Positions 1 to 64,000 of a DNA stretch of 64,000 nucleotides are shown here, piece by piece (within the stretch, counting starts at the first letter, position 1; each line of letters opens with the position of its first letter). The stretch is from the IMG/VR virus record IMGVR_UViG_2861079508_000001. One strand, given 5' to 3'. Made by a program: the position numbers and the translations under genes. The DNA comes from a virus. Taxonomy: Duplodnaviria > Heunggongvirae > Uroviricota > Caudoviricetes. The notes beneath the pieces are model-generated. The model saw only the letters and a program-made list of their open reading frames with translations. It was not told the origin of the DNA and did no database searches.

Positions 1-367
1 TGTTACATAGGCTAATCCCAACGCCAGCTTTCGGATCTTTTAAGAGGAAACGACGGAAGACGTCCTGCCCATCGGCGCACATTGACGCCACGATAGACTC
101 AACAGCAACTATTGCTGCGTTCCCCGTCAGCTCGCGAGAGGCCAGCTTATTCAGTATATCAATGGCTTTTTCGTCACTTGGGACGGACTCACTAAGCGGC
201 TCTGCCACTTTGTATTTTTTTACCCCAAAACGGATGAAAGGGTTGAGCATCAATGAAACCATGCTTTGCTCGAAGTCATCCATGTTGGCCAATGCCTCTT
301 TTTTTGCATTGGTTCCCATAGCTTTCATTTCGTCCAGCTTATGCTTAAGTGCGATCAACTTTTTCAT
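1..367 (-). CDS. ATP-dependent DNA ligase, N-terminal ~122 codons only (gene runs off the window start)
   Basis: Minus-strand ORF from ATG at 365-367 (ATGA overlap with upstream stop) open to position 1; translation contains RELTGNAAI and DVFRRFLLKD...GVGIS, resembling the N-terminal region of T4-type ligases; KxDG adenylation motif would lie outside the window. Confidence 0.4.
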   Translation of the reverse strand, partial: MKKLIALKHKLDEMKAMGTNAKKEALANMDDFEQSMVSLMLNPFIRFGVKKYKVAEPLSESVPSDEKAIDILNKLASRELTGNAAIVAVESIVASMCADGQDVFRRFLLKDPKAGVGISLCN

Positions 368-834
368 TGTTGTTTTACCTCCATATGTTGATCGATTTGC
401 TCATGTGTTTCTTTTGTTGTTTCTTCAAGCAACGCCGCATACACGTCAGTGATCGCTGTTTGTGATGTGGTGCTCTTCTTAACCATGCTATTAATCGTTA
501 CACTGTCACGTTTTCGTTTTATAGTTCTGGCTTGTTTATTCCGTTCTTCAACCTCCTTAATGAGCGCGGTCATATCTTCGAAATACAGAGATTCTCCTTT
601 ACGAATCTCTTCAACCATCATTTTTAACGCCTTGCATTTGCCTGCTTTAATAGCGGTTGCGCACGACTGGAAAGAAGTTCGAGGAAGACGGTTTTCTTTG
701 AAGGCAAGAATGGTGTGCTGGCAAACGGAATAGCTGCAATATGTCGACTCACCGTTTATCTTTACTTCCTCACAACGAAGTGAATAACCGTTATTTCCTG
801 AAATAGAAGGGATTTTTGACAAATCAGCTTTCAC
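364..834 (-). CDS. hypothetical protein (Cys-rich N-terminus)
   Basis: 156-aa ORF in the same orientation as flanking replication genes; stop overlaps ligase start; no family recognised. Confidence 0.45.
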   Translation of the reverse strand: MKADLSKIPSISGNNGYSLRCEEVKINGESTYCSYSVCQHTILAFKENRLPRTSFQSCATAIKAGKCKALKMMVEEIRKGESLYFEDMTALIKEVEERNKQARTIKRKRDSVTINSMVKKSTTSQTAITDVYAALLEETTKETHEQIDQHMEVKQQ

Positions 835-900
835 AATTACCGCCAGAAATAATCTTGTGCTTACCTATCATTATTTGCGTAAAAACGACACACAGAGAGC

Positions 901-1677
901 TTACCAACTTCCCCAGCTAATCATCTTGCGCTGATCGCTTTCTAAGCGATAAGGGGCAAGAAGCTCTGTGACATGATTGGTGGCGTATGATTTAGCCTCT
1001 TGCTTAATCATCGGTAATTCGTTAGCAATCCTGACCATCTTCCCAGCAAATTCCGCCATTACGCCATCACAAGCCTTCCCCGCATCAACAACGATATGCA
1101 CAAGATCCAACTGGCTTTTGCACATATCCCAAAGAGACGCGTATTCACTCTCTCTGATTACATTTACGGCACTATTAGCCCCTTTATTAATCAAAACTTC
1201 CAACAGATTTTTCGGGGTAACGAAATCTGCTTTCAGAGATAATGTCTTTTCACCACTTATCGAACGCAAGTACTCTTCGTAGTTATTCTTCATCAAACCG
1301 CTGCTGCGCATTGCTAGAACTGCTTCTTGAATGGCCGCTTCAATAGTTTCGTCGTTTGAAAGACAAAAAACGGTATTTGTGTAGATCACTCTGCCATCAA
1401 GCCATGCTCCAACCTGCACTTTAAGACTGAGCGGGTTTTCTTTGCTAATAAAAACAACTAATGCAGAACGCCGTGCACAAGAAGGTTCGCCCCATACGTG
1501 TAACTCAACCTTCAGATAAGGCAACCCTGGTAGCGGGATCTCGTCCATACGAGCAGCGATATGATTCATTGCTGTATTGACGGCCTTTCCAATGATGTCT
1601 AGTCGACTGCCCTCGCTGATTTCTAAACCTGTTTTATCAATGATGTCACAGGCCAATTTCTGAATTTCGTCTTTCAT
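901..1677 (-). CDS. hypothetical protein
   Basis: 258-aa ORF; RBS-like AGGAG upstream of ATG; no recognisable motifs. Confidence 0.5.
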   Translation of the reverse strand: MKDEIQKLACDIIDKTGLEISEGSRLDIIGKAVNTAMNHIAARMDEIPLPGLPYLKVELHVWGEPSCARRSALVVFISKENPLSLKVQVGAWLDGRVIYTNTVFCLSNDETIEAAIQEAVLAMRSSGLMKNNYEEYLRSISGEKTLSLKADFVTPKNLLEVLINKGANSAVNVIRESEYASLWDMCKSQLDLVHIVVDAGKACDGVMAEFAGKMVRIANELPMIKQEAKSYATNHVTELLAPYRLESDQRKMISWGSW

Positions 1678-1718
1678 ACCAACTCCTAGCTAACAGATGA
1701 AAGTATTCTTACAAAAAA

Positions 1719-1744
1719 CTAAGTATGTATCTACTTATCATTTT
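1719..1744 (-). promoter_or_regulatory. motif 2 element (TACTTATCA family)
   Basis: CTAAGTATGTATCTACTTATCATTTT upstream of gene 901..1677. Confidence 0.45.
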
Positions 1745-1802
1745 AGGCGCAATAGTTCCCTATACGAAGATGCCGGGCTTATAGTCTGCCCGGCATTCAC
1801 CA

Positions 1803-2216
1803 TTAATGAGCTACAGCCTCACTGTTGCACATCTTTCTGTAGACCTGCTTATAACGCTGTAAGTCATGAGGATCATTAGGTGCCAACGACTTCGATAGGA
1901 TTTTGTATACCACCCCTTTCGAAAACATGCCCTTTGGCTTCATTTCGAGTTCAACAACATATGAGTGATAGCCCACGTATGCACCAAAGCCATTTTTGGC
2001 GTTCAATTCTCCGCACACAAAGCCTGTCACACTCCCATCGTCATGATCAGTCCTGACAAACTTATCTTTCCTAAACATCACCGACGTGGGATCTTTCATA
2101 TCATCCGCAATTGCTTGTTGGCCCAGAGCAATAGCCTTCTCGTCTGTAGGCTTACACCCCACTAAAGCAAACAAAGACAATAAAGCTCCTGTTAAAATCA
2201 GCTTATTTTTGCTCAT
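1803..2216 (-). CDS. putative lipoprotein
   Basis: N-terminal signal peptide with lipobox LVGC (MSKNKLILTGALLSLFALVGC). Confidence 0.55.
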   Translation of the reverse strand: MSKNKLILTGALLSLFALVGCKPTDEKAIALGQQAIADDMKDPTSVMFRKDKFVRTDHDDGSVTGFVCGELNAKNGFGAYVGYHSYVVELEMKPKGMFSKGVVYKILSKSLAPNDPHDLQRYKQVYRKMCNSEAVAH

Positions 2217-2449
2217 GTTGGCTTCCCTTTATTTATATTTATCGCAGGTATTAGTTAATCAAAACACGAGCAGTGCCACAATAATTAAATGGCGTACTAT
2301 TTCTTATGGTTATTAGTTTCCTAGTAACTTTACCGACCATAAACTAAATCAACAAAGCTGACATATTAACTAAATTTAAGTACCATTTTTCGCACACTTG
2401 ACACTTGCCGCGTCTAAACTGTTCATCCTATATCAACAGAACAAAAAAT

Positions 2450-3595
2450 ATGAAATACATAAAATCTTCATCGTTGCTGGCATTAACTTTGCTTTTTAGC
2501 TCTGGATTCGTTAACGCAGACAATAAACAAACGCTGATAGAAGCCGCTACCGCAGGGGATACCGCAGCACAAAGTGAGTTAGGGACAAATTATTTTGATG
2601 GTATCAATGGTTTTGATAAGGATGTAGTTGAGGCCAAGAAGTGGATTGATCTCGCTGCAGAAAAGGGAGACAAAGTAGCATATTATGCACTTGGGGTTAT
2701 GTACACATTTGGCGAGGGTGTAGATAAAGACTTAAATAAAGCAGTTGAGTACTACAAACTTGCGGGAGATGCTCGTGAAGGTAGAGCCTATAACAATCTT
2801 GGTGCTATTTATCAAAAGGGGATGCTTGGTAAAGTAGATCATGCGCTCGCCATTAAATACTTCAAACTAGCCTCTGATGCCGGGTATGTTAAAGCTAGCT
2901 ACCTTCTTGGTGCGTATTACCAATATGGTAAAGGTGTACAAAAGAGTTATAAAAAAGCTTTTACTTATTACAAAAAAGCGGCGGATCAAGGTAGTTCAGA
3001 TGGCATGTTCGCATTAGGCACCTTATACGATGACGGTTTAGGTGTTAAACGCAACGATGCCGAAGCAATTAAGTGGTATAAAAAAGCTGCTGAACTCGGA
3101 AACGCCGATGCCATGACAAATCTTGGCATTATGTATGAGTATGGTGAAGGGGTTAAAAAAGACTATAAAAAAGCAGCTGAGCTTTATCAGGCTGCTTGTG
3201 ATAAAGAAGATAAAAATGGCTGTGATTACATTGCAGAACTGAAAGAAAGCGGCAAATATCGAGCGCCGGCTTCCAAAGCCAAAACAAAATCCGCCACCCA
3301 GCGACTTATTGCTAAATCCATTGATAAGGGCGTTAACGCTACATTTACCTGGCAGGGTGATGATGCTACCTTCACCGCTAATGATGGCAAAGTTGACTGC
3401 ACCTTCCTGAAGGATTTTTCAGAGAAAGGAGGCAATCTGGCTACCTCGTTTGTTTGCACCGATAACGTTCAAATCATACTGAAGCAATTCAGAGATACCA
3501 AGAATGCCTACCTCGCGGTAATGACTGACAACTTCAACACAGAAGTTAAATCATTTTCGGTCAATGTGTACGTGACTAATACTGGTTCAAACTAA
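2450..3595 (+). CDS. secreted Sel1-like repeat (TPR-like) protein
   Basis: Start moved to internal ATG giving signal peptide MKYIKSSSLLALTLLFSSGFVNA; at least 6 tandem ~36-aa repeats with the Sel1 pattern (A..YY..A..QG...A...LG.MY..G.GV.KD...A..WYKKAA). Confidence 0.65.
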   Translation: MKYIKSSSLLALTLLFSSGFVNADNKQTLIEAATAGDTAAQSELGTNYFDGINGFDKDVVEAKKWIDLAAEKGDKVAYYALGVMYTFGEGVDKDLNKAVEYYKLAGDAREGRAYNNLGAIYQKGMLGKVDHALAIKYFKLASDAGYVKASYLLGAYYQYGKGVQKSYKKAFTYYKKAADQGSSDGMFALGTLYDDGLGVKRNDAEAIKWYKKAAELGNADAMTNLGIMYEYGEGVKKDYKKAAELYQAACDKEDKNGCDYIAELKESGKYRAPASKAKTKSATQRLIAKSIDKGVNATFTWQGDDATFTANDGKVDCTFLKDFSEKGGNLATSFVCTDNVQIILKQFRDTKNAYLAVMTDNFNTEVKSFSVNVYVTNTGSN

Positions 3596-4768
3596 TGCTG
3601 CTATGCCTTTTACCTTGCTTAAAAGTTCAAGCTGTCGTGAGTAAGGTTTTGCGCAATAGTAGGCTTTGATAATCTGCCCCGGGGTCGCATCGCCGGGGTC
3701 GAGTCCTTCCTCGCCCAAACATGCAATTTTCACATTAAGACCGATACTGGTCAGTCGCCTGGCTGCGGCCATAGTGTTTCGTATAGCTTGCTTTTCACTA
3801 TCCCACATCATGATCACATTACGTAATCCACGCGCCTTGAGCGTCAGGAACGCGCCCAACTGATCTTCTGCATCCTGAGTGGTGTTACCAGATAGATGCA
3901 TCCCGAACGTTCCTATTGGTTCCACGTAATCGCGTAATGTTTCTTCGTCAAAAATAGCTCGTTTGACCCCCATAACATCGAACGCCCCCTCACAGACAAC
4001 TACAGTCTGTTTGCCGACTGCATTGTGGCCGTTGTAGAGAAACTTACCTGAAGCTGGAAGCTGCATAGGAAAGAGGTAGCGGCGTTCTGCTGTACCGGTA
4101 ATGTCTCGTCCTTGAAATGTCTTCATTACCCCATCCAGATCGTAAACCGGTATCAGTATTCGCATATCGAAAATCTGTCCTTTAACCTGATCTGTATACG
4201 GATCTACATAAGCGTGCTTGCCTTCGACGCAGTATCGTAGGTCAAAATACTTTGCCATTTCAGGCGATATATTTCGTTCAACCAGATAGTCTGGAAGATG
4301 GCCATCTATAGGAAGATCGTAATGACGAGGGAGTGCAACTGGTCCCTCTAACTCGACTGTGCTTGCAAGCACTATCTCTTCTTTCTTTGGTGCCCACCCC
4401 TGGGAAAGAAGAGCGTTCTGCACATATTCCTCGAACTGTCGTCGTGATTTACCGCTGTAGTGCTTGAGGAAGACCAGCTTATTGAACTGAATCTCTTCGG
4501 GATGATCACCAGCGAAGCATTTACCGACGCCACTGGTCAGATTGAAATATACCTTCCAGTTGGAGCTGCCGCATACCGGACACTCCTTGATATTCACTTC
4601 ACGACCGCGAGTACTCACGCCTCCACGTCGATAAACGATACCTTCAGTATCCAACCATTGTTCAAAATCTAATTCGGTAATTAGCTCTTTCAGCTCGCTC
4701 ACGATAATTCCACTTTTAACAGGCAATATTGTGACCAACCTAAATGTTGATATAACATAAAGGCTCAT
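3587..4768 (-). CDS. DNA primase (zinc-ribbon + TOPRIM)
   Basis: CPVCGSS...C zinc-binding motif followed by TOPRIM-like VVVCEGAFD and MMWDSE acidic motifs; start uncertain (track start is GTG inside a hairpin; first ATG used here). Confidence 0.55.
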   Translation of the reverse strand: MSLYVISTFRLVTILPVKSGIIVSELKELITELDFEQWLDTEGIVYRRGGVSTRGREVNIKECPVCGSSNWKVYFNLTSGVGKCFAGDHPEEIQFNKLVFLKHYSGKSRRQFEEYVQNALLSQGWAPKKEEIVLASTVELEGPVALPRHYDLPIDGHLPDYLVERNISPEMAKYFDLRYCVEGKHAYVDPYTDQVKGQIFDMRILIPVYDLDGVMKTFQGRDITGTAERRYLFPMQLPASGKFLYNGHNAVGKQTVVVCEGAFDVMGVKRAIFDEETLRDYVEPIGTFGMHLSGNTTQDAEDQLGAFLTLKARGLRNVIMMWDSEKQAIRNTMAAARRLTSIGLNVKIACLGEEGLDPGDATPGQIIKAYYCAKPYSRQLELLSKVKGIAALV

Positions 4769-4849
4769 GTGTTTTTCTTTTGTGGTTTGGCAAAAGAAAA
4801 GTTGTTTCACCAATGAATCAAGCGTGGAGGTGTTCTCCACGCTTATTTT

Positions 4850-6190
4850 TTAGGTAACGTCTAAGATTCGCTCAATGAAGCGCATTTGTTCGAGGTTTTG
4901 TTTAACGCGAATGCTGATCCCTCCCTGCTGGTTACGCGAACCAGCAAAGTAGAGACGAGCCTCTCCTTTCGCTTCTTCTTCTTCGGTTTTGTTGATCGTT
5001 ATTACCAGGTCAGCAATACGTACTTTTTCGATGTTGTCGGCAGCGTGCATCATTGTGGCAACTTCTGACGCGCCACCTTCACGGTTTGTTTGCGACGCCG
5101 TGATACCAGCAACGTTATGCTTGTCATAAAGAGCACGTAAATCGGTGTAGATACTACGAATGTTGGCGCGATCATCACGAAGGTCATAACTGGCACGCAT
5201 CAAATCTGCGTAGTCGACAACAACCATGTCAGGCACCATGCCATTGGCTTTCATACTGTTAAGCATACGGTCCAGATCTGCCGGTGACATACTTCCTGAC
5301 GGACGCTCAACAACCCACAAACTACCAATCCCCTTCGTGGCTCCCAACTCTGCCAACTTGCGATGAACTTCATCGCGCCGTTCCACCAGCTTGGACATTT
5401 CCGTCTCCGACAATCTTGCATCAAAACGGTCGGACAAAATGGTGGTGTGAACCTCCAGCGAGAGATACAGAACATTGTAGCCAGCAAGCGTAGCGTTTAT
5501 GGAAAACTCACCCATTGCGGTCGATTTACCGGATTTAGCAAAACCCATGAAGAGCACCATTTCGCGCTTTGCCCAGCCTTTTTGGTACAGCAATCTATCA
5601 AGCAGAGGGAGTCCAGTTGTAATGCTGTTTGGCACATACTCCTCTGAAGCCTCATATTCACGCGCTTTCAATCGCTCACTTGCGGAGGTGTAGTAGTCAT
5701 AGATTCCGGTCGCTTCGTTCGAGCCTATCTGCTGAACCTTGGCCATGATTGCCATCGCCCCCTGAAAGTCGCCCTTCTCTTTCAGTTCAGCAGCTTTAAT
5801 CAGAGCATCATCAAACGCTACACTTTTTGCGAATGTGGATACCTGGTCAACCATGTACGAGGTATCAGACAATTTTTCTGCAAGGATGCGCTTAAACGCA
5901 GCAACAACATCCGGGAAGAGTTCCTCACGGATGGTCTTATCGCGTTTCGCACGCTTAAGCATATCCAGAATCGCAGATGAAGAAGGCGCGCTCTTGTACA
6001 TACGGTAATAGCCCGAAACCATATTAACCAATATGGCATTGGCCGCATTGGCAAATTGGCTAGGCACAACCAGATCTCCCGCACGAGTAAGAAACTCGTG
6101 ATCACGACAAAAATATGCCGTCAGTCTGTTCTGGAAATCTTCATCAAACTCTTCGGACAGCCCGCGTCCTGTATGGCAAAGTTCGGTCAT
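4850..6190 (-). CDS. DnaB-family replicative DNA helicase
   Basis: RecA-like core with Walker A GFAKSGKST and Walker B-like MVVVDYADLM; 446 aa; immediately upstream of primase. Confidence 0.75.
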   Translation of the reverse strand: MTELCHTGRGLSEEFDEDFQNRLTAYFCRDHEFLTRAGDLVVPSQFANAANAILVNMVSGYYRMYKSAPSSSAILDMLKRAKRDKTIREELFPDVVAAFKRILAEKLSDTSYMVDQVSTFAKSVAFDDALIKAAELKEKGDFQGAMAIMAKVQQIGSNEATGIYDYYTSASERLKAREYEASEEYVPNSITTGLPLLDRLLYQKGWAKREMVLFMGFAKSGKSTAMGEFSINATLAGYNVLYLSLEVHTTILSDRFDARLSETEMSKLVERRDEVHRKLAELGATKGIGSLWVVERPSGSMSPADLDRMLNSMKANGMVPDMVVVDYADLMRASYDLRDDRANIRSIYTDLRALYDKHNVAGITASQTNREGGASEVATMMHAADNIEKVRIADLVITINKTEEEEAKGEARLYFAGSRNQQGGISIRVKQNLEQMRFIERILDVT

Positions 6191-6209
6191 GTGCTTTCCT
6201 TTGTTTTTT

Positions 6210-6225
6210 AAACAAATTGTTTTCT
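6210..6225. promoter_or_regulatory. motif 1 operator-like palindrome (AAACAAATTGTTTTCT)
   Basis: In the 43-bp gap upstream of the helicase gene start. Confidence 0.5.
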
Positions 6226-6233
6226 AGTATTAG

Positions 6234-6983
6234 TTAATTAGATAGGGGATCAATAAACCGCCGTGCTTCTTCCAGTTCTTCTGGAAAGTGGGCGGAAATA
6301 AGGCGCTCTGGAACGATTTCCATTAGCCAGATAGCGGAGAAAATTGCGCGTATGCGCTTGCTGCGGGGGATGGTGCGTAAACGCTCCAGAATCCACTCAA
6401 AATAGCTTTCCTGGATCGGGTTGAACTGCATGTCTCCCATATGCTTAAAGCTAACTAGAGAGTCATCCAGACGGGTTGTTGCGCGTCTGGCTAATTTCTC
6501 TTCGAATATCTCAACCAGCTCTGGCTGCCATAAATGCTGTGGGCGCGGCAGCTTGTCCCACAGCCGTCGTGCAGCTGCGGAAAGAACGGTGGAGATAAAG
6601 TAGTCGTATGAGCAGCAATAGCGGTCAGCAAACTGGCGTGCTTTCCATAGAGACGTTTTATTGGCAGTCGACAACTCCTGATAAGGCAGGCGTTTTAACC
6701 CGGTGGTGAACGGAGCTGTTTCAAAGTGTTCGCGACCGTGCGTCAGCATGATATTTGAGTACTGACGTTTGTATGCCTCCGTAAAAAGACAGGTGGCCAT
6801 GAGAGGATGCATGTCGCGGTAATCAAACCACTTCGTCTCGAAGAGTTCAGCCTCGTCTTTACAGCGCGACAAACCAATGTTTTCAGCGACCCACTTGTCC
6901 ATAACAGCGGTATTCCACTCTGTCATGAAGTCGTACTGGTCGTTGTCGATGGTATCGAAAAAGATTTGGCTCATGTGGCTCAC
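6234..6983 (-). CDS. hypothetical protein
   Basis: 249-aa ORF; no family recognised; motif-2 element just upstream. Confidence 0.45.
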   Translation of the reverse strand: MSHMSQIFFDTIDNDQYDFMTEWNTAVMDKWVAENIGLSRCKDEAELFETKWFDYRDMHPLMATCLFTEAYKRQYSNIMLTHGREHFETAPFTTGLKRLPYQELSTANKTSLWKARQFADRYCCSYDYFISTVLSAAARRLWDKLPRPQHLWQPELVEIFEEKLARRATTRLDDSLVSFKHMGDMQFNPIQESYFEWILERLRTIPRSKRIRAIFSAIWLMEIVPERLISAHFPEELEEARRFIDPLSN

Positions 6984-6985
6984 CT

Positions 6986-7010
6986 GGTAGGTAGTTACTT
7001 ACTTATCACA
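6986..7010 (-). promoter_or_regulatory. motif 2 element
   Basis: GGTAGGTAGTTACTTACTTATCACA immediately upstream of gene 6234..6983. Confidence 0.45.
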
Positions 7011-7090
7011 ATGAGCGGATGATAGCGACTGGTGGCAGTTTTTGGAAGTGGAAACGGAAGGGAGTTGTTCTGGTGGTGTCTTTTAAAAGA

Positions 7091-7145
7091 CCTGCTTCCG
7101 TATATATTTAATAAGTTACTTATTATTTATATATACAGAAGCAGG
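7091..7145. repeat. 55-bp near-perfect palindrome, copy 1
   Basis: CCTGCTTCCGTATATATTTAATAAGTTACTTATTATTTATATATACAGAAGCAGG; identical copy at 41241-41295; centre AATAAGTTACTTATT is itself palindromic and motif-2-like. Confidence 0.6.
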
Positions 7146-7256
7146 CATAACTTGTCGTCTTAGACGCCCAGAAGCTCTACACTTTGAGCCTGTTAAATTG
7201 ATTAAAAACTTATGTGTAAAATAGAACGCATTAGTCAGTAGCAAAGAGATGCAATA

Positions 7257-8024
7257 ATGGACGATTTATCGGTATACGCGAGATCATTGGATAAGGCTAA
7301 ATACTATGTTTACTGTCTCTATGATACAGAAGACAAGATGAAAAGACCGTTTTACATAGGAAAAGGCAAATCGACTCGTTGTCTCGATCACATCAAGTAT
7401 CCCGATGACTCTCCCAAATCCATGCGGATCAAAGAACTTTTGGCTAATAAAAAATTAGGCATAGATATACTTCGTCATGGTATGGATGAAACCACAGCCA
7501 AACTTGTTGAGGCGACATGCATCGACCTTATGGGGGTCGGAGAGCTTACGAATAAGGTACGAGGAAGTGGTTCCATGATGGGCAGAATATCACTGGACGC
7601 CTACCATCACTTAGTGCTGCAAGAGGAAACTGAAATTGCTCCTGAGCACGCCGGTCTTGCCTTCCTGCTAAACAGCACCTACAAGTCAGGAATGTCCGCT
7701 CTGGCATTATATGAGGCTACGCGTGGCGTATGGGCAAAGGTTCCAAGAGACGAGAATCTCAAATATGCCTACGCTACATATGGTGGGCTGATAATGGAAG
7801 TTTATCAGATTGAATGCTGGGTCAAAGCCGGTTCTCAGCAGTACTTTACAAGGGATATAGCTCTTGGCCCCGACACAAAACGTTATGAATTTGTTGGCAG
7901 AATAGCCGATGAGCATATTAGAAAACTGTATGTAGGCAAATTAATCAAGAAGCCACCAAGCTACGGTAGCCCTTTTGTGAAGGTTGGGGTGGTTAGGACT
8001 GAACATAGTGTTAGCGCGGCATAA
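7257..8024 (+). CDS. GIY-YIG family nuclease (possible homing endonuclease)
   Basis: N-terminal VYCLYD-x9-YIGKG-x5-R...H matches the GIY-x(9-11)-YIG motif; gene is inverted relative to all neighbours and preceded by a large non-coding region. Confidence 0.5.
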   Translation: MDDLSVYARSLDKAKYYVYCLYDTEDKMKRPFYIGKGKSTRCLDHIKYPDDSPKSMRIKELLANKKLGIDILRHGMDETTAKLVEATCIDLMGVGELTNKVRGSGSMMGRISLDAYHHLVLQEETEIAPEHAGLAFLLNSTYKSGMSALALYEATRGVWAKVPRDENLKYAYATYGGLIMEVYQIECWVKAGSQQYFTRDIALGPDTKRYEFVGRIADEHIRKLYVGKLIKKPPSYGSPFVKVGVVRTEHSVSAA

Positions 8025-8076
8025 AGCTGACACTGTAGTTATGCATTGGCGCAATGTACGCGCCAATGCATGATTT

Positions 8077-8436
8077 TTAACCTTTCTTCATCAACTCTCG
8101 TTTGATTTCATCGGTACGCATCGTGACATCGGCAGCGGTGATCGCCTCATTCAATTTCACGATGTCCTCGATTTCCTGCGGTGACTTCTCTGCCAGATGG
8201 AAAATGGCTGCTCGAATCACGTCAGAACGAGTGAACTTCTCGAAGCGAGGGATGAACTTCATCATCTCCAGCAGTTCGAAGTATTCGTCCTCCAGTGACA
8301 TTGTGCGGCTTTTAATTTTCTCTTTGCCACGAGTCGGGCGTCCCTGTGGTCTGACTGGTTGGCGCAAAGGAGTTGTGTTCTTAGCCGGTGCATCAGGCTC
8401 TTTGCGCTTTGCTAGGTCACCCATTTTCATGGACAT
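8077..8436 (-). CDS. small partition partner protein (ParG/RHH-like), putative
   Basis: 119-aa protein with basic N-terminal tail and a C-terminal segment (FTRSDVIRAAIFHL) compatible with ribbon-helix-helix; directly downstream of ParA with start/stop overlap at 8436. Confidence 0.4.
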   Translation of the reverse strand: MSMKMGDLAKRKEPDAPAKNTTPLRQPVRPQGRPTRGKEKIKSRTMSLEDEYFELLEMMKFIPRFEKFTRSDVIRAAIFHLAEKSPQEIEDIVKLNEAITAADVTMRTDEIKRELMKKG

Positions 8437-9104
8437 TATTCTTCTTCCTCCAGACTCAACAGATAATCTACAAATTCTTCAAACTCGGCTTCCGCCTTTT
8501 TGTCGCGCTCGCTACCGGTCATTTCAAAGATAGAACGACCAGACTCTTCCGCATCATCATAGACGTTGCGGTTATATAGATTGACTGGCGCAGACTCGAT
8601 GCCAAACGTCTCAACAATCTCTTTAGCCGCCAGAATGCGAGACACTTGTGATGGCAAAGCCGGGCACTGGTTCATGACCGCGCGGACCTTCACTTTATCG
8701 TTTACATTACGAACATTGTCGATAATAGGATCGATGTCACGCAGAGATTTCAAATCACGACGCTTAGGACGAAGCGGGATAATGATAACGTCGGCCATCA
8801 GCATCGCTTGTCGCTGAATTTCGGAGTCAAAGCCACCAGCATCTACCACTACATACTCAGCTCTACCCTGAAGCGATTTTAGGTGCTTAATGATGTCATC
8901 CTGAACGTATGCAAAAGGAATCAGCTCAAGGTCTTCGTTCTGTCGACGGTCTTCACACCAGCTCGTTGTCGTGCGCTGAATATCTATATCGGTGATATAA
9001 ACCTTCTTCTTCTTTTTGACTTTCAGGCAAACGGCAATTTGCTGGGCAACGGTGGATTTGCCAGGCCCGCCCTTTGTGCCGCCAACCACAAAGATCTTGG
9101 TCAT
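8436..9104 (-). CDS. ParA/MinD-family partition ATPase
   Basis: Deviant Walker A GGTKGGPGKST at N-terminus; 222 aa. Confidence 0.7.
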   Translation of the reverse strand: MTKIFVVGGTKGGPGKSTVAQQIAVCLKVKKKKKVYITDIDIQRTTTSWCEDRRQNEDLELIPFAYVQDDIIKHLKSLQGRAEYVVVDAGGFDSEIQRQAMLMADVIIIPLRPKRRDLKSLRDIDPIIDNVRNVNDKVKVRAVMNQCPALPSQVSRILAAKEIVETFGIESAPVNLYNRNVYDDAEESGRSIFEMTGSERDKKAEAEFEEFVDYLLSLEEEE

Positions 9105-9138
9105 TGGAGAGTTCCCTTTGCGTATATAATTATCGTCT

Positions 9139-9155
9139 GAAACAACTTGTTTTCT
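9139..9155. promoter_or_regulatory. motif 1 operator-like palindrome (GAAACAACTTGTTTTCT)
   Basis: Upstream of parA, next to TATATAATTATCG. Confidence 0.5.
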
Positions 9156-9243
9156 TATATGTGATATAGCCTAAATGCCTACGGCTGTGGTGTAAAGGTT
9201 AAATGGTAGGTGCTGCCTTAGAATTTTTAGGCGAGAATCAATG

Positions 9244-9276
9244 GCTGTTAACAAAAAAGGCGACCAAAGTCGCCTG
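9244..9276 (-). terminator. rho-independent terminator after gene 9281..10033
   Basis: Minus-sense AGGCGAC-TTTG-GTCGCCT followed by TTTTTTGTT. Confidence 0.55.
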
Positions 9277-9280
9277 ATTT

Positions 9281-10033
9281 TTAATCTTTTAGGTATAAAC
9301 CTACTGGAGTTCTTGTTTTGCGGGAGATGATAAGTACGATAAATTTCTGAACGTTAACTTGCACTTTGTTTGGGAGCCAAGAGCTTAACTCTGCATCAAG
9401 CAACAATCCTCTGTTCCACGGCAAAAATCCGGTTTCTTTCCCCATCCCGTACTCGCCTAACACATCCTCGAACGTTTCTGTTTTGGCATTGTATATACGC
9501 ACATCGCCGGTTCGCATGAGAGGCCCTGCCCAGATCTTAGCACCAGGAATGGTTTGTGTATCGTCGCAGACTAAATGCTCATACCAATGAAGAAGAAAGA
9601 GATAGGTACGGTGACACAATCCTCGCTGACGACGCTCTCTGACAGTTTCGACACCGGCTACCTGGTAACATTCGATCTCATTACCGTCTTCAACAAAACT
9701 ATATTCACGCAGAGCTATCCTACCAGCGATCGTATTTTTGTTTTCGTCCAGAAGCCCGGACTGGAGCACCTCTTTGATAATCTCTTCTTCAGGGGCATCT
9801 TCATCCGCTCGATCTAAGATGAATTCGCTCAGGTCGCCTTGGTCGCGCGCACCTACAAGTTCCATAGAGACATACAGGCAAATGTCATCTTCTGGTTCAA
9901 TGATTTCAATTTCTGAGATTTTATAGAGGGAGGCTTCATTGATAAGAAAGCCAAAACGAACAACACGAGTCTCCCCTTTATGAGGAAACTCGCTTAGATC
10001 TTTTGAATATGCGCTATCTAGTGTAGGAGCCAT
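9281..10033 (-). CDS. hypothetical protein
   Basis: 250-aa ORF followed on the minus strand by a hairpin plus T-run. Confidence 0.45.
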   Translation of the reverse strand: MAPTLDSAYSKDLSEFPHKGETRVVRFGFLINEASLYKISEIEIIEPEDDICLYVSMELVGARDQGDLSEFILDRADEDAPEEEIIKEVLQSGLLDENKNTIAGRIALREYSFVEDGNEIECYQVAGVETVRERRQRGLCHRTYLFLLHWYEHLVCDDTQTIPGAKIWAGPLMRTGDVRIYNAKTETFEDVLGEYGMGKETGFLPWNRGLLLDAELSSWLPNKVQVNVQKFIVLIISRKTRTPVGLYLKD

Positions 10034-10401
10034 TTTGTAGCAGAATCATCAGCCTTAACCGTGCTGACAATGCTACCATGATTGCGTAAGAAGCGGCGAA
10101 TAGAATGTTCAATAACCTCCGAAAAAGCCTCGATAAAACGAGACAGCTCAGGGTACTGTTTAGCTGGCTTGACTACAAAACGAACACGACCATTCAGGTA
10201 AATTGCTTCAGCTAATGGCTTCACGCTTGCACCAGCGCGCTCAACATCGTCTTTGAAGGTAACGATGAAGCGTGAGTCTTCCGGTTCAATAGCGTCATTA
10301 TTGAGCTTACGTACTTCAAGCTTGTGCTGATTCAGCACATGAGTCTCGATAATACTCGTGCAATCGCGAATAGTTTGTATAGAACGTTTCTCGTTCAGCA
10401 T
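10018..10401 (-). CDS. hypothetical protein
   Basis: 127-aa ORF overlapping downstream gene start; no motifs recognised. Confidence 0.45.
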   Translation of the reverse strand: MLNEKRSIQTIRDCTSIIETHVLNQHKLEVRKLNNDAIEPEDSRFIVTFKDDVERAGASVKPLAEAIYLNGRVRFVVKPAKQYPELSRFIEAFSEVIEHSIRRFLRNHGSIVSTVKADDSATKWLLH

Positions 10402-10625
10402 GTGTCCACCTTAGCCGTTAACACAAGTGTCATTGCGGCACCCCTCTCGGGGTTGAAGGCTACGAGGATGCGTAGCCTGTATGTGCCCACTTACGTGGAT
10501 GCCTAATAAATCTACATCAAATTACTAAATGATTCAACATGAGCTTGAGTGAACAGGCGTGTATATGAGTGAAGATGCCATCTTTAGGATAAAAGGTAAA
10601 CTGAGACCACTCATCAATCATCGAC

Positions 10626-10862
10626 TCAGTTCAGGTGCCCCCACTCACACAGCCTTTCACCTATCGTATTGTGGATAAGCAACTGTCGCTCCGTTTCCTC
10701 AGTCATAAAATCCTCTCTACTCACATAAATAGGATTTGCAGCATCGCAGAATAGCACGCCTGGAGCCTGCGTCTTAATCACGCACCCATTTATCAAACAG
10801 CTCGCGATGAACACCAGAGGCATCTTTTTGCCGCACTTCATTAACCGTTTCATTTTTGACAT
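10626..10862 (-). CDS. candidate o-spanin (small outer-membrane lipoprotein), overlapped with i-spanin gene
   Basis: Internal start gives lipoprotein signal MSKMKRLMKCGKKMPLVFIAS|C (lipobox IASC); begins inside the upstream i-spanin ORF in another frame, as in Rz/Rz1-type pairs; start choice ambiguous. Confidence 0.3.
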   Translation of the reverse strand: MSKMKRLMKCGKKMPLVFIASCLINGCVIKTQAPGVLFCDAANPIYVSREDFMTEETERQLLIHNTIGERLCEWGHLN

Positions 10863-11025
10863 CCACTGTGCTTTGAAGTCGTTTTCTGTCTTCCTGTTTT
10901 GCCTTCTCTTCCATTGCTCGTCGCGCCGCATTTCCGCCCATCGTGTAAGCGCCGACAAGAACGAAAAGAACGGCAGCCAGCGTAATCAAAGCAACTTTTA
11001 GCTTTGTCATCAGGCTGCCTAGCAT
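10774..11025 (-). CDS. candidate i-spanin (N-terminal TM + periplasmic coiled coil)
   Basis: 83 aa with hydrophobic segment LKVALITLAAVLFVLVGAYT followed by charged helical region; located in lysis cluster. Confidence 0.45.
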   Translation of the reverse strand: MLGSLMTKLKVALITLAAVLFVLVGAYTMGGNAARRAMEEKAKQEDRKRLQSTVDVKNETVNEVRQKDASGVHRELFDKWVRD

Positions 11026-11026
11026 A

Positions 11027-11719
11027 TTAGACCATCCCTTTCTGGTGTTTTCTTACCTGCGACCAGGCAATGAATCCTGCCACAACAATAGTGGCAATAC
11101 CGAAGATGATGCGTACTGTATCCCCGCTAGAGATATGACCTTGTGCTTTATCCATAGCAGCGGAAACCTGCGGCATAACATCGGCAAGCTGCGCCAGACC
11201 AATACCTGCTGTGACAGTTGCGCCTGCGGTTTCTTTAGTTACAGGAACAGCCTTCACGGTTTTCACCGGCTTAACGACGCCGGCTCGACGCAGACCTTCC
11301 TCAATAACTTCTGCCGCATACCAGGTGTTCAGCGTTTTTAGTGGACCTCGACCATTCTCGTGGCGAATGATTGCCTCAACCAAAGGTCGAAGGATGTCGT
11401 AATCATGCAGATCGATGATCATGTCTGCGGTTACACCAACGGCTTTAGACACCTCATTAATGTAGGCGTCAGTGTTGTTTTCATTCGGCGGTGCCCAACG
11501 TTCAATAACTTCACGAATGGTATCGATACTTGAGCCGTCTTTTGCGCGACGTTTGTCGTGGTAGGTAATTAGAGTCACCGCCAGCGCACGAATCCCCCAA
11601 ACAGGGTCTTTAAACGTGCAAAAGCGCGGTTCGTCTGGATTCGCAACCAGACCTTGCCACGGTGATCCTTTATCAAGATTACCGGGGTTATTATTACGAA
11701 TGCCTCTCGGAGTCTTCAT
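11027..11719 (-). CDS. lysis-cluster protein with C-terminal membrane anchor (possible cell-wall hydrolase; family uncertain)
   Basis: Start set at second ATG preceded by AGGAGA; contains GIRNNNPGNL motif and C-terminal hydrophobic helix IIFGIATIVVAGFIAW; sits between holin-like and spanin-like genes. Confidence 0.4.
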   Translation of the reverse strand: MKTPRGIRNNNPGNLDKGSPWQGLVANPDEPRFCTFKDPVWGIRALAVTLITYHDKRRAKDGSSIDTIREVIERWAPPNENNTDAYINEVSKAVGVTADMIIDLHDYDILRPLVEAIIRHENGRGPLKTLNTWYAAEVIEEGLRRAGVVKPVKTVKAVPVTKETAGATVTAGIGLAQLADVMPQVSAAMDKAQGHISSGDTVRIIFGIATIVVAGFIAWSQVRKHQKGMV

Positions 11720-11732
11720 CCTTGATCTCCTG

Positions 11733-12068
11733 TTATTGCAGTCCATTTTTTACGCCATACGCGGCTAACCCCAAAAGCAGTGCAGTAATAATGAACGACG
11801 TTATTTTAGAAACAATGCCGCCAAAGAACCCACTGGAGATGGAATCTAACCGGTTAAGGAGTTTGTCCAGATTGGAGTGTTGAATACTATGTTGCGCCGG
11901 GGTCATATCACCAAAGTAGGTTTTCAGCTGATCATTGACCTCCTGGCCAATTTCTTCACGTAGCTCTTTACCTAATTTGCCAACAACCTCCCGAGCAACG
12001 ATCGCGGCAATACGCTCAACTTGCTCTGTTGTAACGCTCGCCATCTCGTTCGACATGTTTTCCTCCAT
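11733..12068 (-). CDS. holin-like small membrane protein
   Basis: 111 aa, C-terminal TM segment ITSFIITALLLGLAAYGV; first gene of lysis cluster. Confidence 0.4.
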   Translation of the reverse strand: MEENMSNEMASVTTEQVERIAAIVAREVVGKLGKELREEIGQEVNDQLKTYFGDMTPAQHSIQHSNLDKLLNRLDSISSGFFGGIVSKITSFIITALLLGLAAYGVKNGLQ

Positions 12069-12117
12069 GAAAAGTCAAATCGGGATGGCGGATTTATATC
12101 ACATTTCACCCTTTTAT

Positions 12118-12143
12118 TGTAGGTGTGTACCTACCTATCATTC
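12118..12143 (-). promoter_or_regulatory. motif 2 element
   Basis: GTGTACCTACCTATCATTC upstream of holin-like gene. Confidence 0.45.
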
Positions 12144-12371
12144 AGCATTGCAACGGACTGATGAGAAAGCACCTACTCCTACCCATCGCCAGTTATAGAT
12201 ACTACCCGCTTTGTATAAGGTATAGTCGTTCACTTTTTTAACAGCATATATGGGTATGACTGTCTCCTGTCCACCAATGATAGCCTCACCGTAACATATA
12301 GGTGTCGGCAATTTCTGGCAGCCAGTAAGAGAGAGAACAACAGCTATTATTAGAAATAATCTTTTCATCAT
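12138..12371 (-). CDS. small lipoprotein (candidate superinfection-exclusion/receptor-blocking lipoprotein)
   Basis: 77 aa with signal peptide and lipobox LTGC; located immediately downstream of tail-fibre-associated genes, the position occupied by Llp/Cor-type lipoproteins in other siphoviruses. Confidence 0.45.
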   Translation of the reverse strand: MMKRLFLIIAVVLSLTGCQKLPTPICYGEAIIGGQETVIPIYAVKKVNDYTLYKAGSIYNWRWVGVGAFSSVRCNAE

Positions 12372-12378
12372 TTACTCA

Positions 12379-12987
12379 TCAGTTATACAGATTTCTATTT
12401 ATTACCGGTACTCTGCCATTTACGCTAAAACTATGGCCGCCATTAAGTTGGTTTACGAATATCGAGCTAACAGTATTTCCATATGCCGCATATCCATAAA
12501 CCATTGTCATGGCTCCGCCCGGTACTGGAACAGCGAACACATTCGCATATGTTGGGATTATCGCTGGTGGGTAATCAAAAACATGCCCTCCAGAGCTGTT
12601 CCACTCCGTATTATTAAGAAAGGTAAATGAAAGTGGGATATTTGCCGTATTATAGATTTCCTCCCCTTGTGCATTGAAAAAACTCATGCCCCAAGTTTCT
12701 TTTTTGGCTATACCTTTCGAAAATACGTATATCGTGGCACTAGAGTCGCTACCCTGACCTCCGAAACTGTAAATCACCTGGTTGTTACGCACTATTCTGT
12801 TGGCTATTAATGAAACAGCTTTCGAATAGGCAACAAAAATCATCGGTGAACGATCTGGAGATATTTGGGTGTTAAACTCTGTCCCGCCGGACAAAGAAAC
12901 AACCTGCTTTCTCTGAAAAACGATAGGAGACAAAGAAGGAGACATCCAGACCTTCCCGTCAGATCGATATATCTTGCTTCCGTACAT
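12379..12987 (-). CDS. hypothetical tail-fibre-associated protein
   Basis: 202 aa; start overlaps stop of upstream gene (TAATG), suggesting co-translation with 12987..13241. Confidence 0.45.
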   Translation of the reverse strand: MYGSKIYRSDGKVWMSPSLSPIVFQRKQVVSLSGGTEFNTQISPDRSPMIFVAYSKAVSLIANRIVRNNQVIYSFGGQGSDSSATIYVFSKGIAKKETWGMSFFNAQGEEIYNTANIPLSFTFLNNTEWNSSGGHVFDYPPAIIPTYANVFAVPVPGGAMTMVYGYAAYGNTVSSIFVNQLNGGHSFSVNGRVPVINRNLYN

Positions 12988-13241
12988 TATTTTTGAAAAA
13001 CCAATATGTTTAAATTACCACTAGCTCCAGACCACGAAATGGTATTTCCAGAAACCGTAAGACTTGTGTATTTTCCATTGGTTACGTCCATTATGTAATA
13101 GTCGATTCCCAATCCCGCCTCAACCTCATATGTTCTACTTCCTGAACCAGAGGGAGTAAAATAATCGAGGTAATAAACAGGGGCCAACGCATCGACCATC
13201 TCCTGTCTTGATGGCGACCAAACCTGTGCACCATAGCTCAT
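12987..13241 (-). CDS. hypothetical tail-fibre-associated protein
   Basis: 84 aa; immediately downstream of long tail fibre gene. Confidence 0.4.
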   Translation of the reverse strand: MSYGAQVWSPSRQEMVDALAPVYYLDYFTPSGSGSRTYEVEAGLGIDYYIMDVTNGKYTSLTVSGNTISWSGASGNLNILVFQK

Positions 13242-13301
13242 AAATATATCCTTATACTTTTAAGCAGGGGCTGGTTTAGTTCCAGCCCCGATTGAAGTTG
13301 T

Positions 13302-16300
13302 TTATTCTTTAGGTGAATTTAACTTCGTTTCAAGCTCCTCAACCCTTTTGGTCAATTGCTGAATATGATGAATGAGTGGTACAACCAAACGCTCATACAT
13401 CACTCCTTCAGCGACCATACCATTTGAGGAAATATCTTCTGGAGAATCATTATTTGTTGGTTCACGCCAATGGACATATTGCGGGGCAATCTCACCAACC
13501 TCTTCAGCAATAAGGCCGTAATACCCCCAATCCTTTCGGTCACCTCGACAAATTGAACGATACCAAACAGGTCTTAATGACAAAAGTTCATCAGCATATC
13601 GATCTTGTAATGTTTCAATATCCTTTTTATAGCGCCTTGAAGAGGTTGAACGCCAAACTGTATTGATACCTGGGTTTGGATCAATGTACATATTGGCACC
13701 GCTAGTAGTTGTGCCAATATCCCATATAGCAAACCCTCCACTACCGCCTGATTTGACAACCAGTGTTTCAGCAATAATATCCAGGTTGCCACTATAGCCT
13801 GTCAGTGATGATCTGCTTGCATAGGAACTTAGAAGGTTTGTTACCTCTGTTTTCGTGTAAGCATTAAGGTTAGCCGCAGTCAAAGTTATATCGGCAGAGC
13901 CATCAAACGCCACACCAGCAATTTTCCTTGCTGTCTGCAATTTTGTGGCGGTTGCGGCATTACCAGTAGTGTTCTGATTACCAGTTGTATTCACACCAGG
14001 GATTGAATCCTTAGCGGTATATACCTGCGCCCACGCTGACCATGCCGCACCTGTGTTATCTCTTCGTGAGCGAATGAAAACTGGCGCATGTGCACCGCTC
14101 GTACCACTCCAGCCAATAAGCAACTCTCCCTCACCAGCAGCACTCGCACCTTTCATGTGCAATACGTTGCCATACATGGTCGGGTAGCTATTGTTGTACG
14201 CCTCGTACATTTGAATGCCAGCAGTGCCTTGAGTAGAGCCGCTTAACGCCGTAACTCGGCCACGAGATACCAATGTATTAATGTTGATATCGCCTGAGCC
14301 ATCAAACTTAACACCATTGATGTTTCTCGCTGTTTGCAACTTCGTAGCTGTTGAAGCATTACCGTTCAAACTACCATTTACGCCACCAGTCACATTTAGT
14401 CCATTACCAATTGATACAGCACCGCTGGTATTATTAATTGTAATAGGTCGCAAACCGTTCCATGAACCTAATGTGTCTCCTGATGCTGTTAGCATGAAAT
14501 ATGTGTTCGATCCATCATTACGGATAAAGAACCCAAAGCTACCGTAAGCAATGCGGAAACCATTTGCATATTTTGAAATGATCTCGCCAGAAGATGTCAA
14601 ACCTCCAGATAATGTACCACCGGTAAGAGGTAATGCACCGACATCAGAGGCTGTTGGTTTGTTTTTCGTGTTATATACTCTTCGCCATCCCGGAGAATAA
14701 TCTGTGCCATTAAATACATAGATAAACTCCGCATTAGTGAGAGCACCAGAGACACTCGTCGTTGTGGCCGTTGTTATACGGATCGTATAATTGTTTGAGC
14801 TACTACCGTTATTAAATACCTCTATAACAGCTCCTGCCAATGGAATAACGCCACAACCAGTTTCACTATTTGGTATGGTTGCACTATTGGCATAGGCCCA
14901 CGCACATCGAGCAATCCATGACTTTGTGTTAAATGCTCCATTATTTTGCAATAACGTCACTAACTGTGCTGTTGTTATTGCTCCGCCATTACTTCCTGTA
15001 GTTAACCAACCAGTAGGAGATGCCGGGCAACCTATATTTGCTGGCGACAAGGAAATATTTGCCGAGCCGTCAAACGACACCCCATTGATAGTACGCGCAG
15101 TCTGCAACTTCGTAGCAGTAGCCGCGTTGCCCGTTGTATTCTGATTACCAGTCGTATTAACACCTGGCAAATTAATATTCGCAGTACCATCAAAGCTCAC
15201 GCCGCCGATAGTTCTTGCCGTCTGAAGTTTTGTAGCAGTTGCAGCATTACCAGTGGTGTTCTGATTACCCGTAGTATTTACACCTGGAAGGTTGATATTT
15301 GCAGAACCGTCGAAACCAACTCCACCGATAGATCTTGCCGTCTGCAATTTCGTTGCTGTACTTGCATTACCATTTAATGTTCCGGTGATCCCACCAGTAA
15401 CAGACAACGGACCTGAAACTGTTCCTCCGGTTGTTGGCAGTGCTCCAATATCTAACGGCGTCGGTTTCTGATGTGTGCTATACATCGTATAAACAACACC
15501 ATCGGTAACGCTGGAAGGCTTACTAGCTGAATATGTTGGCGATGTATAAATAGAAACTGTCGCATTTGCAGTACAATCCCAATGGATATTTACACGAGTC
15601 GCATAATTGCCAATCTCAACGTAAATATCATATGTATCGCCGGATGTGTTGATCCAGGCGAAATTCGTTAATCCGACAGCTGTACGCTTCCACAAAGCAC
15701 CTGTAATCCCTTTGGGGTTTCCATTGCCTGCTCGTAGAACCAGTTCTGAAATGCCTGCCTGATGTGGGGAGCCGACGTTGTAACCAGCGCCACCAATCAA
15801 TGCGATGTAAACGATGGAACTCGCTTGTGGCATGGTAACCGTAGCCAGTTTGAACCACCCTGCCCCGCCAGAGAAAGACATCGTTACTGAATTTAAAGTA
15901 CCAATATCTTTCGGCGTTAATGTGATATCCGCAGTCAGTGCTTTACCGTTAACTTTTCGGTTAGATGGCACCCTGCTATTCGCATTGTCATTGGCTGCTT
16001 TAACTGCTTTTGGCGTTGCGGCCAGCGATTCACTGGTGCTGTCGACAGCACTGCTAAGTTTCACAACACCTTTAGTTGTAAGGCTTGCGTCTTCCATCGC
16101 AACTGCACCGGCAATCTCTTCAGCACGATCAGCAGCAGCTTCCGCACGGGTCGCAGCGGATTCAGCAGCAGTTTTGCTCTGAGATGCTGCCGTCGCACTG
16201 CCTGCCGCCTCTGTTGCTTTCGTGGATGCCGTCGTGGCGCTGCCCTTCGCTGCTGACGCCTGTCTGGTCGCCTCATCTTTTGAAGCAGACGCAGATGATG

Positions 16301-17459
16301 CCGATGACGCTGCCGAACTGGCGGACGATGCGGCTGCCGTTTTTGAGGATTCTGCACGGGTTTCCGACGCTTTCGCGTTCGTTTCGGATGTCTTCGCTGC
16401 GGAAGCAGACCTCGCTGCTGCGCTGGCCTGTTCAGTGGCTTCGCCAGCCTTCGTTGTGGCTGTTGAAGCAGACGATGCGGCACTTTCTGCCGATTTTCCG
16501 GCGGCTGTGGCACTGGCTGAGGCCTGCCCGGCACTTGTTGACGCGGCACTGGCAGACGACGCAGCCGCTGTTTTTGAGCCTGCTGCAGCCGAGGCGCTCT
16601 GTCCCGCTGCCGTTTCAGAAGACTTGGCGTTCGTCTCGGACGTTTTTGCCGCCTTCGCGGAATTTCCTGCCGCCGTTGCCGAGGAAGCTGCGCTACTGGC
16701 GCTCGAGGATGCGTTCGTTTCTGATGATTTCGCTGCCTCTTTTGAGGCCGCCGCATCCCGGGCTGAGGTGGCAGCTTCTGACGCTTTCGTGGTCGCGGTG
16801 GATGCAGAAGTGGCTGCTGATTGTTGTGACGCTGCGGCATTCGTTTCAGATTTTTTCGCAGCAGTTGCACTCGCACTTGCGGCACTTTGTGAGGATGCCG
16901 CAGCGGATGCACTTTGAGACGCTTGAGAGGCTTTTTCTCCAGCGGTATTGGCGCTTTCTGCTGCTGCGGCAGCACTGGCCGCCGCCTCACGAGCTTTGTC
17001 GCCAGCAGCATCAATCGCGTCAGTGTTATTTTTATACCACTCAACGTTTTCGTTGTGCTCGTTGACGATCTGCATTAGCGGCTTAACGGTTACTTCTGAA
17101 CCGTCTTCACGCTCGATTGTCACCTCATCCAGAGCAGTCAACCAACTGCGCATGGACTTGGAATCAGCCGACATACGCGACATTAGTGCTGTAAAGCGCG
17201 CGCTAAACTGTGTTAAGTCGCCTTCATAGGTCGTAATGATTCGGCACGGAACTTCAGACTGAGTTTCGCCGGTATAAGGTTCTGAGAGAACAATGTTCGT
17301 ATCACTGGTTACGCGCTTGATCTCATACAGCTTATTGTCGGGGCCAATGACGATCATCCCCGGCAACACACCATTAGCTGTTACGTTCCAGGCTGTCCCT
17401 GCCCCAACCAGAGTATTGCTGCCCTGTGTAAATGTGATAGTACCTTCCCTGTACCACAT
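13302..17459 (-). CDS. long tail fibre protein with C-terminal intramolecular chaperone (peptidase S74-type) domain
   Basis: 1385 aa; ~280-aa Ala/Ser/Thr-rich low-complexity region; tandem phage-fibre repeats (ASTATKLQTAR.IGGV.FDGSANINLPGVNTTGNQNTT x3-4); C-terminal YGLIAEEVGEIAPQYV-type chaperone motif. Confidence 0.75.
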   Translation of the reverse strand: MWYREGTITFTQGSNTLVGAGTAWNVTANGVLPGMIVIGPDNKLYEIKRVTSDTNIVLSEPYTGETQSEVPCRIITTYEGDLTQFSARFTALMSRMSADSKSMRSWLTALDEVTIEREDGSEVTVKPLMQIVNEHNENVEWYKNNTDAIDAAGDKAREAAASAAAAAESANTAGEKASQASQSASAAASSQSAASASATAAKKSETNAAASQQSAATSASTATTKASEAATSARDAAASKEAAKSSETNASSSASSAASSATAAGNSAKAAKTSETNAKSSETAAGQSASAAAGSKTAAASSASAASTSAGQASASATAAGKSAESAASSASTATTKAGEATEQASAAARSASAAKTSETNAKASETRAESSKTAAASSASSAASSASSASASKDEATRQASAAKGSATTASTKATEAAGSATAASQSKTAAESAATRAEAAADRAEEIAGAVAMEDASLTTKGVVKLSSAVDSTSESLAATPKAVKAANDNANSRVPSNRKVNGKALTADITLTPKDIGTLNSVTMSFSGGAGWFKLATVTMPQASSIVYIALIGGAGYNVGSPHQAGISELVLRAGNGNPKGITGALWKRTAVGLTNFAWINTSGDTYDIYVEIGNYATRVNIHWDCTANATVSIYTSPTYSASKPSSVTDGVVYTMYSTHQKPTPLDIGALPTTGGTVSGPLSVTGGITGTLNGNASTATKLQTARSIGGVGFDGSANINLPGVNTTGNQNTTGNAATATKLQTARTIGGVSFDGTANINLPGVNTTGNQNTTGNAATATKLQTARTINGVSFDGSANISLSPANIGCPASPTGWLTTGSNGGAITTAQLVTLLQNNGAFNTKSWIARCAWAYANSATIPNSETGCGVIPLAGAVIEVFNNGSSSNNYTIRITTATTTSVSGALTNAEFIYVFNGTDYSPGWRRVYNTKNKPTASDVGALPLTGGTLSGGLTSSGEIISKYANGFRIAYGSFGFFIRNDGSNTYFMLTASGDTLGSWNGLRPITINNTSGAVSIGNGLNVTGGVNGSLNGNASTATKLQTARNINGVKFDGSGDININTLVSRGRVTALSGSTQGTAGIQMYEAYNNSYPTMYGNVLHMKGASAAGEGELLIGWSGTSGAHAPVFIRSRRDNTGAAWSAWAQVYTAKDSIPGVNTTGNQNTTGNAATATKLQTARKIAGVAFDGSADITLTAANLNAYTKTEVTNLLSSYASRSSLTGYSGNLDIIAETLVVKSGGSGGFAIWDIGTTTSGANMYIDPNPGINTVWRSTSSRRYKKDIETLQDRYADELLSLRPVWYRSICRGDRKDWGYYGLIAEEVGEIAPQYVHWREPTNNDSPEDISSNGMVAEGVMYERLVVPLIHHIQQLTKRVEELETKLNSPKE
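15050..15420 (-). repeat. tandem ~110-bp coding repeats inside tail fibre gene
   Basis: Encode the repeated ATKLQTAR.IGGV.FDG fibre motif. Confidence 0.6.
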
Positions 17460-17501
17460 GTTGAATATGCTCCTTGATTTGGTGGGCTATCCTTGCCCAC
17501 C

Positions 17502-17529
17502 ATTAAGTATGTACCTACTTATTTTTACC
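17502..17529 (-). promoter_or_regulatory. motif 2 element
   Basis: ATTAAGTATGTACCTACTTATTTTTACC upstream of tail fibre gene. Confidence 0.45.
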
Positions 17530-17551
17530 GATATAAATATTTTTTTCTACA

Positions 17552-20500
17552 TTACAGAAGGCCAATTCTTACTCGTAGGACGTTGTTATCGTCATAAACG
17601 TCAATCCGCTGACCATTTATGACCAGTCGCCCATTACCCCCGCTATTACCGTTGATCTCAAGCGTTCCATTTTTGCCGAACCGCCATCCAGATCTACCGC
17701 TAACAAAATTGGTAGATTGCAGATCGCCTACTTTTGCATTGGTGATTGTGCCATCCTTGATATACGCACCATTCATATAGGCGATACTGTTTTCGATAAC
17801 AAATGGCGTGGTGATCTTCCCGTTAACAGAGTTGACCAAACCAAACCTGTCAGCCTGCACCAAAAACTGAGAAAGGCCAGTGGTGTCGATACCAAGCGCA
17901 ATACCAGCAACATACTTCTGCCCTCCGCTCGTTGAAGTTTCCATTTTCAACGTCCACGCGGTTGACACTTTTTTGTTGGTATCAGCAATAGCTGTTGCCT
18001 GCTGTTGAATTGTCGCGGTATTTCCATCCACCTCTGCTTTCAGAGTATCGATTCGCCCACTCAGAGCATTATCTGCCTGCGTTCTCGCTGTCGTTTCAGT
18101 TGTTACCGCCGCGGAAATGTTGGCTGCCGTTTGAGACTCTAAGTTTGTGATTTGAGTCGCCAATGCAGCATCTTGCTCTGTACGCGTTTTCGTTTCGGTT
18201 GCTACAGCCGCTTTAATATCCTCTTTGTATTGAGAGGTCAGCTTGGTGATCTGAGACGACAACGCCGAGTCAGCATCAGTTCGAGCCTGCGTTTCAACTG
18301 CAACGGCCGCACTAATATCTTTCGCTGTCTGTGCTTTTAAACTTGAAACCTCTTTTGTTAAAGCGGTATCACCATCAGCACGAGCCGTTGTTTCTCTGGC
18401 AAGAGATGCCTCGAGATCATTAGCTTTTGCTGTAAGAGACGAAATCTGAGTGGACAATGCACTATCGGCATCAGTCCTTGCCTTTGTCTCTACAGCAACC
18501 GCTGCGGCAATATCAGTTCCGGTTTGTGCTCGCAGGCTGTTAATTTCTCGTGAGAGCGCCTGGTCAGCACTTGCTCTGGCCTCCTGCTCCTGAGTGATGG
18601 CAGCGGATATATCACCGTCAACCTTTGACTGAAGCTGGTTTATTTGTTTGGCTAACGCAGAGTCCCCGCTTGCTCGGGCCTCCTGCTCACTACGTATTGC
18701 AGCAGAAATATCATCATCAACCTTTGCCTGAAGTTGGGTGATCTGGCTTGCCAGAGCCGAATCTTCCGTTGCTCGGGCTTCTTGCTCTTCCTTAATAGCT
18801 GCGACGATATCGTTGCTTACTTTCGACTCAAGCTGAGTGATCTGTGTCGTCAGAGCTTCATCGGCAGATGTGCGAGCCTCCTGCTCTGTACTAATCGCCG
18901 CGCTGATATCTCCTTCAAACTTAGATTGCAGCTGAGTGACACGCTTTGCCAACGCTTCATCGCCATCGGCACGAGCGGTGGACTCTTCCAGAATACTGGC
19001 CTTAATGTCTTCGCCAATTTCTACGCGAATTTCCTCAACCTTCGTGGCCATTGCAGACATATCATCAGCAAAGGTTTTCTGTGTTGTTGCGATCTTCGCG
19101 TTATTGACCATCTGCTTGTGCTGGTCTTCATCTTGACGAAGAGCTAGGTCAATATTTGTTTTGGCTAACGCCTCAATGTTCGTAGTCAGTTCTGCACTGG
19201 CACGATCGACCTCTGCAACCGTCTTTTTCATTTCTTCAACGGCAGCGGAGCTTTCCTCTACCGTTGACTGCAACACTTCCAGTTGTTTAGCGTTTGCAGC
19301 ATCGCCTTCAACACGAGCCTCGCTTTCCTTAGCAATAAGAGCCGCCGCTTCATCTCTTGCAGCCTTTATTGCCTCGACTGTATTAGCGAGAGCTTTATCG
19401 TGTTCAGATACGGTGTTTTCGATTTCAACAATTGCAGCATCAGTAGCATCAATTTTTTCAAACGCTTCATTGACCTTGTCGATCGTTGCCGAAACCTCAC
19501 CTTTAAGCTCGGTTTGTGCGTTCTCCAAAGCATCGCTACGCTCGTTGAATTTTATTTCAAAACCCGCGAGGTTATCGCTGAACTGCTTATCTAATTCAGC
19601 TATATCTTCCTTAACGTCGTTTACCGACCCCTCCAAAGATTCGACGCTCTGGTTGATATGCTCATTTAACTCGTCAACTGCTTCTTGAGAGGCTTTGCTG
19701 TTGATGTCCTCAAGCAGAGCCTGACCAAGCTCGGAAGATGTAATTTTGCCAGCCAGGAACGACAGTACATCGCGAGTTGTCGCCTCTGTACCCAAGTTTG
19801 AGTTCGGAGGGCTTAACATACCTCGCTTGTTCGATGCTCGAACCCAGTAATACCACGTTTCGCTATCCCCAAGACCAGCATGTGTAAAGGTGGTGCTTGC
19901 AGACTCTGCGATCAGTTTCGCCGTATCCAGATTGTTGGTCTGGGATGCGTAAACATTAATGTGATCAAGGTCTACCGAATCTGGATTAACCCAATTCAGT
20001 ATCACATTACGATAGTCTCCAACGGCCGTTAATGACGTTGGTGCATCCGGCGGTGTCATTGTGCCCAGCACCTGATAAACGGTACTGATAATTTCTGTTT
20101 TTTTACCGTTGAATGAAACCGCATACAGTTGGAAGTCGTAGCGTCCATTCTCCGCGACATTAACGATTTCGTATTGTTCTTCGGTTACACGCGCCGATTG
20201 CCAGTTCGATACATTGTTTTCATCAGAACGTCGCCAACTGATCCAATACTCTGGAGATTTCCCTTCCCATGTTGCAGTCAGTTTTACTGACAGGTTGCCC
20301 GGGCTTGAGAGGTAAGTCCCTTCAGTGATTTGCAAATTAGACGGCTTGGAGTAAGTCGGGTCCAATACCGTCGTATTCTGCGGGATAAGCGTTGCACCAT
20401 TGTCGATCGCCTCATATTTAGACGGATTGTTTTCAACAGCGGTGATGTCAAAGCTACCCGACGTTTCCCCCTGAGCGATGTTAACGATGCGAACGCGCAT

Positions 20501-22270
20501 AGGTTCGAGATCTGGTTCTGTAATTGTCCAGACACCGTTCAAAACAGGCGTTTCCGCTGACGACAGAGCTTTTGAAAACGTAACCTTTGTTATGTTTTCG
20601 CCAGTTTCAAGAACATCGCGCTCAACGATTTTGCCTTCCTGATTCAATATCCGAATAAAGCTGCCGCTTTTAGCTAACGACACAGGCGCATCGAGAGTGA
20701 TGCTGTTTTTGGTAAACTCCACAATTCGACCGGAGTTACGTTTACCTGCACGATATTTGTTCTGAATCAGAACGGTTTCACCGGGCATCAGAAATGAGGC
20801 GTCTAAGCCGGCAGTAAATGTAATTACATCCGACTCCATTCTGGCGGTATACAAAAGCCACAAACCAACTCGGTGAGCCTGGCCTCGGCTTGTACATCCA
20901 AATGCTACGACTTCTGTTTTACGCTCACCATAACGGCGCATTGCGTCCTGATCTTCAACGTACTCGATGTTTTGCTTATAACCGTCCTCCTTGTTGTTGT
21001 AGGTTACGAGCGCAACGGATGGGCGATCTTTACGCGCAGAACCTTTATAGGTAAACAGTCCATCTTTGACGTTGGAGTTGGTAAACATCATTACTGGATC
21101 TGATGGGCTATCCTGCATGATGTTAACCATGCCACCAGCCCAAAACACCATGCCGCGGAATGCACCGGCAATATCCTGAATTAATCGGTATGCGTCTTGT
21201 CGACTGGTGATCTGCGTATTGATTGCAAAGCGTTTCTCTTTACCCCCAAAGCCATCATCGACCTCTTCGTCACAATATCGACCAATCTGGTAGAGCTGGC
21301 CGAGGTCAATCATGGATTCCGACACAAATTGCCCAAGACCATACCGAGTATTGGTAAGCAAATCGTAGAGAATCCACGCAGGGTTTGAAGAAGACAACAG
21401 CTTAAAAGTACCGTCCCATACGCCGACATAAGTATTGGTGTATTCGTTGTCTCGGATTTTGATACCGCGCACCAAATACGAACGGGAAGGCATTGTGCTA
21501 CCAAACTGCTCTGAATTGACCTTCAAGCCAACAAGAGCAGAGTTAGGGTAGTTCATTGGCGTGTCGACAATCTCACCTATGGAATCAACCCATGTGTCGT
21601 TGTAGAGGTACTGGCTACTGTTATCATCTGTAAGACGAATCACCCTAACCTTGTATGCACGACCAGGCTTAGGTAGTTTCAGCTCATAGCTACGGTAATA
21701 CACGCCGGTTTTCTTTGCCGTTAGCGTGATATCAACGCTTTTCTCACCTTCTGCCACTACATCAGAAAATGTTGCGTCTCCGTTGGCGATCTGGAATTTG
21801 TACTTCACCGTAGTGCCATTTGTATCGCCAGAGCTTTTATCAACGCTACGTAAAGAGGGGAATTTCATGATGACACGAACGCGATCAGCTTCATCGTTAT
21901 CGATTGAAACCGTAACGTCGTGTGTTTTTTTAAGCTGAATATTTACGGACTTAGGCGTTTCGACAAAATCAAAACCAGCCATTGGCGTCTGGTCTTGTGA
22001 GCCGTCACGAAAATCCCATGTAATACCGCTGAAGTTGGAAGAGCCATCTTCATTCAAGATCGGTAAATCGTCGATGAAGATCGACTTTGCGCCATTTACC
22101 AGGCCACCGATAACCCCCTCGCCAAGAAGGTCGAGGATGGCTGCCATAGCACGAGAATTGACAGTATCATCAGCTTCAACCGGGGTACGGCTGGAGCTTT
22201 TACTTTTCTTGCCACCAGCACCGGCAATAAGAAGCGGTAATTTTTTCTTCTTGAACTGTTCCATGTCCAA
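17552..22270 (-). CDS. tail tip / host-specificity protein (lambda gpJ-like) with tandem coiled-coil repeat insertion
   Basis: 1572 aa; AFGCTSRGQAHRVGLWLL and KYVAGIALG...SQFLVQADRF match conserved gpJ blocks; ~12 tandem ~30-aa repeats (D.SAA...EQEARA..D.AL..QI..L..KV). Confidence 0.75.
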   Translation of the reverse strand: MDMEQFKKKKLPLLIAGAGGKKSKSSSRTPVEADDTVNSRAMAAILDLLGEGVIGGLVNGAKSIFIDDLPILNEDGSSNFSGITWDFRDGSQDQTPMAGFDFVETPKSVNIQLKKTHDVTVSIDNDEADRVRVIMKFPSLRSVDKSSGDTNGTTVKYKFQIANGDATFSDVVAEGEKSVDITLTAKKTGVYYRSYELKLPKPGRAYKVRVIRLTDDNSSQYLYNDTWVDSIGEIVDTPMNYPNSALVGLKVNSEQFGSTMPSRSYLVRGIKIRDNEYTNTYVGVWDGTFKLLSSSNPAWILYDLLTNTRYGLGQFVSESMIDLGQLYQIGRYCDEEVDDGFGGKEKRFAINTQITSRQDAYRLIQDIAGAFRGMVFWAGGMVNIMQDSPSDPVMMFTNSNVKDGLFTYKGSARKDRPSVALVTYNNKEDGYKQNIEYVEDQDAMRRYGERKTEVVAFGCTSRGQAHRVGLWLLYTARMESDVITFTAGLDASFLMPGETVLIQNKYRAGKRNSGRIVEFTKNSITLDAPVSLAKSGSFIRILNQEGKIVERDVLETGENITKVTFSKALSSAETPVLNGVWTITEPDLEPMRVRIVNIAQGETSGSFDITAVENNPSKYEAIDNGATLIPQNTTVLDPTYSKPSNLQITEGTYLSSPGNLSVKLTATWEGKSPEYWISWRRSDENNVSNWQSARVTEEQYEIVNVAENGRYDFQLYAVSFNGKKTEIISTVYQVLGTMTPPDAPTSLTAVGDYRNVILNWVNPDSVDLDHINVYASQTNNLDTAKLIAESASTTFTHAGLGDSETWYYWVRASNKRGMLSPPNSNLGTEATTRDVLSFLAGKITSSELGQALLEDINSKASQEAVDELNEHINQSVESLEGSVNDVKEDIAELDKQFSDNLAGFEIKFNERSDALENAQTELKGEVSATIDKVNEAFEKIDATDAAIVEIENTVSEHDKALANTVEAIKAARDEAAALIAKESEARVEGDAANAKQLEVLQSTVEESSAAVEEMKKTVAEVDRASAELTTNIEALAKTNIDLALRQDEDQHKQMVNNAKIATTQKTFADDMSAMATKVEEIRVEIGEDIKASILEESTARADGDEALAKRVTQLQSKFEGDISAAISTEQEARTSADEALTTQITQLESKVSNDIVAAIKEEQEARATEDSALASQITQLQAKVDDDISAAIRSEQEARASGDSALAKQINQLQSKVDGDISAAITQEQEARASADQALSREINSLRAQTGTDIAAAVAVETKARTDADSALSTQISSLTAKANDLEASLARETTARADGDTALTKEVSSLKAQTAKDISAAVAVETQARTDADSALSSQITKLTSQYKEDIKAAVATETKTRTEQDAALATQITNLESQTAANISAAVTTETTARTQADNALSGRIDTLKAEVDGNTATIQQQATAIADTNKKVSTAWTLKMETSTSGGQKYVAGIALGIDTTGLSQFLVQADRFGLVNSVNGKITTPFVIENSIAYMNGAYIKDGTITNAKVGDLQSTNFVSGRSGWRFGKNGTLEINGNSGGNGRLVINGQRIDVYDDNNVLRVRIGLL
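18000..18960 (-). repeat. tandem ~90-bp coding repeats inside gpJ-like gene
   Basis: Encode ~12 copies of a 30-aa coiled-coil unit. Confidence 0.6.
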
Positions 22271-22281
22271 AAAATCCTTGA

Positions 22282-22872
22282 TTACATAAGCTGGTCGATG
22301 GTGATAGAAGAACTCACGACCTGTGAGCCAACTAAAATTTCCTCGCCATAGATAAGCTGTACAGGGTTCCCCTGGTTTGTTGTGTTTTGAGGTCCATCAA
22401 AGTAATAAGAGTTCGAGTTATCCGCCTGCCTCACACTTTCGTTAGTGGCTTGCGGAGATATGATTTGCGCTATACCGCCCATCATCAGTGACAAACCGAG
22501 AGGCGCAAGAGCGGGCACCCATATCGAGGCAACCATTAATACTGCTCCAACAACCGTCTGAAACCATCCAAAAGCAGATCCACCACTTCCTCGCGGAACA
22601 GGGGTAATGCGGATTTTTGCAATATTGTCAGACTGCCCCATCATCTGATATTCACTCTCGTCCACAGACCACTTGTGGCCCTGTTTATTGGTGATCTGGA
22701 TGTGGTATCTGTCATAGGTTTTGATATTGCGCTTCATCCATGCTTTAAACCCAGGCTTGTTGGCCTCAATTAAATCCAGAGCCTGTTTTGTATTACGCAC
22801 CTTTAGATGCCAGTGGCGGCCAAAATGTTTGGCCATAGGGCCGCCAAGCTGCACATGAACTAACTCAGACAC
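22282..22872 (-). CDS. tail assembly protein (gpI-like)
   Basis: 196 aa with C-terminal hydrophobic region; position between K-like and J-like genes. Confidence 0.5.
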   Translation of the reverse strand: MSELVHVQLGGPMAKHFGRHWHLKVRNTKQALDLIEANKPGFKAWMKRNIKTYDRYHIQITNKQGHKWSVDESEYQMMGQSDNIAKIRITPVPRGSGGSAFGWFQTVVGAVLMVASIWVPALAPLGLSLMMGGIAQIISPQATNESVRQADNSNSYYFDGPQNTTNQGNPVQLIYGEEILVGSQVVSSSITIDQLM

Positions 22873-23684
22873 GTCTCATCTCCCTTGAGCAAGTCTCTGT
22901 GACGCAAGTGATGCGTCGTATGTTTCTGATACATTCCGCCGTAATAAGCACGACAACTTAGGCGGTCGATCTGGTGATGAAGAATCATTCCATCGCCGAT
23001 ATAAACCGCGCAGTGGTCAGGCATTTTCCCGTATTGGATAAAGAATACGTCCCCACGTTGAGGCTCTGTTCCGGGCGCAAGACGCACCAATCCCTCGTTA
23101 CGGTAGTTCTGATCGAGAATGTCGTTATCGCCGGTGTACCACGATGGAATATGCAGGTGTGCGTTCGGGTTTAGTTCGACGTTAAACTCACGCTTCAAAT
23201 AGTCCCGACACAACATCCAGCAATCAAATACGCCAAATACATACGGTCTGCCCAGGTATGGCATTTCGAAACCATCAGGTGTGATCACATTCATCTCGCT
23301 AAAATGGAAAGGGGCATCTCCCTCAACATTCTTGCGAATAGCCAGAATCATCCACGGAACTTCCGTCGCTTCGCAGCCTGCACGATCGGCATCAGATGCT
23401 TCTGCTGATTCATCAGTATGTGAATGCCAGATTGCGATAACATCACCCGCATCCTCTGCCGCCATAATGTCGTCAACGTGCATTACAAAAGTGTTCTGCG
23501 GGTTCTCCGAAACATTCCGCGCTTCCATAAAGCGATATTTGTCGCCATTAGTTCTAACCAGAAAGCCACACGCTTCATTAGGGTAGCGATTTATGGCGCA
23601 GAGATAGATTTGCTGCATAACGTCAGAGCCAAGCTCAGGGATTGCTTTATTACCCATACCGCGTAGCTCCAATAAATCCGCCAA
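22860..23684 (-). CDS. tail assembly protein (gpK-like; MPN/JAMM + NlpC/P60-like)
   Basis: JAMM motif HSHTDESAEASDAD (H-x-H-x7-S-x2-D) followed by Cys-containing C-terminal domain; gene order M-L-K-I-J. Confidence 0.65.
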   Translation of the reverse strand: MADLLELRGMGNKAIPELGSDVMQQIYLCAINRYPNEACGFLVRTNGDKYRFMEARNVSENPQNTFVMHVDDIMAAEDAGDVIAIWHSHTDESAEASDADRAGCEATEVPWMILAIRKNVEGDAPFHFSEMNVITPDGFEMPYLGRPYVFGVFDCWMLCRDYLKREFNVELNPNAHLHIPSWYTGDNDILDQNYRNEGLVRLAPGTEPQRGDVFFIQYGKMPDHCAVYIGDGMILHHQIDRLSCRAYYGGMYQKHTTHHLRHRDLLKGDETCLS

Positions 23685-24381
23685 AATGGATCACACCGTC
23701 GGCAAAATAATTCCGACGCGCATTACAGGCGTCATAACGTTTTGTGCAGTAATCCGCACCAGACATAGACGTCTGCTGGTTATTTTTGTCGAAATATGGA
23801 CCGGTATAGCCGCATTCTGGCCCTCGGTATTTCCACGGGCAGGTGTTTTTAATGATCTGACGATACGGCAGTTGCACCCCCATCAAATCGAACACACTGG
23901 ACAATTCAAACTCGACAACCTGATGAGTTTCGAGAGTTTTCTGTTCGATAAACCACATTTCATCCGGGAAATGTTGGTTTGGATCTGCTGTTGGGTTGCC
24001 GTCTTTAAAATTAACGGCATCGAGGAAGCGAGCCAGCGTCATCTTGCGAATAATGCGGCAGCCAACAAGATCGTCGTTCGCCTGAACTTCCGCAGAGACG
24101 GTTCCGGCAAAGTTCGATACCTGAATTTTTGGACGTGGCAACGTTCCCTGGCCCGTTTTGTCAAAGCCTGATGCTTTTATTGGCCACGGCTCGTATGTCA
24201 CTCCTTGCCAGACGACCGGTTGCATCAGTTCGTTTGTTCCGGCGTGGAAGAATAGCTTCCCCCCTGAAGTTGTGTTCGACATATCCAGTACGAACAACTC
24301 AATGAGTGCAGAGGGAGATAAGCTCTGAATATCAGCTTTAATTCCCATTGTTTCATCCTTGAAATAAGTAGGCGCTAACAT
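23650..24381 (-). CDS. minor tail protein (gpL-like)
   Basis: 243 aa; position and size in conserved tail-tip gene order; Cys cluster near C-terminus. Confidence 0.5.
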   Translation of the reverse strand: MLAPTYFKDETMGIKADIQSLSPSALIELFVLDMSNTTSGGKLFFHAGTNELMQPVVWQGVTYEPWPIKASGFDKTGQGTLPRPKIQVSNFAGTVSAEVQANDDLVGCRIIRKMTLARFLDAVNFKDGNPTADPNQHFPDEMWFIEQKTLETHQVVEFELSSVFDLMGVQLPYRQIIKNTCPWKYRGPECGYTGPYFDKNNQQTSMSGADYCTKRYDACNARRNYFADGVIHFGGFIGATRYG

Positions 24382-24398
24382 CCTGTCAGCGCCACAAT

Positions 24399-24424
24399 GA
24401 TAGTAAATCAGTACTTACTTATCC
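24399..24424 (-). promoter_or_regulatory. motif 2 element
   Basis: GATAGTAAATCAGTACTTACTTATCC upstream of gpL-like gene. Confidence 0.45.
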
Positions 24425-24430
24425 AGATGC

Positions 24431-24766
24431 TTAAGCCTCAAATACTTGTCTGAATGTAGCAGTTAAGACACAGTACCCCTGATATCGCTTGACCGTATGA
24501 CTGTCACATACAACTACAATCTGCTTGCCTCTTGGATTAACCCAATAGAACGATTCAACGCCTGATCGCTCAGTCAGGAAGTCATCGATTGCATTAATTT
24601 CGTTGTATGATCTGGTAAAGGTTAACGACCATTCTTCTTTAATACGATTAAGACCTTGAGCCTGTCGCTGCTCGTAGTCATCACCAAAATTAAGTACCGT
24701 TACATTCGGTTTTACGCTTTTTTCAGATTCGTAATCTGGATACCAATTAAACGTTTGTCTTTCCAT
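24431..24766 (-). CDS. minor tail protein (gpM-like)
   Basis: 111 aa; position directly downstream of tape measure gene. Confidence 0.45.
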   Translation of the reverse strand: MERQTFNWYPDYESEKSVKPNVTVLNFGDDYEQRQAQGLNRIKEEWSLTFTRSYNEINAIDDFLTERSGVESFYWVNPRGKQIVVVCDSHTVKRYQGYCVLTATFRQVFEA

Positions 24767-24808
24767 CTCACATCCTTGTGAGACTGCCCCGGTCGGGGCA
24801 GTCGATAG

Positions 24809-27800
24809 TTAGTTACGTTGAGTGTTTGGGTTGAGAGATCCGCCAGGGCGTTTCTCTTGAGCGATAGTCTCAAGCGCGATTGCTTTCATCCGTTGAGCGG
24901 CATTGTTCCATATGCTTTCTGTATCGCCGGATTCAGTTGTGCTACCGTCACTATGGACGTTGATCTCAATTGATACCGGAGAAAGAACATTTCCTCCTCC
25001 ACTCATACCATCGGTACTGAGCGTTACAGGGATTGTTCGACCATCAGGCAATGGAACATACGCCTCATTCATATCGCCTTCCCCAAACAACGCCAATTGA
25101 GGTGAGTTGGCGATACCGCCTTTCTGGTATGCCCGGAGCGGGATCACGCCGTCTTTTCCGAATATGCCACCATTTGCAAACTTCGGAATTGCAGGAATAC
25201 CATTCGTGCCATCGGCAGCAGAACTGGTCAGATTGTTGAACCCGGAAGTTGAGCCAGAAGAACCGGACATCAATCCATCGAATCCACCACCAGCCCATAC
25301 TGAAACCAAACCAGATGCAACTGTCGCGCCGAAATTCAACCACTTATTACCAGAGCCGGAAGCATTAGCTCCAAGCATTGCAAACGCGGCAGACAGAGCG
25401 CCGGTAACAGAGCTGAGGTTCTGCATCGAGAAGATGGAGTCCTTCACTGCTTTTGTCTCAGCATCTTTGGCTTCGGTGCTATCAAATAGCCCCGATACCC
25501 AGCTACCAATCGCATTTGTTGCTGTGCCAATTGCGCTGGTGGTCTGCTGTGTTGTTTGCCCCAATCCAGTTACCGAACTGGACGTCTCCTTCGTGGCTTC
25601 TCCTACCGACTTGTCGCCATTAACAGTGTTGCCCATTCGTACACCTTGATTGGCAACGGCAGAAGCAACTCCAGTGAGCAAATTGCCACTCTGTGAACTA
25701 CCAGCTGCGGTGGTTCCCATCCCCAACATGTTCATTAGAGGCAGCGTGATTTGCGACTTCACGACCATATTGGTGATATCTTTCAAAATGGACTGAGATA
25801 GGCTGGAGAAGCTCATCTTCCCGTTAATAACGAAATCAGTCAGGACATCAGTTAAGCCACTAAACAAATCAGTCCAGGTGCTTTCGATCTGCTCTGCCAA
25901 GTTTTCGTATTCCAGTGCCAACTTCTGCGTCGCAGTCCCCGTCTCTTTAATAAGCGCGGTATTGCCAGCAGCAATCAGTTGATTGATTTTCTTTGTATAA
26001 AGCGCCACAACTTTAGGATCAGACGCCTTATCACGAAGTTCTATCAACGCTTTGAGATTGCGGTTGTAGGTGTCTTCGAAATCGGCAACTTTCTCTTCGC
26101 GAGACGGCGTATAGCCAGCACTAATAATGGAATCCGCCTCCGGTGCCCAAGTGGAGATCATCTGCTCAACATTGCGGCGATTAAACATCTCACGATATTC
26201 AGGTGTCGCATTTTTGAGGTCTTCAAGACGTTTTTTCGCCTTGTCGATCATCTCTTGAGTGATGAACTCGTTAGGAACCGCATTAGCCAAATCTGTCAGC
26301 GATTTCGTTGTATCGCGAAGAGACTGATCAAACGATACCGTAGCCTTAGAGCTTTCACCCATTTGCCCCATAAGCTGATCGGCTTTGTCCAGAGCCTTCT
26401 GGTATCCGGCTGCCAGTTTCTGTTGCGCTGCCTGTTCCTTCTTGGCCGCACGCTGCGAGGCGTTAGCTGATCGTTGGGCTGCTTTCTCGGCAGCTGCTGC
26501 ATCCTGTTCACGAGCTTTAGTTAGTGCAGCAATGGCTGCGGCACGCTCTTCATCGCTCATTTTCTCCAGAGAGCTGGCGCTGGATGCTTTCTGCAAATTA
26601 AGCTGCGTCTTGAGTTGTTTAGGCCCAATAATCGGCTTACCTTCGAAGTCCATCATCGGAGTGCCGTCAGGCAAAGTACGCTGATAAGTCGCAGAATTCA
26701 TCTGGTTTCGCATATATTGCGCCAACGCCTTCTGAGCAGCTTTATCAGTTGTACCTAACCCAAGAACAGTCCCCTGGTTTGACATTACGCCCTTACCAGT
26801 TTTGGCCGCGTTATCTCTCTCGAACTCTGCCTGAGTAAGTTCCTGAGCAACGGCTTCCAAATGCTCCTGATAACCACGAATACTGCCTTGCAGTTTCTGG
26901 ATTTGCTCGGTATTGCCATCCTTTTTGGCTTTTTCAAGCTGATCATTAAGAGTCGCGATTTGCTTCTCGGTCGCATTCTTACGAGAAGAAAGTGAATCAA
27001 CCAGTTTTTGCGCAGGCTCCAGATAGCTTTTGTTTACCGTTTCACGTAACGGTGCCAATAGCTTGTTCTTTTCGTCATCTGAAAGTGAACCGTCATCATT
27101 GATTTTCTGGATCTTATCCAGAGCCTCCTGCCGGGCTTTCACGAATGTTGCCGCGAAAATCTGGTTTTCCGCTCGAATTTTCTCAATCTGAGATTCGGCA
27201 GCCTCTTTAGCCAAACGCTTTGCTACAGCGCCGTCACCAAGAGCTATCGTGCCGGTTATCTTTTGATACTCTTCCTGATTTTTTTTCAGGCGTGCTTCGA
27301 TGTCAGCCTTCGACTCTTTGTGAGTAATAACACCGGCAGAGTTAGATACGTAATTAACACCCTCACCAGTTTTTAATGCTCGTTGATCAGCAAGAATCTG
27401 CTTTTCGAGCTTTTCTGCGCGGTCGGCCATTTGTGCACGTTTGGCCGCCGTCATCGCCTCTGGTATTTTCCTAATCTCGTCAACGACCTTTGAAGTTTCG
27501 CTGCGGAGCATGGTCATGTACGTGATTAGGCCAGCAACAGCTACAGTGGCAACTGTAAATGCTGCCCCTATAGGGTTTGCTGCAATGAACGCCGTTAATC
27601 CAGCAAAAGCGCCTTTAAGCCCCGTAATCGCCCCACGGATGGCGAAAATAAGAGAGGGGATCGGAGCCAGCCCCATACGTGCCGCACGATTGAATCGGGT
27701 TACTGCTGTAGCGCCGAGGTTAAATGGAGTCTGTATGGCGGTCGCCATCGTGGCAAAGGTGCTAACCATCTGGCTGCCTGCGCCAACTACCCCCATGATC

Positions 27801-28547
27801 CCTGCTCGCATCAGTTTGAACGCAACCATCGCGGCCACGACCTTACCGAGATTAATTACCAGCTCTTGGTTCTTTGCTAACCATTGAGCAAGCTGACGCA
27901 ACCCATCAATTGCCGTCGTTAACCCCGAGCCTAAAGAATTGGCAAACGAAATCCCTTCGGCGCTATTCATGATTGAAGCCAGTTCTTTCATCCCCTTCGA
28001 TAGAGAATCCAGATATCCGGCCTGACCAACCCGATCAGCAAATAACGTGAATGACGTCTGAAGTTGCGCCAGCGCACCTGTGTAGGTTTGCATCATGTCT
28101 TTCGCTGCGTTCTCATTCTCCGCACGCAGACCAACAAACATCAGAGACAACGCCTGTTTTGCCTCAACCGTACCGCTGGCAACGGCTTTAGTCAGTTCCC
28201 CCATAGTGATGCCTGCGGCGTCTGCCATTGCCTGCATCGCGTTAGGAACGGCTTCACCTAATTGCTGACGTAGCTCTTCCATTGACACAACGCCCTTACC
28301 GGACATCTGCTGAACGGCCACAGCCGCACGTTTCAACAGCTCACTATCACCACCAAAACGAGCAACGGAGTCCACCAGCGCCTTCAGAGAACCATCGGTT
28401 GGATCTAAGCCAGCAGAACGAAACTTCACGAAGGAATCTGTTAACGCCTGCATCGCGAACGGCGCATTTTGCGCCATGTCTACGATGTACTTCATATCAT
28501 CAGCGGCAGCCTGGCCAGGGTTGGACTTCTCCTTATTCAACCCTCGA
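24809..28547 (-). pseudogene. tape measure protein, 3' portion (gene interrupted by IS insertion)
   Basis: Long mostly helical ORF (1243 aa from an internal TTG) downstream of chaperone genes; reading frame is continuous with the 29858..30714 fragment once the IS and one TSD copy are removed. Confidence 0.7.
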
Positions 28548-28601
28548 TGAACCGCCCCGGGAATCCTGGAGACTAAACTCCCTGAGAAAGAGGTAAACAG
28601 G

Positions 28602-28928
28602 ATGACTAAAAATACTCGTTTTTCCCCCGAAGTCCGTCAGAGGGCGATTCGTATGGTTCTGGAAAGTCAGGGCGAATATGACTCACAGTGGGCGGCAATT
28701 TGTTCCATTGCCCCAAAGATTGGCTGTACACCGGAGACTCTGCGTGTCTGGGTACGCCAGCATGAGCGGGATACCGGAGGCGGTGATGGCGGGCTCACCA
28801 CCGCTGAACGTCAGCGTCTGAAAGAGCTGGAACGTGAAAATCGTGAACTGCGCCGCAGTAACGATATCCTTCGCCAGGCTTCCGCTTATTTTGCGAAGGC
28901 GGAGTTCGACCGCCTCTGGAAAAAATGA
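28602..28928 (+). CDS. IS3-family transposase OrfA (HTH/leucine-zipper part)
   Basis: 108 aa [23 protein letters not shown]...; I recognise this as the IS629/IS3-group OrfA; ends at an A-run slippery site. Confidence 0.8.
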
Positions 28929-29815
28929 TGCCACTGCTGGATAAGCTGCGTGAGCAGTACGGGGTCGGACCGCTATGCAGCGAACTGCATATTGCCCCGT
29001 CAACGTATTACCACTGTCAGCAACAGCGACATCATCCGGATAAACGCAGTGCCCGTGCGCAGCGCGATGACTGGCTGAAGAAAGAGATACAGCGCGTATA
29101 CGATGAAAATCATCAGGTGTACGGTGTGCGTAAAGTCTGGCGTCAGTTGTTACGGGAAGGTATCAGAGTGGCCAGATGCACTGTGGCACGTCTCATGGCG
29201 GTTATGGGACTTGCCGGTGTTCTCCGGGGTAAAAAGGTCCGTACGACCATCAGCCGGAAAGCCGTTGCCGCAGGCGACCGCGTAAACCGTCAGTTCGTGG
29301 CAGAACGACCTGACCAGCTGTGGGTGGCTGATTTTACTTACGTCAGCACATGGCGGGGCTTCGTCTATGTGGCGTTCATCATTGATGTGTTTGCCGGATA
29401 CATCGTGGGGTGGCGGGTCTCATCGTCTATGGAAACGACATTCGTGCTGGATGCTCTGGAGCAGGCGTTATGGGCCCGTCAACCGTCCGGCACAGTCCAT
29501 CACAGTGATAAAGGTTCTCAGTATGTATCGCTGGCCTACACACAGCGGCTTAAGGAAGCCGGATTACTGGCATCAACAGGAAGTACTGGTGACTCGTATG
29601 ACAACGCGATGGCGGAGAGCATCAATGGCCTTTACAAAGCGGAGGTAATACACCGTAAGAGCTGGAAAAACCGGACAGAAGTGGAGCTGGCCACACTCAC
29701 GTGGGTGGACTGGTATAACAATCGACGATTGCTGGAAAGGCTGGGCCATATCCCACCGGCAGAAGCAGAAAAAGCTTATTATGCTTCCATCGGAAACGAT
29801 GATCTGGCAGCCTGA
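28925..29815 (+). CDS. IS3-family transposase OrfB (DDE catalytic part)
   Basis: 296 aa overlapping orfA in the -1 frame at AAAAAATGA; integrase-type DDE core (e.g. [16 protein letters not shown]). Confidence 0.8.
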
Positions 29816-29857
29816 GTTCACAGATAAAACACTCTCCAGGAAACCCGGGGCGGTTCA

Positions 29858-30714
29858 CGAAGCATCACCCGCATACGTTCCATTTCGGCCGCAGCTTCAA
29901 CAATAGGCTTCTGCCACCCAAACATGATGTCAGTAACCGTTCTGGCTGCATCTCCGATCTCGCCAAGCAGGAAAATGTTGCCACGAAGGCCAGAGAACAT
30001 ACCTCCTTCGTTACTTTTACCGCTATGGCCAGAAGCGCCGCTACGCCGCCCGCTACCACCATCGCCACTTCCAGATGTACGAACGCGTACCGGCTTGCTA
30101 ATCAGTTGCTGACGTCCGATAACTTCGTCCATCTGCTCACGAACCTTTTTCAGTCCCTCGGCAGCCTGACTCGTTGTGACACCCCAATTACTGAGTCGCT
30201 TCGTCGTGGTATTAAGGCGCGTATTCATGCCACTCACGGACGCAGAGGCTTCTTTGACCTCCGTACCAAAGCGGCTTGCGCTTTTGCTTGCATAGGTCGC
30301 CCAATCAGAGAAATCATTTAGCTCTGATTGCACTTTACGTAATGACGCGGTGAGTTTATCTACTGAAGAAGTTGTCGTATCGACGCGCTCAATCAGGGCT
30401 TTAAGACCAGAATTGAGGCTGGTGATGTTGCCACGCATTTTACGCGTAGCATCTGAAGCAAGCTCAAAACCGGCAGCTACATCCTGTAGTTTATCTGCTG
30501 TAGAATCGAGCTTGCTTTCCAGAACGCCAATGATACGGGCGACCGAACCCAAAGAGCGTTCAAAGGTTTGGATTTTTTGAGCAGGCTTTGTTACCTGCTC
30601 ACCAAATCGAGTAAGCAGTTTCCCCGCACGATCGATTGACGCTGTAAACTGTTTGTCTTCCAGCGACAGGATAAACTCTACGTTTTGTGACATTCCCTTG
30701 TCATCCTCTGCCAA
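29858..30714 (-). pseudogene. tape measure protein, 5' portion (truncated by IS; last 13 codons of ORF are IS-derived)
   Basis: ORF 29818..30714 reads from TMP start into the IS right end; codon 285 ends in the CGA target duplication. Confidence 0.7.
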
Positions 30715-30970
30715 ATATTTGCATCAGTTGCTCTTTGGCGTCAGGGTCTGCCTTATCCTGGCTTGGATCGTAGACTTTATCTGTTACGACTGGTCTTCCA
30801 ATCCTGAGTTGCAAACCCTCCATGAACGCCTTCACAGCCTCGCCATCCGCCTGGGACGCACGAGCGACTTGTAAGTTGCGGACATCCTCTTCCGCACGCA
30901 GACGGTCTATATTGCGACTGAGCATCCAGAACATCGTGAGAGGAACGTTCAGTAGCTCTAATGGCGACAC
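30701..30970 (-). CDS. possible tail assembly chaperone (gpT-like frame)
   Basis: 89-aa ORF between G-like gene and TMP; may be expressed by frameshift from upstream gene as in lambda G/GT; not verified. Confidence 0.3.
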   Translation of the reverse strand: MSPLELLNVPLTMFWMLSRNIDRLRAEEDVRNLQVARASQADGEAVKAFMEGLQLRIGRPVVTDKVYDPSQDKADPDAKEQLMQIFGRG

Positions 30971-31050
30971 GGCGTAGTGAGCAACTACACGACTGAAATA
31001 GAATCCGAGATCTATTGAGACGGTCCTTGTCCCGGATTCATCGCGGGAAA

Positions 31051-31368
31051 TTACTTTGCCCCTTCGCCAGCCGCTTTTTCGTTTTCTTCATCAATCACTT
31101 CCATAGCGAAGGTGAAGATCTGCTGGAGTTGCGGAACAGTCAGTTTTTCAAGAACTTCATCAGGCACTGAAGGGATAACCTTACGAACCAGATCTGCATA
31201 AGCTGTCACTTGCTCAACAGGAGACATGTTCATGAGATCTTTGCCTTCCATCTGCTTGATGGAAACGAACAAACCTACCGTCATTTCAACGATGGGATAT
31301 TCCTGACCGCCAAATTTGATGCTTTTCTTCGGAGGCAGAATGGAATCGAGATCGAGTAATTTGGTCAT
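31051..31368 (-). CDS. tail assembly chaperone (gpG-like)
   Basis: 105-aa acidic protein immediately downstream of major tail protein gene. Confidence 0.45.
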   Translation of the reverse strand: MTKLLDLDSILPPKKSIKFGGQEYPIVEMTVGLFVSIKQMEGKDLMNMSPVEQVTAYADLVRKVIPSVPDEVLEKLTVPQLQQIFTFAMEVIDEENEKAAGEGAK

Positions 31369-31423
31369 TGGTTTAAATCCTTTTAAAAGAGAGGCTCATC
31401 CTGAGCCTCTGCTTAGTTACTGA

Positions 31424-32170
31424 TTAATCTGCGGAGTTAATCGTTACTGACTTAGTAGCCTTCTTAGAACCGCTATTGCTGGTGAAGGAGATGTTTGCAG
31501 TACCCTGCGCCACACCGCGCACAAGACCCGTTTGATCTACCGTGGCCTTTTCCTGGTCTTCGGATTCCCAAACACCGGTTTTGTCTGCGGCATCAGCTGG
31601 AGTGATTTCGGCTGTCAGTTGCACAGTTTCTCCAGCTTTTACGGTTGGAGATTCCGGTTTGATCGACACGGTTTTTACCGGTTTAGGGCCGCTCATTCTT
31701 CCCAGAACGCCTTCGTCATCAGGGTACGCACTGAACTGAACAGAGAACACACGAACATCATCAGACTGGTAAGTCATGGTGAAGTTACCTGCGGTCGCAG
31801 CTTTCGGGATGGTCAGAACGTAGTCGGTAGTGTCCTGCGGAGTCAGAACCAGCTCTTTGGCTACGTCGATCAGGTTGACACCCTGTGCGGAAGTGATGGT
31901 CACAGCGTTGTCGTCTTCGTTCAGAGTAGACCCCGGCATCAGATCGACCATATTTTTCAACACAGACTCGGCCAGCGGCGCAGTAATGGTAATGTTACGA
32001 CCCTGCACCAGCTCGGACATAATTGTCTGCCCGTGCTGGTCGACAGTGACTTTCAGCGTTTCAGTGGCTACTTCAACCTGAACACCACCTTTGGTGTAAC
32101 CCAAATCCACACCACCAAACGACACCTTACAGGCACCAAGTTTGATGTTTTTTACATGGGTATTAGACAT
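31424..32170 (-). CDS. major tail protein with C-terminal Ig-like (Big_2) domain
   Basis: Start set at ATG preceded by AAGGAG; C-terminal segment VKAGETVQLTAEITPADAADKTGVWESEDQEKATVDQTGLVRGVAQGTANISFTS matches Big_2 pattern. Confidence 0.6.
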   Translation of the reverse strand: MSNTHVKNIKLGACKVSFGGVDLGYTKGGVQVEVATETLKVTVDQHGQTIMSELVQGRNITITAPLAESVLKNMVDLMPGSTLNEDDNAVTITSAQGVNLIDVAKELVLTPQDTTDYVLTIPKAATAGNFTMTYQSDDVRVFSVQFSAYPDDEGVLGRMSGPKPVKTVSIKPESPTVKAGETVQLTAEITPADAADKTGVWESEDQEKATVDQTGLVRGVAQGTANISFTSNSGSKKATKSVTINSAD

Positions 32171-32206
32171 TGATGGAAAACTCCTTTTTCCGTTAATTCT
32201 ACGCAT

Positions 32207-32234
32207 TCATTGCGCTAATAGTAAGTATATACTT
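32207..32234 (-). promoter_or_regulatory. motif 2 element (contains perfect palindrome GTAAGTATATACTTAC)
   Basis: Upstream of major tail protein gene. Confidence 0.45.
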
Positions 32235-32244
32235 ACCGATTAAC

Positions 32245-32601
32245 TTAATTCAATAAATAGCCAGCAAATTCAACAGGAATGCCTGCTTCTATTAATGCTC
32301 CATCATTTTTGGGATAAATGATTGGCATCGCAATCGGTCGTACCAGTCGAAAATAAACACCACCAGATTCCGTTTCCTCTACTGGAAACATCTCAATGAT
32401 TTTATTGGCTTTCTCAACCGTCGTAGTAATTGACGAACCACGCACAATGATTGTGAATGATTCGTGATAAAAGCCCTGTAGCTCATGATCGATGCTGATA
32501 CCGGTATTTGGGTTAATAAGCAGGACGCCAGATTTCACATTGGCAGGCAAGTAGTGACAGAAAATGTCAGTCCCGACCGTGCCAATCTTTGCCTTCTGCA
32601 T
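32245..32601 (-). CDS. hypothetical head-tail joining / tail completion protein
   Basis: Start trimmed to internal ATG to avoid 120-nt overlap with upstream gene; position between head and tail genes. Confidence 0.35.
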   Translation of the reverse strand: MQKAKIGTVGTDIFCHYLPANVKSGVLLINPNTGISIDHELQGFYHESFTIIVRGSSITTTVEKANKIIEMFPVEETESGGVYFRLVRPIAMPIIYPKNDGALIEAGIPVEFAGYLLN

Positions 32602-32629
32602 CAAACTTGCAAACGCTTCAATAAACACA

Positions 32630-33103
32630 TTAACCTCTCGTAAATCCGGCTTTTCTGGCAGCCTCAAGAATCGCTTCTGAGAACTGCTTCTCGCTAATTT
32701 CCACCGCTCTTTCCAGAAAGTGTGGCCCAACACGGGGTTTAACACCGGCAATTGGTGGGTTTGTCACGTTCTTCATTCGAGAAAGATAACCGAGTCGGTA
32801 TTTACCCAGCTCCATGTACTTAGCATAGTCACCTACTTCTACGCCCGGATGCCCCTGACGTGGTTTTGCTCCAGACACAGAAAGCTCAATACGCAGCCCT
32901 GAATAACCTTCTTTAATCACCCTGGCAAAGATGGCTGTCTCCAGAGATCCGGTTTCCAGCGGGGCCATTGCACGGCTGAGGCGCTCAACCAAACGCGCCA
33001 GCTTTTCCATGTCCCGAATAAGATATCGCTTAAATGCTTTCTGGCTGTTGTTGAGTCTATTCCCCGCACGTTTGAACTGATGCGCATCGTATTTCAGACC
33101 CAT
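32630..33103 (-). CDS. hypothetical head-tail joining protein
   Basis: 157 aa; position in morphogenesis operon. Confidence 0.4.
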   Translation of the reverse strand: MGLKYDAHQFKRAGNRLNNSQKAFKRYLIRDMEKLARLVERLSRAMAPLETGSLETAIFARVIKEGYSGLRIELSVSGAKPRQGHPGVEVGDYAKYMELGKYRLGYLSRMKNVTNPPIAGVKPRVGPHFLERAVEISEKQFSEAILEAARKAGFTRG

Positions 33104-33534
33104 ATATTCGCCCCTACTTCAAGATGCCCAGGTCTTCCTCGTAGCCCCCAGCGGCGATGAACACTGGACACCTTTAATTTTTGACCTTCAAGGATCAGTA
33201 CATCATCAAGTTGTACAGCCGCTTCTAAAGGGACAACTAACACAGCATCAAACAGCTCCAGACTCGCCTTACCACGACTACCAGAGCTATCAGCACGAAC
33301 TGACGATTTCTCATTACTCTGTTCGAACTTAACCACGCCGACATTCGTCTTCCTGACGAATTGTAATTGCGCCTCACCGTAAACGTTCTTTGCGCCAAAG
33401 CGGTAGATCGCAATTTCTGTTTGCCATGAAATATTCATGCTCTCTCCCTGTTGTTGTCGGTCGCTCTCATTACTGGCCAAAAAACCTTTCGACCAAAAGT
33501 AAATAATGCGACTGGCGTTACGCACGGCGAACAA
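33094..33534 (-). CDS. hypothetical head-tail joining protein
   Basis: 146 aa; overlapping start/stop with neighbours. Confidence 0.4.
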   Translation of the reverse strand: MFAVRNASRIIYFWSKGFLASNESDRQQQGESMNISWQTEIAIYRFGAKNVYGEAQLQFVRKTNVGVVKFEQSNEKSSVRADSSGSRGKASLELFDAVLVVPLEAAVQLDDVLILEGQKLKVSSVHRRWGLRGRPGHLEVGANIWV

Positions 33535-34351
33535 TCATACGGTTGTTGATGTAACTGACCAGCAAGCGCCAGGTACTACGAGCCACATGCACGTTTGCAG
33601 CTTTACCGGTACGGTACATGTTGGTTGTTTCACCGATGGACTCTGACAAAATGCCATCCTCTCGTGCTGCGGCTACATCATTGCCATTTGCGATCTCACA
33701 CGCTTCGTTGACAACGGCAAGCATCAACGCTTCTTTGAAGTAGTCAGGGAACTCTTCAAACTTCTCCTGCGTCATCTTTTCCCAATCGACTAAATCATGC
33801 CGGTACGCTCCATCTGCTTCCCACGGAATGTCATACACATTCAGCATATTTTGAGGGCGATCGTATCGGTCAAAGTCGATACGTAGAATTTTGCGGATTG
33901 AGAACGGTAAAGTTTTAATTCGTCTGGTAGCCTCAATGAGACGCTTGCGCATTAAGCCTTCACCATCCGACAGCAAAGTGTCCCCATTCAGCATATCGAT
34001 CGCCTGCATTTGAGCATCAGCGACAGTTGCAAACGACTGTTCTGGTATCGACAGTTCAAAACTATTCAGCAGAACATACATTTGCCGCTCTTCATGCGTC
34101 AGACCCGATGCAACAGCCTTCACAATGACGTACCGCAGATCTCGCTCTTTCTCAGAGAGCTGGTTATATTCAGCCGACACGACAACCGGAATCGACATTT
34201 GACCGCTGGTAATTTCTAGCGGCTCGCCATCAACGAGAATAGCCCCGGTGCTGTCCTTTACTGTGTAGGTGGCAGATTCGATATCCAGCACGTTGAAGGC
34301 AAATGAAAGAGAAACAGCTTCACCGCTACGATACGAGTCGATCTGCGCCAT
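33518..34351 (-). CDS. hypothetical morphogenesis protein
   Basis: 277 aa; within operon, ATGA-type overlap with upstream gene. Confidence 0.4.
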   Translation of the reverse strand: MAQIDSYRSGEAVSLSFAFNVLDIESATYTVKDSTGAILVDGEPLEITSGQMSIPVVVSAEYNQLSEKERDLRYVIVKAVASGLTHEERQMYVLLNSFELSIPEQSFATVADAQMQAIDMLNGDTLLSDGEGLMRKRLIEATRRIKTLPFSIRKILRIDFDRYDRPQNMLNVYDIPWEADGAYRHDLVDWEKMTQEKFEEFPDYFKEALMLAVVNEACEIANGNDVAAAREDGILSESIGETTNMYRTGKAANVHVARSTWRLLVSYINNRMIVRRA

Positions 34352-34785
34352 TACTCACCGCCTTGTGCTTTCAGGATGCCGTCAATCATTTCGACAATTC
34401 CTTTCGCTTTGACACCAACCTGATTACCAATAACTCGTAGACCGGCAATACCTTCGTTGTCTGCAATTGACTCCAGCTCTTCTCGTGTGAAAGTCTGGAT
34501 CTGTTTGGCCGGTTCATCTGGTGTCCCACGTTTCATTGGCACAATGTCAGGCGCTGCTGGCTCGGTAATCAGGTCTGCTGTCAATTCACCACGATCACTG
34601 TATGCGGCAGACGGAGAAACATTTTTGCCCTCTACTGTTGACGCTCGCATTGAAGCACAAATCCTCTGCTGATCGATAAAAGGCAACTCCGCTACGGATA
34701 CCCCGTTCTCGAACTGAACGCCACACAGCATTCCCGAATAACCGGAAAATTGCGGTTCTAATAAAACAATTTTTGCTGGTTTCAT
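34351..34785 (-). CDS. hypothetical morphogenesis protein
   Basis: 144 aa; downstream of decoration-like gene. Confidence 0.4.
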   Translation of the reverse strand: MKPAKIVLLEPQFSGYSGMLCGVQFENGVSVAELPFIDQQRICASMRASTVEGKNVSPSAAYSDRGELTADLITEPAAPDIVPMKRGTPDEPAKQIQTFTREELESIADNEGIAGLRVIGNQVGVKAKGIVEMIDGILKAQGGE

Positions 34786-34829
34786 AACGCTTTCTCTCCA
34801 CTTGGGCGGCGAAAGCCGCCCAATATCGG

Positions 34830-35750
34830 TTATTCCTGTGCGGCAGTAACTTCTACAGTTGCTGTCGCTTTGTGGCTACCATCTTGGGTAGTAACCTCGA
34901 TTGTGGCAGTACCAGCCGCAACACCAGTTACAACACCGGTTTCGCTGTCAACCGTTGCAAACTCGGTATTTTTGGATTCCCAAGTAACGGTTTTATTTGT
35001 GGCTCCTGCCGGCTCGACATTTGCTGTCAGCTGAACAGTTTTGTTTGCCTCAACGGTTGTGCTATTTGGGTCGATTTCGACGCCGGTAACAGCCACAACA
35101 GGCGCAGTTACTTCCACCGTTGCAGTTGCCTTTTTGCTGCCATCTTGGGAAACGATCTCAATCGTCGCAGTGCCAACTTCTACACCAGTAACGTTCCCGC
35201 TCTGGTCTACCGTTGCCTTATCTTCATTTTTGGAAGACCAGGTAACAGCCTTATTCGTCGCATTTGACGGCTGAACATTCGCTTTCAGACTGACTGATTT
35301 CCCTTTCTCAACAGACGTTGATTCTGGCGTTACCGTTACGGATTGAACGGCTACCGGATTTACGGTGACTTCCACTGAAGCGGAAAGCTGGGTTTCCTGA
35401 TCAGTTGCAGTAATTTTTACTTTGCCTGGTGCTACGCCAGTTACTAATCCAGTGCCGTTAACGGTTGCAATTTGGTCATTGGCTGACTTCCAGGTGAATG
35501 AACTGGCACTCTTACCCATACTAATACCTGCACTAAGTTGAACAGTTTTCCCAACCAAAACTGACGGTGAAGCCGGGGTTATGTTTACGGATTGGGAGAG
35601 GGGAACCGCCTGCAAACAAGCAGATAGCTGACTTTGTTGCCGCTCGGTTAAAGGTTCATCGGAGATAGAATTGGTAAATCCGGCACGGCACATATGCCCC
35701 GTAAAATCCGAAAATGCCTCTTCCGTAATCTTCATCTTTTGTTCTGGCAT
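34830..35750 (-). CDS. Ig-like (Big_2) repeat protein, probable head decoration protein
   Basis: Three tandem Big_2-like repeats (e.g. VTWSSKNEDKATVDQSGNVTGVEVGTATIEIVSQDGSKKATATVEV); immediately after capsid gene and its terminator. Confidence 0.5.
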   Translation of the reverse strand: MPEQKMKITEEAFSDFTGHMCRAGFTNSISDEPLTERQQSQLSACLQAVPLSQSVNITPASPSVLVGKTVQLSAGISMGKSASSFTWKSANDQIATVNGTGLVTGVAPGKVKITATDQETQLSASVEVTVNPVAVQSVTVTPESTSVEKGKSVSLKANVQPSNATNKAVTWSSKNEDKATVDQSGNVTGVEVGTATIEIVSQDGSKKATATVEVTAPVVAVTGVEIDPNSTTVEANKTVQLTANVEPAGATNKTVTWESKNTEFATVDSETGVVTGVAAGTATIEVTTQDGSHKATATVEVTAAQE

Positions 35751-35763
35751 TTCTCGCTCCTAC

Positions 35764-35794
35764 AAAAAGGGTGGGCGTATAGCCCACCCTTTAA
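35764..35794 (-). terminator. rho-independent terminator between capsid and decoration genes
   Basis: Minus-sense GGGTGGGC-TATAC-GCCCACCC followed by TTTTTGT, 13 nt before the next RBS. Confidence 0.65.
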
Positions 35795-35820
35795 CATAGA
35801 TAACTACTTATCTACTACAC
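35795..35820 (-). promoter_or_regulatory. motif 2 element
   Basis: CATAGATAACTACTTATCTACTACAC between capsid stop codon and terminator hairpin. Confidence 0.45.
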
Positions 35821-35823
35821 TGA

Positions 35824-36699
35824 TTAAATTTTTACATTGGTCAGTGCAGCGATAGCCTTATCGTGCTTATTCGCCAGAGAGCAGTACCACTTCACACGGG
35901 TACGTACTGCGTCTTTGTTCTGTACAGTACCAATGTTTTCAACAACGATACCTGCGTTATCGCCGCCATACAGACCAGTAACGCCGTTCTCTTCTGACAG
36001 ATGCAAGCAGTAGATGCTTGCTTTGCCAGAATCAGTCGGGATGAAGTCGTTGATGATGAACGGAACACCGTTATGACACAGCATCGGACGACCGAAGTTC
36101 TCCATCATGATTTCAGACGGACCTACGTTTACTGTACGCAGCAGCGCACGGTAAGCACGAAGGTGCTCTGAACGCATCATGATGCAGTCAGCACCAAGAT
36201 CTTTCACCGCATCGACCAGTTCGTCGAACATAGAGAAAGTCATAGATGCACCGGCGATATCGATCTTCTGATCTGCGTGCATCAGGCGTGGAATGCCGTC
36301 AAACGCTTTGTTGTTGGTGCTGGAGTCACCCAAAATCAGATTGCGACGGAACGCACGAGCCAGACCTTTAACTTTCTGACGAACCTGAATAGCCAACTGG
36401 TTATTGGTGTCGGCCATAGTGGTTGCCAGGAATTTATCAACGTCTACGTCACCAGCCAGAATACGCAGTTTCGCAACGCATTCTTCGAAGGTTGCTGCAC
36501 CTTCCGGGATGGTGTCGTTAACGTCGATGAAGGTAGCCTCACTCAGCGTTTTTTCACGGTTGTACAGATATGCCTTTGAAGTAATTTTCATAAAAGGCAG
36601 GATGGCAAACAGGTCATCGCGATCGATGATGGTTTCAATCACGCCCTGTTCAAGTTCGTTGTTAGACAGCTTTTCAGCTTCTTCACGCAGTAATGGCAT
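35824..36699 (-). CDS. major capsid protein (putative)
   Basis: 291 aa following scaffold-like gene and followed by a strong terminator; assignment by order, not by motif. Confidence 0.5.
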   Translation of the reverse strand: MPLLREEAEKLSNNELEQGVIETIIDRDDLFAILPFMKITSKAYLYNREKTLSEATFIDVNDTIPEGAATFEECVAKLRILAGDVDVDKFLATTMADTNNQLAIQVRQKVKGLARAFRRNLILGDSSTNNKAFDGIPRLMHADQKIDIAGASMTFSMFDELVDAVKDLGADCIMMRSEHLRAYRALLRTVNVGPSEIMMENFGRPMLCHNGVPFIINDFIPTDSGKASIYCLHLSEENGVTGLYGGDNAGIVVENIGTVQNKDAVRTRVKWYCSLANKHDKAIAALTNVKI

Positions 36700-36724
36700 C
36701 TATCAATTCCCTTTGATTTAGATG

Positions 36725-37612
36725 TTACTTAAGTCCAATTTTCCCCAGACCGGAGGCCAACTTATCCATAGTCGACTTGTTCTTCGGTTGGGATATTGTG
36801 TAGGTCGATTTGGAATGTGAGCCTACACCCTGCTTGGCTTCGCTACGCATCAATGCGTCAGCTTCCGGATCTGCCCGCACAATGCGTTCAATCGCGGATT
36901 CAAACGGCAACGGCTTACCTTCACCGTCAACCAGAACAGCTCGTTCTTTATGACCTGCCGGTTTGTCATAACCCACTACGCTACCGTCTTCACCCACTTC
37001 AAAATGAGAACCGTAGATCACGCGGGCTTTTGCCGGAGTCATCAGAACTTTGTCACGTAGGAAGAGAGAGTTACTGAAGGAAGCGCCCACGGTCATCTCG
37101 ACTAATTGAGATTTCAGTGATGCGTTTTCACTTTCCAGTGCTGCATAACGTTCGTCACGCTGTGCCAGCTCTGCCTGGTGTGCTTCGATCATCTGTTTTT
37201 TAACAGCATCGAACTCACCACGACGCTCCAGTTCAGCTTGCTCCGCCTCACGACGTGCGTTTTCTGCGGCCTGTTCAGCTTCTAAAAGCTGGCGAGCACG
37301 CGCCGGGTCGATTTCACCGTACTGAGCAAGCTGATCGGCCAATGTGCGCTCTTTCTCTTTGCGCTTCATGTTCTCTTTCAGCAGTTCAGCACCAGCTTTC
37401 TTGGTTTTGCGAAGTTCGGCCAGTAACTCTTCATGAGTCATGCCAGCGTATTCGTCATCACCCTTCGGCTGCTCTTTTTGTTCACCCTGCTTGTCAGGAT
37501 CTTGTGTACTCTGCTCATTATCAGCAGCTACACCGCCAGCGCCCCCACGCTCATGCGCTTCAGCAACATCCATCAGACCACGACGGGCCAAAAGCATTTG
37601 CCACAGTTTCAT
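36725..37612 (-). CDS. scaffolding protein (putative)
   Basis: 295 aa, highly charged Glu/Ala/Arg-rich helical sequence between portal and capsid genes. Confidence 0.45.
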   Translation of the reverse strand: MKLWQMLLARRGLMDVAEAHERGGAGGVAADNEQSTQDPDKQGEQKEQPKGDDEYAGMTHEELLAELRKTKKAGAELLKENMKRKEKERTLADQLAQYGEIDPARARQLLEAEQAAENARREAEQAELERRGEFDAVKKQMIEAHQAELAQRDERYAALESENASLKSQLVEMTVGASFSNSLFLRDKVLMTPAKARVIYGSHFEVGEDGSVVGYDKPAGHKERAVLVDGEGKPLPFESAIERIVRADPEADALMRSEAKQGVGSHSKSTYTISQPKNKSTMDKLASGLGKIGLK

Positions 37613-37633
37613 AAAAATTCCCTTTGTTACTTA

Positions 37634-39208
37634 TCACTCGTTCTCTTGAGTAGATGAGTCCCCATTCCCTCGGGGTTGATCTTGCCCGCTTTCTTGGGCT
37701 GCACCACGATCATAAGTAAGTACTGACTTATTTTCAAGGGTATTTAGATCATTTTTTGGCGGAAAATTCAAGAGATCTTTATCAAATTCCTTTTTCATCG
37801 CCTCAGTAATGTTCGGGAAAATCTTCTCAATAAGCATTTCCATCTGGTGACGACGTACAGAGTCCGGTGCCTGAAGTAATGACAGTTTCTCGGCAACAGA
37901 AAATTCATCTGTAAGGCCACGAATATCGAAACTTTCTGGATACGCAATTAAAGAGTGGTCTTCGTCCAGATCTACCCCCATCCATTTCGCAACCAGTAGC
38001 ATGATTTGGCGTTCAGCCCTTTCCAGACGCTCTGCTTTTGTGACAAGCAAGCTATTTACACGCTGGAAGTCATACATTTTTGCGGCACCAGATGAGTTAT
38101 CAATTCCCTGTGCGTTGTCCTGCTTCGTTCGCTCACCAGCGACACCAACTGAATGGTAGATTTCGTTAATCACCGTCTTAATCGTAGTGATGATCATCTG
38201 AGCTTGTTTCGGGTCTGGTGACAAATAAAACGGCTGGTTTCCACCTTCAGAATCGTAGGTGAAGACTCGCTTTGTGCCCATTTCAAGCACTTTAGTGTGG
38301 TTTTCATCACCAGGTAAAAGCGACTGTACTGGTATAGCCAACTGGCTAAATGTCTGATCCTGAATAATGGCATCAAGGTTTGACAGATAGTTTGCAACCG
38401 CACGATCAAGATAAGCGATATCATCGATCAACGATGGGCTGAAATACGGTGATTCACTTTCTCCAATACAATCAACAGGAAACACAGGAACTACGCTGAG
38501 ATTATGCTCACCGCTATCCTCTAAAATAACTTTTGCCTGACGGCGACCTGCTCCACCAGCGCCCTTCTTCACTTCCTCACGGAACAGATACCACTCGTTT
38601 TGTGTCCACAGACGATAACGTTGGTATTCCTGACCTGTAGAAGTAAAAGGATCTGCGTCATCACGAGCGACTTCCACAATTAACGCCCACAACATATTCC
38701 CGTCGTCGTCCCATGCCACATCCAGCATTTGCTGAGGTGAAATCCAGTAGGCGTAGGCGCGAGCATCTTTCTTTTTCTCGTCAGCTACTGACTCAACATC
38801 ACCACTCATCGTGCTATCGACAACAACCCATATGCGACCGTAAATAGACGACTGCAAATCAATAGCGGCCATAAATGAGTCAATAGAGGCATTCTGGCGA
38901 GTCGCACGTTTCCAGAAATTGCGGATCTGCTCTGGTGCCTCTTCGATATTTCTATGAATGTCTTCTTTAAAGAGATATTTGTTGATGAGGTTTACCACCT
39001 CACGAGTGTGGTTGAAGCGATAAGCACGCTCAACTCGCTCCTTAAACTCCTGATCTCCCTCTTTAAAGTAACGAAAGATATTGTCTGTAAACCAACCACG
39101 CCCGCCAGCGTAAGTGCTGGCGAGGAAGTCCCAATGTTCTTTTTTCTTTTCGTATTCCGGGTGGCGTCGCGCCACCAGATCCTTAATTTGTTTGTCGTTC
39201 AATTCCAT
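37634..39208 (-). CDS. portal protein
   Basis: 524 aa directly downstream of terminase large subunit; acidic C-terminus. Confidence 0.6.
   Translation of the reverse strand: MELNDKQIKDLVARRHPEYEKKKEHWDFLASTYAGGRGWFTDNIFRYFKEGDQEFKERVERAYRFNHTREVVNLINKYLFKEDIHRNIEEAPEQIRNFWKRATRQNASIDSFMAAIDLQSSIYGRIWVVVDSTMSGDVESVADEKKKDARAYAYWISPQQMLDVAWDDDGNMLWALIVEVARDDADPFTSTGQEYQRYRLWTQNEWYLFREEVKKGAGGAGRRQAKVILEDSGEHNLSVVPVFPVDCIGESESPYFSPSLIDDIAYLDRAVANYLSNLDAIIQDQTFSQLAIPVQSLLPGDENHTKVLEMGTKRVFTYDSEGGNQPFYLSPDPKQAQMIITTIKTVINEIYHSVGVAGERTKQDNAQGIDNSSGAAKMYDFQRVNSLLVTKAERLERAERQIMLLVAKWMGVDLDEDHSLIAYPESFDIRGLTDEFSVAEKLSLLQAPDSVRRHQMEMLIEKIFPNITEAMKKEFDKDLLNFPPKNDLNTLENKSVLTYDRGAAQESGQDQPRGNGDSSTQENE
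37711..37735 (-). promoter_or_regulatory. motif 2 element (inside 3' end of portal ORF)
   Basis: CATAAGTAAGTACTGACTTATTTTC upstream of scaffold gene. Confidence 0.4.
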
Positions 39209-39220
39209 TTGAATAACCTT

Positions 39221-39242
39221 AGATAATTACCTACCTATCGAG
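39221..39242 (-). promoter_or_regulatory. motif 2 element
   Basis: AGATAATTACCTACCTATCGAG between terminase and portal genes. Confidence 0.4.
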
Positions 39243-40491
39243 AACCACCAAGAATAACACGGTTTTTGACTGGATACCTACGATGTACTGGATAGCCCAA
39301 TGCGTCTGCACTATGCTCAATGCCACCTGTCTTATCCATATCTCGTGTTCCAGGCTTGTAGATGACTTTTTCCAGTGAATCAATCAAATGCTTGCACTTC
39401 GGATCGATATACAACCGGATATCTCCAGATGCGGTCATCAGCATTCGGTTAACAGCATTAACACGATCCGCAATTGGCGGGTGCTTTTTCGAATAATCGA
39501 CACGTAAGAATCCCTTCTCTTTGAATATGTCGACGTCAGACTCCCCGCGAGCATGTTGGCGATAAGCACCTGCCGGATCTGGAAATACCGTTATCTGTGA
39601 TTTCCAGCGCCAGAAGCGTCTCTCAAGCTCATCACAAACCTCTGCCGTGTTAGAGGAAAAGAGCACCAATTCATCAATTGCCCATAGCTCACCATTTGGC
39701 TGAGGTTGCAAAATTACTGAAGACATCGGGTCAATGTTGAAGTCCTGCCCTACCCATATAGGCAACCGAGGGTTGAACTGAAGCGGTTTTACATGCACGT
39801 TACGATCGAACGGGTAGTAAACGCGCCCGGACATGTTCTCAAAGCTCGCCAGGTACTCCTGAGCGAACGATTTCGGGTCCATATCGTTCTTAGCAGCTTC
39901 AATTTCCGCCGTAGGCACAAACGGAGAATCGGCAGTTACAAACTGCCAGCTCTTCCACTGTCCCTTTCTTTGCAGCTCTACGTTCTGGCCTATAGTCCAC
40001 AGTTTGTGAAATTCCGAGAAACCTTTTGGCGTACCAATGATAAGTGCACCGCCGCGTGTCGATGAAAGAGTAGGTCGTAACACCTTGTACCAGGTGTCAG
40101 CCTTCATATCCTGAAATTCATCAAGCACTACAAAATGCAACGCTACGCCGCGCAGAGTGTCAGGCTTATCAGCACCTTTGAGGGCGATCTCCGAACCGTT
40201 CTTCAACACGATTGTCATCGTGGTGTCGTTCTTTTTCCTAACCCACTTACGAGGCAGAACTTCCTGTAGATCGTCCCACAAAATCTGGCGAGCCATCTGG
40301 TAAGTAGGAGCGACATACCAGACCCTTTGCTTTTTTTCCTTTGCCGCCGCACGAATAATAGTGGAGATCGACAACCGGGATTTTCCCCAGCGTCGACCAG
40401 CACAAACAACTTTAAATCGATGCGGAGACTGGAAGACTTTCATCTGTCCAGAATGCAGTTGCACAAGACTGAGCGAGGACGGGATTGCCAT
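39235..40491 (-). CDS. terminase large subunit
   Basis: Walker A VVCAGRRWGKS and Walker B FVVLDEFQD in N-terminal ATPase domain; C-terminal nuclease-like half. Confidence 0.8.
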   Translation of the reverse strand: MAIPSSLSLVQLHSGQMKVFQSPHRFKVVCAGRRWGKSRLSISTIIRAAAKEKKQRVWYVAPTYQMARQILWDDLQEVLPRKWVRKKNDTTMTIVLKNGSEIALKGADKPDTLRGVALHFVVLDEFQDMKADTWYKVLRPTLSSTRGGALIIGTPKGFSEFHKLWTIGQNVELQRKGQWKSWQFVTADSPFVPTAEIEAAKNDMDPKSFAQEYLASFENMSGRVYYPFDRNVHVKPLQFNPRLPIWVGQDFNIDPMSSVILQPQPNGELWAIDELVLFSSNTAEVCDELERRFWRWKSQITVFPDPAGAYRQHARGESDVDIFKEKGFLRVDYSKKHPPIADRVNAVNRMLMTASGDIRLYIDPKCKHLIDSLEKVIYKPGTRDMDKTGGIEHSADALGYPVHRRYPVKNRVILGGSR

Positions 40492-41123
40492 TATTCGTCC
40501 TCCCCTTCACTTCCATCATCTGTCGCATCAAATTCGCTTAGAGCTTCTTCTTCCAACGTCTCAAGCAATTCGTCATCGATGATTTCAGGCTCGTCGTCTT
40601 CCTGACGTAATTTCGCCACCTGGGAAGGCGTAAGCTCACCAAATACCAGGTTCGGAATTTCTTCCTCGTCATTTTCCGCATGATCCATGCCCAATGCTTT
40701 GGACGAAACTTCAAAGCATTTTGCAAGGGTATTACTGGCTCTCTGTAAGCTCTTGAGAGAATCCTCAATCGCCCCTAAAGGCTTACCCTCACGTTTGGCC
40801 GTAGTGACTTCGACCATCACCATCTGCCCCAACGCATACGCCCAGCCGTCATAACGTGTACGACGTTCTTCTATCTTTTCCGCACGGGCTTTAGCGCGAA
40901 GCTCTGCGTCAGATTTAAGAGACTCACGAACCATCTTCCCAACAGAGTCCGCGCCTTTCTCTAATCCTCGCTTTTTGAAATGTCTGGAGAGTGTTTCACG
41001 ACGAATGCCGTACTCTTCCTCCAGCTTTGAGAGTGTATATTCGCCTGACGTCCATTTGGCTTCAGCTTCGGCCCACTCCGCTGGTGTCAGGCGAGTTTTT
41101 ACCTCGTCTTTTTCGACCGTCAT
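40491..41123 (-). CDS. terminase small subunit (putative)
   Basis: 210 aa with N-terminal HTH-like YTLSKLEEEYGIRRETLSRHFKKRG and acidic C-terminal tail; stop overlaps TerL start. Confidence 0.5.
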   Translation of the reverse strand: MTVEKDEVKTRLTPAEWAEAEAKWTSGEYTLSKLEEEYGIRRETLSRHFKKRGLEKGADSVGKMVRESLKSDAELRAKARAEKIEERRTRYDGWAYALGQMVMVEVTTAKREGKPLGAIEDSLKSLQRASNTLAKCFEVSSKALGMDHAENDEEEIPNLVFGELTPSQVAKLRQEDDEPEIIDDELLETLEEEALSEFDATDDGSEGEDE

Positions 41124-41163
41124 AGATCCCTCTAAAACACACAGAGCGCGTCCATGCGCTCTA

Positions 41164-41204
41164 AAACAACTTGTTTACTGCATTTTCTAACCAACTTGTT
41201 TTCT
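41164..41204. promoter_or_regulatory. two motif 1 copies (AAACAACTTGTTTA; CCAACTTGTTTTCT)
   Basis: In the intergenic region upstream of the small terminase gene and downstream of the wHTH gene. Confidence 0.45.
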
Positions 41205-41240
41205 GGGTTGTTTAATTAGGTCTGGGCATGTCTTATTAAG

Positions 41241-41295
41241 CCTGCTTCCGTATATATTTAATAAGTTACTTATTATTTATATATACAGAAGCAGG
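41241..41295. repeat. 55-bp near-perfect palindrome, copy 2
   Basis: Identical to 7091-7145; lies in the non-coding region just upstream of the small terminase gene. Confidence 0.6.
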
Positions 41296-41319
41296 TCTTT
41301 AAATAAGCTCCCAGACCGA

Positions 41320-41586
41320 TTACATCACCAGTAACTTCGCTTTGGCTCGACCTAAAGTGGTTAACCCAAGAGTTCGGCGGTGATAGCGATTGTCACTGCG
41401 TTGGCGCGTATGCCCTTTCTCCACAAGCCCCTTTTTTATCAGAGCGCGAATTGAGAACTGGATACTTTGCTTGGTTGTCTTGTACGGCAAAACTTCAAGC
41501 AATTCGTCCAGATCAAGTAGATAACCTCGCTCATAACCGAGATTGAGCGTTTTGATGATGTCCTTTTGTTTATCGGTTAACGTCAT
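41320..41586 (-). CDS. small winged-helix DNA-binding protein
   Basis: 88 aa; wHTH-like segment (QSIQFSIRALIKKGLVEK); adjacent to two operator-like motif-1 copies. Confidence 0.4.
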   Translation of the reverse strand: MTLTDKQKDIIKTLNLGYERGYLLDLDELLEVLPYKTTKQSIQFSIRALIKKGLVEKGHTRQRSDNRYHRRTLGLTTLGRAKAKLLVM

Positions 41587-41595
41587 GGCAAATCC

Positions 41596-42486
41596 TTATG
41601 CCGGTAAAGCAATTTCTAACGGTTTATCCAAAGGTTGTTTGTCGAATGCCAGCAGTGGCAGCGTGTCAGGCAGTCGACGACCAAAGTCAGGGTTTCGATA
41701 CACCCCATACAACGGAGACGTAAAGCTCAGGTTGTGAATGTCCTTGAGCAACTTCACAATGCAGGCCTCGTCCACCAGACTGTCGGCAATGTCCTGAATC
41801 GTCGTGCCACGATTCCGCCCAGCTTTTGCCAGGGAACTGTTCTTGTGGTAGTCCGCCACCAGATCACGCAGTGCACGGCGACGACGAGACTCGCTCATTG
41901 CGAACAACTCTTTGACGATCGCCTCGTTATCACCCGGGTCGGAACGGAAATGGCGCTGGAATACACGCAGTGCACTTTCATAGCTCTTCGGTCGCTCAGG
42001 GCGGATGAACTTAAACCCTGCTTTCATGGCGAAGGGATTGTATTTGCTCATCGAGGACTGGATCTCAATGATTGGCCGGTCATGCATCCTGCTAACCAGG
42101 TTAATCATTCGATAAGAGACGCCTACGCCACGATACTGAGTATCCACAACTGAGCGACTGATCACCGCAAAGTTGTTATTCACGTACCGACCCCAGTACT
42201 GGTTAGCCACGGTGGTATTAGTGGTTGGTTTCAACTTAGGAAACATGCGGTGGCGAGGTGCCAACAGTAGTTTCGGGTAAGCCATAACCACGACGCCCAC
42301 CAGACGGTCATCAAGTTCGCAGCGATAGTAAGTTGGCGCGAAAGGTTTGCCGTCTGTTTTGTAGTGAAGCGACTTAAGAGCGTGCCAGTCCTCTACAGTT
42401 CCCTTTGTAACAGTCATTCGCTCCAGAAAGTCCAGATGACGCGGAAACTCTTCAGGGCGGTAGCGTTTAATGATGATGTCCGTCAT
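41596..42486 (-). CDS. GNAT-like acyltransferase-fold protein (function unknown)
   Basis: Segment VVDTQYRGVGVSYRMINLV...NPFAMKAGFKF resembles GNAT acetyl-CoA binding motifs A/B; 296 aa with long extensions; 4-bp overlap with upstream gene. Confidence 0.4.
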   Translation of the reverse strand: MTDIIIKRYRPEEFPRHLDFLERMTVTKGTVEDWHALKSLHYKTDGKPFAPTYYRCELDDRLVGVVVMAYPKLLLAPRHRMFPKLKPTTNTTVANQYWGRYVNNNFAVISRSVVDTQYRGVGVSYRMINLVSRMHDRPIIEIQSSMSKYNPFAMKAGFKFIRPERPKSYESALRVFQRHFRSDPGDNEAIVKELFAMSESRRRRALRDLVADYHKNSSLAKAGRNRGTTIQDIADSLVDEACIVKLLKDIHNLSFTSPLYGVYRNPDFGRRLPDTLPLLAFDKQPLDKPLEIALPA

Positions 42487-43148
42487 GAATGGACCTCATC
42501 GTGACTACCATTGTGATATTCCACCTTCACGCGTTCTTTGTAGTGCTTGGTGATCTGCATATCCGGGCGCAGCGCGTTCTTCAGGTCTTCGTGAGTCGTC
42601 GCCACCATTACCGTCGCACCAACCTTTCGAGCGGCACGCTGGAGGTTAGACGCCACAACCTGAGCGGTTACACGGTCGAGAACAGCGCCGAACTCGTCAG
42701 CAGCCCACACTTTAGCGCCTGACTCAATCAGTTTGGCAATCTTGAGACGATATTTCTGGCCGTCTGACATTTCAGAAGGCTTGCGAACAAACAGATATGC
42801 ATCGTTCAGACCAGCCATAGATAACAACCCAAGCGCATCACTGGTCGTTTTGCCCAACTGATCGATGACGTTAACCTCATTATCGAAGGTAAAATCATCG
42901 ATGGAGGCTACAGACAGCCCTTCATCCTTCATCTGTCGTTGCAACTCGCGCAGCACAACGGATTTGCCGGAACCGGATTGGCCGGTGATGTACACCACAT
43001 CGCCCTGCTTCACTTCCAGCTCCAGATTGTCGTAAAGCGTCCACTCTTTTTCGTCCAGGCCAAGCCCGAACGACTCAGCGATTTCCAACGTGCGCGTGGT
43101 TTTATTTACGCGTGTCTGAAACGATACGTTGATGATGTATTTGCTCAT
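42483..43148 (-). CDS. soluble ABC-type ATPase
   Basis: Walker A GQSGSGKS, ABC signature MSDGQKYRL, Walker B VWAADEF, H-loop TTHED; no transmembrane domain. Confidence 0.6.
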   Translation of the reverse strand: MSKYIINVSFQTRVNKTTRTLEIAESFGLGLDEKEWTLYDNLELEVKQGDVVYITGQSGSGKSVVLRELQRQMKDEGLSVASIDDFTFDNEVNVIDQLGKTTSDALGLLSMAGLNDAYLFVRKPSEMSDGQKYRLKIAKLIESGAKVWAADEFGAVLDRVTAQVVASNLQRAARKVGATVMVATTHEDLKNALRPDMQITKHYKERVKVEYHNGSHDEVHS

Positions 43149-43813
43149 GCAGCCATCTCCCCGGAAGAGATCTTCTCCGCATATGCCACAAATGCGTCTA
43201 CCCCGCTTTCTCCCGTCATTTCTTCCATGTGGGCAAGCAAATCACCAACAACAATGGCAGAGCCAGCAGGGAGCGTTTTAAAGCCCAATACGTCGACAAC
43301 ACGTACTTCTTCCGCTGCAACTTCACGACTGATCTCGGTGTGTTCATCCTTCTGTCGTTTAGTTTCTTCGCCAAGATCGATAACTAGCGAGTCGGTGTCC
43401 ATTTCTTCTGTCATACTGCCAACGAGAACATTCAACTCACGCTCTTCAAAGCCGAAAACCTCGATATCGTCCAGAACAAGCGACTCAAGCTCTTTCTGTA
43501 GCTTAATTGCATCGTAATCAATGCTGGCAAGTCGGTTATCTTCAAGGCGCTTCGCACGAACCTCGTCATCACTGAGATCATCGCGAACAATAACCGGTAC
43601 GCGCTCAAGTCCAGCAAAAATTGCAGCCTCACGGCGGCCGTGGCCAGTAATAATTACGTCGTTCTTATCGACCGTAATTGGCTGGTCAAATCCGCGCTTT
43701 TTAATGGCTGCGGCTAGATCTCGGATCTGCTGTTCATCATGCTTTTTGGCATTCATCTCATAGGGAATAAGATCTGCCGGGTCGCGATATACGATTTCAA
43801 ACTTTTTGGTCAT
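43145..43813 (-). CDS. ParB-like nuclease-domain protein
   Basis: ITGHGRREAA motif (ParB/Srx box); start set at ATG overlapping upstream stop (TAATG). Confidence 0.55.
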   Translation of the reverse strand: MTKKFEIVYRDPADLIPYEMNAKKHDEQQIRDLAAAIKKRGFDQPITVDKNDVIITGHGRREAAIFAGLERVPVIVRDDLSDDEVRAKRLEDNRLASIDYDAIKLQKELESLVLDDIEVFGFEERELNVLVGSMTEEMDTDSLVIDLGEETKRQKDEHTEISREVAAEEVRVVDVLGFKTLPAGSAIVVGDLLAHMEEMTGESGVDAFVAYAEKISSGEMAA

Positions 43814-44493
43814 TACATACGCTCCTTGTAGTAGTCGACCAGCCACACCAGAGCCTCACCAGCGTTCTCCATTTCATTACCGGTGTTAATAGCCTGCTCT
43901 TTGATGATGTTTTTTATGGTTTCTGCAACACGATCTGACGCATCGAAAGTTACTTTGAAGCGCATGGTCTGATGTTCCGCACCCACACGTTCGGTTTTCT
44001 CTCGTTTGTCGGTATCGACAGGCTCATCACTACCACGAGACAACGCCTCCAGTGCTTCAAGGTCGATTGCCGCCTCTTTTGCTAAAACCATCGAGATTTC
44101 GTCGTCATACGGGGCGATTTCAGACAGTTGATAGTCAAGTTCTGACTGAATTTCTTCAATGAAGCGTTGCAATGCGATTTGGTCGTCTTCACCGTATCGC
44201 TCGTTGTCCACCAGTGACATCTGTTTAGCTACGACATCGCTAATTTTGCCCACAGAAAGCACCGGAACCGTTGAAATTCCTTGCTCAATAGCAGCACGCC
44301 AGCGATGTTCGCCGCCGAGGATTTCAAAAAATCCATCTTCAAGTTCACGAGCCAAAATTGGCTTAAAAAAGCCCAATTTTTCGATAGAACCTTTCAGTTT
44401 TTCAAAATTCTGCGCACCAACCGAATTGGTGTTCCAGGTATTCGGGCGAAGGTTGGCAACATCAACCTGCAAAATCGTGATTTTTACATCCAT
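43813..44493 (-). CDS. ParB-like nuclease-domain protein
   Basis: LRPNTWNTN and ILGGEHRWRAA motifs (ParB N-terminal domain boxes); start set at first ATG. Confidence 0.6.
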   Translation of the reverse strand: MDVKITILQVDVANLRPNTWNTNSVGAQNFEKLKGSIEKLGFFKPILARELEDGFFEILGGEHRWRAAIEQGISTVPVLSVGKISDVVAKQMSLVDNERYGEDDQIALQRFIEEIQSELDYQLSEIAPYDDEISMVLAKEAAIDLEALEALSRGSDEPVDTDKREKTERVGAEHQTMRFKVTFDASDRVAETIKNIIKEQAINTGNEMENAGEALVWLVDYYKERM

Positions 44494-44507
44494 TTTATTG
44501 CTACAAT

Positions 44508-44536
44508 ACACTAAGTAACCACTTACTTATTATAAT
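44508..44536. promoter_or_regulatory. motif 2 element in divergent intergenic region
   Basis: ACACTAAGTAACCACTTACTTATTATAAT between ParB-like gene start and helicase gene. Confidence 0.45.
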
Positions 44537-44575
44537 AGCCAAATAACATACAAAAGGCACTAAGGAAAGAGGTTT

Positions 44576-46135
44576 ATGACTGTTCGGATTGTATCTAACG
44601 CAGTAAATGCGCTTATTTCTGGCGCAGATGACAAGGTAAAGCAACTGGTGCAGCAAATGTTGAGCTACGAAGTCGAGACTGGCGACTGGAAGGGCACAAG
44701 CACGATGTTCAACTGGAGTAAAAACTCGTTCCCTGCTGGCTTTGCCAAGCCTGTAGCGGCGAACTTGAACAAGGCGGGCATCAAATGTGTTCATATCCGC
44801 AAAGACAAAGCCCCGGCGCTTGGTAAACCAAATCCGGCGGTTAACCCATTCCCATACAATCCTGATTATGCGTATCAGGATCAGACTGTGGAAACACTGG
44901 TTCGAGAGGGAATGATGATTGCGCAGATCGCTACTGGTGGCGGGAAATCTAACGTTGCCTGCAAAGCAGCTGCACGTATCGGTCGAATGACATTATTTTT
45001 AACAACCCGCTCTGTTCTGATGTTTCAAATGGCCGAAAACTTCCAGAGATCCATCGACTACCGCGCCGAAAATGGCGAACCGTGGTTAAAAGACCAAAAG
45101 GTTGGAGTCATTGGCTCGGGTGAGTTCCAGGTATCACGACATATCAACGTCGCTACAGTTCAAACTCTTGCAAGTTTCCTCGAAGAACCACCACGCGATG
45201 CAACACCAGATAAGAAAAGCTACCACCTCAAACGTCGGGAGTTGGTGAAACGCTTCCTTTCAAGTGTCTCTCTTCTTATTCTGGAAGAGGCGCATGAGTC
45301 TTCAGGCTCAAATTTCTATGACATCGCCAGATTATGTGTGAACGCAGACTATCGTCTGGCGCTTACAGCCACGCCGTTCATGAAGGATTCGACGGAAGCC
45401 AACATGCGCCTGATGGCGGTGGCCGGGCGAATTGAAATTAAAGTCACAGAAAAGTACCTGATTGATCGAGGCATTCTGGCAAAGCCGTACTTCCTTTATC
45501 ATAAAGTTGCCTACAAGCCAGACGAGGCCAGAATCAAGGCCGAACTTGCCAACAAACACCTCAATTTTAGAGTTGGTATGAGCACCGCCTACCAAAAGGC
45601 TTATCAGTTGGGGATCGTGTATAATTTGGGACGTAACGAGGCCATTGTTCGCGAAGCATTGCTCTATAAGCAACATTCTCTCAATTGTATGACTCTGGTT
45701 CGTCTTAAACGCCACGGGCAAATCCTGATGGAAATGATGAAAGAGTCCGGCCTTAGAGTTGACTTCATCTATGGGGAATCTAACCAGGCGACAAGGCAAG
45801 CAAAGCTGAACAGTTTAGCGTCTGGAGAAATAGATGTTTTAATAGGCTCGACTATTCTGGATGTCGGTGTTGATGTGCCAAGCGTTGGTGCGGTCATTCT
45901 TGCTGGTGGTGGGAAAGCAGAAGTTGAAATGAGGCAGCGTGTCGGTCGTGGCTTACGAGCCAAAAAAAATCAGGCAAACGTGTGTTTTATCACTGATTTC
46001 ATTGACATTAGCAACAAATACCTGTTGTCTCACTCTTATGAGCGAAAACACATCATCGACACCACACCTGGCTTTGCAGAAGGTGTATTGCCTATTGATG
46101 GAGCATTCGATTTTGGAGTTCTGAAACGAGATTAG
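44576..46135 (+). CDS. superfamily-2 DNA/RNA helicase
   Basis: Motif I ATGGGKS, motif II LEEAHE, motif III LTATP, motif VI QRVGRGLR; 519 aa; RBS AAGGAAAGAGG upstream. Confidence 0.7.
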   Translation: MTVRIVSNAVNALISGADDKVKQLVQQMLSYEVETGDWKGTSTMFNWSKNSFPAGFAKPVAANLNKAGIKCVHIRKDKAPALGKPNPAVNPFPYNPDYAYQDQTVETLVREGMMIAQIATGGGKSNVACKAAARIGRMTLFLTTRSVLMFQMAENFQRSIDYRAENGEPWLKDQKVGVIGSGEFQVSRHINVATVQTLASFLEEPPRDATPDKKSYHLKRRELVKRFLSSVSLLILEEAHESSGSNFYDIARLCVNADYRLALTATPFMKDSTEANMRLMAVAGRIEIKVTEKYLIDRGILAKPYFLYHKVAYKPDEARIKAELANKHLNFRVGMSTAYQKAYQLGIVYNLGRNEAIVREALLYKQHSLNCMTLVRLKRHGQILMEMMKESGLRVDFIYGESNQATRQAKLNSLASGEIDVLIGSTILDVGVDVPSVGAVILAGGGKAEVEMRQRVGRGLRAKKNQANVCFITDFIDISNKYLLSHSYERKHIIDTTPGFAEGVLPIDGAFDFGVLKRD

Positions 46136-46137
46136 TT

Positions 46138-46416
46138 ATGAGCGAAAAGAAAACAACTTATTGTCAGGTAGCATTGTCTGATAAGGCCAATGACAAACTT
46201 GGAAAGTTTCAAGTGAAACTAAAAGAAAAAAATATCAAAATGTCTAAGGCTGAAGTCATAAATACCATTCTGGAACAATTGACAATGGCCGACTTTGACA
46301 AGGTTATATCTTCTGTCGGGGCTTCCGCTAAGACTCGTGAGAAAATCATGCGTATCTATGAGAACTCTAATATGACAAAGGAAGATCTCGAAACGCTATT
46401 AAGCAGATTAAAATAA
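46138..46416 (+). CDS. hypothetical small protein
   Basis: 92 aa starting 3 nt after helicase stop; charged helical; possible DNA-binding. Confidence 0.4.
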   Translation: MSEKKTTYCQVALSDKANDKLGKFQVKLKEKNIKMSKAEVINTILEQLTMADFDKVISSVGASAKTREKIMRIYENSNMTKEDLETLLSRLK

Positions 46417-46484
46417 TCACGCTATCAATTAGGGAGACAAAGATGAAGTCTCCCATACTGTTCACTTTCTGTTCTAAAACTATC

Positions 46485-46907
46485 ATGAAATACTCGCTTC
46501 TCCCTCTACTAACGTTACCAGTGTTGATGCTTACCGCGTGCCAATCACGCCCAATATCAATCCATGACGCCAAACCAGCACCGCAGGCCAAAGTGTTCAA
46601 GTATCAAAGCGCAGCGCCAGCTACGTTGGTGGTAATGAGAGACACAGGTTTTGTAGGAGCTGGATGTGATGCTTCCATTTTCATCAACGGCGAAACTGTC
46701 GCAAAACTGGCTACAGGCGAAAAAGCGACTTTCCATTTAAATGCCGGAGAATTAATTGTGGGTGCATCTCTTGAAGGTGCAGGTTTATGTGCTCTAAACC
46801 CCGCTCGTCAAGAGCGAGAAACGACTCTGAAGAATGGAGACACAAAAGCGTTCAGGGTGTTCACCAGCAATTCTGGTGACATCGACATTCTGCCAACAAC
46901 TCTGTGA
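46485..46907 (+). CDS. putative lipoprotein
   Basis: Internal start gives signal peptide MKYSLLPLLTLPVLMLTAC with lipobox LTAC. Confidence 0.5.
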   Translation: MKYSLLPLLTLPVLMLTACQSRPISIHDAKPAPQAKVFKYQSAAPATLVVMRDTGFVGAGCDASIFINGETVAKLATGEKATFHLNAGELIVGASLEGAGLCALNPARQERETTLKNGDTKAFRVFTSNSGDIDILPTTL

Positions 46908-46911
46908 TGAC

Positions 46912-47436
46912 ATGACAACCAAAGATATTACCTACGGTATCCAAGCTGAACTCTGGCCGCGAGATTACACTAACGTTGAAAAACTACTGATGTTCTGGCG
47001 CAGAGAACAAATTCCTGTAAGGGTCACTCTCGAAGATGGCCAGGCGTTTTGCATGTACGTTTATGGCCTCATGCCATCTCGTAACAAAGTTGACCTTTGC
47101 CCAGCCCCTTTTGACAAAGAAAATCGTATAAGGCTCCCACTTGAACGCATTAGTACAATTGAATCAGGTGTGGTTGACAGTATCGCTCACGATTTCAAAG
47201 GTCGACTAACAGTTCACCCTGATTATGTCGATAATCGGCCATCACGCCGCGATTTTTTTGCAATTTGCAACCAAGCCTACAAAGCAAACAAATCTATAAG
47301 GGTGTACATGGCGGATGGCCGTGAAATTGAGGGGGTGTCAGCAGGCGCAGATGCTTGTCAGGTTACACTACGTGTCGAGAACGGTAGAAAAATAGTTGTT
47401 TTGTTCGATTGGGTTGAACGAATTTTGCCTTTTTGA
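46912..47436 (+). CDS. hypothetical protein
   Basis: Start trimmed to first ATG after upstream stop; ~175 aa. Confidence 0.4.
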   Translation: MTTKDITYGIQAELWPRDYTNVEKLLMFWRREQIPVRVTLEDGQAFCMYVYGLMPSRNKVDLCPAPFDKENRIRLPLERISTIESGVVDSIAHDFKGRLTVHPDYVDNRPSRRDFFAICNQAYKANKSIRVYMADGREIEGVSAGADACQVTLRVENGRKIVVLFDWVERILPF

Positions 47437-47439
47437 GTT

Positions 47440-47748
47440 ATGAAATCGATATTGTTACCACCATTATTTTTACTTTGCTCAGTTACGGCAAATGCAATGG
47501 ACTATAAGCCTGTCATTCAGTCGCTGATGAATGACGTGTGCTCAACGTCTCAGAATGTATCAGTTTGCATGTATCAATTTTCGGCAGCCGTAAAAGCAGG
47601 AAAAGCGATAGGTGAGAATGTGGAACTGTGTAAGAAAGTGGCAAATGAAGAAAGGGCAATGTTGGATTGCGAATCTAGCGAGTCATCGGCACAGTTCGTT
47701 GATGCGCTATTTGACACCAATCGTAAGGCTGTAGAGTCTGTTCAATAA
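47440..47748 (+). CDS. small secreted Cys-containing protein
   Basis: Signal peptide MKSILLPPLFLLCSVTANA; 4 further Cys; followed by hairpin terminator. Confidence 0.5.
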   Translation: MKSILLPPLFLLCSVTANAMDYKPVIQSLMNDVCSTSQNVSVCMYQFSAAVKAGKAIGENVELCKKVANEERAMLDCESSESSAQFVDALFDTNRKAVESVQ

Positions 47749-47760
47749 ATCTATAAGGTT

Positions 47761-47790
47761 AATAACCGGCTAAGTCCGGTTATTATTTTT
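47761..47790 (+). terminator. rho-independent terminator after gene 47440..47748
   Basis: AATAACCGG-CTAAGT-CCGGTTATT followed by ATTTTT. Confidence 0.55.
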
Positions 47791-48030
47791 CACATCACTT
47801 CTTTATATCTACAAATCAAATAACCTAAATATATATAAGGTCTAAAGCCGCAATCGATTATTTATTTAGGGAACACCTTCGACGATCTCGCTTTTATTTC
47901 TAGGACTTTCATCCCTGCAAAAAATTTTAAAAAACACTTGCAATCTATTTTCGCGTATCGATAATTGAGCTCGTCGAAAGCGAAGACGCTAACGACAATA
48001 AATTTTAAATTTACATAAGGAAAAATTATC

Positions 48031-48681
48031 ATGGCTAACATTATCATTTCTAAAAAATCCATCATTGAAGCTGCTTCCATTGTATCCGATGAACTGCGCG
48101 AAAAAGCAGATCTGGCAACTCAAACATATAACGAACATTATAAAAATGGTACGCACACTAAAGCAGACAAAGCAAATATGCAAGCTGCGACCACTAAACT
48201 TGCTTACTTCATCAACAACGTCGTAAACGCAGTAGAAGACGAAAAATTATGCTCTGTTTTCTACTATGCGATTAAAGCAAGCAAACAAGCGCCAGAAGTA
48301 TTTTTCCGTGATGCAATGACTAATAGTTATTCTCTGGAAAAACTGGTTTATCTGGTTAAATCAATTAAATCTGGTAAATGCGTTTATTCCATCGCTGATA
48401 TGTCAGGATCTCGTGTATTCGCTTTAATCGATATGATTAACGACGAGATCGACACGTTCACCAATGGCGCTGTTTTCGATTTAATGAATGAAGCTAAAAA
48501 AGCGTGCGAAATTAAATTGGACGCTGGCTATACTCAAGCCAACCAGTTGATCAATCTTTGCGAACGTCTTGGACTTGTTGAGAAAGTCAAAGGAATGGGA
48601 AGCGCAAAAGCTGGTACACAGCAATATCGCTTTATCAAGAATGATTTCTACAATTATTTAGCTGATGCTTTTAAAGCGTAA
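48031..48681 (+). CDS. hypothetical protein
   Basis: 216 aa; preceded by TTGCAA-N16-GATAAT promoter-like sequence and followed by GCGCCCACTATGGGCGC hairpin. Confidence 0.5.
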   Translation: MANIIISKKSIIEAASIVSDELREKADLATQTYNEHYKNGTHTKADKANMQAATTKLAYFINNVVNAVEDEKLCSVFYYAIKASKQAPEVFFRDAMTNSYSLEKLVYLVKSIKSGKCVYSIADMSGSRVFALIDMINDEIDTFTNGAVFDLMNEAKKACEIKLDAGYTQANQLINLCERLGLVEKVKGMGSAKAGTQQYRFIKNDFYNYLADAFKA

Positions 48682-48692
48682 TTAATGGAATC

Positions 48693-48713
48693 AAGCGCCC
48701 ACTATGGGCGCTT
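48693..48713 (+). terminator. hairpin terminator (GCGCCCACTATGGGCGC) after gene 48031..48681
   Basis: Same hairpin reused at 49192-49217; short T-run. Confidence 0.45.
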
Positions 48714-48731
48714 TAAAGGAGCTTTAAAAAA

Positions 48732-48935
48732 ATGGTCAGCTATGACAAGATCCGCGCAAAGTATCGCGCAAAGTATCGCGCTTATAAACTGGAATTAATC
48801 GATGATTTGATCGCGCAACGCGACCAATTAAATTTTACGTTTTCTGATTTGCTTAACAGCAAGCGAGATTGCAAGCGCAAACGTGAATACTTACGTTTAA
48901 GCGCATTAATCGGAAAACTTCAAAATTCTATTTAA
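48732..48935 (+). CDS. hypothetical small basic protein
   Basis: 67 aa; contains direct DNA repeat CGCGCAAAGTAT x2 near its 5' end. Confidence 0.35.
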   Translation: MVSYDKIRAKYRAKYRAYKLELIDDLIAQRDQLNFTFSDLLNSKRDCKRKREYLRLSALIGKLQNSI

Positions 48936-48956
48936 TTTTTTTTAAGGAGCTTAATC

Positions 48957-49187
48957 ATGTTTGTTCTTATCGCTGGCGTTAACGTCCATAATGAATATTA
49001 TGTTAATCGCATCGCTGGGATCGCTGGTTACGCTGGGCGCGCAGTCGAGCTTATAGATGAAACGACGCGCAAAATTGACTTATTGAGCGACCAGGAGCGA
49101 AAAAAAGCAGACGTGAACGACGCTGATATATTTTTAATGTTAAAAGCGTTTGTAGAAATGGGATTTAAAATCAGTTTACACAAATAA
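48957..49187 (+). CDS. hypothetical small protein
   Basis: 76 aa; RBS AAGGAG upstream; strong terminator downstream. Confidence 0.4.
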   Translation: MFVLIAGVNVHNEYYVNRIAGIAGYAGRAVELIDETTRKIDLLSDQERKKADVNDADIFLMLKAFVEMGFKISLHK

Positions 49188-49191
49188 AATC

Positions 49192-49217
49192 GAGCGCCCA
49201 CTATGGGCGCTTTTTTT
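49192..49217 (+). terminator. rho-independent terminator after gene 48957..49187
   Basis: GCGCCCACTATGGGCGC followed by TTTTTTT. Confidence 0.65.
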
Positions 49218-49238
49218 CGTTTCCAATACACCTACCAT

Positions 49239-49266
49239 AACGCGCCATCATTGGCGCGTTTTTATT
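49239..49266 (+). terminator. second tandem terminator
   Basis: ACGCGCCA-TCAT-TGGCGCGT followed by TTTTTATT. Confidence 0.55.
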
Positions 49267-49659
49267 GTCTTTAACTCACTCCAACAACATAAAAATAAGC
49301 GCCAAAATAACGCCATAGACGCGCTTTTATATCCTTACCAGTACATGCCCATTACTTAACACATTAACGCGCTTAAAACGCATTATATTGCGCTATAGAG
49401 TATGGTTAATCATTGGCTTTTAGTCTTGCTATGTGATCCGCGTTTATTTGTCGGTGCGGATCGGCATTTTGTTTTGTTCTGTATCCGCTCGCGTATTATG
49501 TGCGCGTAATTTTTCACATAATCACACCACTTAATCACGTATGTGATTATGCTACGAAAGAAATCTGGATGTCTCAGGCGACGAAAGTCATCATAATTTC
49601 CCCCGCTCACCTGTCCGACAACCGCTGGTTGGATTCCACCAGCTTCCCGATGTTTTTTC

Positions 49660-49800
49660 TACACAAAGGCGAATGCAGCCGTTTCCCGAAAAAATCCTGG
49701 CCGTTCCCCGTCGGCTCATGAATACGTTCCTCGCCGTTTCTGAAAATTTCCCTGCGGCAGCTGGTGGCTATAGAGAAAGGGCCGTTTCTGGCCCTCTTCT
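49660..49800 (+). repeat. iteron-like direct repeat array A (unit ~CCGTTTCCCGAAAA)
   Basis: At least 4 degenerate copies (AGCCGTTTCCCGAAAAAA, GCCGTTCCCCG, CGCCGTTTCTGAAAATTTCCC, GCCGTTTCTGG) in a region without convincing ORFs. Confidence 0.5.
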
Positions 49801-49803
49801 CAG

Positions 49804-50286
49804 TTACACGCCATCAAGGATGTGGATGCGGTTGCTTGCGTATACATTCAGCATAAAGTTAGCGCAAAACAGTTTCCATGTATCAACGCCAGCGGTATAC
49901 GTAATGTTTTTGCATTTAATTGCATTGTTGGCGATCCGCATCCCCTGCGATACTGCTTCATCGTCGGAAAATTTGAACGACGATTGAGTTTTAATCCAGA
50001 CAGAAATCTGCGTAGCGAACTCAATCAGCTTGGACTGGCAGAATCGCCCGGAGCGCACCGGAAGGACGAACGTTCCGAATCCAGAATTTACCACATATGC
50101 TTTCTCAAATACCCGCGAGTAACGACGATTGCCAATGATGTCGCGTGCAATAATGCATTTTTCTTGTGCTGACAGTTCTACCGTCTCATTGTCGCGCCAT
50201 GCACCAAGTACTCGTTTTTCAATGTCAGAGAACGTTACAGCGATATTGCCATGTGCGGGTGCGTTTACAGTAGCGATAAAATTCAT
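49804..50286 (-). CDS. hypothetical protein
   Basis: 160 aa; own promoter with motif-1 operator between GATAAT and RBS. Confidence 0.45.
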   Translation of the reverse strand: MNFIATVNAPAHGNIAVTFSDIEKRVLGAWRDNETVELSAQEKCIIARDIIGNRRYSRVFEKAYVVNSGFGTFVLPVRSGRFCQSKLIEFATQISVWIKTQSSFKFSDDEAVSQGMRIANNAIKCKNITYTAGVDTWKLFCANFMLNVYASNRIHILDGV

Positions 50287-50307
50287 GATTAATTCCTTAT
50301 CGTAAAT

Positions 50308-50322
50308 AACAAATTGTTTTCT
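50308..50322. promoter_or_regulatory. motif 1 operator-like palindrome
   Basis: Minus-sense layout GATAAT - 8 nt - AGAAAACAATTTGTT - RBS - ATG of gene 49804..50286. Confidence 0.55.
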
Positions 50323-50636
50323 TGTTGGTGTTAATTATCGTTGTACGAATAAGGCGTCAAAGTGGAAAGTTGCGGTAGCCGGACGGGAACAGGTGGGTTT
50401 GTCGGTTGCCTGGAGGTAAGAGGTTGGTGTTATTAGCCTGAGGGAAACAGGATGGTCATTTAAGACCACCAATGCTGGTGGCCTTAATAATTATCGCCCG
50501 ATTACGCTAAGGATCTTTTCCTCAACTGATTTGTTGTTGCGACTAAACTGCCTTGCGTATCTGATGACAGAAGAGGCGTTTTGCTTTCTGACCATCTCGG
50601 CTCTTTCCTTCAGGCGTTTCTTGAAATCGCCCATAT

Positions 50637-51011
50637 TTACCACCAGGCGCAGAAGGTCAGTCTGTTATTGTGAAAGTCGTGGTTCTTAATCAGATCTTCC
50701 ACAAGCTCTTTCAACTGCCCCACATCATGCCAGTAACCTTCGTCGTACTCCTGACTGCCGAAGAAAAAACCTTCCCGAGTAGGCAAGTACTCTTCGCAAT
50801 TGCTTTCGTTTATGTGCATCAAATGAGCTTTCAGAAGACAAATGTCATTCATCGTTAATTCTAAAAGCTCACAATTTTCGACTTCACCTACGTTGCGCTC
50901 CATCCACCCAACGAGCGCATTGAACTTACGGAAGTAAGCAACCTGCTTTCTGGATGCCTCGTTATTCAGATCGTTTTTAGGCTGTGTCTCGATATAGATA
51001 TCAAGTCCCAT
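50637..51011 (-). CDS. hypothetical acidic protein
   Basis: Start set at ATG preceded by GGAA; highly acidic; motif-1 variant upstream. Confidence 0.45.
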   Translation of the reverse strand: MGLDIYIETQPKNDLNNEASRKQVAYFRKFNALVGWMERNVGEVENCELLELTMNDICLLKAHLMHINESNCEEYLPTREGFFFGSQEYDEGYWHDVGQLKELVEDLIKNHDFHNNRLTFCAWW

Positions 51012-51067
51012 GATGGTTTCCTTATTAACTTGCTTCAGTAAAATCATTTTCACAAATCAGATAAGGC

Positions 51068-51083
51068 AGAAAACAAATTGTTA
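51068..51083. promoter_or_regulatory. motif 1 variant (AGAAAACAAATTGTTA)
   Basis: Upstream of gene 50637..51011. Confidence 0.45.
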
Positions 51084-51095
51084 TCTGGCTTAATA

Positions 51096-51120
51096 AAATG
51101 GCGCGGTTTACGCGCCATTT
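51096..51120 (-). terminator. rho-independent terminator after amber-interrupted gene
   Basis: Minus-sense AAATGGCGCG-TAAA-CCGCGCCATTT followed by TATT. Confidence 0.6.
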
Positions 51121-51128
51121 AAAGAGGA

Positions 51129-51524
51129 TTAAGCGAATACGCTTTCAGGGATTAAGGTGTCGGCAGGAATGCCAGAGGTAATGCGCAGGCCGTACTGACC
51201 AATCCAGGTAGTGTTGGTATTCAGGCTGGAGGCGAATACGGTGTTAACCATATTCATCATGGTTTCAAACACCTCTTCATCAACCTAGCGGAAGTAGTTC
51301 TCGATTTTCAGCAGCAGCGGGTCAGTTGCATCGAGAATGGACTGGTATTGAGTCGCGTACTCGCCGCCGGAGGCATCACCTTTACGCACGATCGTACTGG
51401 CCTGGACTTCGGCACCAGTTTCGGTGTTGTACGTAACAACGGTAATTTTTGCCACATTCTTACCTTCGGCGGTTTCAGAGGCATAGTAAACATCAACTGT
51501 CAGTTTTTCGCGTTTAACGGTCAT
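51129..51524 (-). pseudogene. hypothetical gene interrupted by in-frame amber (TAG) codon at 51285-51287
   Basis: 79-codon ORF ends at TAG but the same frame continues for 52 protein-like codons to TAA at 51129-51131, which is immediately followed by a hairpin+T-run terminator. Confidence 0.5.
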
Positions 51525-51562
51525 TTCACTCTCCGTAGTGTATTGGTTATTTTTATATTCTA

Positions 51563-51587
51563 TAATCGTAAGTATTTACTTACAATA
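51563..51587 (-). promoter_or_regulatory. motif 2 element
   Basis: AATCGTAAGTATTTACTTACAATAC upstream of amber-interrupted gene. Confidence 0.4.
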
Positions 51588-51649
51588 CAAAAAGCCCCGT
51601 AAGGATGGCGGGGCTGTCGTACTGTCGACTAATTGCCACTTGCACATTA

Positions 51650-51961
51650 TCAGGCTATTGCCATCACTGATGCTCTCTGAATTTCTTGCTGGGCCACGCG
51701 GTTAACTTCCATCAAGGCCAGTTCGAGCTGATGTTCCGGCCACATTCTTTGAAACGCCATCCAGCCTTTTCCACGCTGGCGACGAACATTCATTACATAA
51801 CGAGTAAAGGTGTTTTTATCGAAAGACACCGCTGTTTCACGGAACAGACGAATAGAGGTTCCATTGGCAACGATGTCCAGCAAAGTTAATTGAGCAACCA
51901 GCGCAGGCTTCTCTTTTCTCTTCTGGTCTTTGTCCAGACCAAGAACCAATGATTTTTTCAT
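51650..51961 (-). CDS. hypothetical basic protein
   Basis: Start set at internal ATG (MKKSLVLGLD...) because the motif-1 operator overlaps the longer ORF. Confidence 0.45.
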   Translation of the reverse strand: MKKSLVLGLDKDQKRKEKPALVAQLTLLDIVANGTSIRLFRETAVSFDKNTFTRYVMNVRRQRGKGWMAFQRMWPEHQLELALMEVNRVAQQEIQRASVMAIA

Positions 51962-51972
51962 CACAACTCCGT

Positions 51973-51988
51973 AAACAACTTGTTTTCT
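51973..51988. promoter_or_regulatory. motif 1 operator-like palindrome
   Basis: Between TATTATTTA (-10-like) and ATG of gene 51650..51961. Confidence 0.55.
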
Positions 51989-52115
51989 CAATGGCGTAAA
52001 TAATACCAATAAGAAAACGGCTACAAAGCATAATGATCAGGTGCATGAGCGATATGCAGGTTCTTCCCTGCGGCTACAGATTAAGTTAAGCCAGCAATGC
52101 TGGCTTTGGTTGGGA

Positions 52116-52445
52116 TTACGCGAATACCTCAAGAAACTCCTGAACGTCCCAATGCTGGACGAGGTGAAGATAGACCTTAGAAATCACGTCATTTTCGCTA
52201 TCGCATGTGAAGTAGTACTTCTGGCTGCGGTTGTATGTGTCCACACAAAATTCGCTCATATCCATAAAGTCAGCATCATCACCCAGGTCGCTAATCATCA
52301 AAGCAGGTGCATCATCACGAGTCATCAGCTCCAGCACCCATCTTGAATTAATCAGAGTGGAAGACCAACCTTCCAGCTCATAAAACTGGTCAAACTCTTT
52401 TTGAGTCAATTTCTTAATTTGGTTGATGTCGATATTTGCAAACAT
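52116..52445 (-). CDS. hypothetical small acidic protein (candidate DNA-mimic/anti-restriction-like)
   Basis: Start at ATG preceded by AAGGA; ~110 aa with many Asp/Glu; GATAAT + motif-1 operator upstream. Confidence 0.45.
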   Translation of the reverse strand: MFANIDINQIKKLTQKEFDQFYELEGWSSTLINSRWVLELMTRDDAPALMISDLGDDADFMDMSEFCVDTYNRSQKYYFTCDSENDVISKVYLHLVQHWDVQEFLEVFA

Positions 52446-52458
52446 AAAGCAATCCTTA

Positions 52459-52474
52459 AACAAGATGTTTTCTT
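52459..52474. promoter_or_regulatory. motif 1 variant (AGAAAACATCTTGTTT)
   Basis: Between GATAAT and RBS AAGGA of gene 52116..52445. Confidence 0.5.
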
Positions 52475-52789
52475 AATGGTGTTATTATCGCAATAACGCA
52501 CAGGCGAAAAAGGATTTTATTCCGGTGAATGTGGTTTTGGCAGTGAGTTTTCAGGTTCAGTACAGAGTACACTTTTTACATTATTCTGATTTAGTGGCCG
52601 AAGATGGCTGGTGGGCAGAATAATCATCTCCCCGAAAACCTACTGAAATCGATTGTGACCCGTTGGCTGTCTGGCACAATTACGCTGTAACTGGGCATTC
52701 AGAGGGAATCCAGCGGTAAGTAGGTTCGCCTTCACGTGAGCGCCTCTCTTCTTCCCGCACATTACAGGTGGGTAGCCGCAACTCTCCCT

Positions 52790-52950
52790 CTCGCTATGCC
52801 GGTACGCCGCCGTTCCTGAACCGGCATCGAGCCTTTTCCCGAAATCCACACAGGCAACTCGACCGTTTCCCTGAAAACCTCCAGCCGTTCCCCGAAGGCA
52901 ACCCAGCCGTTTCTGTAGCGGGATGCAACCTTTTCCCTGTATGGACCGAA
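52790..52950 (+). repeat. iteron-like direct repeat array B (same unit family)
   Basis: ~6 tandem ~22-bp units (CCGTTCCTGAACC, CCTTTTCCCGAAATCC, CCGTTTCCCTGAAAACC, CCGTTCCCCGAAGGC, CCGTTTCTGTAGC, CCTTTTCCCTGTATGG). Confidence 0.5.
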
Positions 52951-53049
52951 GGCTGACCGTAGGGGTGTTACGGGGGATAAAATCAGGAGTTGAATAAATA
53001 CGAAAAAGGAGGCGACACCCCTCCTTCCCTCCCCACTTATACATACCTG

Positions 53050-53900
53050 GCTTCTTCGCTATACATGTTGTGTTTTATCTGTCTCAACCTCTCTATAGGC
53101 GTTAATGCTCACTCCTTCCAGAATGTTCTATACGGCAACTATTTCTGTTGGTGAATTGGGTGTGTTGTTCTCTCTGTCGGTGTATGTGGTTTCGTTCGTT
53201 TTGCGGTGGTTCTTCTATGGGGTGTTCTCGTCGTTTTGGTGATTGTTCTTCTCCGTGTATGGAGTAATGGCAGGTGGGCGATTCCTTTCGTTGTTGTGTT
53301 TGAGTTGTTTGTCTGGAGTGTGTGAAAGGCTTTTGCAGTTATTCGTGTATTGGGTAATGGCATTTCCCGTGATTGTTGTGTTTCGTGTCTTTTGGGATTG
53401 AGAGAAACCTTGCGGTTACAGGCTTCGTTGGGGTTTCAGTGATTCTGGTGTTCTTCGCTGTTTGGGGAATGGCGTGTCGTGGGTATCGCGCGTATGAATG
53501 TTTTCGGATTGCCTGTGAAAGTTAGGTTGGTTGTCCGGTAGCCTGGGGAGAAGAGGTGGGTCTTTTCGGTAGCCTGCCATAAAGAGGTTGGTTGTTTTTG
53601 GAAATGGCATTTGTGTTATTTAGTTGTTTTGTTATGCCTGAAAATAAGTTGTTTATATGGTTGTGTAACGCAACGGGAGCGATTTTGAGCGTGTGTTTTT
53701 GTTGGTAGTGTGTTGGGTCGTCTGTGGTGAAAATTGGACGCTGTGGCGCTGTCTGCTGCGTAGAGTTACGGGTATAAGCAGTGATGTGTGAAAACGTCAA
53801 TTTTTTAGACCAAATCGGGTGAAAGCGTTGATGTTTCGTTGATCTGTTATTCAGTTGTTTTCTTGATTGTATAAACAACTATAACTTATTGATATTTAAG
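53050..53900 (+). repeat. GT-skewed non-coding region with periodic GGnTAATGGCA-type repeats
   Basis: Plus strand almost exclusively G/T-rich; recurring TGGAGTAATGGCAGG, TTGGGTAATGGCATTT, GGGGAATGGCGTG, TGGAAATGGCATTTG at ~85-130-bp spacing; also CGGTAGCCTGGGGAGAAGAGGTGGGT duplicated and related to 50400-50430. Confidence 0.5.
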
Positions 53901-54009
53901 GATGTGATTGCGGGTATGGAAGAAGAGTAGTGGCGATCAACGGATTCTTATAGAAAAGAATCAAATTGTGACCGCCATTATCAACTGATTGATTTGTTTA
54001 CTTGTGTAG

Positions 54010-54408
54010 TCAGTTCTCGAAATGAATAGGGTCAACGTAATGCCGCTCACCGCTTTTACCATTACACAGCACTGTAACTTTCGCCTTTTCACTCCAGGCT
54101 GAGTATAGAAAGTTCCCATCAGGTTGAACATGGTAACGAGAGAAGTAAACATCGCCGACTGAGGCGTCGAACATGTTCCTATCTTTTTCACTTTGGGCAA
54201 GCGAGATGGATATCACCGAATTCCCATTTGGGGAAACGATTTTAAATTTATTCCCTATATCCATAACAATATTGTAACCAGGTAATTGCTTGTGTGTTTC
54301 CGGATCTATTTTCATGCATCGTGGGTACACGATAGTGTTAGGCTCTTCAACTGGCGTGGCATTAGCAGAAAGCACAAAAAATATTAGTGCCAATGGTGCA
54401 TATTTCAT
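54010..54408 (-). CDS. secreted protein of unknown function
   Basis: Signal peptide MKYAPLALIFFVLSANA; 132 aa. Confidence 0.5.
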   Translation of the reverse strand: MKYAPLALIFFVLSANATPVEEPNTIVYPRCMKIDPETHKQLPGYNIVMDIGNKFKIVSPNGNSVISISLAQSEKDRNMFDASVGDVYFSRYHVQPDGNFLYSAWSEKAKVTVLCNGKSGERHYVDPIHFEN

Positions 54409-54702
54409 TTATCCCTCACAATTTCCAATTTTCCAGACCATCGTCTATTTCAGCGTCAGGGTGGAATTGTACCGCATCAAATCCTACATCGAGCACCTTT
54501 CGAATGTTCTTGATGGTTTGCTATGTGACACCGTAATCACGCAGCTTTTCTTCCCTCCCCTGACTCCCCCATACTCCGTTTCTGTACCCAATTGAGTCCG
54601 AGATTGTATGGTGCTCGAAACAGATATTTGGTAGACACTCAGAGTCATGCTGTGTAACGAGGGTAGGGCTACTAACTGTCGTCTTATACAATTTGGTGAG
54701 TT

Positions 54703-54951
54703 TCAGCATTTTACCACCCCGTTCGGAAACAACTCATTCGCCGTAGTTGATATAACCTCCCAATTAACGCCGACATCAGCGTTATGGCATTGTCTGATTT
54801 TTTGCATCACCTGTACGCATTGTTCATCAGTGAGATCTGTCCTTACTTCAGCAATATCTTCTTTGTGCCACATAACCATGAGTAAGGGTTCGTCTTCTGG
54901 ATAGTTTTTCAGTTTCTCGATGATTTCTTTTGCTGTTCCAAACATCTTCAT
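54703..54951 (-). CDS. hypothetical small protein
   Basis: 82 aa; RBS GGAG; two motif-1 copies bracketing a GATAAT upstream, abutting the metG terminator. Confidence 0.5.
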   Translation of the reverse strand: MKMFGTAKEIIEKLKNYPEDEPLLMVMWHKEDIAEVRTDLTDEQCVQVMQKIRQCHNADVGVNWEVISTTANELFPNGVVKC

Positions 54952-54956
54952 CTCCT

Positions 54957-55021
54957 AAACAATTTGTTTTCTTATATGACTTATTATCTCAATCAACAAA
55001 AGGTAGAAAACAAATTGTTTT
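54957..55021. promoter_or_regulatory. promoter region with two motif 1 copies bracketing GATAAT
   Basis: AAACAATTTGTTTTCT (54957-54972) and AGAAAACAAATTGTTTT (55005-55021) upstream of gene 54703..54951; ~35 bp from metG terminator. Confidence 0.55.
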
Positions 55022-55058
55022 AGAGTTTGTTAAAGTCAGAAGGGGTTGTGTCTATATG

Positions 55059-55085
55059 AAAATGCCCGGCGTGTTGCCGGGCATT
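55059..55085 (-). terminator. metG rho-independent terminator
   Basis: Minus-sense AATGCCCGGC-AACAC-GCCGGGCATTTT directly after metG stop. Confidence 0.7.
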
Positions 55086-55104
55086 GCGAAGAGAGGTTGT
55101 TTAA

Positions 55105-57138
55105 TTACTTAACCTGGTGGCCAGGTTTAGCACCAGCATCCGGGCTTAACAGGAAGATATCTTTCCCGCCGGGGCCAGCAGCCATCACCATGCCTTCAGA
55201 GATACCGAAGCGCATTTTACGTGGTGCCAGGTTAGCCACCATAATGGTGTGACGACCAATCAGTGCCTGTGGATCTGGATAAGCGGAACGGATGCCTGAG
55301 AAGACATTACGCTTTTCACCACCGAGATCCAGCGTCAGGCGAAGCAGTTTGTCAGAACCTTCTACAAACTCTGCGTTTTCAATCAGCGCCACGCGCAGGT
55401 CAACTTTGGCGAAGTCGTCAAAGGTGATAGTTTCCTGAATCGGGTCGTCAGCCAGTGGGCCAGTTACCGGTGCGGCTGTGGCTTTCACTTCTTCTTTGGA
55501 TGCTTCCACCAGTGCTTCAACCTGCTTCATATCGATGCGGTTATACAGTGCCTTGAACGGATTCACTTTATGGCCCAGCAGCGGTTGCTGGATACCATCC
55601 CAGGTCAGTTCTGTATTCAGGAATGCTTCTGCACGTTCAGTCAGTTTCGGCAGTACCGGTTTCAGGTACGTCATCAGCACGCGGAACAGGTTAATGCCCA
55701 TAGAGCAAATCGCCTGCAGATCGGCATCGCGTCCTTCCTGCTTTGCCACCACCCACGGAGCCTGTTCATCAACATAGCGGTTAGCCAGGTCAGCCAGTGC
55801 CATGATTTCACGGATAGCTTTGCCAAATTCGCGGCTTTCCCATGCTTCGCCAATCACTTCAGCGGCATCAGTAAAGGTTTTGTACAGTTGCGGGTCAGCC
55901 AGTTCGCTTGCCAGCACGCCGTCAAAACGCTTGTTGATAAAGCCTGCATTACGGGAGGCCAGGTTAACCACTTTGTTAACGATATCGGCATTCACACGCT
56001 GAACGAAATCTTCCAGGTTGAGATCGATATCATCAATGCGCGAAGAGAGTTTCGCAGTGTAGTAGTAACGCAGGCTGTCGGCGTCAAAATGATTCAGCCA
56101 GGTGCTGGCTTTAATAAAGGTGCCGCGAGACTTGGACATCTTCGCGCCGTTCACCGTCACATAGCCGTGAACAAACAGGTTGGTCGGCTTGCGGAAGTTG
56201 CTGCCTTCCAGCATGGCAGGCCAGAACAGGCTGTGGAAGTAAACGATATCTTTGCCGATGAAGTGGTACAGCTCGGCGGTGGAGTCTTTCTTCCAGTATT
56301 CGTCGAAGCTGGTAGTGTCGCCGCGTTTGTCGCACAGATTCTTGAAGGAACCCATGTAGCCAATCGGCGCGTCCAGCCAGACGTAGAAGTATTTGCCCGG
56401 TGCGTTCGGAATTTCAAAACCGAAGTAAGGTGCGTCACGGGAGATATCCCACTGTTGCAGGCCAGATTCAAACCACTCCTGCATTTTGTTTGCCACCTGC
56501 TCCTGCAACGCACCGCTGCGGGTCCATGCCTGCAACATTTCGCTGAAAGAAGGCAGATCAAAGAAGAAGTGTTCGGAATCACGCATTACCGGTGTAGCGC
56601 CAGAAACCACTGATTTCGGCTCGATCAGTTCCGTCGGGCTGTATGTCGCGCCGCAGACTTCACAGTTATCGCCGTATTGATCCGGCGCTTTACATTTCGG
56701 GCATGTGCCTTTTACAAAACGGTCCGGCAGGAACATGCCTTTTTCCGGGTCGTACAGCTGAGAGATGGTGCGGTTTTTAATAAAACCGTTCTCTTTCAGG
56801 CGAGTATAGATAAGCTCGGACAACTGACGGTTCTCTTCGCTGTGCGTCGAGTGATAGTTGTCATAGCTGATGTTAAAGCCTGCGAAATCAGTCTGATGTT
56901 CCTGACTCATTTCGCCAATCATCTGTTCCGGTGTGATACCAAGCTGCTGTGCTTTCAGCATGATTGGCGTACCGTGGGCATCGTCGGCACAGATGAAATT
57001 AACCTCGTGGCCGCGCATTCGCTGGTAACGAACCCAGACATCAGCCTGGATGTGCTCCAGCATATGGCCGAGGTGGATTGAGCCGTTAGCGTACGGCAGC
57101 GCGCACGTCACCAGAATTTTCTTCGCGACTTGGGTCAT
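55105..57138 (-). CDS. metG: methionine--tRNA ligase
   Basis: 677-aa product from the ATG at 57136-57138 (track ORF is 43 codons longer from an upstream alternative start); HLGH and KMSKS class-I motifs; sequence I recognise as Escherichia-type MetG. Confidence 0.95.
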
Positions 57139-57295
57139 AGTAGGCATTACTTCTTTGTAGTGAAAAGGGGCTTGATAGTAACAAAATGGCCTTATGTCTG
57201 CCATGTGATAACAGCATTTCTCATAAATGATTAAATGTCGTAGCTGGAGTACACTACAAGGCGACAATTGCGCAAATTAAAATAAAGGAGACGGG

Positions 57296-58396
57296 ATGAG
57301 CGAGTCCAAATCGCCGGATGCCCTGAGAGCAATGGTAGCCGGTACGCTGGCTAATTTTCAGCACCCAACCCTGAAACACAACCTGACTACGCTTAAAGCG
57401 TTACACCATGTTGCGTTGATGGATGACACACTGCATGTCGAACTAATCATGCCTTTCGTGTGGAATAAGCCTTTTGAAGACCTGAAAGAGCAATGTAGTG
57501 GTGATCTGCTCCGTATCACTGGCGCAAAGGCTATTGACTGGAAGCTGTCGTACAACATTGCCACGCTTAAGCGCGTCAAAAACCAACCAGGCATTAATGG
57601 CGTTAAGAACATTATCGCCGTCAGCTCAGGCAAGGGCGGCGTGGGTAAATCCTCCACGGCGGTAAACCTGGCACTGGCGTTGGCTGCTGAAGGTGCGAAA
57701 GTTGGTATTTTGGATGCCGATATCTATGGTCCATCAATTCCAACCATGCTGGGCGCGGAAAACCAACGTCCAACCTCACCGGACGGTACTCACATGGCAC
57801 CTATCATGTCTCATGGCCTGGCAACCAACTCTATTGGTTATCTGGTCACCGACGACAATGCAATGGTGTGGCGTGGACCGATGGCCAGCAAGGCGCTGAT
57901 GCAGATGTTGCAGGAAACACTGTGGCCTGATCTGGACTATCTCGTTCTCGATATGCCACCGGGCACTGGTGATATTCAATTGACGCTGGCGCAGAACATT
58001 CCTGTAACTGGTGCGGTTGTGGTAACTACGCCGCAAGACATCGCGCTGATCGATGCGAAGAAAGGCATTGTGATGTTCGAAAAAGTCGAAGTGCCGGTAC
58101 TGGGTATCGTTGAAAACATGAGTGTGCATATTTGCAGTAACTGCGGTCATCACGAGCCAATTTTTGGCACCGGTGGCGCACAGAAACTGGCCGAGAAATA
58201 CAACACGCAGTTGTTAGGCCAAATGCCACTTCATATCTCTCTTCGTGAAGATCTGGATAACGGAACACCAACCGTTATTAGTCGTCCAGATAGTGAATTT
58301 ACGGCTATTTATCGTGACCTCGCAGATCGCGTTGCTGCCCAAATGTATTGGCAAGGTGAAGTAATACCTGGCGAAATCGCATTCCGCGCAGTGTGA
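57296..58396 (+). CDS. apbC: iron-sulfur cluster carrier ATPase ApbC/Mrp
   Basis: P-loop [10 protein letters not shown], CxxC (CSNCGH); divergent from metG as in the Escherichia chromosome. Confidence 0.95.
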
Positions 58397-58583
58397 TAAA
58401 AAGGTGGTGCTTTTGCCGTTACGCACCACCCCGTCAGTAGCTGAACAGGAGGGACAGCTGATAGAAACAGAAGCCACTGGAGCACCTCAAAAACACCATC
58501 ATACACTAAATCAGTAAGTTGGCAGCATCACCGAGCGCCAGCGGCGAACATATGAGCTTCGGAAATACTAGACATTCTTAACT

Positions 58584-58642
58584 CCGTTGTTTTCTAGTTG
58601 TGGTTATTTTCACAAATAAGAAAAGATAGAAAACAATTTATT
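58584..58642. promoter_or_regulatory. motif 1 half-sites (TTGTTTTCT ... AGAAAACAA) separated by ~32 bp
   Basis: Downstream of apbC; no obvious gene served; possibly degenerate. Confidence 0.3.
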
Positions 58643-58694
58643 TAAGGCCACAACTTATGGCCTTTATTTATTCATGCCGAAGGATTTGTAGCGT

Positions 58695-59075
58695 CTAATT
58701 GCCGGATAAAATGGGGTGAGGTGCTTGCCAGTAGGCTCCACCGTTCCATGTGAACCCCATGCGAATAAGAGTGTTTATTGCGGCTTTGGTAGACTCCGAT
58801 TCGACACTGGCTTTACGAAACTCTTGAACCTCTTTCGCCAACTTGTATGTAATTGTGCAGGGGACGATTGCAGCCCAGCCTTTCTCATGACTGTTAATGA
58901 CCATCTGGATGTGACCATCCAGAATAGGTTGATTAGGCATGTTATTGAAAATGTCTGCCTGTTTTTGAATGTGAAGAAAAAGCCTTGCCAGCGCCATTTG
59001 CTCACTACGAGACAAGGGATTATCAAGAGGGCTTTTTGCAAAAGCTGCTATACGCTGTGCATCAATGCCAAACAT
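58695..59075 (-). CDS. hypothetical protein
   Basis: 126 aa; start overlaps stop of upstream 234-aa gene. Confidence 0.45.
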   Translation of the reverse strand: MFGIDAQRIAAFAKSPLDNPLSRSEQMALARLFLHIQKQADIFNNMPNQPILDGHIQMVINSHEKGWAAIVPCTITYKLAKEVQEFRKASVESESTKAAINTLIRMGFTWNGGAYWQAPHPILSGN

Positions 59076-59779
59076 CAGCGCACCTCACCATCTTTATGGC
59101 TGGAGTTAACTTCCGTCATTAAATGTCTGACGTAATCGACAAGAGAGCCGCCTGGTGGAATCTGGCATTCCTCAACTAACTGGAAGTAGATATCCGCTGC
59201 ATTACGTGTATTGCTACCCGCGCATATTCTTTCTTCCCGAAGTGCATGAAGCTCGTTGATCAAACGGTCACACTCTCCGTTACGCTGATCCACAACGGCC
59301 TCAAGCTCTGCGACGCGTTCACCTGGCGTCTTACCTTCTTTGCGTTGGATGGTAACGACGAAATCGCCAATTGCAGGGACGTTGTAATCCAGCTCAAGGT
59401 AGTTTTTGGCACCGCTGCGGACGAACTCACCCGCGAACATGGTGGCGAACATCGCAGAGGCCACTTCTCCGTTGAAAAGTGACTCCAGATCTAACGGAGT
59501 CCCGGCAGCAAGAGCCTCTTTTGCTGTATCCATTGCATCCATGAACCGATCAAACTCACTAGCGCGCTTTTCCAGGTCTTTCCATTGCTCGCTCCAACGT
59601 TTGGCAACGAAGTCTATGAATGTTTTCGCGGATTCATCAAAATTCCCCTCAAACTTAACGATGCCTTTATCAATAATGATCTGGCCTACCGCATCCTCTG
59701 CATAACCTTTCAATGTAAACTTGAAAGGAAAATCGGAATGGCCTGTGACGTTAAAATGCTCTAACTGGAGGTTGCTCAT
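59075..59779 (-). CDS. hypothetical protein
   Basis: 234 aa; motif-2 element upstream. Confidence 0.45.
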   Translation of the reverse strand: MSNLQLEHFNVTGHSDFPFKFTLKGYAEDAVGQIIIDKGIVKFEGNFDESAKTFIDFVAKRWSEQWKDLEKRASEFDRFMDAMDTAKEALAAGTPLDLESLFNGEVASAMFATMFAGEFVRSGAKNYLELDYNVPAIGDFVVTIQRKEGKTPGERVAELEAVVDQRNGECDRLINELHALREERICAGSNTRNAADIYFQLVEECQIPPGGSLVDYVRHLMTEVNSSHKDGEVR

Positions 59780-59820
59780 GTGTTTTTCTCTTATCGTTTA
59801 GTAACTACATTCTTACATAA

Positions 59821-59849
59821 ATTAAGTAAGCATTTACCTATCATTTAAC
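59821..59849 (-). promoter_or_regulatory. motif 2 element
   Basis: ATTAAGTAAGCATTTACCTATCATTTAAC upstream of gene 59075..59779. Confidence 0.4.
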
Positions 59850-61526
59850 GCGTTTGAAAACGTATACGCTGACTGTGATCCCTGTGTCTTCAAACTCGTT
59901 GGTAAACGACTTCCCTCTGGCATAAACGTAATTATCCATCGTCATCCAGTCCAGTATTGGCGCAGTGCCCGGCAATACTGCTACAAGACGCCCGCCGACT
60001 TTCAGATGCCCCAGCGCAGCCAGCGTGTGCTCTCTATGACGACCAAGCGAGTACGGCGGGTTCATAACGATTTTGTCGAACTGATAACCTGCGTTGTCCT
60101 CAGACCACTTTATGAAGTCGCAGCAAATCGTGTTCGTATACCCTTTTCCACGCAGGATATCAGCGAAGAGAGGTGCGATTTCTATGCAGGTAACATCTTC
60201 CAGATCGGCGTCAATATAGGCCAGAAGATCCCCACGTCCGGCTTGAGGCTCCAACAGCTTCTCACCAGGCTTCAATTCAGTGGCTCTTGCAACGTACTCA
60301 GCAATCAAGCGTGGGGTAGGGTAGAACTGGTGTGATTTTGTATCCGGTATTAAACCGGTAGCCACAATCGTATTTAGCGTATGGCCGATGTCATACGGGA
60401 ACTGCCAGTGCTTTTTCTCCTGCACGCCGCCAATGAAGCTCAGTGTGCGCTCAAGCTCTTCCACCTGCGACTTCTGGAGAGCTGAATCAGAGAAGTACCA
60501 TACACCTTTGTCTTTGCTCAATCGCCCGTCACGAAGCGCAGTGCGAACCGGCACGGAGATCGTCTTCTGGATTAAACCGAACTGCTTTGGTGCCCGTGTT
60601 TTTGGCGCAGTTCGGCATGGCGCGGGGATTGCAGCAGGCATACTGTAAGCCAGCACCTCATTCAACTTCCAGGCCACGTCAGGATGTATTTCAAAGTGAA
60701 CGTTGCCGTTCTTGAACATCTTCACGCGCATCAGATTTCCATCGACGTTCATCCAGTCACCGGTCTGGCAGTCGTTTGCCCGATACGCAGCTGATAGCAC
60801 CTCAGCAGTGCGGTTGATGGTAATAAATTCTTTGTGCGCGAAGAAATGAAGCAAGACACGCAGATCGTCGATGTAGTCCTCTTTGCGATAGTTCACGCTA
60901 ACGCTGTCCCGCCAGAAATCAGAAATGCAGTCAGCGATTATCAGCCGCTCGCTGAAACCATTTGTCTTATTTGTCTTGTGCACAGGACTCAGCGCCTTAA
61001 ACAAGCCATACACGCGCTCAGAGAGATATTTGTGCCTGTCATTCAGCAAATTAAGCATCGTGGGTATGACCGTTTCTGCTTTGAACTCCGGTACACCAAC
61101 GAACTCTTTAACCTTCATCTGGTAGCCGGTTCTGTCAGTTTTGATGACTTCCTGTTTGCCCTCTATAAACTGCTCGCGCCACTCATCTCGACGGGAAGCT
61201 GGCATGATCAGCAAAACGTTAGTCATGTCCGTGACCTTCCTCCAGTACTCGGCCCAAATATTCTGTTTCACCCATTCCAGATCGACTTTATCCAACCAAC
61301 CTCGATTTAAACGCGAGCGATCTTCATCTGGTCGATGGTTTAGTTTCAGCAGGCGATTAATCATGTTGTGGCGTTCGTCGCCATAAACGAAGTTGTGAAC
61401 CTGATACATGAAGGCGATCTCTTTCTCGCACTCGGCCACAATTTCGTGGATAACGTTCATTTCCTGACGATAATCGATAGCAGTGTTTGAGCTGGCATCG
61501 TCGATGATGGAAAGGGCTGTATTCAT
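59841..61526 (-). CDS. N6-adenine DNA methyltransferase with large N-terminal domain of unknown function (no adjacent restriction gene seen)
   Basis: C-terminal region has FYPTP...LEPQAGRGDLL (SAM-binding motif I region) and IVMNPPY (motif IV NPPY); 561 aa. Confidence 0.65.
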   Translation of the reverse strand: MNTALSIIDDASSNTAIDYRQEMNVIHEIVAECEKEIAFMYQVHNFVYGDERHNMINRLLKLNHRPDEDRSRLNRGWLDKVDLEWVKQNIWAEYWRKVTDMTNVLLIMPASRRDEWREQFIEGKQEVIKTDRTGYQMKVKEFVGVPEFKAETVIPTMLNLLNDRHKYLSERVYGLFKALSPVHKTNKTNGFSERLIIADCISDFWRDSVSVNYRKEDYIDDLRVLLHFFAHKEFITINRTAEVLSAAYRANDCQTGDWMNVDGNLMRVKMFKNGNVHFEIHPDVAWKLNEVLAYSMPAAIPAPCRTAPKTRAPKQFGLIQKTISVPVRTALRDGRLSKDKGVWYFSDSALQKSQVEELERTLSFIGGVQEKKHWQFPYDIGHTLNTIVATGLIPDTKSHQFYPTPRLIAEYVARATELKPGEKLLEPQAGRGDLLAYIDADLEDVTCIEIAPLFADILRGKGYTNTICCDFIKWSEDNAGYQFDKIVMNPPYSLGRHREHTLAALGHLKVGGRLVAVLPGTAPILDWMTMDNYVYARGKSFTNEFEDTGITVSVYVFKRVK

Positions 61527-61538
61527 AATTACACCATT

Positions 61539-61554
61539 AAATAATTTGTTTTCT
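61539..61554. promoter_or_regulatory. motif 1 operator-like palindrome
   Basis: Upstream of methyltransferase gene, followed by GGTGTAATTATCG as at 50323-50340. Confidence 0.55.
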
Positions 61555-61667
61555 GATTGGTGTAATTATCGCAAACTTGAAAAGGCATAAAAGCTGCATT
61601 CATAGGCGTTACAGCAGATTTAAGGCGTAAAAATGGGGGCTGTCGCCCCCTGTCGACTGGTGCTGTA

Positions 61668-62234
61668 TTAGAGTGCGTATTGCGTTTTGTGCGGCTGCTT
61701 ATTCAAGTCATGGCGATGCGTGAGCTCCCGCATCATGTCTTCAAGGCGACTCTTTGTGTCGTCGAGCTGGTCGGCCATTGCACCTAAAAGCTGGCGAACG
61801 GCCATCGGATCGTCGCTGTTTAGTGATGGCATTTTAGAACCTGCTTTAGAAGACATAAGGTTGATTGCAGACATCAACATCGTTAGAGAGGATTTAAGCC
61901 CGGCAATTTCACGATCTTTGCTGGCAATAATCGTCTCACTTTTGTTACCGTCATCAGTTTCTTGAGTCTCGCTCACCATATCCAAAGTCGCTTGCAACTT
62001 ATCAGCTCTCTCTTTTTCAGCAAGGTAATGAACACCGAAATGGTGTGCCAAAGCTACAATCTGAGTTGGCTCTTCAAAGGTGGAATTAAAATTAAGTATT
62101 GTAAACAGTCTCTCAAATATGGAAACGTCTTCTATTCCTCGAAGAATGGCTAACATTTTGACCAGTTCATTAGCATCCATTTCTTCGAATAAGGCGTTTT
62201 GTTCATCAGCTATCGCTTTGCATTTCTTGCACAT
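61668..62234 (-). CDS. hypothetical protein
   Basis: 188 aa; N-terminal CxxC; motif-1 operator upstream. Confidence 0.45.
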   Translation of the reverse strand: MCKKCKAIADEQNALFEEMDANELVKMLAILRGIEDVSIFERLFTILNFNSTFEEPTQIVALAHHFGVHYLAEKERADKLQATLDMVSETQETDDGNKSETIIASKDREIAGLKSSLTMLMSAINLMSSKAGSKMPSLNSDDPMAVRQLLGAMADQLDDTKSRLEDMMRELTHRHDLNKQPHKTQYAL

Positions 62235-62252
62235 GTGTTTTTCCTAATGCTT

Positions 62253-62268
62253 AAACAAGTTGTTTTCT
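62253..62268. promoter_or_regulatory. motif 1 operator-like palindrome (AAACAAGTTGTTTTCT)
   Basis: Upstream of gene 61668..62234. Confidence 0.55.
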
Positions 62269-62531
62269 TATTGTCTTTATTGTGATGTGGCATAAAAGGG
62301 GAGCAAGCTAAACGTAAAGGTGCAAACTCTCTATTTCGGTCAACGAAACACAAGGGCCATTTGGCCCTTGTCATTAACACTTTGCTTTACGAACTAACGG
62401 ATAAGCGAAGTAGATCGCCAAACCAATGAGGACGCCATCAGAAATGACAGACATCATCTTTCCCGTAAAATCCACCAACACCGCCATCACCAGAAGAGCA
62501 ATGACGATCACAAGCCGGAATCTCTCAAGCA

Positions 62532-62957
62532 TTAGAGATAAGCATCCAGTGACAACTGAAGCGCCTGGGCGATCTTTTTCAGTGCCTGCTCTTCTTGTTC
62601 ACCAATGCCGTCCTGATCGGCAATATCAAGGCACAGACACAGAACATCGACCGCCTCTGGAGTACCCGCAATATCAGACAGCTCACGAATAGCCTGTGCA
62701 TTAGCAGAACGAGGGGACGCTTCGTAACGAGCACGGATATTGGCGCTCATTTGGGCAATTTCACCAGCAAACGGAGAAAACGCAGGCAGAGCTGCAATTG
62801 TCTTCTCAAGAATGGCAATTTCTTTTGCGTCACATGTGCCGTCGGCATAGGAGATCATGTACGCGCCCCACACGGTGGCCTCAACCGCATCACGGTTCTC
62901 CATTTTTTTGACTTCGATAACAGCTTTACGAGTTTTCTTTTTGAAGAAACCTAACAT
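62532..62957 (-). CDS. TerB-like domain protein (tentative)
   Basis: 141 aa helical protein with pattern reminiscent of TerB/DjlA-N domains (ISYADG...EIAILEK...DIADQDG...EEQALKKIA); family call from pattern only. Confidence 0.35.
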   Translation of the reverse strand: MLGFFKKKTRKAVIEVKKMENRDAVEATVWGAYMISYADGTCDAKEIAILEKTIAALPAFSPFAGEIAQMSANIRARYEASPRSANAQAIRELSDIAGTPEAVDVLCLCLDIADQDGIGEQEEQALKKIAQALQLSLDAYL

Positions 62958-62980
62958 GTGCTTTCCTTTTATTATTTGTC

Positions 62981-62997
62981 AAAACAAGTTGTTTTCT
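62981..62997. promoter_or_regulatory. motif 1 operator-like palindrome (AAAACAAGTTGTTTTCT)
   Basis: Upstream of TerB-like gene. Confidence 0.55.
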
Positions 62998-63050
62998 AAT
63001 TACATAAATTGCTTACGCAGAGATGGTCAATGCATATGCACTAACAGCCG

Positions 63051-63239
63051 TCAGAAATAACCAAGTACCGAACCAACTGGAAAAACAAAAATCCCAACTA
63101 CACGAGCCAAGGTCATGCCAGCCTGAAACTGGAGATCGCCAGAGCAAACAAGTTTTATAATGTTCGATACCCAACCGGCGGCCATAAGGGCAAGAATTGC
63201 CAGCCAAATTTTTCCAAAGTGATTTGAAAACCAGTTCAT
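63051..63239 (-). CDS. small membrane protein
   Basis: 62 aa with two hydrophobic helices. Confidence 0.4.
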   Translation of the reverse strand: MNWFSNHFGKIWLAILALMAAGWVSNIIKLVCSGDLQFQAGMTLARVVGIFVFPVGSVLGYF

Positions 63240-63248
63240 ACAACCGCC

Positions 63249-63743
63249 TTAGTCACAGCATGATCCTGAGTAACTGGATGAACTTGAGGTATCGCATCCA
63301 CCGCCATCCCATCCAGAGTGACAGGACGCTCCACTGGAGTGGTGGTAATTGTCGTCGACGAAGGTGTGGTGATGGATGAATCCGGCATCAAAAGGCTCTG
63401 ACCGGCTGGAACGGCTACCGTCGCCAGTGAAACTATAATGAGAACGTAGGCCATTGGTTTCAGCCTCTTTCTTTGAAAATTTTCCATTCGAACTGTCCTT
63501 GTTGTTTTTCTCCTTCACTAAAGGCCGTGCATTTTTCGCTTCGCGTGAAGAACCAGAGGCAACAATCGCCCCCACGTTCGCAACAACTGACGCTTGATTA
63601 TCTAAACGTTCATTCAGCAACCGAACGGTAGTCTCTAGTTCATCAAGGCGTGACATAACACGACCGCTAAATAATTCGGCCAAAATTTGACGTAAAGAAC
63701 GAGGACGTTTAGTTACAGAAGTGAAATAGGTTTGACGTGCCAT
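63249..63743 (-). CDS. hypothetical protein (Ser/Gly/Cys-rich C-terminus)
   Basis: 164 aa; stop overlaps next gene start. Confidence 0.4.
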   Translation of the reverse strand: MARQTYFTSVTKRPRSLRQILAELFSGRVMSRLDELETTVRLLNERLDNQASVVANVGAIVASGSSREAKNARPLVKEKNNKDSSNGKFSKKEAETNGLRSHYSFTGDGSRSSRSEPFDAGFIHHHTFVDDNYHHSSGASCHSGWDGGGCDTSSSSSYSGSCCD

Positions 63744-63871
63744 GTGGACTCCATCCAGTGTCAGAAAGAGTTGCGGCTGGCGATTGCCAGCCGCCTTTCT
63801 CGTTCCATCCTGGAACTGTGTCTTACCGACACATTGTCATCCTGACGCCGATAAGATACATGATTTAAAAT

Positions 63872-63900
63872 GATAGGTAAAAACTTACTTACTATTTATT
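63872..63900 (-). promoter_or_regulatory. motif 2 element
   Basis: GATAGGTAAAAACTTACTTACTATTTATT upstream of gene 63249..63743. Confidence 0.4.
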
Positions 63901-64000
63901 ATAAACAAAACCAATATCTTTCTTGTGAGGCATATCTGCTGCTGAAAAAGCTGCGATCTTCGCGAGTCGATCACATATTTCATTTTCACGATGCCCGGCG

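Follow-up and report, generated by a model that had tools for sequence, protein, structure and literature searches.

The window, that is, the whole 64,000-nt stretch of DNA that was analyzed, is from an SSU5-like phage-plasmid and shows 100% identity to the E. coli plasmid NZ_CP080257. Nearly all of its genes lie on the minus strand and run in one direction. Two intergenic sites, named here S1 and S2, carry the same 55-nt sequence. S1 follows the partition operon and a cargo slot and precedes a block that encodes a 249-aa protein, a DnaB-like helicase and a primase; a gene for a LEM-3-type GIY-YIG protein lies nearby on the opposite strand. S2 follows a ParB-like/ABC-ATPase block and precedes the small terminase gene (terS) and the virion genes, its core being flanked by the stop codon of an 88-aa gene (41320-41322, minus strand) and by the start of terS (41123, minus strand); further downstream, TerL comes after a 210-aa DNA-binding protein (PHROG 867). 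A gene for a Spo0J-like protein (N-domain plus HTH) is located about 2.5 kb upstream of S2, with a synteny that is conserved in all lineages. The preliminary description had given this gene context mostly correctly, except that its "wHTH" label for the 88-aa gene finds no support, as the gene has no Pfam hit and was assigned to PHROG 900.

The same description reported two identical 55-bp copies, and both occur exactly as it had claimed, on the same strand at 7091-7145 and 41241-41295. A scan of the whole window found no further match with up to 3 mismatches, and a duplicate of this length is not expected by chance (0 expected; 0 matches in 100 dinucleotide-preserving shuffles). The sequence had been called a palindrome, which holds for its overall design, but the symmetry is imperfect: the 14-nt arms, CCTGCTTCCGTATA and TATACAGAAGCAGG, contain one C/A clash on the plus strand that reads as a U.G pair on the minus strand, and the 27-nt AT-rich center has a 3-nt asymmetry. 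The features of the two sites are listed below.

7067-7073, no strand assigned: S1 outer motif GTTCTGG (CCAGAAC on the minus strand), 17 nt from the arm.
7080-7090, minus strand: S1 T-rich tail, TCTTTTAAAAG, after the hairpin in the direction of transcription.
7091-7145, no strand assigned: S1 core, 55-nt imperfect palindrome, exact repeat.
7091-7104 and 7132-7145: S1 arms, 14 nt each.
7105-7131: S1 center, 27 nt, AT-rich.
7167-7174, no strand assigned: S1 outer motif of the other side, CCCAGAAG, 21 nt from the arm.
41219-41226, no strand assigned: S2 outer motif, GGTCTGGG, 14 nt from the arm.
41241-41295, no strand assigned: S2 core, 55-nt palindrome identical to that of S1.
41310-41317, no strand assigned: S2 inverted partner motif, CCCAGACC, 14 nt from the arm.

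The identity between S1 and S2 covers exactly the 55 nt of the palindrome, and the flanks immediately outside are unrelated. The conserved element is nevertheless larger than 55 nt: with the inverted outer motifs on both sides of each copy included, it extends over about 7067-7174 at S1 and 41219-41317 at S2. The composite of approximately 100 nt consists of the outer motif (GGTCTGGG/CCCAGACC), a spacer of variable length (13-26 nt), the 14-nt arm, the AT-rich center and then the mirror image. In the related genome PhiR41_1, a CCAGA-type motif occurs 13-26 nt outside all six arms (P about 4e-9), and in Moellerella the outer motif accompanies 8 of 9 units (P about 3e-9), including solo units that have no partner. 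When 26 distinct S1 contexts were aligned, the upstream flanks were unrelated while a TCTGG-type motif was kept in most, and the sequence of the arm-to-outer-motif spacers was not conserved. Each half-element has a bipartite signature, formed by the arm core GGAAGCAGG (GGRAGCnnGG across lineages) and by the outer motif CCCAGAC 13-26 nt away. The predicted RNA fold of S1 is stable on both strands (minus strand, -30 kcal/mol, z -8.6; plus strand, -23 kcal/mol, z -6.4), and the region 41219-41317, outer motifs included, is one long quasi-palindrome with values of -50 to -60 kcal/mol in relatives.

Two copies are indeed all that the window contains, but complete relatives carry a third one beyond the 64 kb, so that the palindromes are members of a three-copy boundary element located at three orthologous intergenic sites. 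The third site, S3, follows a nucleotide-metabolism/methylase block outside the window; in PhiR41_1, too, this copy falls in the part of the genome beyond it. The S1 core is orthologous to PhiR41_1 75115-75169 and to S1 of all relatives, and the S2 core to PhiR41_1 45582-45636, to the junction of the SSU5 record and to its counterpart in Yersinia pestis pMT1. All IMG/VR instances fall at the three sites, and the commonest allele is this exact 55-mer (15 times at S1, 12 times at S2). Absence of the palindrome from close relatives had been proposed as evidence against a function; the element is instead present in all SSU5-like phage-plasmids examined, pMT1 included. Divergent lineages (K. pneumoniae pfekpn2511-2, Moellerella, Morganella and Xenorhabdus) have elements at the same sites, and the complete plasmids pfekpn2511-2 and Moellerella pNX2019-MW3 have related ones at all three. 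Their arms and outer motifs are lineage-specific, yet common to the sites within one genome; the Moellerella arms, CCTAGCTCCCATA and TATGGGAGCTAGG, differ from those of other lineages and are still complementary. The number of loci ranges from 3 in PhiR41_1 to 6 in Moellerella. S1 is also kept in plasmids that the remainder of the S2 query, namely, the 88-aa gene and the 5' end of terS, does not match, and a hypervariable cargo region starts just past its outer motif at 7167-7174. No description of this element was found in the literature searched, and it appears to be previously undescribed. The functional site suspected from the duplication appears to be real.

Among the functions suggested for it, a bidirectional terminator emerged from the comparison as the best supported. 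The reading that we favor, tentatively and at slightly less than an even chance, is that the copies act as hairpin terminators or insulators at module boundaries and carry, in addition, a motif read by a putative factor. Upon transcription, the GC-containing 14-nt arms and the AT-rich center would fold into a long hairpin, whose stem would be extended by the A-rich and T-rich stretches on either side, making it most likely an intrinsic and largely bidirectional terminator or insulator. The S1 T-rich tail does pair with the opposite A-rich stretch in many relatives.

Support for this reading comes from the orthologous sites. At S2 of pfekpn2511-2 and of the K. michiganensis-type and P0082-type genomes, homologous arms (CCTGATTCTGTAT...) show G.U pairing on the sense strand only, and T-runs of 8-14 come after the hairpin; by its sequence, the copy next to terS has, in one sister clade, the textbook form of a terminator, a hairpin plus a T-tract. 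At Morganella S1, the arm sequence makes a 9-bp GC hairpin followed by TTTCTTTC. Where the hairpin was lost, the surviving half-unit is directly adjoined by a canonical GC hairpin and its T-tract, as found at S1 and S3 of pfekpn2511-2 and at 92.7 kb in Moellerella. Over 71 distinct contexts, the arm pairs comprise 930 Watson-Crick, 57 G.U and 7 mismatches when read on the sense strand vs 930, 3 and 61, respectively, on the antisense strand, although few independent events lie behind this bias and a C-to-T mutation bias on the sense strand (positive GC skew) could be a partial source of it. One full compensatory change was seen (L162). Outside the arms, the four flank pairs are paired in 59-80% of cases, three of them with AU-GC covariation. 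The 10 nt after S1 contain on average 6.0 T in the sense direction vs 4.3 in the antisense direction, and those after S3 contain 5.8 in the sense direction.

Like intrinsic (Rho-independent) bidirectional terminators, the element is intergenic at operon ends, has a GC-containing stem base that continues into A-rich (5') and T-rich (3') flanks, tolerates G.U on the transcribed strand and has canonical orthologues in sister clades. In contrast to them, its stem, at about 25 bp and with an apical half that is long and AT-rich, is atypical of a terminator, and its T-tract is short and, in this lineage, interrupted (TCTTTT). At S2 the tail is poor, with 3.3 T in 10 nt and CTTAATAAG on the sense strand, and a consensus terminator scan did not call the copies of this lineage, which by classical criteria would rank as weak terminators. 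Moreover, a plain terminator leaves unexplained the arm core kept at three sites and across genera, the conserved outer motif and the solo half-units that survive without a hairpin, one of which sits within the Moellerella tail-gene cluster. The orientation of the solo units relative to transcription, which differs between pfekpn2511-2 and Moellerella, also counts against this reading.

The main alternative holds that the copies are dispersed double-stranded DNA-binding sites for an element-encoded protein, each unit (AT-rich stretch, arm and outer motif) being bound alone or paired, and that the hairpin potential is incidental; we consider it unlikely but a serious competitor. The arms and outer motifs are identical within a genome and different between lineages while the spacers differ, both motifs are kept in solo units, the arrangements vary (tail-to-tail, head-to-head and solo), and the loci are spread fairly evenly around the circle in PhiR41_1 and Moellerella. 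One possible role is centromere-like or ParB-type loading, as in the sites of prophage N15 (sopC-like), the KorB operators of RK2 or P1 parS. These are likewise inverted-repeat copies around a plasmid-prophage, and P1 parS (boxes A and B around an IHF site) and similar sites also have two motif types per half-site and an AT-rich center. ParB-family genes are present here, the Spo0J-like gene upstream of S2 is syntenic in all lineages, S1 lies downstream of the parA operon, and S1 persists in plasmids for which the 88-aa gene and the terS 5' end found no match. Another possible role is that of a repressor roadblock. The stoperators of mycobacteriophage L5 (cluster A) and the C1 operators of the phage-plasmid P1 stop or silence lysogen transcription in temperate phage genomes, and they too are asymmetric units, solo or in inverted pairs, dispersed in short intergenic gaps. 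The sites would adjoin terminators because the complexes need shielding from transcription or themselves block RNA polymerase.

However, the inter-arm spacing is 51-57 nt within the main group and about 25-85 nt when lineages are compared, and the arm-to-outer-motif spacing ranges from 13 to 44 nt; such long and variable spacings are awkward for a rigid dimer and depart from the known centromere sites and operators. The pfekpn-clade S2 arms differ at 3-4 of 10 DNA positions, yet pair as sense-strand RNA, and both the G.U bias toward that strand and the consistent association with T-tracts and terminators count against a DNA-level site. The units, bipartite here, are not consistently oriented with respect to transcription, since solo units run along it in pfekpn2511-2 and opposite to it in Moellerella. 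Neither a binding protein nor a repressor was identified, and the classical parA promoter has a different palindrome, AAACAAnTTGTTT.

Improbable in our view is that the copies are three lytic replication origins per genome, with inverted initiator boxes around an AT-rich unwinding region and the 249-aa protein as initiator or helicase loader, in the manner of herpesvirus oriS/oriL or the two SPP1 origins. The conserved boxes do surround a center of about 90% AT, in PhiR41_1 S1 and S2 rank among the 40-nt windows with the highest AT content, S1 is directly upstream of the 249-aa/DnaB-like/primase operon, and the 249-aa family is confined to these elements. This proposal is challenged by a fold match within noise, the lack of Foldseek hits and the absence of a GC-skew inflection at the sites. 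Furthermore, two pfekpn-clade sites lack one box and half of the AT-rich center, the Morganella boxes are head-to-head with no AT-rich center between them, and the T-tracts go unexplained.

We give equally little credence to a REP/BIME- or REPIN-like family of selfish or neutral repeats, of no use to the phage-plasmid, whose units would be spread or homogenized through template switching at hairpins or gene conversion and would resemble terminators as a by-product of their intergenic location. The restriction of S1/S2 identity to exactly the palindrome points to gene conversion limited to the repeat, and three additional solo copies, with 20-32 identical nucleotides in common, occupy new intergenic positions in Moellerella. 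The pairing of inverted units around an AT-rich center also resembles the BIME/REPIN architecture: the REP/BIME of enterobacterial chromosomes are short imperfect palindromic units, single or as inverted pairs around a spacer, at gene 3' ends in intergenic DNA, genome-specific in sequence and homogenized among copies. Nevertheless, the element is confined to 3-6 loci in each genome, in conserved orthologous positions, and shows no sequence relationship to the E. coli REP consensus. Lineages with flanks of only 64-80% identity have the same three sites filled, so that the copies are ancient and have been retained, and the non-homologous spacer between the arm and the short outer motif means that gene conversion cannot maintain the latter. 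In the annotations of the genomes consulted, no RAYT-type transposase was noticed.

The packaging signal (pac or cos) favored in the preliminary description, recognized via the terS-proximal copy, is very improbable. S2 does lie 118 nt upstream of the start codon of terS, the gene in the small-terminase position, and the linear SSU5 GenBank record starts and ends inside S2 (split 37|18 of 55 nt), with the Cyrano record broken at the same place. However, the SSU5 break is off-center and is equally well explained as an assembly break at a repeated palindrome, and the Cyrano paper contains no end mapping, which suggests that this record was laid out to match SSU5. Three equivalent copies, two of them far from terS, would cut the 108-kb genome into thirds; S1 persists in the plasmids in which neither the terS 5' end nor the 88-aa gene was matched, and S2 is a plain terminator in sister clades. 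TerL is of the T4-type Terminase_6 family, with nearest relatives in T1-, Jersey- and T5-like phages, which are not known to use lambda-type cos sites. Two further suggestions are not supported: the GIY-YIG nuclease target fails because that gene is variable cargo and is absent from SSU5, where the palindrome is still found, and no S1xS2 junction occurs among 481 matching plasmids, which leaves a recombination site without support.

The terminator or insulator reading carries the most weight for SSU5-like phage-plasmids, in which the two palindromes represent two of the three copies of a conserved module-boundary element. Because the signature is uniform within a genome and changes between lineages, we infer that an element-encoded factor may read it, for example by strengthening, blocking or relieving termination. 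In this lineage, the hairpins would stop read-through between gene blocks, for instance, of plasmid-state transcription into the lytic replication and virion operons.

By its sequence, the window is an SSU5-like phage-plasmid, with 99% identity to the Escherichia phages CMS-2020a and PhiR41_1, 84-88% to the Salmonella phage SSU5, and about 80% to Klebsiella relatives. The stretch tested around the second palindrome (40800-41750) is 100% identical to the E. coli plasmid NZ_CP080257, and the same query matched 837 plasmid records, 62 of which were from Yersinia pestis. Nearly all genes are located on the minus strand, which is taken here as the sense direction. The 55-mer CCTGCTTCCGTATATATTTAATAAGTTACTTATTATTTATATATACAGAAGCAGG occurs on the same strand at 7091-7145 and 41241-41295, exactly where the preliminary description had placed two identical copies, but the palindrome is imperfect rather than perfect: 14-nt arms enclose a 27-nt AT-rich centre, and a single arm position, a C/A clash in the plus-strand reading, becomes a U.G pair when the minus strand is read. 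No further copies with up to three mismatches were found in the window, and none appeared in 100 shuffles. The two copies (S1 and S2), together with a third one (S3) located in the part of the genome outside the 64-kb window, have the following positions and contexts.

S1: 7091-7145, sense on the minus strand, 75.1 kb in PhiR41_1; palindrome within a composite element at about 7067-7174, between the parA/119-aa partition operon with a variable cargo gene (in the window, a GIY-YIG protein of the LEM-3 type encoded on the opposite strand) and a 249-aa gene that precedes the DnaB-like helicase and primase genes.
S2: 41241-41295, sense on the minus strand, 45.6 kb in PhiR41_1; palindrome within a composite element at about 41219-41317, 24 nt past the stop codon of an 88-aa gene, the last in a block with two ParB_N proteins and ABC-type ATPases, and 118 nt before the 210-aa gene in the terS position, which is followed by a T4-type TerL.
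S3: 13.4 kb in PhiR41_1; palindrome located after a putative DNA methylase gene.

Conservation in related genomes, which the preliminary description had proposed as a check, was found by a pattern scan of IMG/VR, which returned at least 120 instances with lengths of 51-57 nt, the differences being mostly due to slippage of a TA repeat. By comparison of their flanks with the complete PhiR41_1 genome, all of these instances were assigned to the three orthologous sites, and a profile search of PhiR41_1 disclosed no units (one arm plus its outer motif) beyond the six already counted. The exact 55-mer of the window is the commonest allele, found 15 times at S1 and 12 times at S2 in E. coli-type genomes. 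In Salmonella-type genomes the S1 and S2 alleles differ, yet they have lineage-specific centre bases in common. The S1/S2 identity ends exactly at the ends of the palindrome, and for this reason the sequences indicate gene conversion confined to the repeat. The S2 copy of the Y. pestis plasmid pMT1 is identical to that of SSU5. Loci were also fetched via their conserved flanks instead of their arms, and canonical arms were present in 42 of the 53 S2 loci and in 50 of the 69 S1 loci sampled in this way; the corresponding pattern for S3 was too unspecific and returned mostly unrelated contigs. The blocks flanking S1, S2, and S3 are co-directional in SSU5, PhiR41_1, pfekpn2511-2, and Moellerella.

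The RNA of the sense strand is predicted to fold at -30.2 and -30.8 kcal/mol (z about -8.6), a stable GC-containing transcript hairpin as found in intrinsic terminators, whereas that of the plus strand reaches -23 versus -30 kcal/mol, both values being far below the shuffled controls. The arms are paired in about 99% of the arm-pair cells over 46-71 distinct contexts. In the 71 distinct contexts, the sense strand has 930 Watson-Crick pairs, 57 G.U pairs, and 7 mismatches, against 930, 3, and 61, respectively, on the antisense strand, although these statistics derive from few independent substitution events, and C-to-T mutation bias may add to the G.U excess because the sense strand has a positive GC skew in the skew profile. 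The 14 arm pairs are essentially always paired, the variation is one-sided, and there is one compensatory change. Just outside the arms, four further pairs are paired in 59-80% of cases, with covariation between AU and GC in three of them, and they are the A-rich/T-rich stem extension typical of bidirectional terminators.

All three sites lie at what would be the 3' ends of transcription units, as is the case for intrinsic terminators, and the 10 nt that follow the hairpin in the sense direction contain on average 6.0 T at S1, 5.8 at S3, and only 3.3 at S2. The stretch 3' of the stem, where an intrinsic terminator has an uninterrupted U-tract, reads UCUUUUAAAA at S1; S2 has CUUAAUAAG in the sense and UCUUUAAAUA in the antisense direction, and the orthologues in other clades have 8-14 U. 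A consensus scan for promoters and terminators called neither S1 nor S2 as a terminator, and the same scan found no sigma-70-like promoter in or beside them. A bidirectional terminator, one of the candidates proposed earlier, gains support from the boundary sites, from orthologues that are terminators, and from the terminators that replace the hairpin where it is lost, with the reservation that S1 and S2 escape the consensus scan.

In oriented alignments, every copy is bracketed by an additional outer inverted motif, (G/T)TCTGGG on the upstream side and CCCAGAC on the downstream side, at a distance of 13-26 nt from the arms and with unconserved spacers. A CCAGA-type motif is in range at all six PhiR41_1 arms (6/6), against a background of 4% per window (P about 4e-9). 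CCCAGAC has no overall enrichment genome-wide (10 copies) and is enriched only locally, beside the arms. As a whole, the composite region folds into a 105-125 nt quasi-palindrome, and the energies are similar for the two strands. When the relatives were aligned at S1, their genomes proved unrelated in sequence upstream of the outer motif, and this marks a cargo slot ending at the element. This hypervariable slot, at about 7146-8076 between the partition operon and S1, is where the GIY-YIG gene lies; it is bounded by a perfect ordinary hairpin at about 8040-8066 on one side and by the S1 outer motif on the other. In Cyrano, the record annotations under the BLAST match place a RelE/ParE-type toxin in the slot, and SSU5 and other relatives carry unrelated genes there.

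In the divergent lineages the element takes altered forms. K. pneumoniae pfekpn2511-2 has exactly three copies of the motif ATATAGGAGCCAGG, one at each orthologous site. Its S2 forms a hairpin with CTCTCTTTTTAGTGTTTTTTGTGTGTTTTTT after it. The left arm has been lost at S3 and S1, where canonical GC hairpins with T-tracts come directly after, and at S1 one terminator is shared by two converging units. At S2 of the K. michiganensis-type and P0082-type lineages, the hairpin is followed by 8-14 T. Moellerella pNX2019-MW3 has the arms CCTAGCTCCCATA/TATGGGAGCTAGG and, as its outer motif, GCGGA(A/T). Its S1 and S3 consist of paired units that enclose 50-85 nt of AT-rich DNA, its S2 retains the right unit only, and three additional solo units are found in intergenic gaps elsewhere, including one between tail genes. 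Eight of the nine arm-core copies in Moellerella are accompanied by the outer motif (P about 3e-9), and the exception, an exact 13-nt match at 69488 inside the nrdA coding sequence, is probably a chance match. In Morganella the arm sequence of S1 is arranged head-to-head, as ATGGGAGCA-N12-TGCTCCCAT, and is followed by TTTCTTTC, while Xenorhabdus and two other lineages have kept one unit, the other arm having decayed. The core GGRAGCnnGG beside AT-rich DNA can be recognised in every one of these lineages.

Termination or insulation is favoured as the core function because the sites lie at module boundaries, because their orthologues include textbook terminators, and because ordinary terminators are found where the hairpin was lost. 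Yet a plain terminator is insufficient, since the arm core and the outer motif are uniform within a genome, differ from one lineage to another, and survive in solo half-units unable to form a hairpin. Gene conversion alone cannot keep the outer motif either, as the spacers that separate it from the arm are not homogenised, and the simplest inference would be selection for recognition by a putative trans-acting factor. Among the readings considered, we rank first, as a tentative choice that falls somewhat short of an even chance, that S1-S3 may be terminators or insulators with an added recognition signature.

Second in rank, and unlikely in our estimate, comes a purely DNA-level protein-binding site, which could be centromere-like or ParB-type, or else a stoperator-style roadblock. 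Upstream of S2, in conserved synteny, lies the gene for a Spo0J-like protein (N-domain and HTH), but nothing links this protein to the element, and the same holds for the ParB-family proteins of the phage-plasmid in general, whose ParB_N/Spo0J-like genes are present. The syntenic block concerned (41596-44511, minus strand), far from the classical parA operon, encodes the Spo0J-like ParB protein, a further ParB_N protein, an ATPase of the ABC type, and a protein of 296 aa that has no Pfam hit although its PHROGs label is ABC ATP-binding subunit.

A replication origin would fit the architecture; against it, the 249-aa neighbour of S1 gave a confident structure model with no informative fold match, and several lineages have no AT-rich centre between the boxes. 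The GC-skew profile is dominated by gene orientation and is uninformative on origins.

Recombination sites of the lox or dif type consist of two recombinase-binding arms around a 6-8 bp spacer, and those of the tel type of a single perfect palindrome on a linear plasmid. The recombination site proposed earlier finds no backing, as the S1xS2 recombinant junction is absent in 481 plasmids. Against a protelomerase tel site or a tyrosine-recombinase core, the arms are 23-29 nt apart in the main group of genomes and up to 85 nt apart in Moellerella, and the plasmids are circular with three copies. A target of the GIY-YIG nuclease can likewise be set aside: the gene is variable cargo, SSU5 has an unrelated gene in its place (BLASTP E = 5.5) and still has S1, and S2 and S3 have no GIY-YIG neighbour, whereas a homing-endonuclease target would be expected to co-occur with the nuclease gene.

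The packaging (pac/cos) signal suggested by the copy near terS is not supported: each genome has three equivalent copies, where one terminase cutting site beside the terminase genes would be expected. Furthermore, S1 is kept in a 61-kb E. ludwigii plasmid and in a 163-kb conjugative E. coli plasmid without match to the 88-aa gene or the 5' end of terS, in sister clades S2 is a terminator, and TerL, whose nearest relatives are T1-, Jersey-, and T5-like, belongs to the T4/Terminase_6 type. The one hint in favour is that the linear SSU5 record JQ965645 starts and ends inside S2, with an off-centre split (37|18 of 55 nt), and the Cyrano record breaks there too; an assembly break at a repeated palindrome would explain the SSU5 record. 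No end mapping for SSU5-type phages was found in the full-text literature searched.

Promoter readings by eye (extended -10, a T4-late TATAAATA box, and an ECF-like GGAAGC-N17-CCCAGA) were dropped, as they are inconsistent in spacing and orientation between sites and lineages. The likenesses to lox arms (CTTCGTATA), half-sites of F sopC (TGGGACC), and the rrn/lambda boxA are each too short or inconsistent to count as evidence.

The window has several other features of note. The palindromic motif AAACAAnTTGTTT has 15 matches with at most one mismatch versus 0.5 expected, located at 6210, 9140, 41164, and 41189 and at 11 positions from 50307 to 62994. It precedes parA and also the helicase gene, occurs two times in the gap between S2 and terS, and is clustered at 50-63 kb. 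Beside S2 it is conserved in all lineages examined except Moellerella and close relatives, and it resembles the operator of a global regulator. A GC-rich hairpin with TGTGTTTTAG after it (41142-41163, minus strand) lies in the terS operon leader, where it closely follows the two operator-like motifs and precedes the ribosome-binding site, and it may be an attenuator or antitermination target controlling the late genes. At the gathering threshold, the Rfam 15 scan of the whole window gave no family at S1 or S2, its sole hit being an ALIL frameshift pseudoknot (RF01497, 120 bits) at 28883-28999. This pseudoknot belongs to an IS3-family insertion sequence (28548-29857) with 25-nt inverted repeats (28548-28572 and 29833-29857) and, on the plus strand, orfA (28602-28928) and orfB (28925-29815). 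The insertion splits a long minus-strand ORF (24809-28540 and 29818-30714), a J-like tail host-specificity gene that is intact in PhiR41_1, and for this reason the phage-plasmid copy in the window may not be able to form infectious particles. Four 99-nt repeats in tandem (62-72% identity) and several repeats at a spacing of 120 nt occur at 18539-18934 and 13870-15371, inside long coding regions of the minus strand; they are presumably repeated domains in tail or tape-measure proteins.

The element, for which no description of either the composite or its palindromes was found in the full-text literature searched, is classified as a set of terminator-type boundary hairpins with a lineage-specific recognition signature, in concerted evolution among three fixed sites. 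A bolder extension, which we regard as rather doubtful, is that it is a dispersed cis site, beyond a mere terminator, read by a putative element-encoded and co-evolving factor. Such a factor would bind the bipartite half-unit (the arm GGRAGCnnGG and the outer motif) at three to six loci round the circle and would tie the insulation of transcription to a function of the plasmid-prophage, in phage-plasmids of the pHCM2, pMT1, and Klebsiella types. If so, the function in question could be stoperator-like lysogenic silencing by roadblock, regulated antitermination leading into the late operon, or partition and ParB-type loading.

SSU5-like phage-plasmids occur widely among clinical Enterobacterales, and they include the Y. 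pestis virulence plasmid pMT1 and, according to the literature, pHCM2 of Salmonella Typhi. The 14-nt arms offer a compact marker for finding and typing members of this group, and the element also accounts for the breaks seen at its sequence in assemblies and deposited records. Furthermore, the three-site boundary element offers a testable handle on how the virion and lytic-replication genes are held silent while the plasmid-maintenance and cargo genes are expressed, and it also bears on the variable cargo slot beside S1.

What the first reader, a model, noticed from the sequence alone, without database searches (positions are those of the whole stretch)
7257..8024. Inverted GIY-YIG nuclease gene between replication and partition genes (probable homing endonuclease)
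This is the only plus-strand gene in a 10-kb minus-strand block. It carries a clear GIY-x9-YIG motif and follows a 270-bp non-coding region containing one copy of the 55-bp palindrome, a classic signature of a mobile homing-endonuclease insertion.
Basis: partly seen in the sequence, partly recalled or inferred. Interest (0 to 1): 0.35.

Follow-up and report, generated by a model that had tools for sequence, protein, structure and literature searches.

The report
Phage-plasmid defence nuclease in cargo slot
The gene is real, but it is most likely a restriction-type nuclease that cuts chemically modified DNA of invading phages (PD-T4-3/CMoRE family), carried as swappable cargo on an E. coli phage-plasmid, not a homing endonuclease; this kind of gene and its presence on these plasmids are already known.

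Summary
ORF 7257..8024 (+, 255 aa) is the only plus-strand gene in the minus-strand block 3587..17459. It follows a 273-bp spacer holding a 55-bp palindrome (7091-7145). The motif is YVY(17-19)-x13-YIG(33-35), not a literal GIY-x9-YIG.

The window is an E. coli SSU5-like phage-plasmid. The protein matches the anti-phage system PD-T4-3 (= CMoRE, a modification-dependent type IV restriction endonuclease) over its full length: PADLOC 1.3e-23, PDB 9U7U profile E 4e-23, Foldseek E 5e-12. It keeps the GIYxY-YIG motif, Arg41, Glu85 and the C-terminal sensor domain. True phage homing endonucleases match only the ~100-residue catalytic core, weakly.

The gene sits in a hypervariable slot between the palindrome and the stop codon of the parB-position gene. 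At least eight slot states share those junctions: this gene, a near-empty allele, two divergent DUF2971 cassettes (one with three extra genes), two KAP-NTPase variants, and two unknowns, in either orientation. The palindrome belongs to the backbone and has a second copy at 41241.

About 40% of E. coli SSU5-like plasmids carry the cassette. Closer homologues are lone chromosomal genes in diverse bacteria.

Verdict: a defence cassette in a recombination hotspot. Homing is unlikely, and cassette mobility cannot separate the two readings. It is a divergent member of a known kind, of low to moderate interest.

The parts
7257..8024 (+). [quoted passage not shown]
   Evidence: ORF. PADLOC PD-T4-3 E 1.3e-23 over residues 11-231 against HMM positions 11-238 of 256. 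PDB 9U7U/9U75 E 2e-15 for the single sequence and 4e-23 for the profile. Foldseek top four hits are 9U75/9U7U/9U7Z, E 5e-12. RefSeq name: 'LEM-3-like GIY-YIG domain-containing protein'.
7290..7532 (+). [quoted passage not shown]
   Evidence: Pfam PF22945. These residues are invariant in 37 homologues at 50-78% identity. They align with the CMoRE YVY / YVGKG / R / E positions. UvrC GIY-YIG domains are the next-best PDB folds.
7575..7991 (+). C-terminal domain (residues ~107-245), homologous to the CMoRE modification-sensing domain
   Evidence: The HMMER alignment to 9U7U continues to residue 230-232. The AF2 model has pLDDT mostly 85-95 here. Foldseek aligns the full length to CMoRE only. No Pfam family covers it.
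7146..7256 (+). Cassette-specific AT-rich 5' leader; a promoter and RBS are presumed but not identified
   Evidence: Homology with all other slot alleles ends at 7145-7155. This segment travels with the ORF, staying 97-99% identical in backbones whose flanking genes are 83-85% identical. The consensus promoter scan found nothing.
8037..8078 (+). Cassette-borne hairpin (perfect 12-bp arms 8041-8052 / 8060-8071) followed by TTTTT (8074-8078): probable intrinsic terminator of the nuclease gene
   Evidence: Inverted repeat. RNA fold -25.1 kcal/mol, z = -5.8, followed by UUUUU. The consensus terminator scan did not report it. Other cargo cassettes each carry a different hairpin at this position.
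7091..7145 (.). 55-bp imperfect palindrome; a backbone element that marks the left boundary of the variable slot
   Evidence: Present in every allele, including the near-empty one and SSU5, with sequences diverging directly after ...CAGAARCAGG. On the minus strand the RNA hairpin (-30.8 kcal/mol) is followed by UCUUUU.
8077..8436 (-). 119-aa gene in the parB position (phrog_5111, start overlapping the parA stop); its stop codon is the right boundary of the slot
   Evidence: Homology with all alleles resumes at 8073-8081.
8436..9104 (-). ParA-type partition ATPase
   Evidence: Pfam AAA_31/MipZ/CbiA/ParA; phrog_164, ParA-like.
6234..6983 (-). Conserved 249-aa backbone gene of unknown function (phrog_2500), left neighbour, next to the DnaB-like helicase and primase
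41241..41295 (.). Second, identical copy of the 55-bp palindrome
   Evidence: The linear GenBank records of phages Cyrano and SSU5 end inside it, at window ~41258/41259.

Best explanation
The gene encodes a single-protein anti-phage defence nuclease of the PD-T4-3/CMoRE family. Its C-terminal domain would recognise hypermodified bases in incoming phage DNA; 5-hydroxymethyl- or glucosyl-hydroxymethyl-cytosine of T-even phages is the demonstrated case for the family. Its N-terminal GIY-YIG domain would then cut that DNA, while the unmodified DNA of the host and of the phage-plasmid is spared. The gene is carried as a self-contained cassette (own leader, ORF, own terminator). The cassette occupies a hypervariable cargo slot of an E. 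coli SSU5-like phage-plasmid, between the palindrome that follows the par operon and the parB-position gene. The slot exchanges cassettes between related phage-plasmids, most likely by homologous recombination in the conserved flanks. Shown here: homology of both domains, conserved catalytic residues, slot polymorphism with fixed junctions, and cassette transfer across diverged backbones. Inferred: expression, defence activity, which modification is sensed, and the exchange mechanism.
For: Family assignment: PADLOC PD-T4-3 HMM E 1.3e-23 with ~89% HMM coverage. phmmer to CMoRE crystal structures 9U7U/9U75 gives E 2e-15 over residues 12-230. The family profile gives E 4.3e-23 over positions 10-232 of 247. 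The AF2 model (pLDDT 82.5) has the CMoRE structures as its four best PDB matches, with full-length alignments at E 5e-12 to 6e-11. UvrC GIY-YIG domains follow at E ~1e-2. Motif and residues: Y17-x-Y19 ... Y33IG, R41 and E85 are invariant in 37 homologues. They align with the CMoRE residues whose mutation abolishes defence and cleavage (PMC12923530). Function of the family: PD-T4-3 restricts T-even phages in its native host (10.1101/2024.12.20.629700). A 48%-identical homologue degrades T4 and Mu DNA but not unmodified T4-GT7 DNA (PMC12366544). Context: other states of the same slot include PADLOC candidate defence genes PDC-S31 (DUF2971) and PDC-S49 (KAP NTPase). A survey using DefenseFinder reports PD-T4-3 on SSU5-group phage-plasmids of E. 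coli and Shigella (10.1101/2025.09.12.675607), and this is the only such gene in the window. The family is large, with 3101 50%-identity clusters at E<=1e-3, mostly ~245-260 aa with the same two-domain span. The four homologues whose contexts were inspected are stand-alone chromosomal genes next to IS elements, integrase fragments and RelA/SpoT genes.
Against: Identity to the characterised CMoRE proteins is only ~26-30%, so specificity may differ. The acidic autoinhibitory loop of CMoRE (...EVAAVDDDELLNN...) is about 5 residues shorter here and keeps only two acidic residues (YPDDSPKS). No promoter was recognised. Whole-chain TM-scores to CMoRE are low (0.38-0.40). This is presumably because the low-confidence linker (residues 93-106) leaves the relative domain orientation arbitrary, but domain-wise superposition was not done. 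No experiment exists on this subfamily. The cassette being far more conserved than its flanks is also what homing would produce.
Confidence: 0.8

Rival explanations
1. Free-standing GIY-YIG homing endonuclease. The enzyme cuts phage-plasmid alleles that lack it near the parB/palindrome junction, and is copied in by recombinational repair.
For: It is an intergenic, self-contained gene, here oriented against its neighbours. Presence is polymorphic among close relatives. The cassette is 97-99% identical in backbones whose flanking genes are 83-85% identical. Identity declines with distance (parB-position gene 92%, parA 85%), which resembles co-conversion tracts. Distant homologues in jumbo phages are annotated as homing nucleases.
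Against: The full-length best match is a modification-dependent restriction enzyme. No NUMOD, IENR1 or HTH DNA-binding modules were found. Intron and homing enzymes match only the ~90-110-aa core at E 0.01-0.1. The same junctions serve at least seven other slot states, including non-nuclease cargos in both orientations, inside backbones at least 96.5% identical, so turnover does not need this enzyme. There is no clean empty target: the near-empty allele carries 34 unrelated bp. Close homologues are single chromosomal genes in diverse bacteria. In E. coli the cassette is found at one locus type only, apart from an IS-bounded fragment on an IncF plasmid.
Confidence: 0.07
2. A nuclease serving the phage-plasmid's own biology, for example structure-specific cleavage in replication or recombination (UvrC/Slx1-like), or exclusion of competing plasmids or phage-plasmids, rather than defence against modified phages.
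For: It lies between the replication and partition modules. The catalytic domain is UvrC-like, and an Slx1 structure appears among weak fold matches. The shortened acidic lid could relax the dependence on modification.
Against: It is absent from about 60% of E. coli relatives and from SSU5 itself, so it is not needed for replication or maintenance. The sensor domain is conserved with CMoRE. Homologues occur alone in chromosomes. In its native host, PD-T4-3 had no effect on vertical transmission of a test plasmid.
Confidence: 0.08
3. A silent or decaying passenger gene with no current function.
For: No recognisable sigma-70 promoter. Its GC content is slightly lower than that of its neighbours (44.7% against 47-50%).
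Against: The ORF is intact, with all catalytic residues invariant across homologues. The cassette is 95-100% identical wherever it occurs, in 106 E. coli genomes. It carries its own strong terminator.
Confidence: 0.03

Closest known systems
PD-T4-3 / CMoRE (E. coli ECOR68, APEC O1, O157:H7; PDB 9U7U, 9U75; Vassallo et al. 2022 as cited in PMC12923530; Liu et al. 2026, PMC12923530)
   Same: A single ~250-aa protein with an N-terminal GIY-YIG domain carrying the extra tyrosine (YxY...YIG). The catalytic Arg and Glu are conserved. The C-terminal domain is homologous along its length. It is the best sequence, profile and fold match.
   Different: Only ~26-30% identity. The acidic autoinhibitory loop is shorter and less acidic. 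It sits on a phage-plasmid rather than a chromosome. The tetramer interface and 5hmC contact could not be assessed. Specificity is untested.
PD-T4-3Capno (Capnocytophaga homologue; Rodriguez-Rodriguez et al. 2025, PMC12366544)
   Same: A divergent family member shown to be a modification-dependent nuclease. This supports transferring the function across low identity within the family.
   Different: It acts on both glucosyl-hmC (T4) and carbamoylmethyl-adenine (Mu) DNA.
Free-standing GIY-YIG homing endonucleases of phages (I-TevI, T4 Seg proteins)
   Same: The GIY-YIG catalytic fold. An intergenic, self-contained gene that is polymorphic among relatives.
   Different: The C-terminal domain is not a NUMOD, Zn-finger or HTH DNA-binding module. 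There is only weak, core-only structural similarity. The slot holds many unrelated cargos.
Accessory-gene (defence) hotspots of temperate phages and phage-plasmids, e.g. P2/P4 hotspots and the plastic loci of phage-plasmids (Pfeifer et al., PMC7969092; hotspot comparison from own knowledge)
   Same: Fixed junctions between conserved genes. There are many alternative cassettes, mostly single-gene. Several are known or candidate defence genes.
   Different: Here the left junction coincides with a 55-bp palindrome that has a second genomic copy. I did not find this particular slot described in the papers searched.

Membership tests
PD-T4-3 / CMoRE type IV restriction endonucleases | Single-gene system: a ~250-aa protein with an N-terminal GIY-YIG domain plus a C-terminal sensing domain | tested here: met
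   255 aa. The PADLOC HMM is covered at positions 11-238 of 256. Alignment to 9U7U spans residues 12-230 and profile positions 10-232. Foldseek gives full-length alignments to 9U75/9U7U at E 5e-12. The neighbouring genes are backbone genes, not partners.
PD-T4-3 / CMoRE type IV restriction endonucleases | 'GIYxY-YIG' motif with a third tyrosine | tested here: met
   Y17-V18-Y19 and Y33-I34-G35. All three tyrosines are invariant in 37 homologues. They align with WYVY...FYVGKG of CMoRE. The motif definition comes from PMC12923530.
PD-T4-3 / CMoRE type IV restriction endonucleases | Catalytic Arg and Glu of the GIY-YIG active site | tested here: met
   R41 and E85 are invariant and align with the Arg (GKGKGNR) and Glu (YEVEAALID) of CMoRE.
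PD-T4-3 / CMoRE type IV restriction endonucleases | 15-residue negatively charged autoinhibitory loop between helices 2 and 3 (present in 'most' members) | tested here: inconclusive
   A loop is present at the same place, but it is about 5 residues shorter and has two acidic residues (Y48-P-D-D-S-P-K-S) instead of DDDE. The paper does not make the loop obligatory.
PD-T4-3 / CMoRE type IV restriction endonucleases | Cleaves 5hmC/5ghmC (modified) DNA but not ordinary DNA; protects against T-even phages | not testable with these tools
   This needs plaque assays and in vitro cleavage. The 5hmC contact in CMoRE is a main-chain atom of Y127. The aligned position here is L121, by my own residue counting on the alignment, and that is uninformative.
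PD-T4-3 / CMoRE type IV restriction endonucleases | Tetrameric (dimer-of-dimers) assembly required for function | not tested
   No multimer prediction was run.
Free-standing GIY-YIG homing endonucleases (I-TevI / Seg type) | GIY-YIG catalytic domain | tested here: met
   Pfam PF22945. Weak, core-only fold matches to intron-associated endonucleases.
Free-standing GIY-YIG homing endonucleases (I-TevI / Seg type) | C-terminal modular DNA-binding region (NUMOD, IENR1, Zn finger, HTH) that targets a long specific site | tested here: not met
   No such Pfam domain was found even at E<=1. The C-terminal domain instead matches the CMoRE sensor domain.
Free-standing GIY-YIG homing endonucleases (I-TevI / Seg type) | Clean presence/absence polymorphism: the occupied allele equals the empty allele plus the endonuclease gene at one point | tested here: not met
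   The slot is a replacement site with at least eight states. The near-empty allele (NZ_CP113488) has 34 unrelated bp resembling the start of the SSU5 cassette.
Free-standing GIY-YIG homing endonucleases (I-TevI / Seg type) | Cleaves the endonuclease-free allele and is inherited preferentially in crosses | not testable with these tools
   The cassette is more conserved than its flanks. That is compatible with homing but equally with recombinational exchange under selection.

The most novel reading that the evidence does not exclude
This short-lid subfamily (~27-30% identical to CMoRE) may sense a different DNA modification, or a different phage range, than 5hmC/ghmC. In addition, the interval between the parB-position gene and the 55-bp palindrome may be a dedicated exchange site for single-gene defence cassettes in SSU5-like phage-plasmids. 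In that case the palindrome, which has a second copy at the ends of the linear SSU5 and Cyrano records and occurs flipped in one relative, would act as an active recombination or processing site rather than a passive homology patch or terminator.
Probability: 0.2. Interest if true: 0.5.

Novelty: new member of a known kind. Interest (0 to 1): 0.27.

Why it matters
It corrects a likely mis-annotation. RefSeq calls the protein only 'LEM-3-like GIY-YIG domain-containing protein' or 'hypothetical', and several phage records call distant relatives 'homing nuclease'. It shows that about 40% of E. coli SSU5-like phage-plasmids, about 2% of complete E. coli genomes, probably arm their host with a type IV restriction enzyme against T-even-like phages. 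That is relevant to phage therapy and to phage-versus-phage competition. It also defines a sharply bounded cargo slot next to the partition operon. Two unknown cargo genes there (phrog_22329, phrog_1353) are reasonable candidates for new defence genes. None of this is conceptually new: the family, its mechanism and its presence on SSU5-group phage-plasmids have been published.

Tried and rejected
- NCBIfam gave no hit.
- The consensus promoter and terminator scan found nothing in 6900-8500. The terminator was instead supported by folding, and no promoter could be assigned by eye.
- A search with an idealised perfect palindrome found nothing, because the real palindrome is imperfect. The real sequence found both copies.
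- PHROGs placed the protein only in an unannotated family (phrog_5356).
- Foldseek whole-chain TM-scores to CMoRE are low (0.38-0.40) despite E 5e-12. I attribute this to the arbitrary domain orientation across the low-confidence linker and did not use TM as evidence.
- Literature searches for a described SSU5 hotspot at this position, or for SSU5 cohesive ends, found nothing specific.
- I considered using 'cassette more conserved than flanks' to separate homing from recombination and rejected it, because both predict it. The argument rests on near-identical backbones (>=96.5%) carrying unrelated non-nuclease cargos at the same junctions.
- No paralogue of the gene exists elsewhere in the window.

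Full report
**1. What is in the sequence**

The ORF at 7257..8024 (+, 255 aa) exists as described. Between 3587 and 17459, every other gene supported by relatives' annotation is on the minus strand. These are the primase, DnaB-like helicase, a 249-aa unknown (phrog_2500), a 119-aa gene in the parB position, ParA, lysis genes and the tail fibre.

The 273-bp spacer upstream (6984-7256) contains a 55-bp imperfect palindrome at 7091-7145. It folds at -13.9 kcal/mol as DNA, z = -6. An identical second copy lies at 41241-41295, with none expected by chance.

A GIY-YIG domain is present (Pfam PF22945 above threshold). The motif is YVY(17-19)-x13-YIG(33-35), not a literal GIY-x9-YIG.

**2. What the element is**

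The region is 98.6-99.1% identical to Escherichia phages CMS-2020a and PhiR41_1, and 84% identical to Salmonella phage SSU5. It matches 730 PLSDB plasmids of Klebsiella, Escherichia, Enterobacter and Salmonella, nearly all non-mobilizable. The window is therefore an E. coli SSU5-like phage-plasmid.

**3. What the protein is**

The protein matches the defence system PD-T4-3 along its whole length:
- PADLOC gives E 1.3e-23, residues 11-231 against HMM positions 11-238 of 256.
- The only PDB sequence matches are 9U7U/9U7Z and 9U75/9U8D. E is 2e-15 with the single sequence (residues 12-230) and 4.3e-23 with a profile of 37 homologues.
[quoted passage not shown] Its N-terminal GIY-YIG domain cuts DNA containing 5hmC or glucosyl-5hmC, which is recognised by a C-terminal domain of novel fold (PMC12923530).

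Structure prediction agrees. An AlphaFold2 model (pLDDT 82.5) has those four entries as its best PDB matches, with full-length alignments at E 5e-12 to 6e-11. UvrC GIY-YIG domains follow at E ~1e-2. Whole-chain TM-scores are low (0.38-0.40). I attribute that to the flexible, low-confidence linker (residues 93-106), and domain-wise superposition was not done.

In the viral structure library, intron-associated and homing GIY-YIG enzymes match only about 90-110 residues, at E 0.01-0.1.

The family hallmark is present. The extra tyrosine (Y17-x-Y19), the YIG tyrosine (Y33), R41 and E85 are invariant among 37 homologues of 50-78% identity. They align with the CMoRE residues whose mutation abolishes defence and cleavage.

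One feature differs. The acidic lid loop that autoinhibits CMoRE is about five residues shorter here and keeps only two acidic residues.

Identity to CMoRE is about 26-30%, so this is a divergent subfamily. The wider family is large: 3101 50%-identity clusters at E<=1e-3, mostly 245-260 aa.

Functional evidence comes from other members of the family:
- PD-T4-3 restricts T-even phages in its native E. coli host.
- A Capnocytophaga homologue, 48% identical to PD-T4-3, degrades T4 and Mu DNA but not unmodified T4-GT7 DNA.

**4. The locus is a cargo slot, not an insertion site of this gene**

I compared the window with seven relatives. In every case homology stops at 7145-7155, immediately after the palindrome's last bases ...CAGAARCAGG. 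It resumes at 8073-8081, the stop codon of the parB-position gene. Between these junctions the relatives carry:

| Relative | Slot content |
|---|---|
| Cyrano / LF82 | A DUF2971 gene |
| SSU5 | A different DUF2971 gene plus three small genes |
| NZ_CP029421 and AP026520 | Two KAP-family P-loop NTPase variants |
| NZ_CP104844 | A 357-aa unknown (phrog_22329), plus strand |
| NZ_CP034066 | A 225-aa unknown (phrog_1353), plus strand |
| NZ_CP113488 | Only 34 bp, resembling the first bases of the SSU5 cassette |

The DUF2971 and KAP proteins hit PADLOC candidate defence families PDC-S31 and PDC-S49. These different states occur in backbones at least 96.5% identical to the window. Slot turnover is therefore fast and independent of the cargo type and its orientation.

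The cassette here is self-contained:
- a 111-bp AT-rich leader (7146-7256);
- the ORF;
- a strong hairpin followed by TTTTT (8037-8078; -25.1 kcal/mol, z = -5.8).

Other cassettes carry their own, different hairpins at the same place.

**5. Distribution and mobility**

In 5426 complete E. coli genomes, 263 carry the par module. Of these, 106 carry the cassette, about 40% of these plasmids and 2% of genomes. It is always on plasmids and is 95-100% identical.

In three plasmids the left-flanking gene is only 83-85% identical to the window. In two of them parA is also only 85% identical; in the third the right flank is 97.5-99% identical. In all three, the palindrome, leader, ORF and terminator are 96-99% identical. 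In the two fully diverged backbones the adjacent parB-position gene is intermediate, at 92%. The cassette has therefore been exchanged recently between diverged backbones.

This pattern is what homing would produce, but it is also what recombination in conserved flanks under selection would produce. It cannot decide between the two.

An IS-bounded fragment carrying the cassette sits on a conjugative IncF plasmid.

Closer homologues (50-78% identity) are single genes on chromosomes of Providencia, Shewanella and other bacteria. They lie next to IS elements, integrase fragments, RelA/SpoT-domain genes or housekeeping genes.

**6. Interpretation**

The best-supported reading (about 0.8) is a PD-T4-3/CMoRE-type, modification-dependent anti-phage nuclease carried as a cassette in a defence or cargo hotspot of the phage-plasmid.

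The homing-endonuclease reading (about 0.07) fails two tests. The protein lacks a homing-type DNA-binding module, and there is no clean empty allele. It is also unnecessary to explain the polymorphism. It is not formally excluded, because cleavage was not tested.

A role in the plasmid's own replication or maintenance is unlikely, because most relatives lack the gene.

A 2025 survey using DefenseFinder already lists PD-T4-3 on SSU5-group phage-plasmids of E. coli and Shigella. This is the only such gene in the window. I could not confirm from that paper that its hits are at this locus.

**7. The palindrome**

The palindrome is not a signature of the insertion. It is part of the backbone in all alleles and lies 34 bp beyond the parB-position stop codon in the near-empty allele. 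On the minus strand it forms a -30.8 kcal/mol RNA hairpin followed by UCUUUU. A terminator of the par operon is therefore a simple explanation for this copy. A centromere-like site downstream of the par genes is another.

Two observations remain unexplained:
- The second copy coincides with the ends of the linear GenBank records of SSU5 and Cyrano.
- In one relative the first copy is flipped.

**8. Verdict**

It is a new, divergent member of a known kind. Interest is low to moderate.

Noticed in passing
window 41241-41295 (and 7091-7145): The second identical copy of the 55-bp palindrome lies between two minus-strand ORFs (40491..41123 and 41320..41586). The linear GenBank records of phages Cyrano and SSU5 end at window ~41258/41259, inside this copy. 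It may therefore mark a packaging or terminus site, or simply the point where the records were opened. Its function is unresolved.
   Followed up: partly
L008 (AP026520.1) 1355-1411 vs window 7089-7145: In this relative the slot-boundary palindrome matches best in the inverted orientation: 94.7% on the opposite strand. The asymmetric centre is therefore flipped, which hints at recombination or inversion at the palindrome.
   Followed up: no
window 7146-8078 slot; L002, L003, L005, L006, L007, L008: Alternative cargos at the same junctions are DUF2971 (PADLOC candidate PDC-S31), KAP P-loop NTPases (PDC-S49), and two proteins of unknown function (357 aa, phrog_22329; 225 aa, phrog_1353). The two unknowns are candidate defence genes by position.
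   Followed up: partly
L016, L017 (NZ_CP090457, NZ_CP057094) vs window 6234-9104: These are mosaics. The palindrome, leader, ORF and terminator are 96-99% identical to the window, while the flanking genes are 83-85% identical and the adjacent parB-position gene is 92% identical. In L018 only the left flank is diverged.
   Followed up: yes
L019 (NZ_CP062843.1) 4001-5615: A fragment holding the 3' end of phrog_2500, the palindrome, the nuclease cassette and the parB-position gene sits between IS3-family elements on a 141-kb conjugative IncF plasmid. The defence gene has therefore escaped the phage-plasmid by IS-mediated capture.
   Followed up: partly
window ~9105-10600; L002 6279-7113; L005/L006 right ends: The region just upstream of parA looks like a second variable slot. 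The window has two minus-strand ORFs (9281..10033, phrog_3307; 10018..10401). Cyrano has a plus-strand antitoxin plus a KacT acetyltransferase toxin. Other relatives have a DUF1778 antitoxin gene.
   Followed up: no
phage records (e.g. Serratia phage Moabite NC_048792 6439-7125; Klebsiella phage N1M2; Pseudomonas phage OBP): Jumbo-phage proteins 25-36% identical to this protein are annotated 'G-I-Y Y-I-G endonuclease' or 'putative homing nuclease'. The Serratia and Pectobacterium jumbo-phage hits cover 85-88% of it; N1M2 covers 71% and OBP 52%. The long matches may be members of the same two-domain PD-T4-3-like family, so those annotations may be wrong.
   Followed up: no
window 2405..3595 (+): A 396-aa Sel1-repeat protein (six Sel1 repeats, E 7.6e-53), with a hydrophobic, signal-peptide-like N-terminal stretch by eye, is the nearest other plus-strand gene, next to the primase. 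It may be another accessory insertion.
   Followed up: no
window 13302..17459 (-): The 1385-aa tail-fibre ORF has a long Ala/Ser-rich low-complexity region and several repeats of the motif 'GVNTTGNQNTTGNAATATKLQTAR'.
   Followed up: no

What the first reader, a model, noticed from the sequence alone, without database searches (positions are those of the whole stretch)
8077..9276. Plasmid-type partition cassette (ParA + small partner) inside the phage replication block, with no integrase anywhere in 64 kb
A deviant-Walker-A ParA ATPase and an overlapping small RHH-like partner sit downstream of a motif-1-controlled promoter. Together with the iteron arrays and absence of a recombinase, this suggests the element can persist as an extrachromosomal prophage (phage-plasmid) rather than by integration.
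Basis: partly seen in the sequence, partly recalled or inferred. Interest (0 to 1): 0.5.

Follow-up and report, generated by a model that had tools for sequence, protein, structure and literature searches.

The report
Partition cassette of SSU5-type phage-plasmid

Summary
Observation confirmed. An intact 222-aa ParA with a deviant Walker A box (8436..9104, minus strand) overlaps by 1 nt (TAATG) a 119-aa ORF (8077..8436). A conserved leader carrying the recurrent palindrome AGAAAACAAGTTGTTT lies upstream.

The window is 99.9% identical to the circular 113-kb E. coli plasmid pSJC33-2, an SSU5-supergroup phage-plasmid. The cassette occurs in 263 of 5,426 complete E. coli genomes, at 264 places, all on plasmids. 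The phage-plasmid interpretation is therefore correct, and already published.

- The full element carries a tyrosine recombinase 5.7 kb outside the window.
- The window itself holds an IS3-family transposase, inserted in the tape-measure gene.
- The window's repeat arrays are not replication iterons. The RepB gene and its iterons lie outside the window.

The partner's RHH fold could not be shown; Pfam, PDB, hhalign and AlphaFold-based fold searches were uninformative. Its role as ParA's partner is supported: all four distant homologues examined sit directly downstream of a ParA gene, and the N-terminal MGDLAK motif is invariant in close relatives. The centromere is unidentified. The best candidate is the unique, strongly conserved stretch upstream of parA.

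Low interest; already known.

The parts
8436..9104 (-). parA: 222-aa type Ib (ParF-like) partition ATPase with deviant Walker A KGGPGKST and no N-terminal HTH extension
   Evidence: aligns with ParF residues 8-189, including the Walker A, A' and B regions; NCBIfam ParA_partition 115.5 bits, covering the full profile but below the 180-bit cutoff.
8077..8436 (-). Partner gene, 119 aa. Predicted disordered N-terminal tail with invariant MGDLAK, a length-variable linker, a basic RPQGRPTRGK arm, SRTMSxEDE followed by two helices (putative RHH), and two further C-terminal helices. Likely the centromere-binding and ParA-activating protein.
   Evidence: conservation pattern; PHROG 5111, unknown function; AF2: residues 1-25 pLDDT <50; helices 48-59, 70-82, 86-97, 101-118; always directly downstream of a ParA gene; only 18 cluster representatives among 1.84 billion proteins.
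9105..9212 (-). Conserved 108-nt leader/promoter region of the par operon. The unique part (about 9160-9212, CCTACCATTTAACCTTTACACCACAGCCGTAGGCATTTAGGC) is the best candidate for the partner's operator/centromere.
   Evidence: 83-92% identity in 7 relatives, versus 51-64% at parA third codon positions and 40-58% further upstream; the unique part occurs once in the plasmid and is absent from pMT1.
9140..9155 (-). Motif 1 palindrome AGAAAACAAGTTGTTT, preceded by TATAAG. This operator-like site is shared with about 15 other promoter-proximal sites in the window, including the helicase gene (6210-6225).
   Evidence: Conserved at the same positions in a distant element and retained in pMT1, which lacks the cassette.
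9258..9275 (-). Intrinsic terminator of the upstream gene (AGGCGACTTTGGTCGCC followed by a T-run). It marks the 5' boundary of the par transcription unit.
8041..8071 (.). Perfect 12-bp-stem hairpin (ATGCATTGGCGC/GCGCCAATGCAT) between the convergent partner gene and the GIY-YIG-like gene. Probable terminator and 3' boundary of the cassette.
   Evidence: I5.

Best explanation
This is the type Ib (ParF/ParG-like) active partition system of an SSU5-supergroup phage-plasmid.

The prophage replicates as a low-copy circular plasmid from an iteron-controlled Rep3/RepB replicon that lies outside the window. ParA-ATP dimers coat the nucleoid. Dimers of the small partner bind a cis site, most likely the unique conserved sequence just upstream of parA, where they would also autoregulate. 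The partner's flexible N-terminal peptide (MGDLAKRK) stimulates ParA ATP hydrolysis, so sister plasmids are moved apart by a diffusion-ratchet mechanism.

The operon also carries the element-wide 'motif 1' operator, so its expression is tied to the phage backbone regulon.

Shown: intact ParA with all ATPase motifs; a conserved, translationally coupled partner; a selected upstream cis region; exclusively plasmid location.

Inferred: DNA binding and RHH fold of the partner, the position of the centromere, ATPase stimulation, and regulation through motif 1.
For: ParA identity.

Gene pairing: 1-nt stop/start overlap. The pair plus about 110 nt upstream is the conserved block in SSU5 and Klebsiella elements whose flanking genes differ. 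All four distant partner homologues examined (26-41% identity) lie directly downstream of a 221-229-aa ParA/MipZ-like gene in SSU5-like synteny.

Partner features: the N-terminal MGDLAK is invariant among 12 close relatives, and L8 with K10 persist in the distant ones. SRTMSxEDE and FTRSDVIRAA are conserved.

Cis region under selection.

Plasmid state: (264 of 264 places on plasmids). Replicon outside the window.

Family already described as phage-plasmids: PMC7969092, PMC11652158, bioRxiv 10.1101/2025.09.12.675607.
Against: No experiment on this cassette was found in the searchable literature.

The partner has no Pfam, PDB or HHalign link to any known centromere-binding protein, and its models give no fold match.

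No clear array of repeats typical of a type Ib centromere is visible upstream of parA. There are only short boxes: TAGGC twice at 8-bp spacing, and three xACC boxes at 8-bp spacing.

ParA scores below NCBIfam's equivalog cutoff (115 against 180 bits).
Confidence: 0.85

Rival explanations
1. The small protein is ParA's centromere-binding partner, but it is not an RHH protein. It would be a new fold or family of type Ib adaptor, for example a helical dimer with a basic arm.
For: No RHH family is detected by Pfam, PDB sequence search or hhalign against ParG or a hand-made RHH profile. The AF2 monomer models show four helices and no strand. The family is tiny and isolated.
Against: The pattern SRTMSLEDE-helix-loop-(F)TRSD-helix matches the RHH layout, with an alternating strand and an S/T N-cap on helix B. 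The two weak hits, NCBIfam aCcr1 (which I recall to be an RHH family) at E 2e-4 and hhalign at P 0.05, both place helices A and B in the RHH register. An RHH strand forms only in the dimer, so a monomer model cannot show it. ParA's closest solved relative, ParF, works with an RHH partner.
Confidence: 0.3
2. ParA's real partner is one of the two ParB N-terminal-domain proteins encoded 35 kb away (43148..44493, minus strand). The small ORF would then be only a local transcriptional regulator.
For: RefSeq names one of them 'ParB/RepB/Spo0J family partition protein'. Both match Pfam ParB_N and PHROGs labelled 'ParB-like partition protein'. Surveillance work uses an SSU5 'parB' as a marker gene (bioRxiv 10.1101/2025.09.12.675607).
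Against: They match only the ParB_N domain; no HTH or dimerisation domain is detected. They sit in an operon with an ABC-like ATPase next to the terminase genes. pMT1 keeps this block although it has no homologue of this ParA and uses a P1-type parAB. ParF-type ATPases pair with small adjacent partners (established knowledge of type Ib systems). The small ORF is adjacent to ParA in every lineage examined.
Confidence: 0.07
3. The element is an integrative prophage that uses the tyrosine recombinase encoded just outside the window, and the par cassette is vestigial.
For: A Phage_integrase-family gene exists at record 110909..112012, 5.7 kb from the window start on the circle.
Against: None of 264 copies in complete E. 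coli genomes is chromosomal. The matching records are circular plasmids of about 100-115 kb. The recombinase is 86% identical to that of the plasmid pMT1, which fits a backbone function such as multimer resolution. ParA and its partner are intact and conserved.
Confidence: 0.02

Closest known systems
Salmonella phage SSU5 genes SSU5_033 (ParA-like partition protein) and SSU5_034 (hypothetical), and the SSU5 / pHCM2 / pSLy3 phage-plasmid supergroup
   Same: Same two-gene module (86.6% nucleotide identity over the module), the same synteny between the lysis genes and the helicase-primase genes, and the same conserved leader. The family is documented as plasmid prophages (PMC7969092).
   Different: The genes flanking the cassette differ. 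Here a GIY-YIG-like gene lies downstream, where SSU5 has three other genes. This copy also has an IS in its tape-measure gene.
ParF-ParG-parH of Salmonella plasmid TP228 (type Ib partition)
   Same: Small ParA without an N-terminal DNA-binding domain; ParF is the best solved relative (E 3e-10). The partner is a small protein encoded immediately downstream, with a disordered N-terminal tail followed by a compact C-terminal domain. The cis site is expected upstream of the operon.
   Different: The partner is longer (119 against 76 aa), has two extra C-terminal helices, and shows no detectable sequence similarity to ParG. No array of tetramer boxes like parH is evident. The promoter also carries an element-wide operator (motif 1).
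delta-omega system of pSM19035 and other RHH-type type Ib partition systems
   Same: A ParA-type ATPase plus a small protein expected to act both as repressor and as centromere binder.
   Different: Omega binds heptad repeats at several promoters. Here the dispersed motif is not tied to the partner, because pMT1 keeps the motif without the partner.
P1 parABS, the pMT1 parAB and N15 sopAB (type Ia systems of other phage-plasmids)
   Same: The same biological role: segregation of a plasmid prophage.
   Different: Those use large ParA proteins (about 400 aa) with an HTH, together with ParB/SopB proteins. pMT1, a backbone relative of this element, uses that type in place of this cassette.

Membership tests
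Type Ib (ParF-like) ParA partition ATPase | Deviant Walker A motif KGGxxK[ST] with the signature lysine | tested here: met
   GGTKGGPGKST at residues 8-18, aligned to NPKGGSGKTT of ParF.
Type Ib (ParF-like) ParA partition ATPase | Small size (about 200-230 aa) with no N-terminal HTH or regulatory domain | tested here: met
   222 aa. Residues 9-199 align with ParF 8-189. NCBIfam ParA_partition profile positions 6-202 of 203 are covered.
Type Ib (ParF-like) ParA partition ATPase | Score above a curated family threshold | tested here: inconclusive
   Pfam AAA_31, MipZ, CbiA and ParA are above their gathering scores. NCBIfam equivalog NF041546 scores 115.5 bits, below its 180-bit cutoff.
Type Ib (ParF-like) ParA partition ATPase | Small partner gene immediately downstream in the same operon | tested here: met
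   1-nt overlap. Adjacency holds in SSU5, pJN2-26 and four distant lineages.
Type Ib (ParF-like) ParA partition ATPase | Cis-acting centromere made of repeats bound by the partner | tested here: inconclusive
   A unique 108-nt upstream region is under selection, but no clear repeat array was found.
Type Ib (ParF-like) ParA partition ATPase | Stabilises a low-copy replicon; ATP-dependent nucleoid binding | not testable with these tools
   Needs a plasmid stability assay and biochemistry.
RHH centromere-binding proteins (ParG / omega type) | Ribbon-helix-helix fold in the DNA-binding domain | tested here: inconclusive
   No Pfam or PDB hit. hhalign against ParG gives probability 0.1% and against a hand-made RHH profile P 0.05, in the correct register. 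NCBIfam aCcr1 gives E 2e-4, below its cutoff. AF2 monomer models place helices where expected but show no strand. Fold searches were uninformative.
RHH centromere-binding proteins (ParG / omega type) | Flexible N-terminal tail with conserved basic residue(s) that activates the ParA ATPase | tested here: inconclusive
   Residues 1-25 have pLDDT <50. MGDLAK is invariant in 12 relatives, and L8 and K10 are kept in the distant ones. Activation itself was not tested.
SSU5-supergroup phage-plasmid | Siphovirus structural, lysis and replication genes syntenic with SSU5 | tested here: met
   80.7% identity over 51% of the first 25 kb to SSU5, and 95-96% to E. coli phages CMS-2020a, Cyrano and PhiR41_1. 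Annotation.
SSU5-supergroup phage-plasmid | Maintained as a circular plasmid with its own replication initiator | tested here: met
   99.9% identical to the circular plasmid pSJC33-2. 264 of 264 places are on plasmids. A Rep3/RepB gene with at least 13 iterons lies outside the window.
Integrative temperate prophage | Integrase plus chromosomal attachment junctions | tested here: not met
   An integrase-family gene exists outside the window, but no chromosomal copy was found in 5,426 complete E. coli genomes.

The most novel reading that the evidence does not exclude
The 119-aa partner founds a previously unrecognised, narrowly distributed family of type Ib centromere-binding adaptors. It has no Pfam family, sits in PHROG 5111 'unknown function', and has only 18 cluster representatives among 1.84 billion proteins. 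Its operon would be wired into the phage's global motif-1 regulon, so that partition-gene expression is coupled to the lysogeny/lytic state of a phage-plasmid. The centromere would be an atypical single conserved site rather than a repeat array.
Probability: 0.3. Interest if true: 0.35.

Novelty: already known. Interest (0 to 1): 0.15.

Why it matters
SSU5-like phage-plasmids are common: about 5% of complete E. coli genomes carry this cassette. They are also known carriers of resistance and accessory genes. Naming the partition module and its likely partner protein is useful for annotation and for incompatibility or curing studies. It adds no new biology, because the plasmid lifestyle and the ParA gene of this family are already in the literature. 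The only open points are the partner's fold and the position of the centromere.

Tried and rejected
1. RHH assignment by sequence.

3. Deeper homologues of the partner. The exhaustive HMMER search found only 18 representatives, all the same family.

4. Motif 1 as the partner's dispersed centromere (a KorB or N15-SopB style reading). Rejected: pMT1 lacks the partner and this ParA but keeps motif 1 at homologous sites.

5. The 30-nt arrays (50370-50456, 53501-53592) as centromere or iterons. Rejected as the centromere of this system because pMT1 has the array too. They are not RepB iterons, which have a different sequence and lie elsewhere.

6. The 55-nt palindromes (7091-7145, 41241-41295) as centromeres. 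They are more simply read as bidirectional terminators: a GC-clamped stem with a T-run on both strands, lying between transcription units. Not tested further.

7. ParB_N proteins as the partner. Disfavoured.

8. A sigma-70 promoter call. The consensus scan found only a weak site at 9251-9223, in the non-conserved part of the region. My candidate promoters in the conserved part (TAGGCA-N16-TATAAG or TTTACA-N17-TAGGCT) are by eye only.

9. The genome-contig scan with ParA gave four close loci plus about 40%-identical chromosomal ParA-like genes in Colwelliaceae/Alteromonadaceae. These were not pursued.

Full report
**What is at 8077-9276**

The minus strand carries two ORFs. The first, 8436..9104, encodes a 222-aa protein beginning MTKIFVVGGTKGGPGKST, which contains the deviant Walker A box KGGxxK[ST] of the ParA/MinD family. 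The second, 8077..8436, encodes 119 aa. Its ATG shares one base with the ParA stop codon (TAATG), and GGAGG lies 10 nt upstream, an arrangement typical of translational coupling. RefSeq uses an in-frame ATG two codons later, giving 117 aa.

Upstream, an intrinsic terminator of the preceding gene (9258-9275) is followed by a 150-nt non-coding stretch. Downstream, a perfect 12-bp-stem hairpin (8041-8071) separates the cassette from a convergent GIY-YIG-like gene (7257..8024).

**ParA**

- It passes the Pfam gathering scores for AAA_31, MipZ, CbiA and ParA.
- It matches PHROG 164 'ParA-like partition protein' at 2e-51.
- It covers the whole NCBIfam ParA_partition profile, but at 115.5 bits, below the 180-bit equivalog cutoff.
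- Its closest solved relative is ParF of plasmid TP228 (E 3e-10). The alignment runs from the Walker A box through the A' and B regions to residue 199.

By size, and by the absence of an N-terminal DNA-binding domain, it is a type Ib ParA.

**What the element is**

The window is 99.9% identical over its whole length to E. coli plasmid pSJC33-2 (NZ_CP080257.1), a circular replicon of 113,446 bp. The one exception is a 1,310-bp insertion in the window.

Phage records give 95-96% identity to Escherichia phages CMS-2020a, Cyrano and PhiR41_1, and about 81% to Salmonella phage SSU5. SSU5 annotates the homologous gene as 'ParA-like partition protein'. The cassette region matches 736 PLSDB plasmids from Klebsiella, Escherichia, Enterobacter, Salmonella and other genera, 702 of them typed non-mobilizable.

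In 5,426 complete E. coli genomes the cassette is present in 263 genomes, at 264 places. All 264 are on plasmids and none on a chromosome.

The SSU5 supergroup is an established phage-plasmid family (PMC7969092; PMC11652158). repB, parA and parB of SSU5 are already used as screening markers (bioRxiv 10.1101/2025.09.12.675607).

- The full replicon encodes a Phage_integrase-family protein at record 110909..112012, 5.7 kb before the window start on the circle. Its absence from the window is a boundary effect. The protein is 86% identical to the one in Yersinia pestis pMT1, a backbone relative that is also held as a circular plasmid record. A backbone role such as multimer resolution is therefore the likelier function; this is inference.
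- The window does hold a recombinase of another kind. An IS3-family element occupies 28548..29857, with 25-bp inverted repeats, a CGA target duplication, two ORFs and an ALIL frameshift pseudoknot.
- The plasmid replicon is outside the window. A Rep3/RepB initiator gene is flanked by at least 13 copies of the iteron GTATGCTGTCAGCGGT at record 84.3-86.1 kb. The 30-nt arrays inside the window (50370-50456 and 53501-53592) are unrelated to these iterons and also occur in pMT1.

**The small partner**

It has no Pfam family, belongs to PHROG 5111 'unknown function', and is called 'hypothetical' in every record seen. The family is very small: 25 clusters at 90% identity, and 18 representatives among 1.84 billion proteins in an exhaustive profile search.

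The alignments show five segments:
- an N-terminal MGDLAK(R/K), invariant in close relatives, with L8 and K10 retained in distant ones;
- a linker that varies in length and composition;
- a basic RPQGRPTRGK stretch;
- a conserved (K/R)SRTxSxE(D/E)E block followed by a helix;
- a conserved (F/L)(T/S)R(S/T)DV.RAA block that begins a second helix.

AlphaFold places residues 1-25 in disorder and predicts helices at 48-59, 70-82, 86-97 and 101-118.

The strongest evidence that it works with ParA is gene context. All four distant homologues examined (26-41% identity) lie immediately downstream of a 221-229-aa ParA/MipZ-like gene in SSU5-like neighbourhoods. In SSU5 and Klebsiella pJN2-26 the two genes plus about 110 nt of leader form the conserved block while the flanking genes change.

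From established knowledge of ParA partners, a short conserved N-terminal peptide with a basic residue on a flexible tail is what stimulates the ATPase. Examples are the ParG tail and the Spo0J/ParB N-terminal peptides. The MGDLAK motif fits that role; this is inference.

**Is the partner RHH?**

The layout is RHH-like: a short alternating strand (S-R-T-M-S-L), helix A, a loop, and an S/T-capped helix B. It lines up by eye with CopG and ParG. Every formal test was negative or weak.
- PDB sequence searches found nothing relevant.
- hhalign against ParG gave probability 0.1%. The ParG sequence was confirmed as 1P94.
- hhalign against a hand-made profile of ten RHH domains gave P 0.05, although in the correct helix A/B register.
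- NCBIfam aCcr1, an RHH family to my knowledge, gave E 2e-4, below its cutoff, in the same register.
- Fold searches with the monomer models returned noise. That is expected, because the RHH ribbon exists only in the dimer.

I rate RHH as plausible (about 0.5-0.6) but not shown.

**Cis elements**

The 108 nt upstream of parA are 83-92% identical in seven relatives from Salmonella, Klebsiella, Kluyvera, Buttiauxella and a metagenomic bin. In the same pairs, parA third codon positions are 51-64% identical, and sequence further upstream is unrelated at 40-58%. The region has two parts.

1. Motif 1. AGAAAACAAGTTGTTT lies at 9140-9155, directly after TATAAG. The pattern has 24 matches in the window against 0.39 expected, corresponding to about 15-18 distinct sites. 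Most sites lie 12-36 nt upstream of start codons. Several are preceded, about 10 nt upstream, by an extended -10-like TGnGATAAT. One of the sites is upstream of the DnaB-like helicase gene (6210-6225). The motif is kept upstream of parA and of the helicase gene in a distant element. pMT1, which has neither this ParA nor the partner (tblastn E>0.7), still has six copies. Motif 1 is therefore the operator of a backbone regulator, not the partner's site. 'Motif-1-controlled promoter' is reasonable but remains inferred.

2. A unique segment at about 9160-9212, CCTACCATTTAACCTTTACACCACAGCCGTAGGCATTTAGGC. It occurs once in the plasmid and is absent from pMT1. It contains TAGGC twice at 8-bp spacing and three xACC boxes at 8-bp spacing. 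It is the best candidate for the partner's operator/centromere, with low confidence (about 0.4).

**The ParB-like genes**

Two ParB_N-only proteins (43148..43813 and 43816..44493, minus strand) precede an ABC-like ATPase gene next to the terminase genes. pMT1 keeps this block while using a P1-type parAB for partition. They are therefore a phage-backbone feature and unlikely to be the partners of this ParA.

**Mechanism proposed**

This is a type Ib diffusion-ratchet partition system for a low-copy plasmid prophage. ParA-ATP binds the nucleoid. Partner dimers bind the site upstream of parA. The partner's N-terminal peptide triggers ATP hydrolysis. Expression is additionally gated by the backbone regulator through motif 1.

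In this particular copy the tape-measure gene is split by the IS (fragments 24809..28540 and 29818..30714). The element is therefore probably unable to make tails and depends on vertical, plasmid-type inheritance; this is inference.

**Verdict**

However, the finding re-discovers a known property of a known family. The remaining open items, the partner's fold and the location of the centromere, are of modest specialist interest.

Noticed in passing
window 28548-29857: A 1,310-bp IS3-family insertion sequence is inserted in the tape-measure gene (fragments 24809..28540 and 29818..30714). It has orfA 28602..28928, orfB 28925..29815, an ALIL frameshift pseudoknot, 25-bp inverted repeats TGAACCGCCCCGGG..TCCTGGAGA and a CGA target duplication. 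It is absent from the otherwise 99.9% identical pSJC33-2, so this copy is probably defective as a phage.
   Followed up: yes
window 6210-6225, 9140-9155, 41164-41204, 50307, 51068, 51973, 52458, 53639, 54957, 55005, 58628, 61539, 62253, 62982: The palindrome AGAAAACAAnTTGTTT ('motif 1') recurs 12-36 nt upstream of start codons (24 matches against 0.39 expected). Several copies are preceded by a TGnGATAAT extended -10-like element. It is conserved in a distant relative (L011) and in pMT1. It looks like the operator of an unidentified backbone regulator.
   Followed up: partly
window 7091-7145 and 41241-41295; related copy at pSJC33-2 68411-68468; SSU5 locus L005 1001-1063: A 55-nt AT-rich palindrome with GC-clamped ends (CCTGCTTCCGTATATATTTAATAAGTTACTTATTATTTATATATACAGAAGCAGG) is 100% identical at two sites 34 kb apart and is also present in SSU5. 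It lies between transcription units. It is probably a bidirectional terminator, but a protein-binding role is not excluded.
   Followed up: partly
window 50370-50456 and 53501-53592: Two arrays of three copies each of a repeat of about 30 nt (consensus TCGGTAGCCTG..G.AA.AGGT.GGT) occur only at these two loci. The second array has one more copy in pSJC33-2. A related array is in pMT1 (37513-37567). They are not RepB iterons and not tied to the par cassette. Function unknown.
   Followed up: partly
window ~52440-54700: A stretch of about 2.3 kb has no annotated gene in the RefSeq record of the near-identical plasmid. GC skew is strongly positive (+0.13 at 52-54 kb). It contains the second 30-nt array and motif-1 copies. 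No Rfam family or tRNA was found there.
   Followed up: no
window 55105-58396 (metG minus strand, apbC plus strand); IS1 remnant just downstream: A divergent metG-apbC pair, arranged as on the enterobacterial chromosome, is carried by the phage-plasmid. It is about 90% identical to the E. coli chromosomal locus, so it was probably captured from another species. It is present at 222 plasmid places in complete E. coli genomes. This gives the host a second copy of an essential tRNA synthetase gene on a mobile element.
   Followed up: partly
window 42486-44493 (minus strand): Two tandem ParB_N-only proteins are followed by an ABC-like ATPase and PHROG 886/900 genes, upstream of the terminase genes. 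The block is conserved in pMT1, independently of the type of partition system. Function unknown; it is often mis-read as the partition ParB.
   Followed up: partly
window 7257-8024 (plus strand): A LEM-3-like GIY-YIG domain protein (PHROG 5356) lies between the par cassette and the replication genes. SSU5 and pJN2-26 carry three different genes at this position (one of them annotated DUF2971 in SSU5), so this is a variable cargo slot.
   Followed up: no
pSJC33-2 record 84313-86065 (outside the window; locus L002 34313-36065): This is the plasmid replicon: a Rep3/RepB initiator gene with three or four iterons GTATGCTGTCAGCGGT at its 5' end and about ten more downstream.
   Followed up: yes
loci L018-L048: ParA-like genes about 40% identical to this ParA sit on large chromosomal contigs of Colwellia, Thalassotalea and other Alteromonadales. 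Their context was not examined.
   Followed up: no
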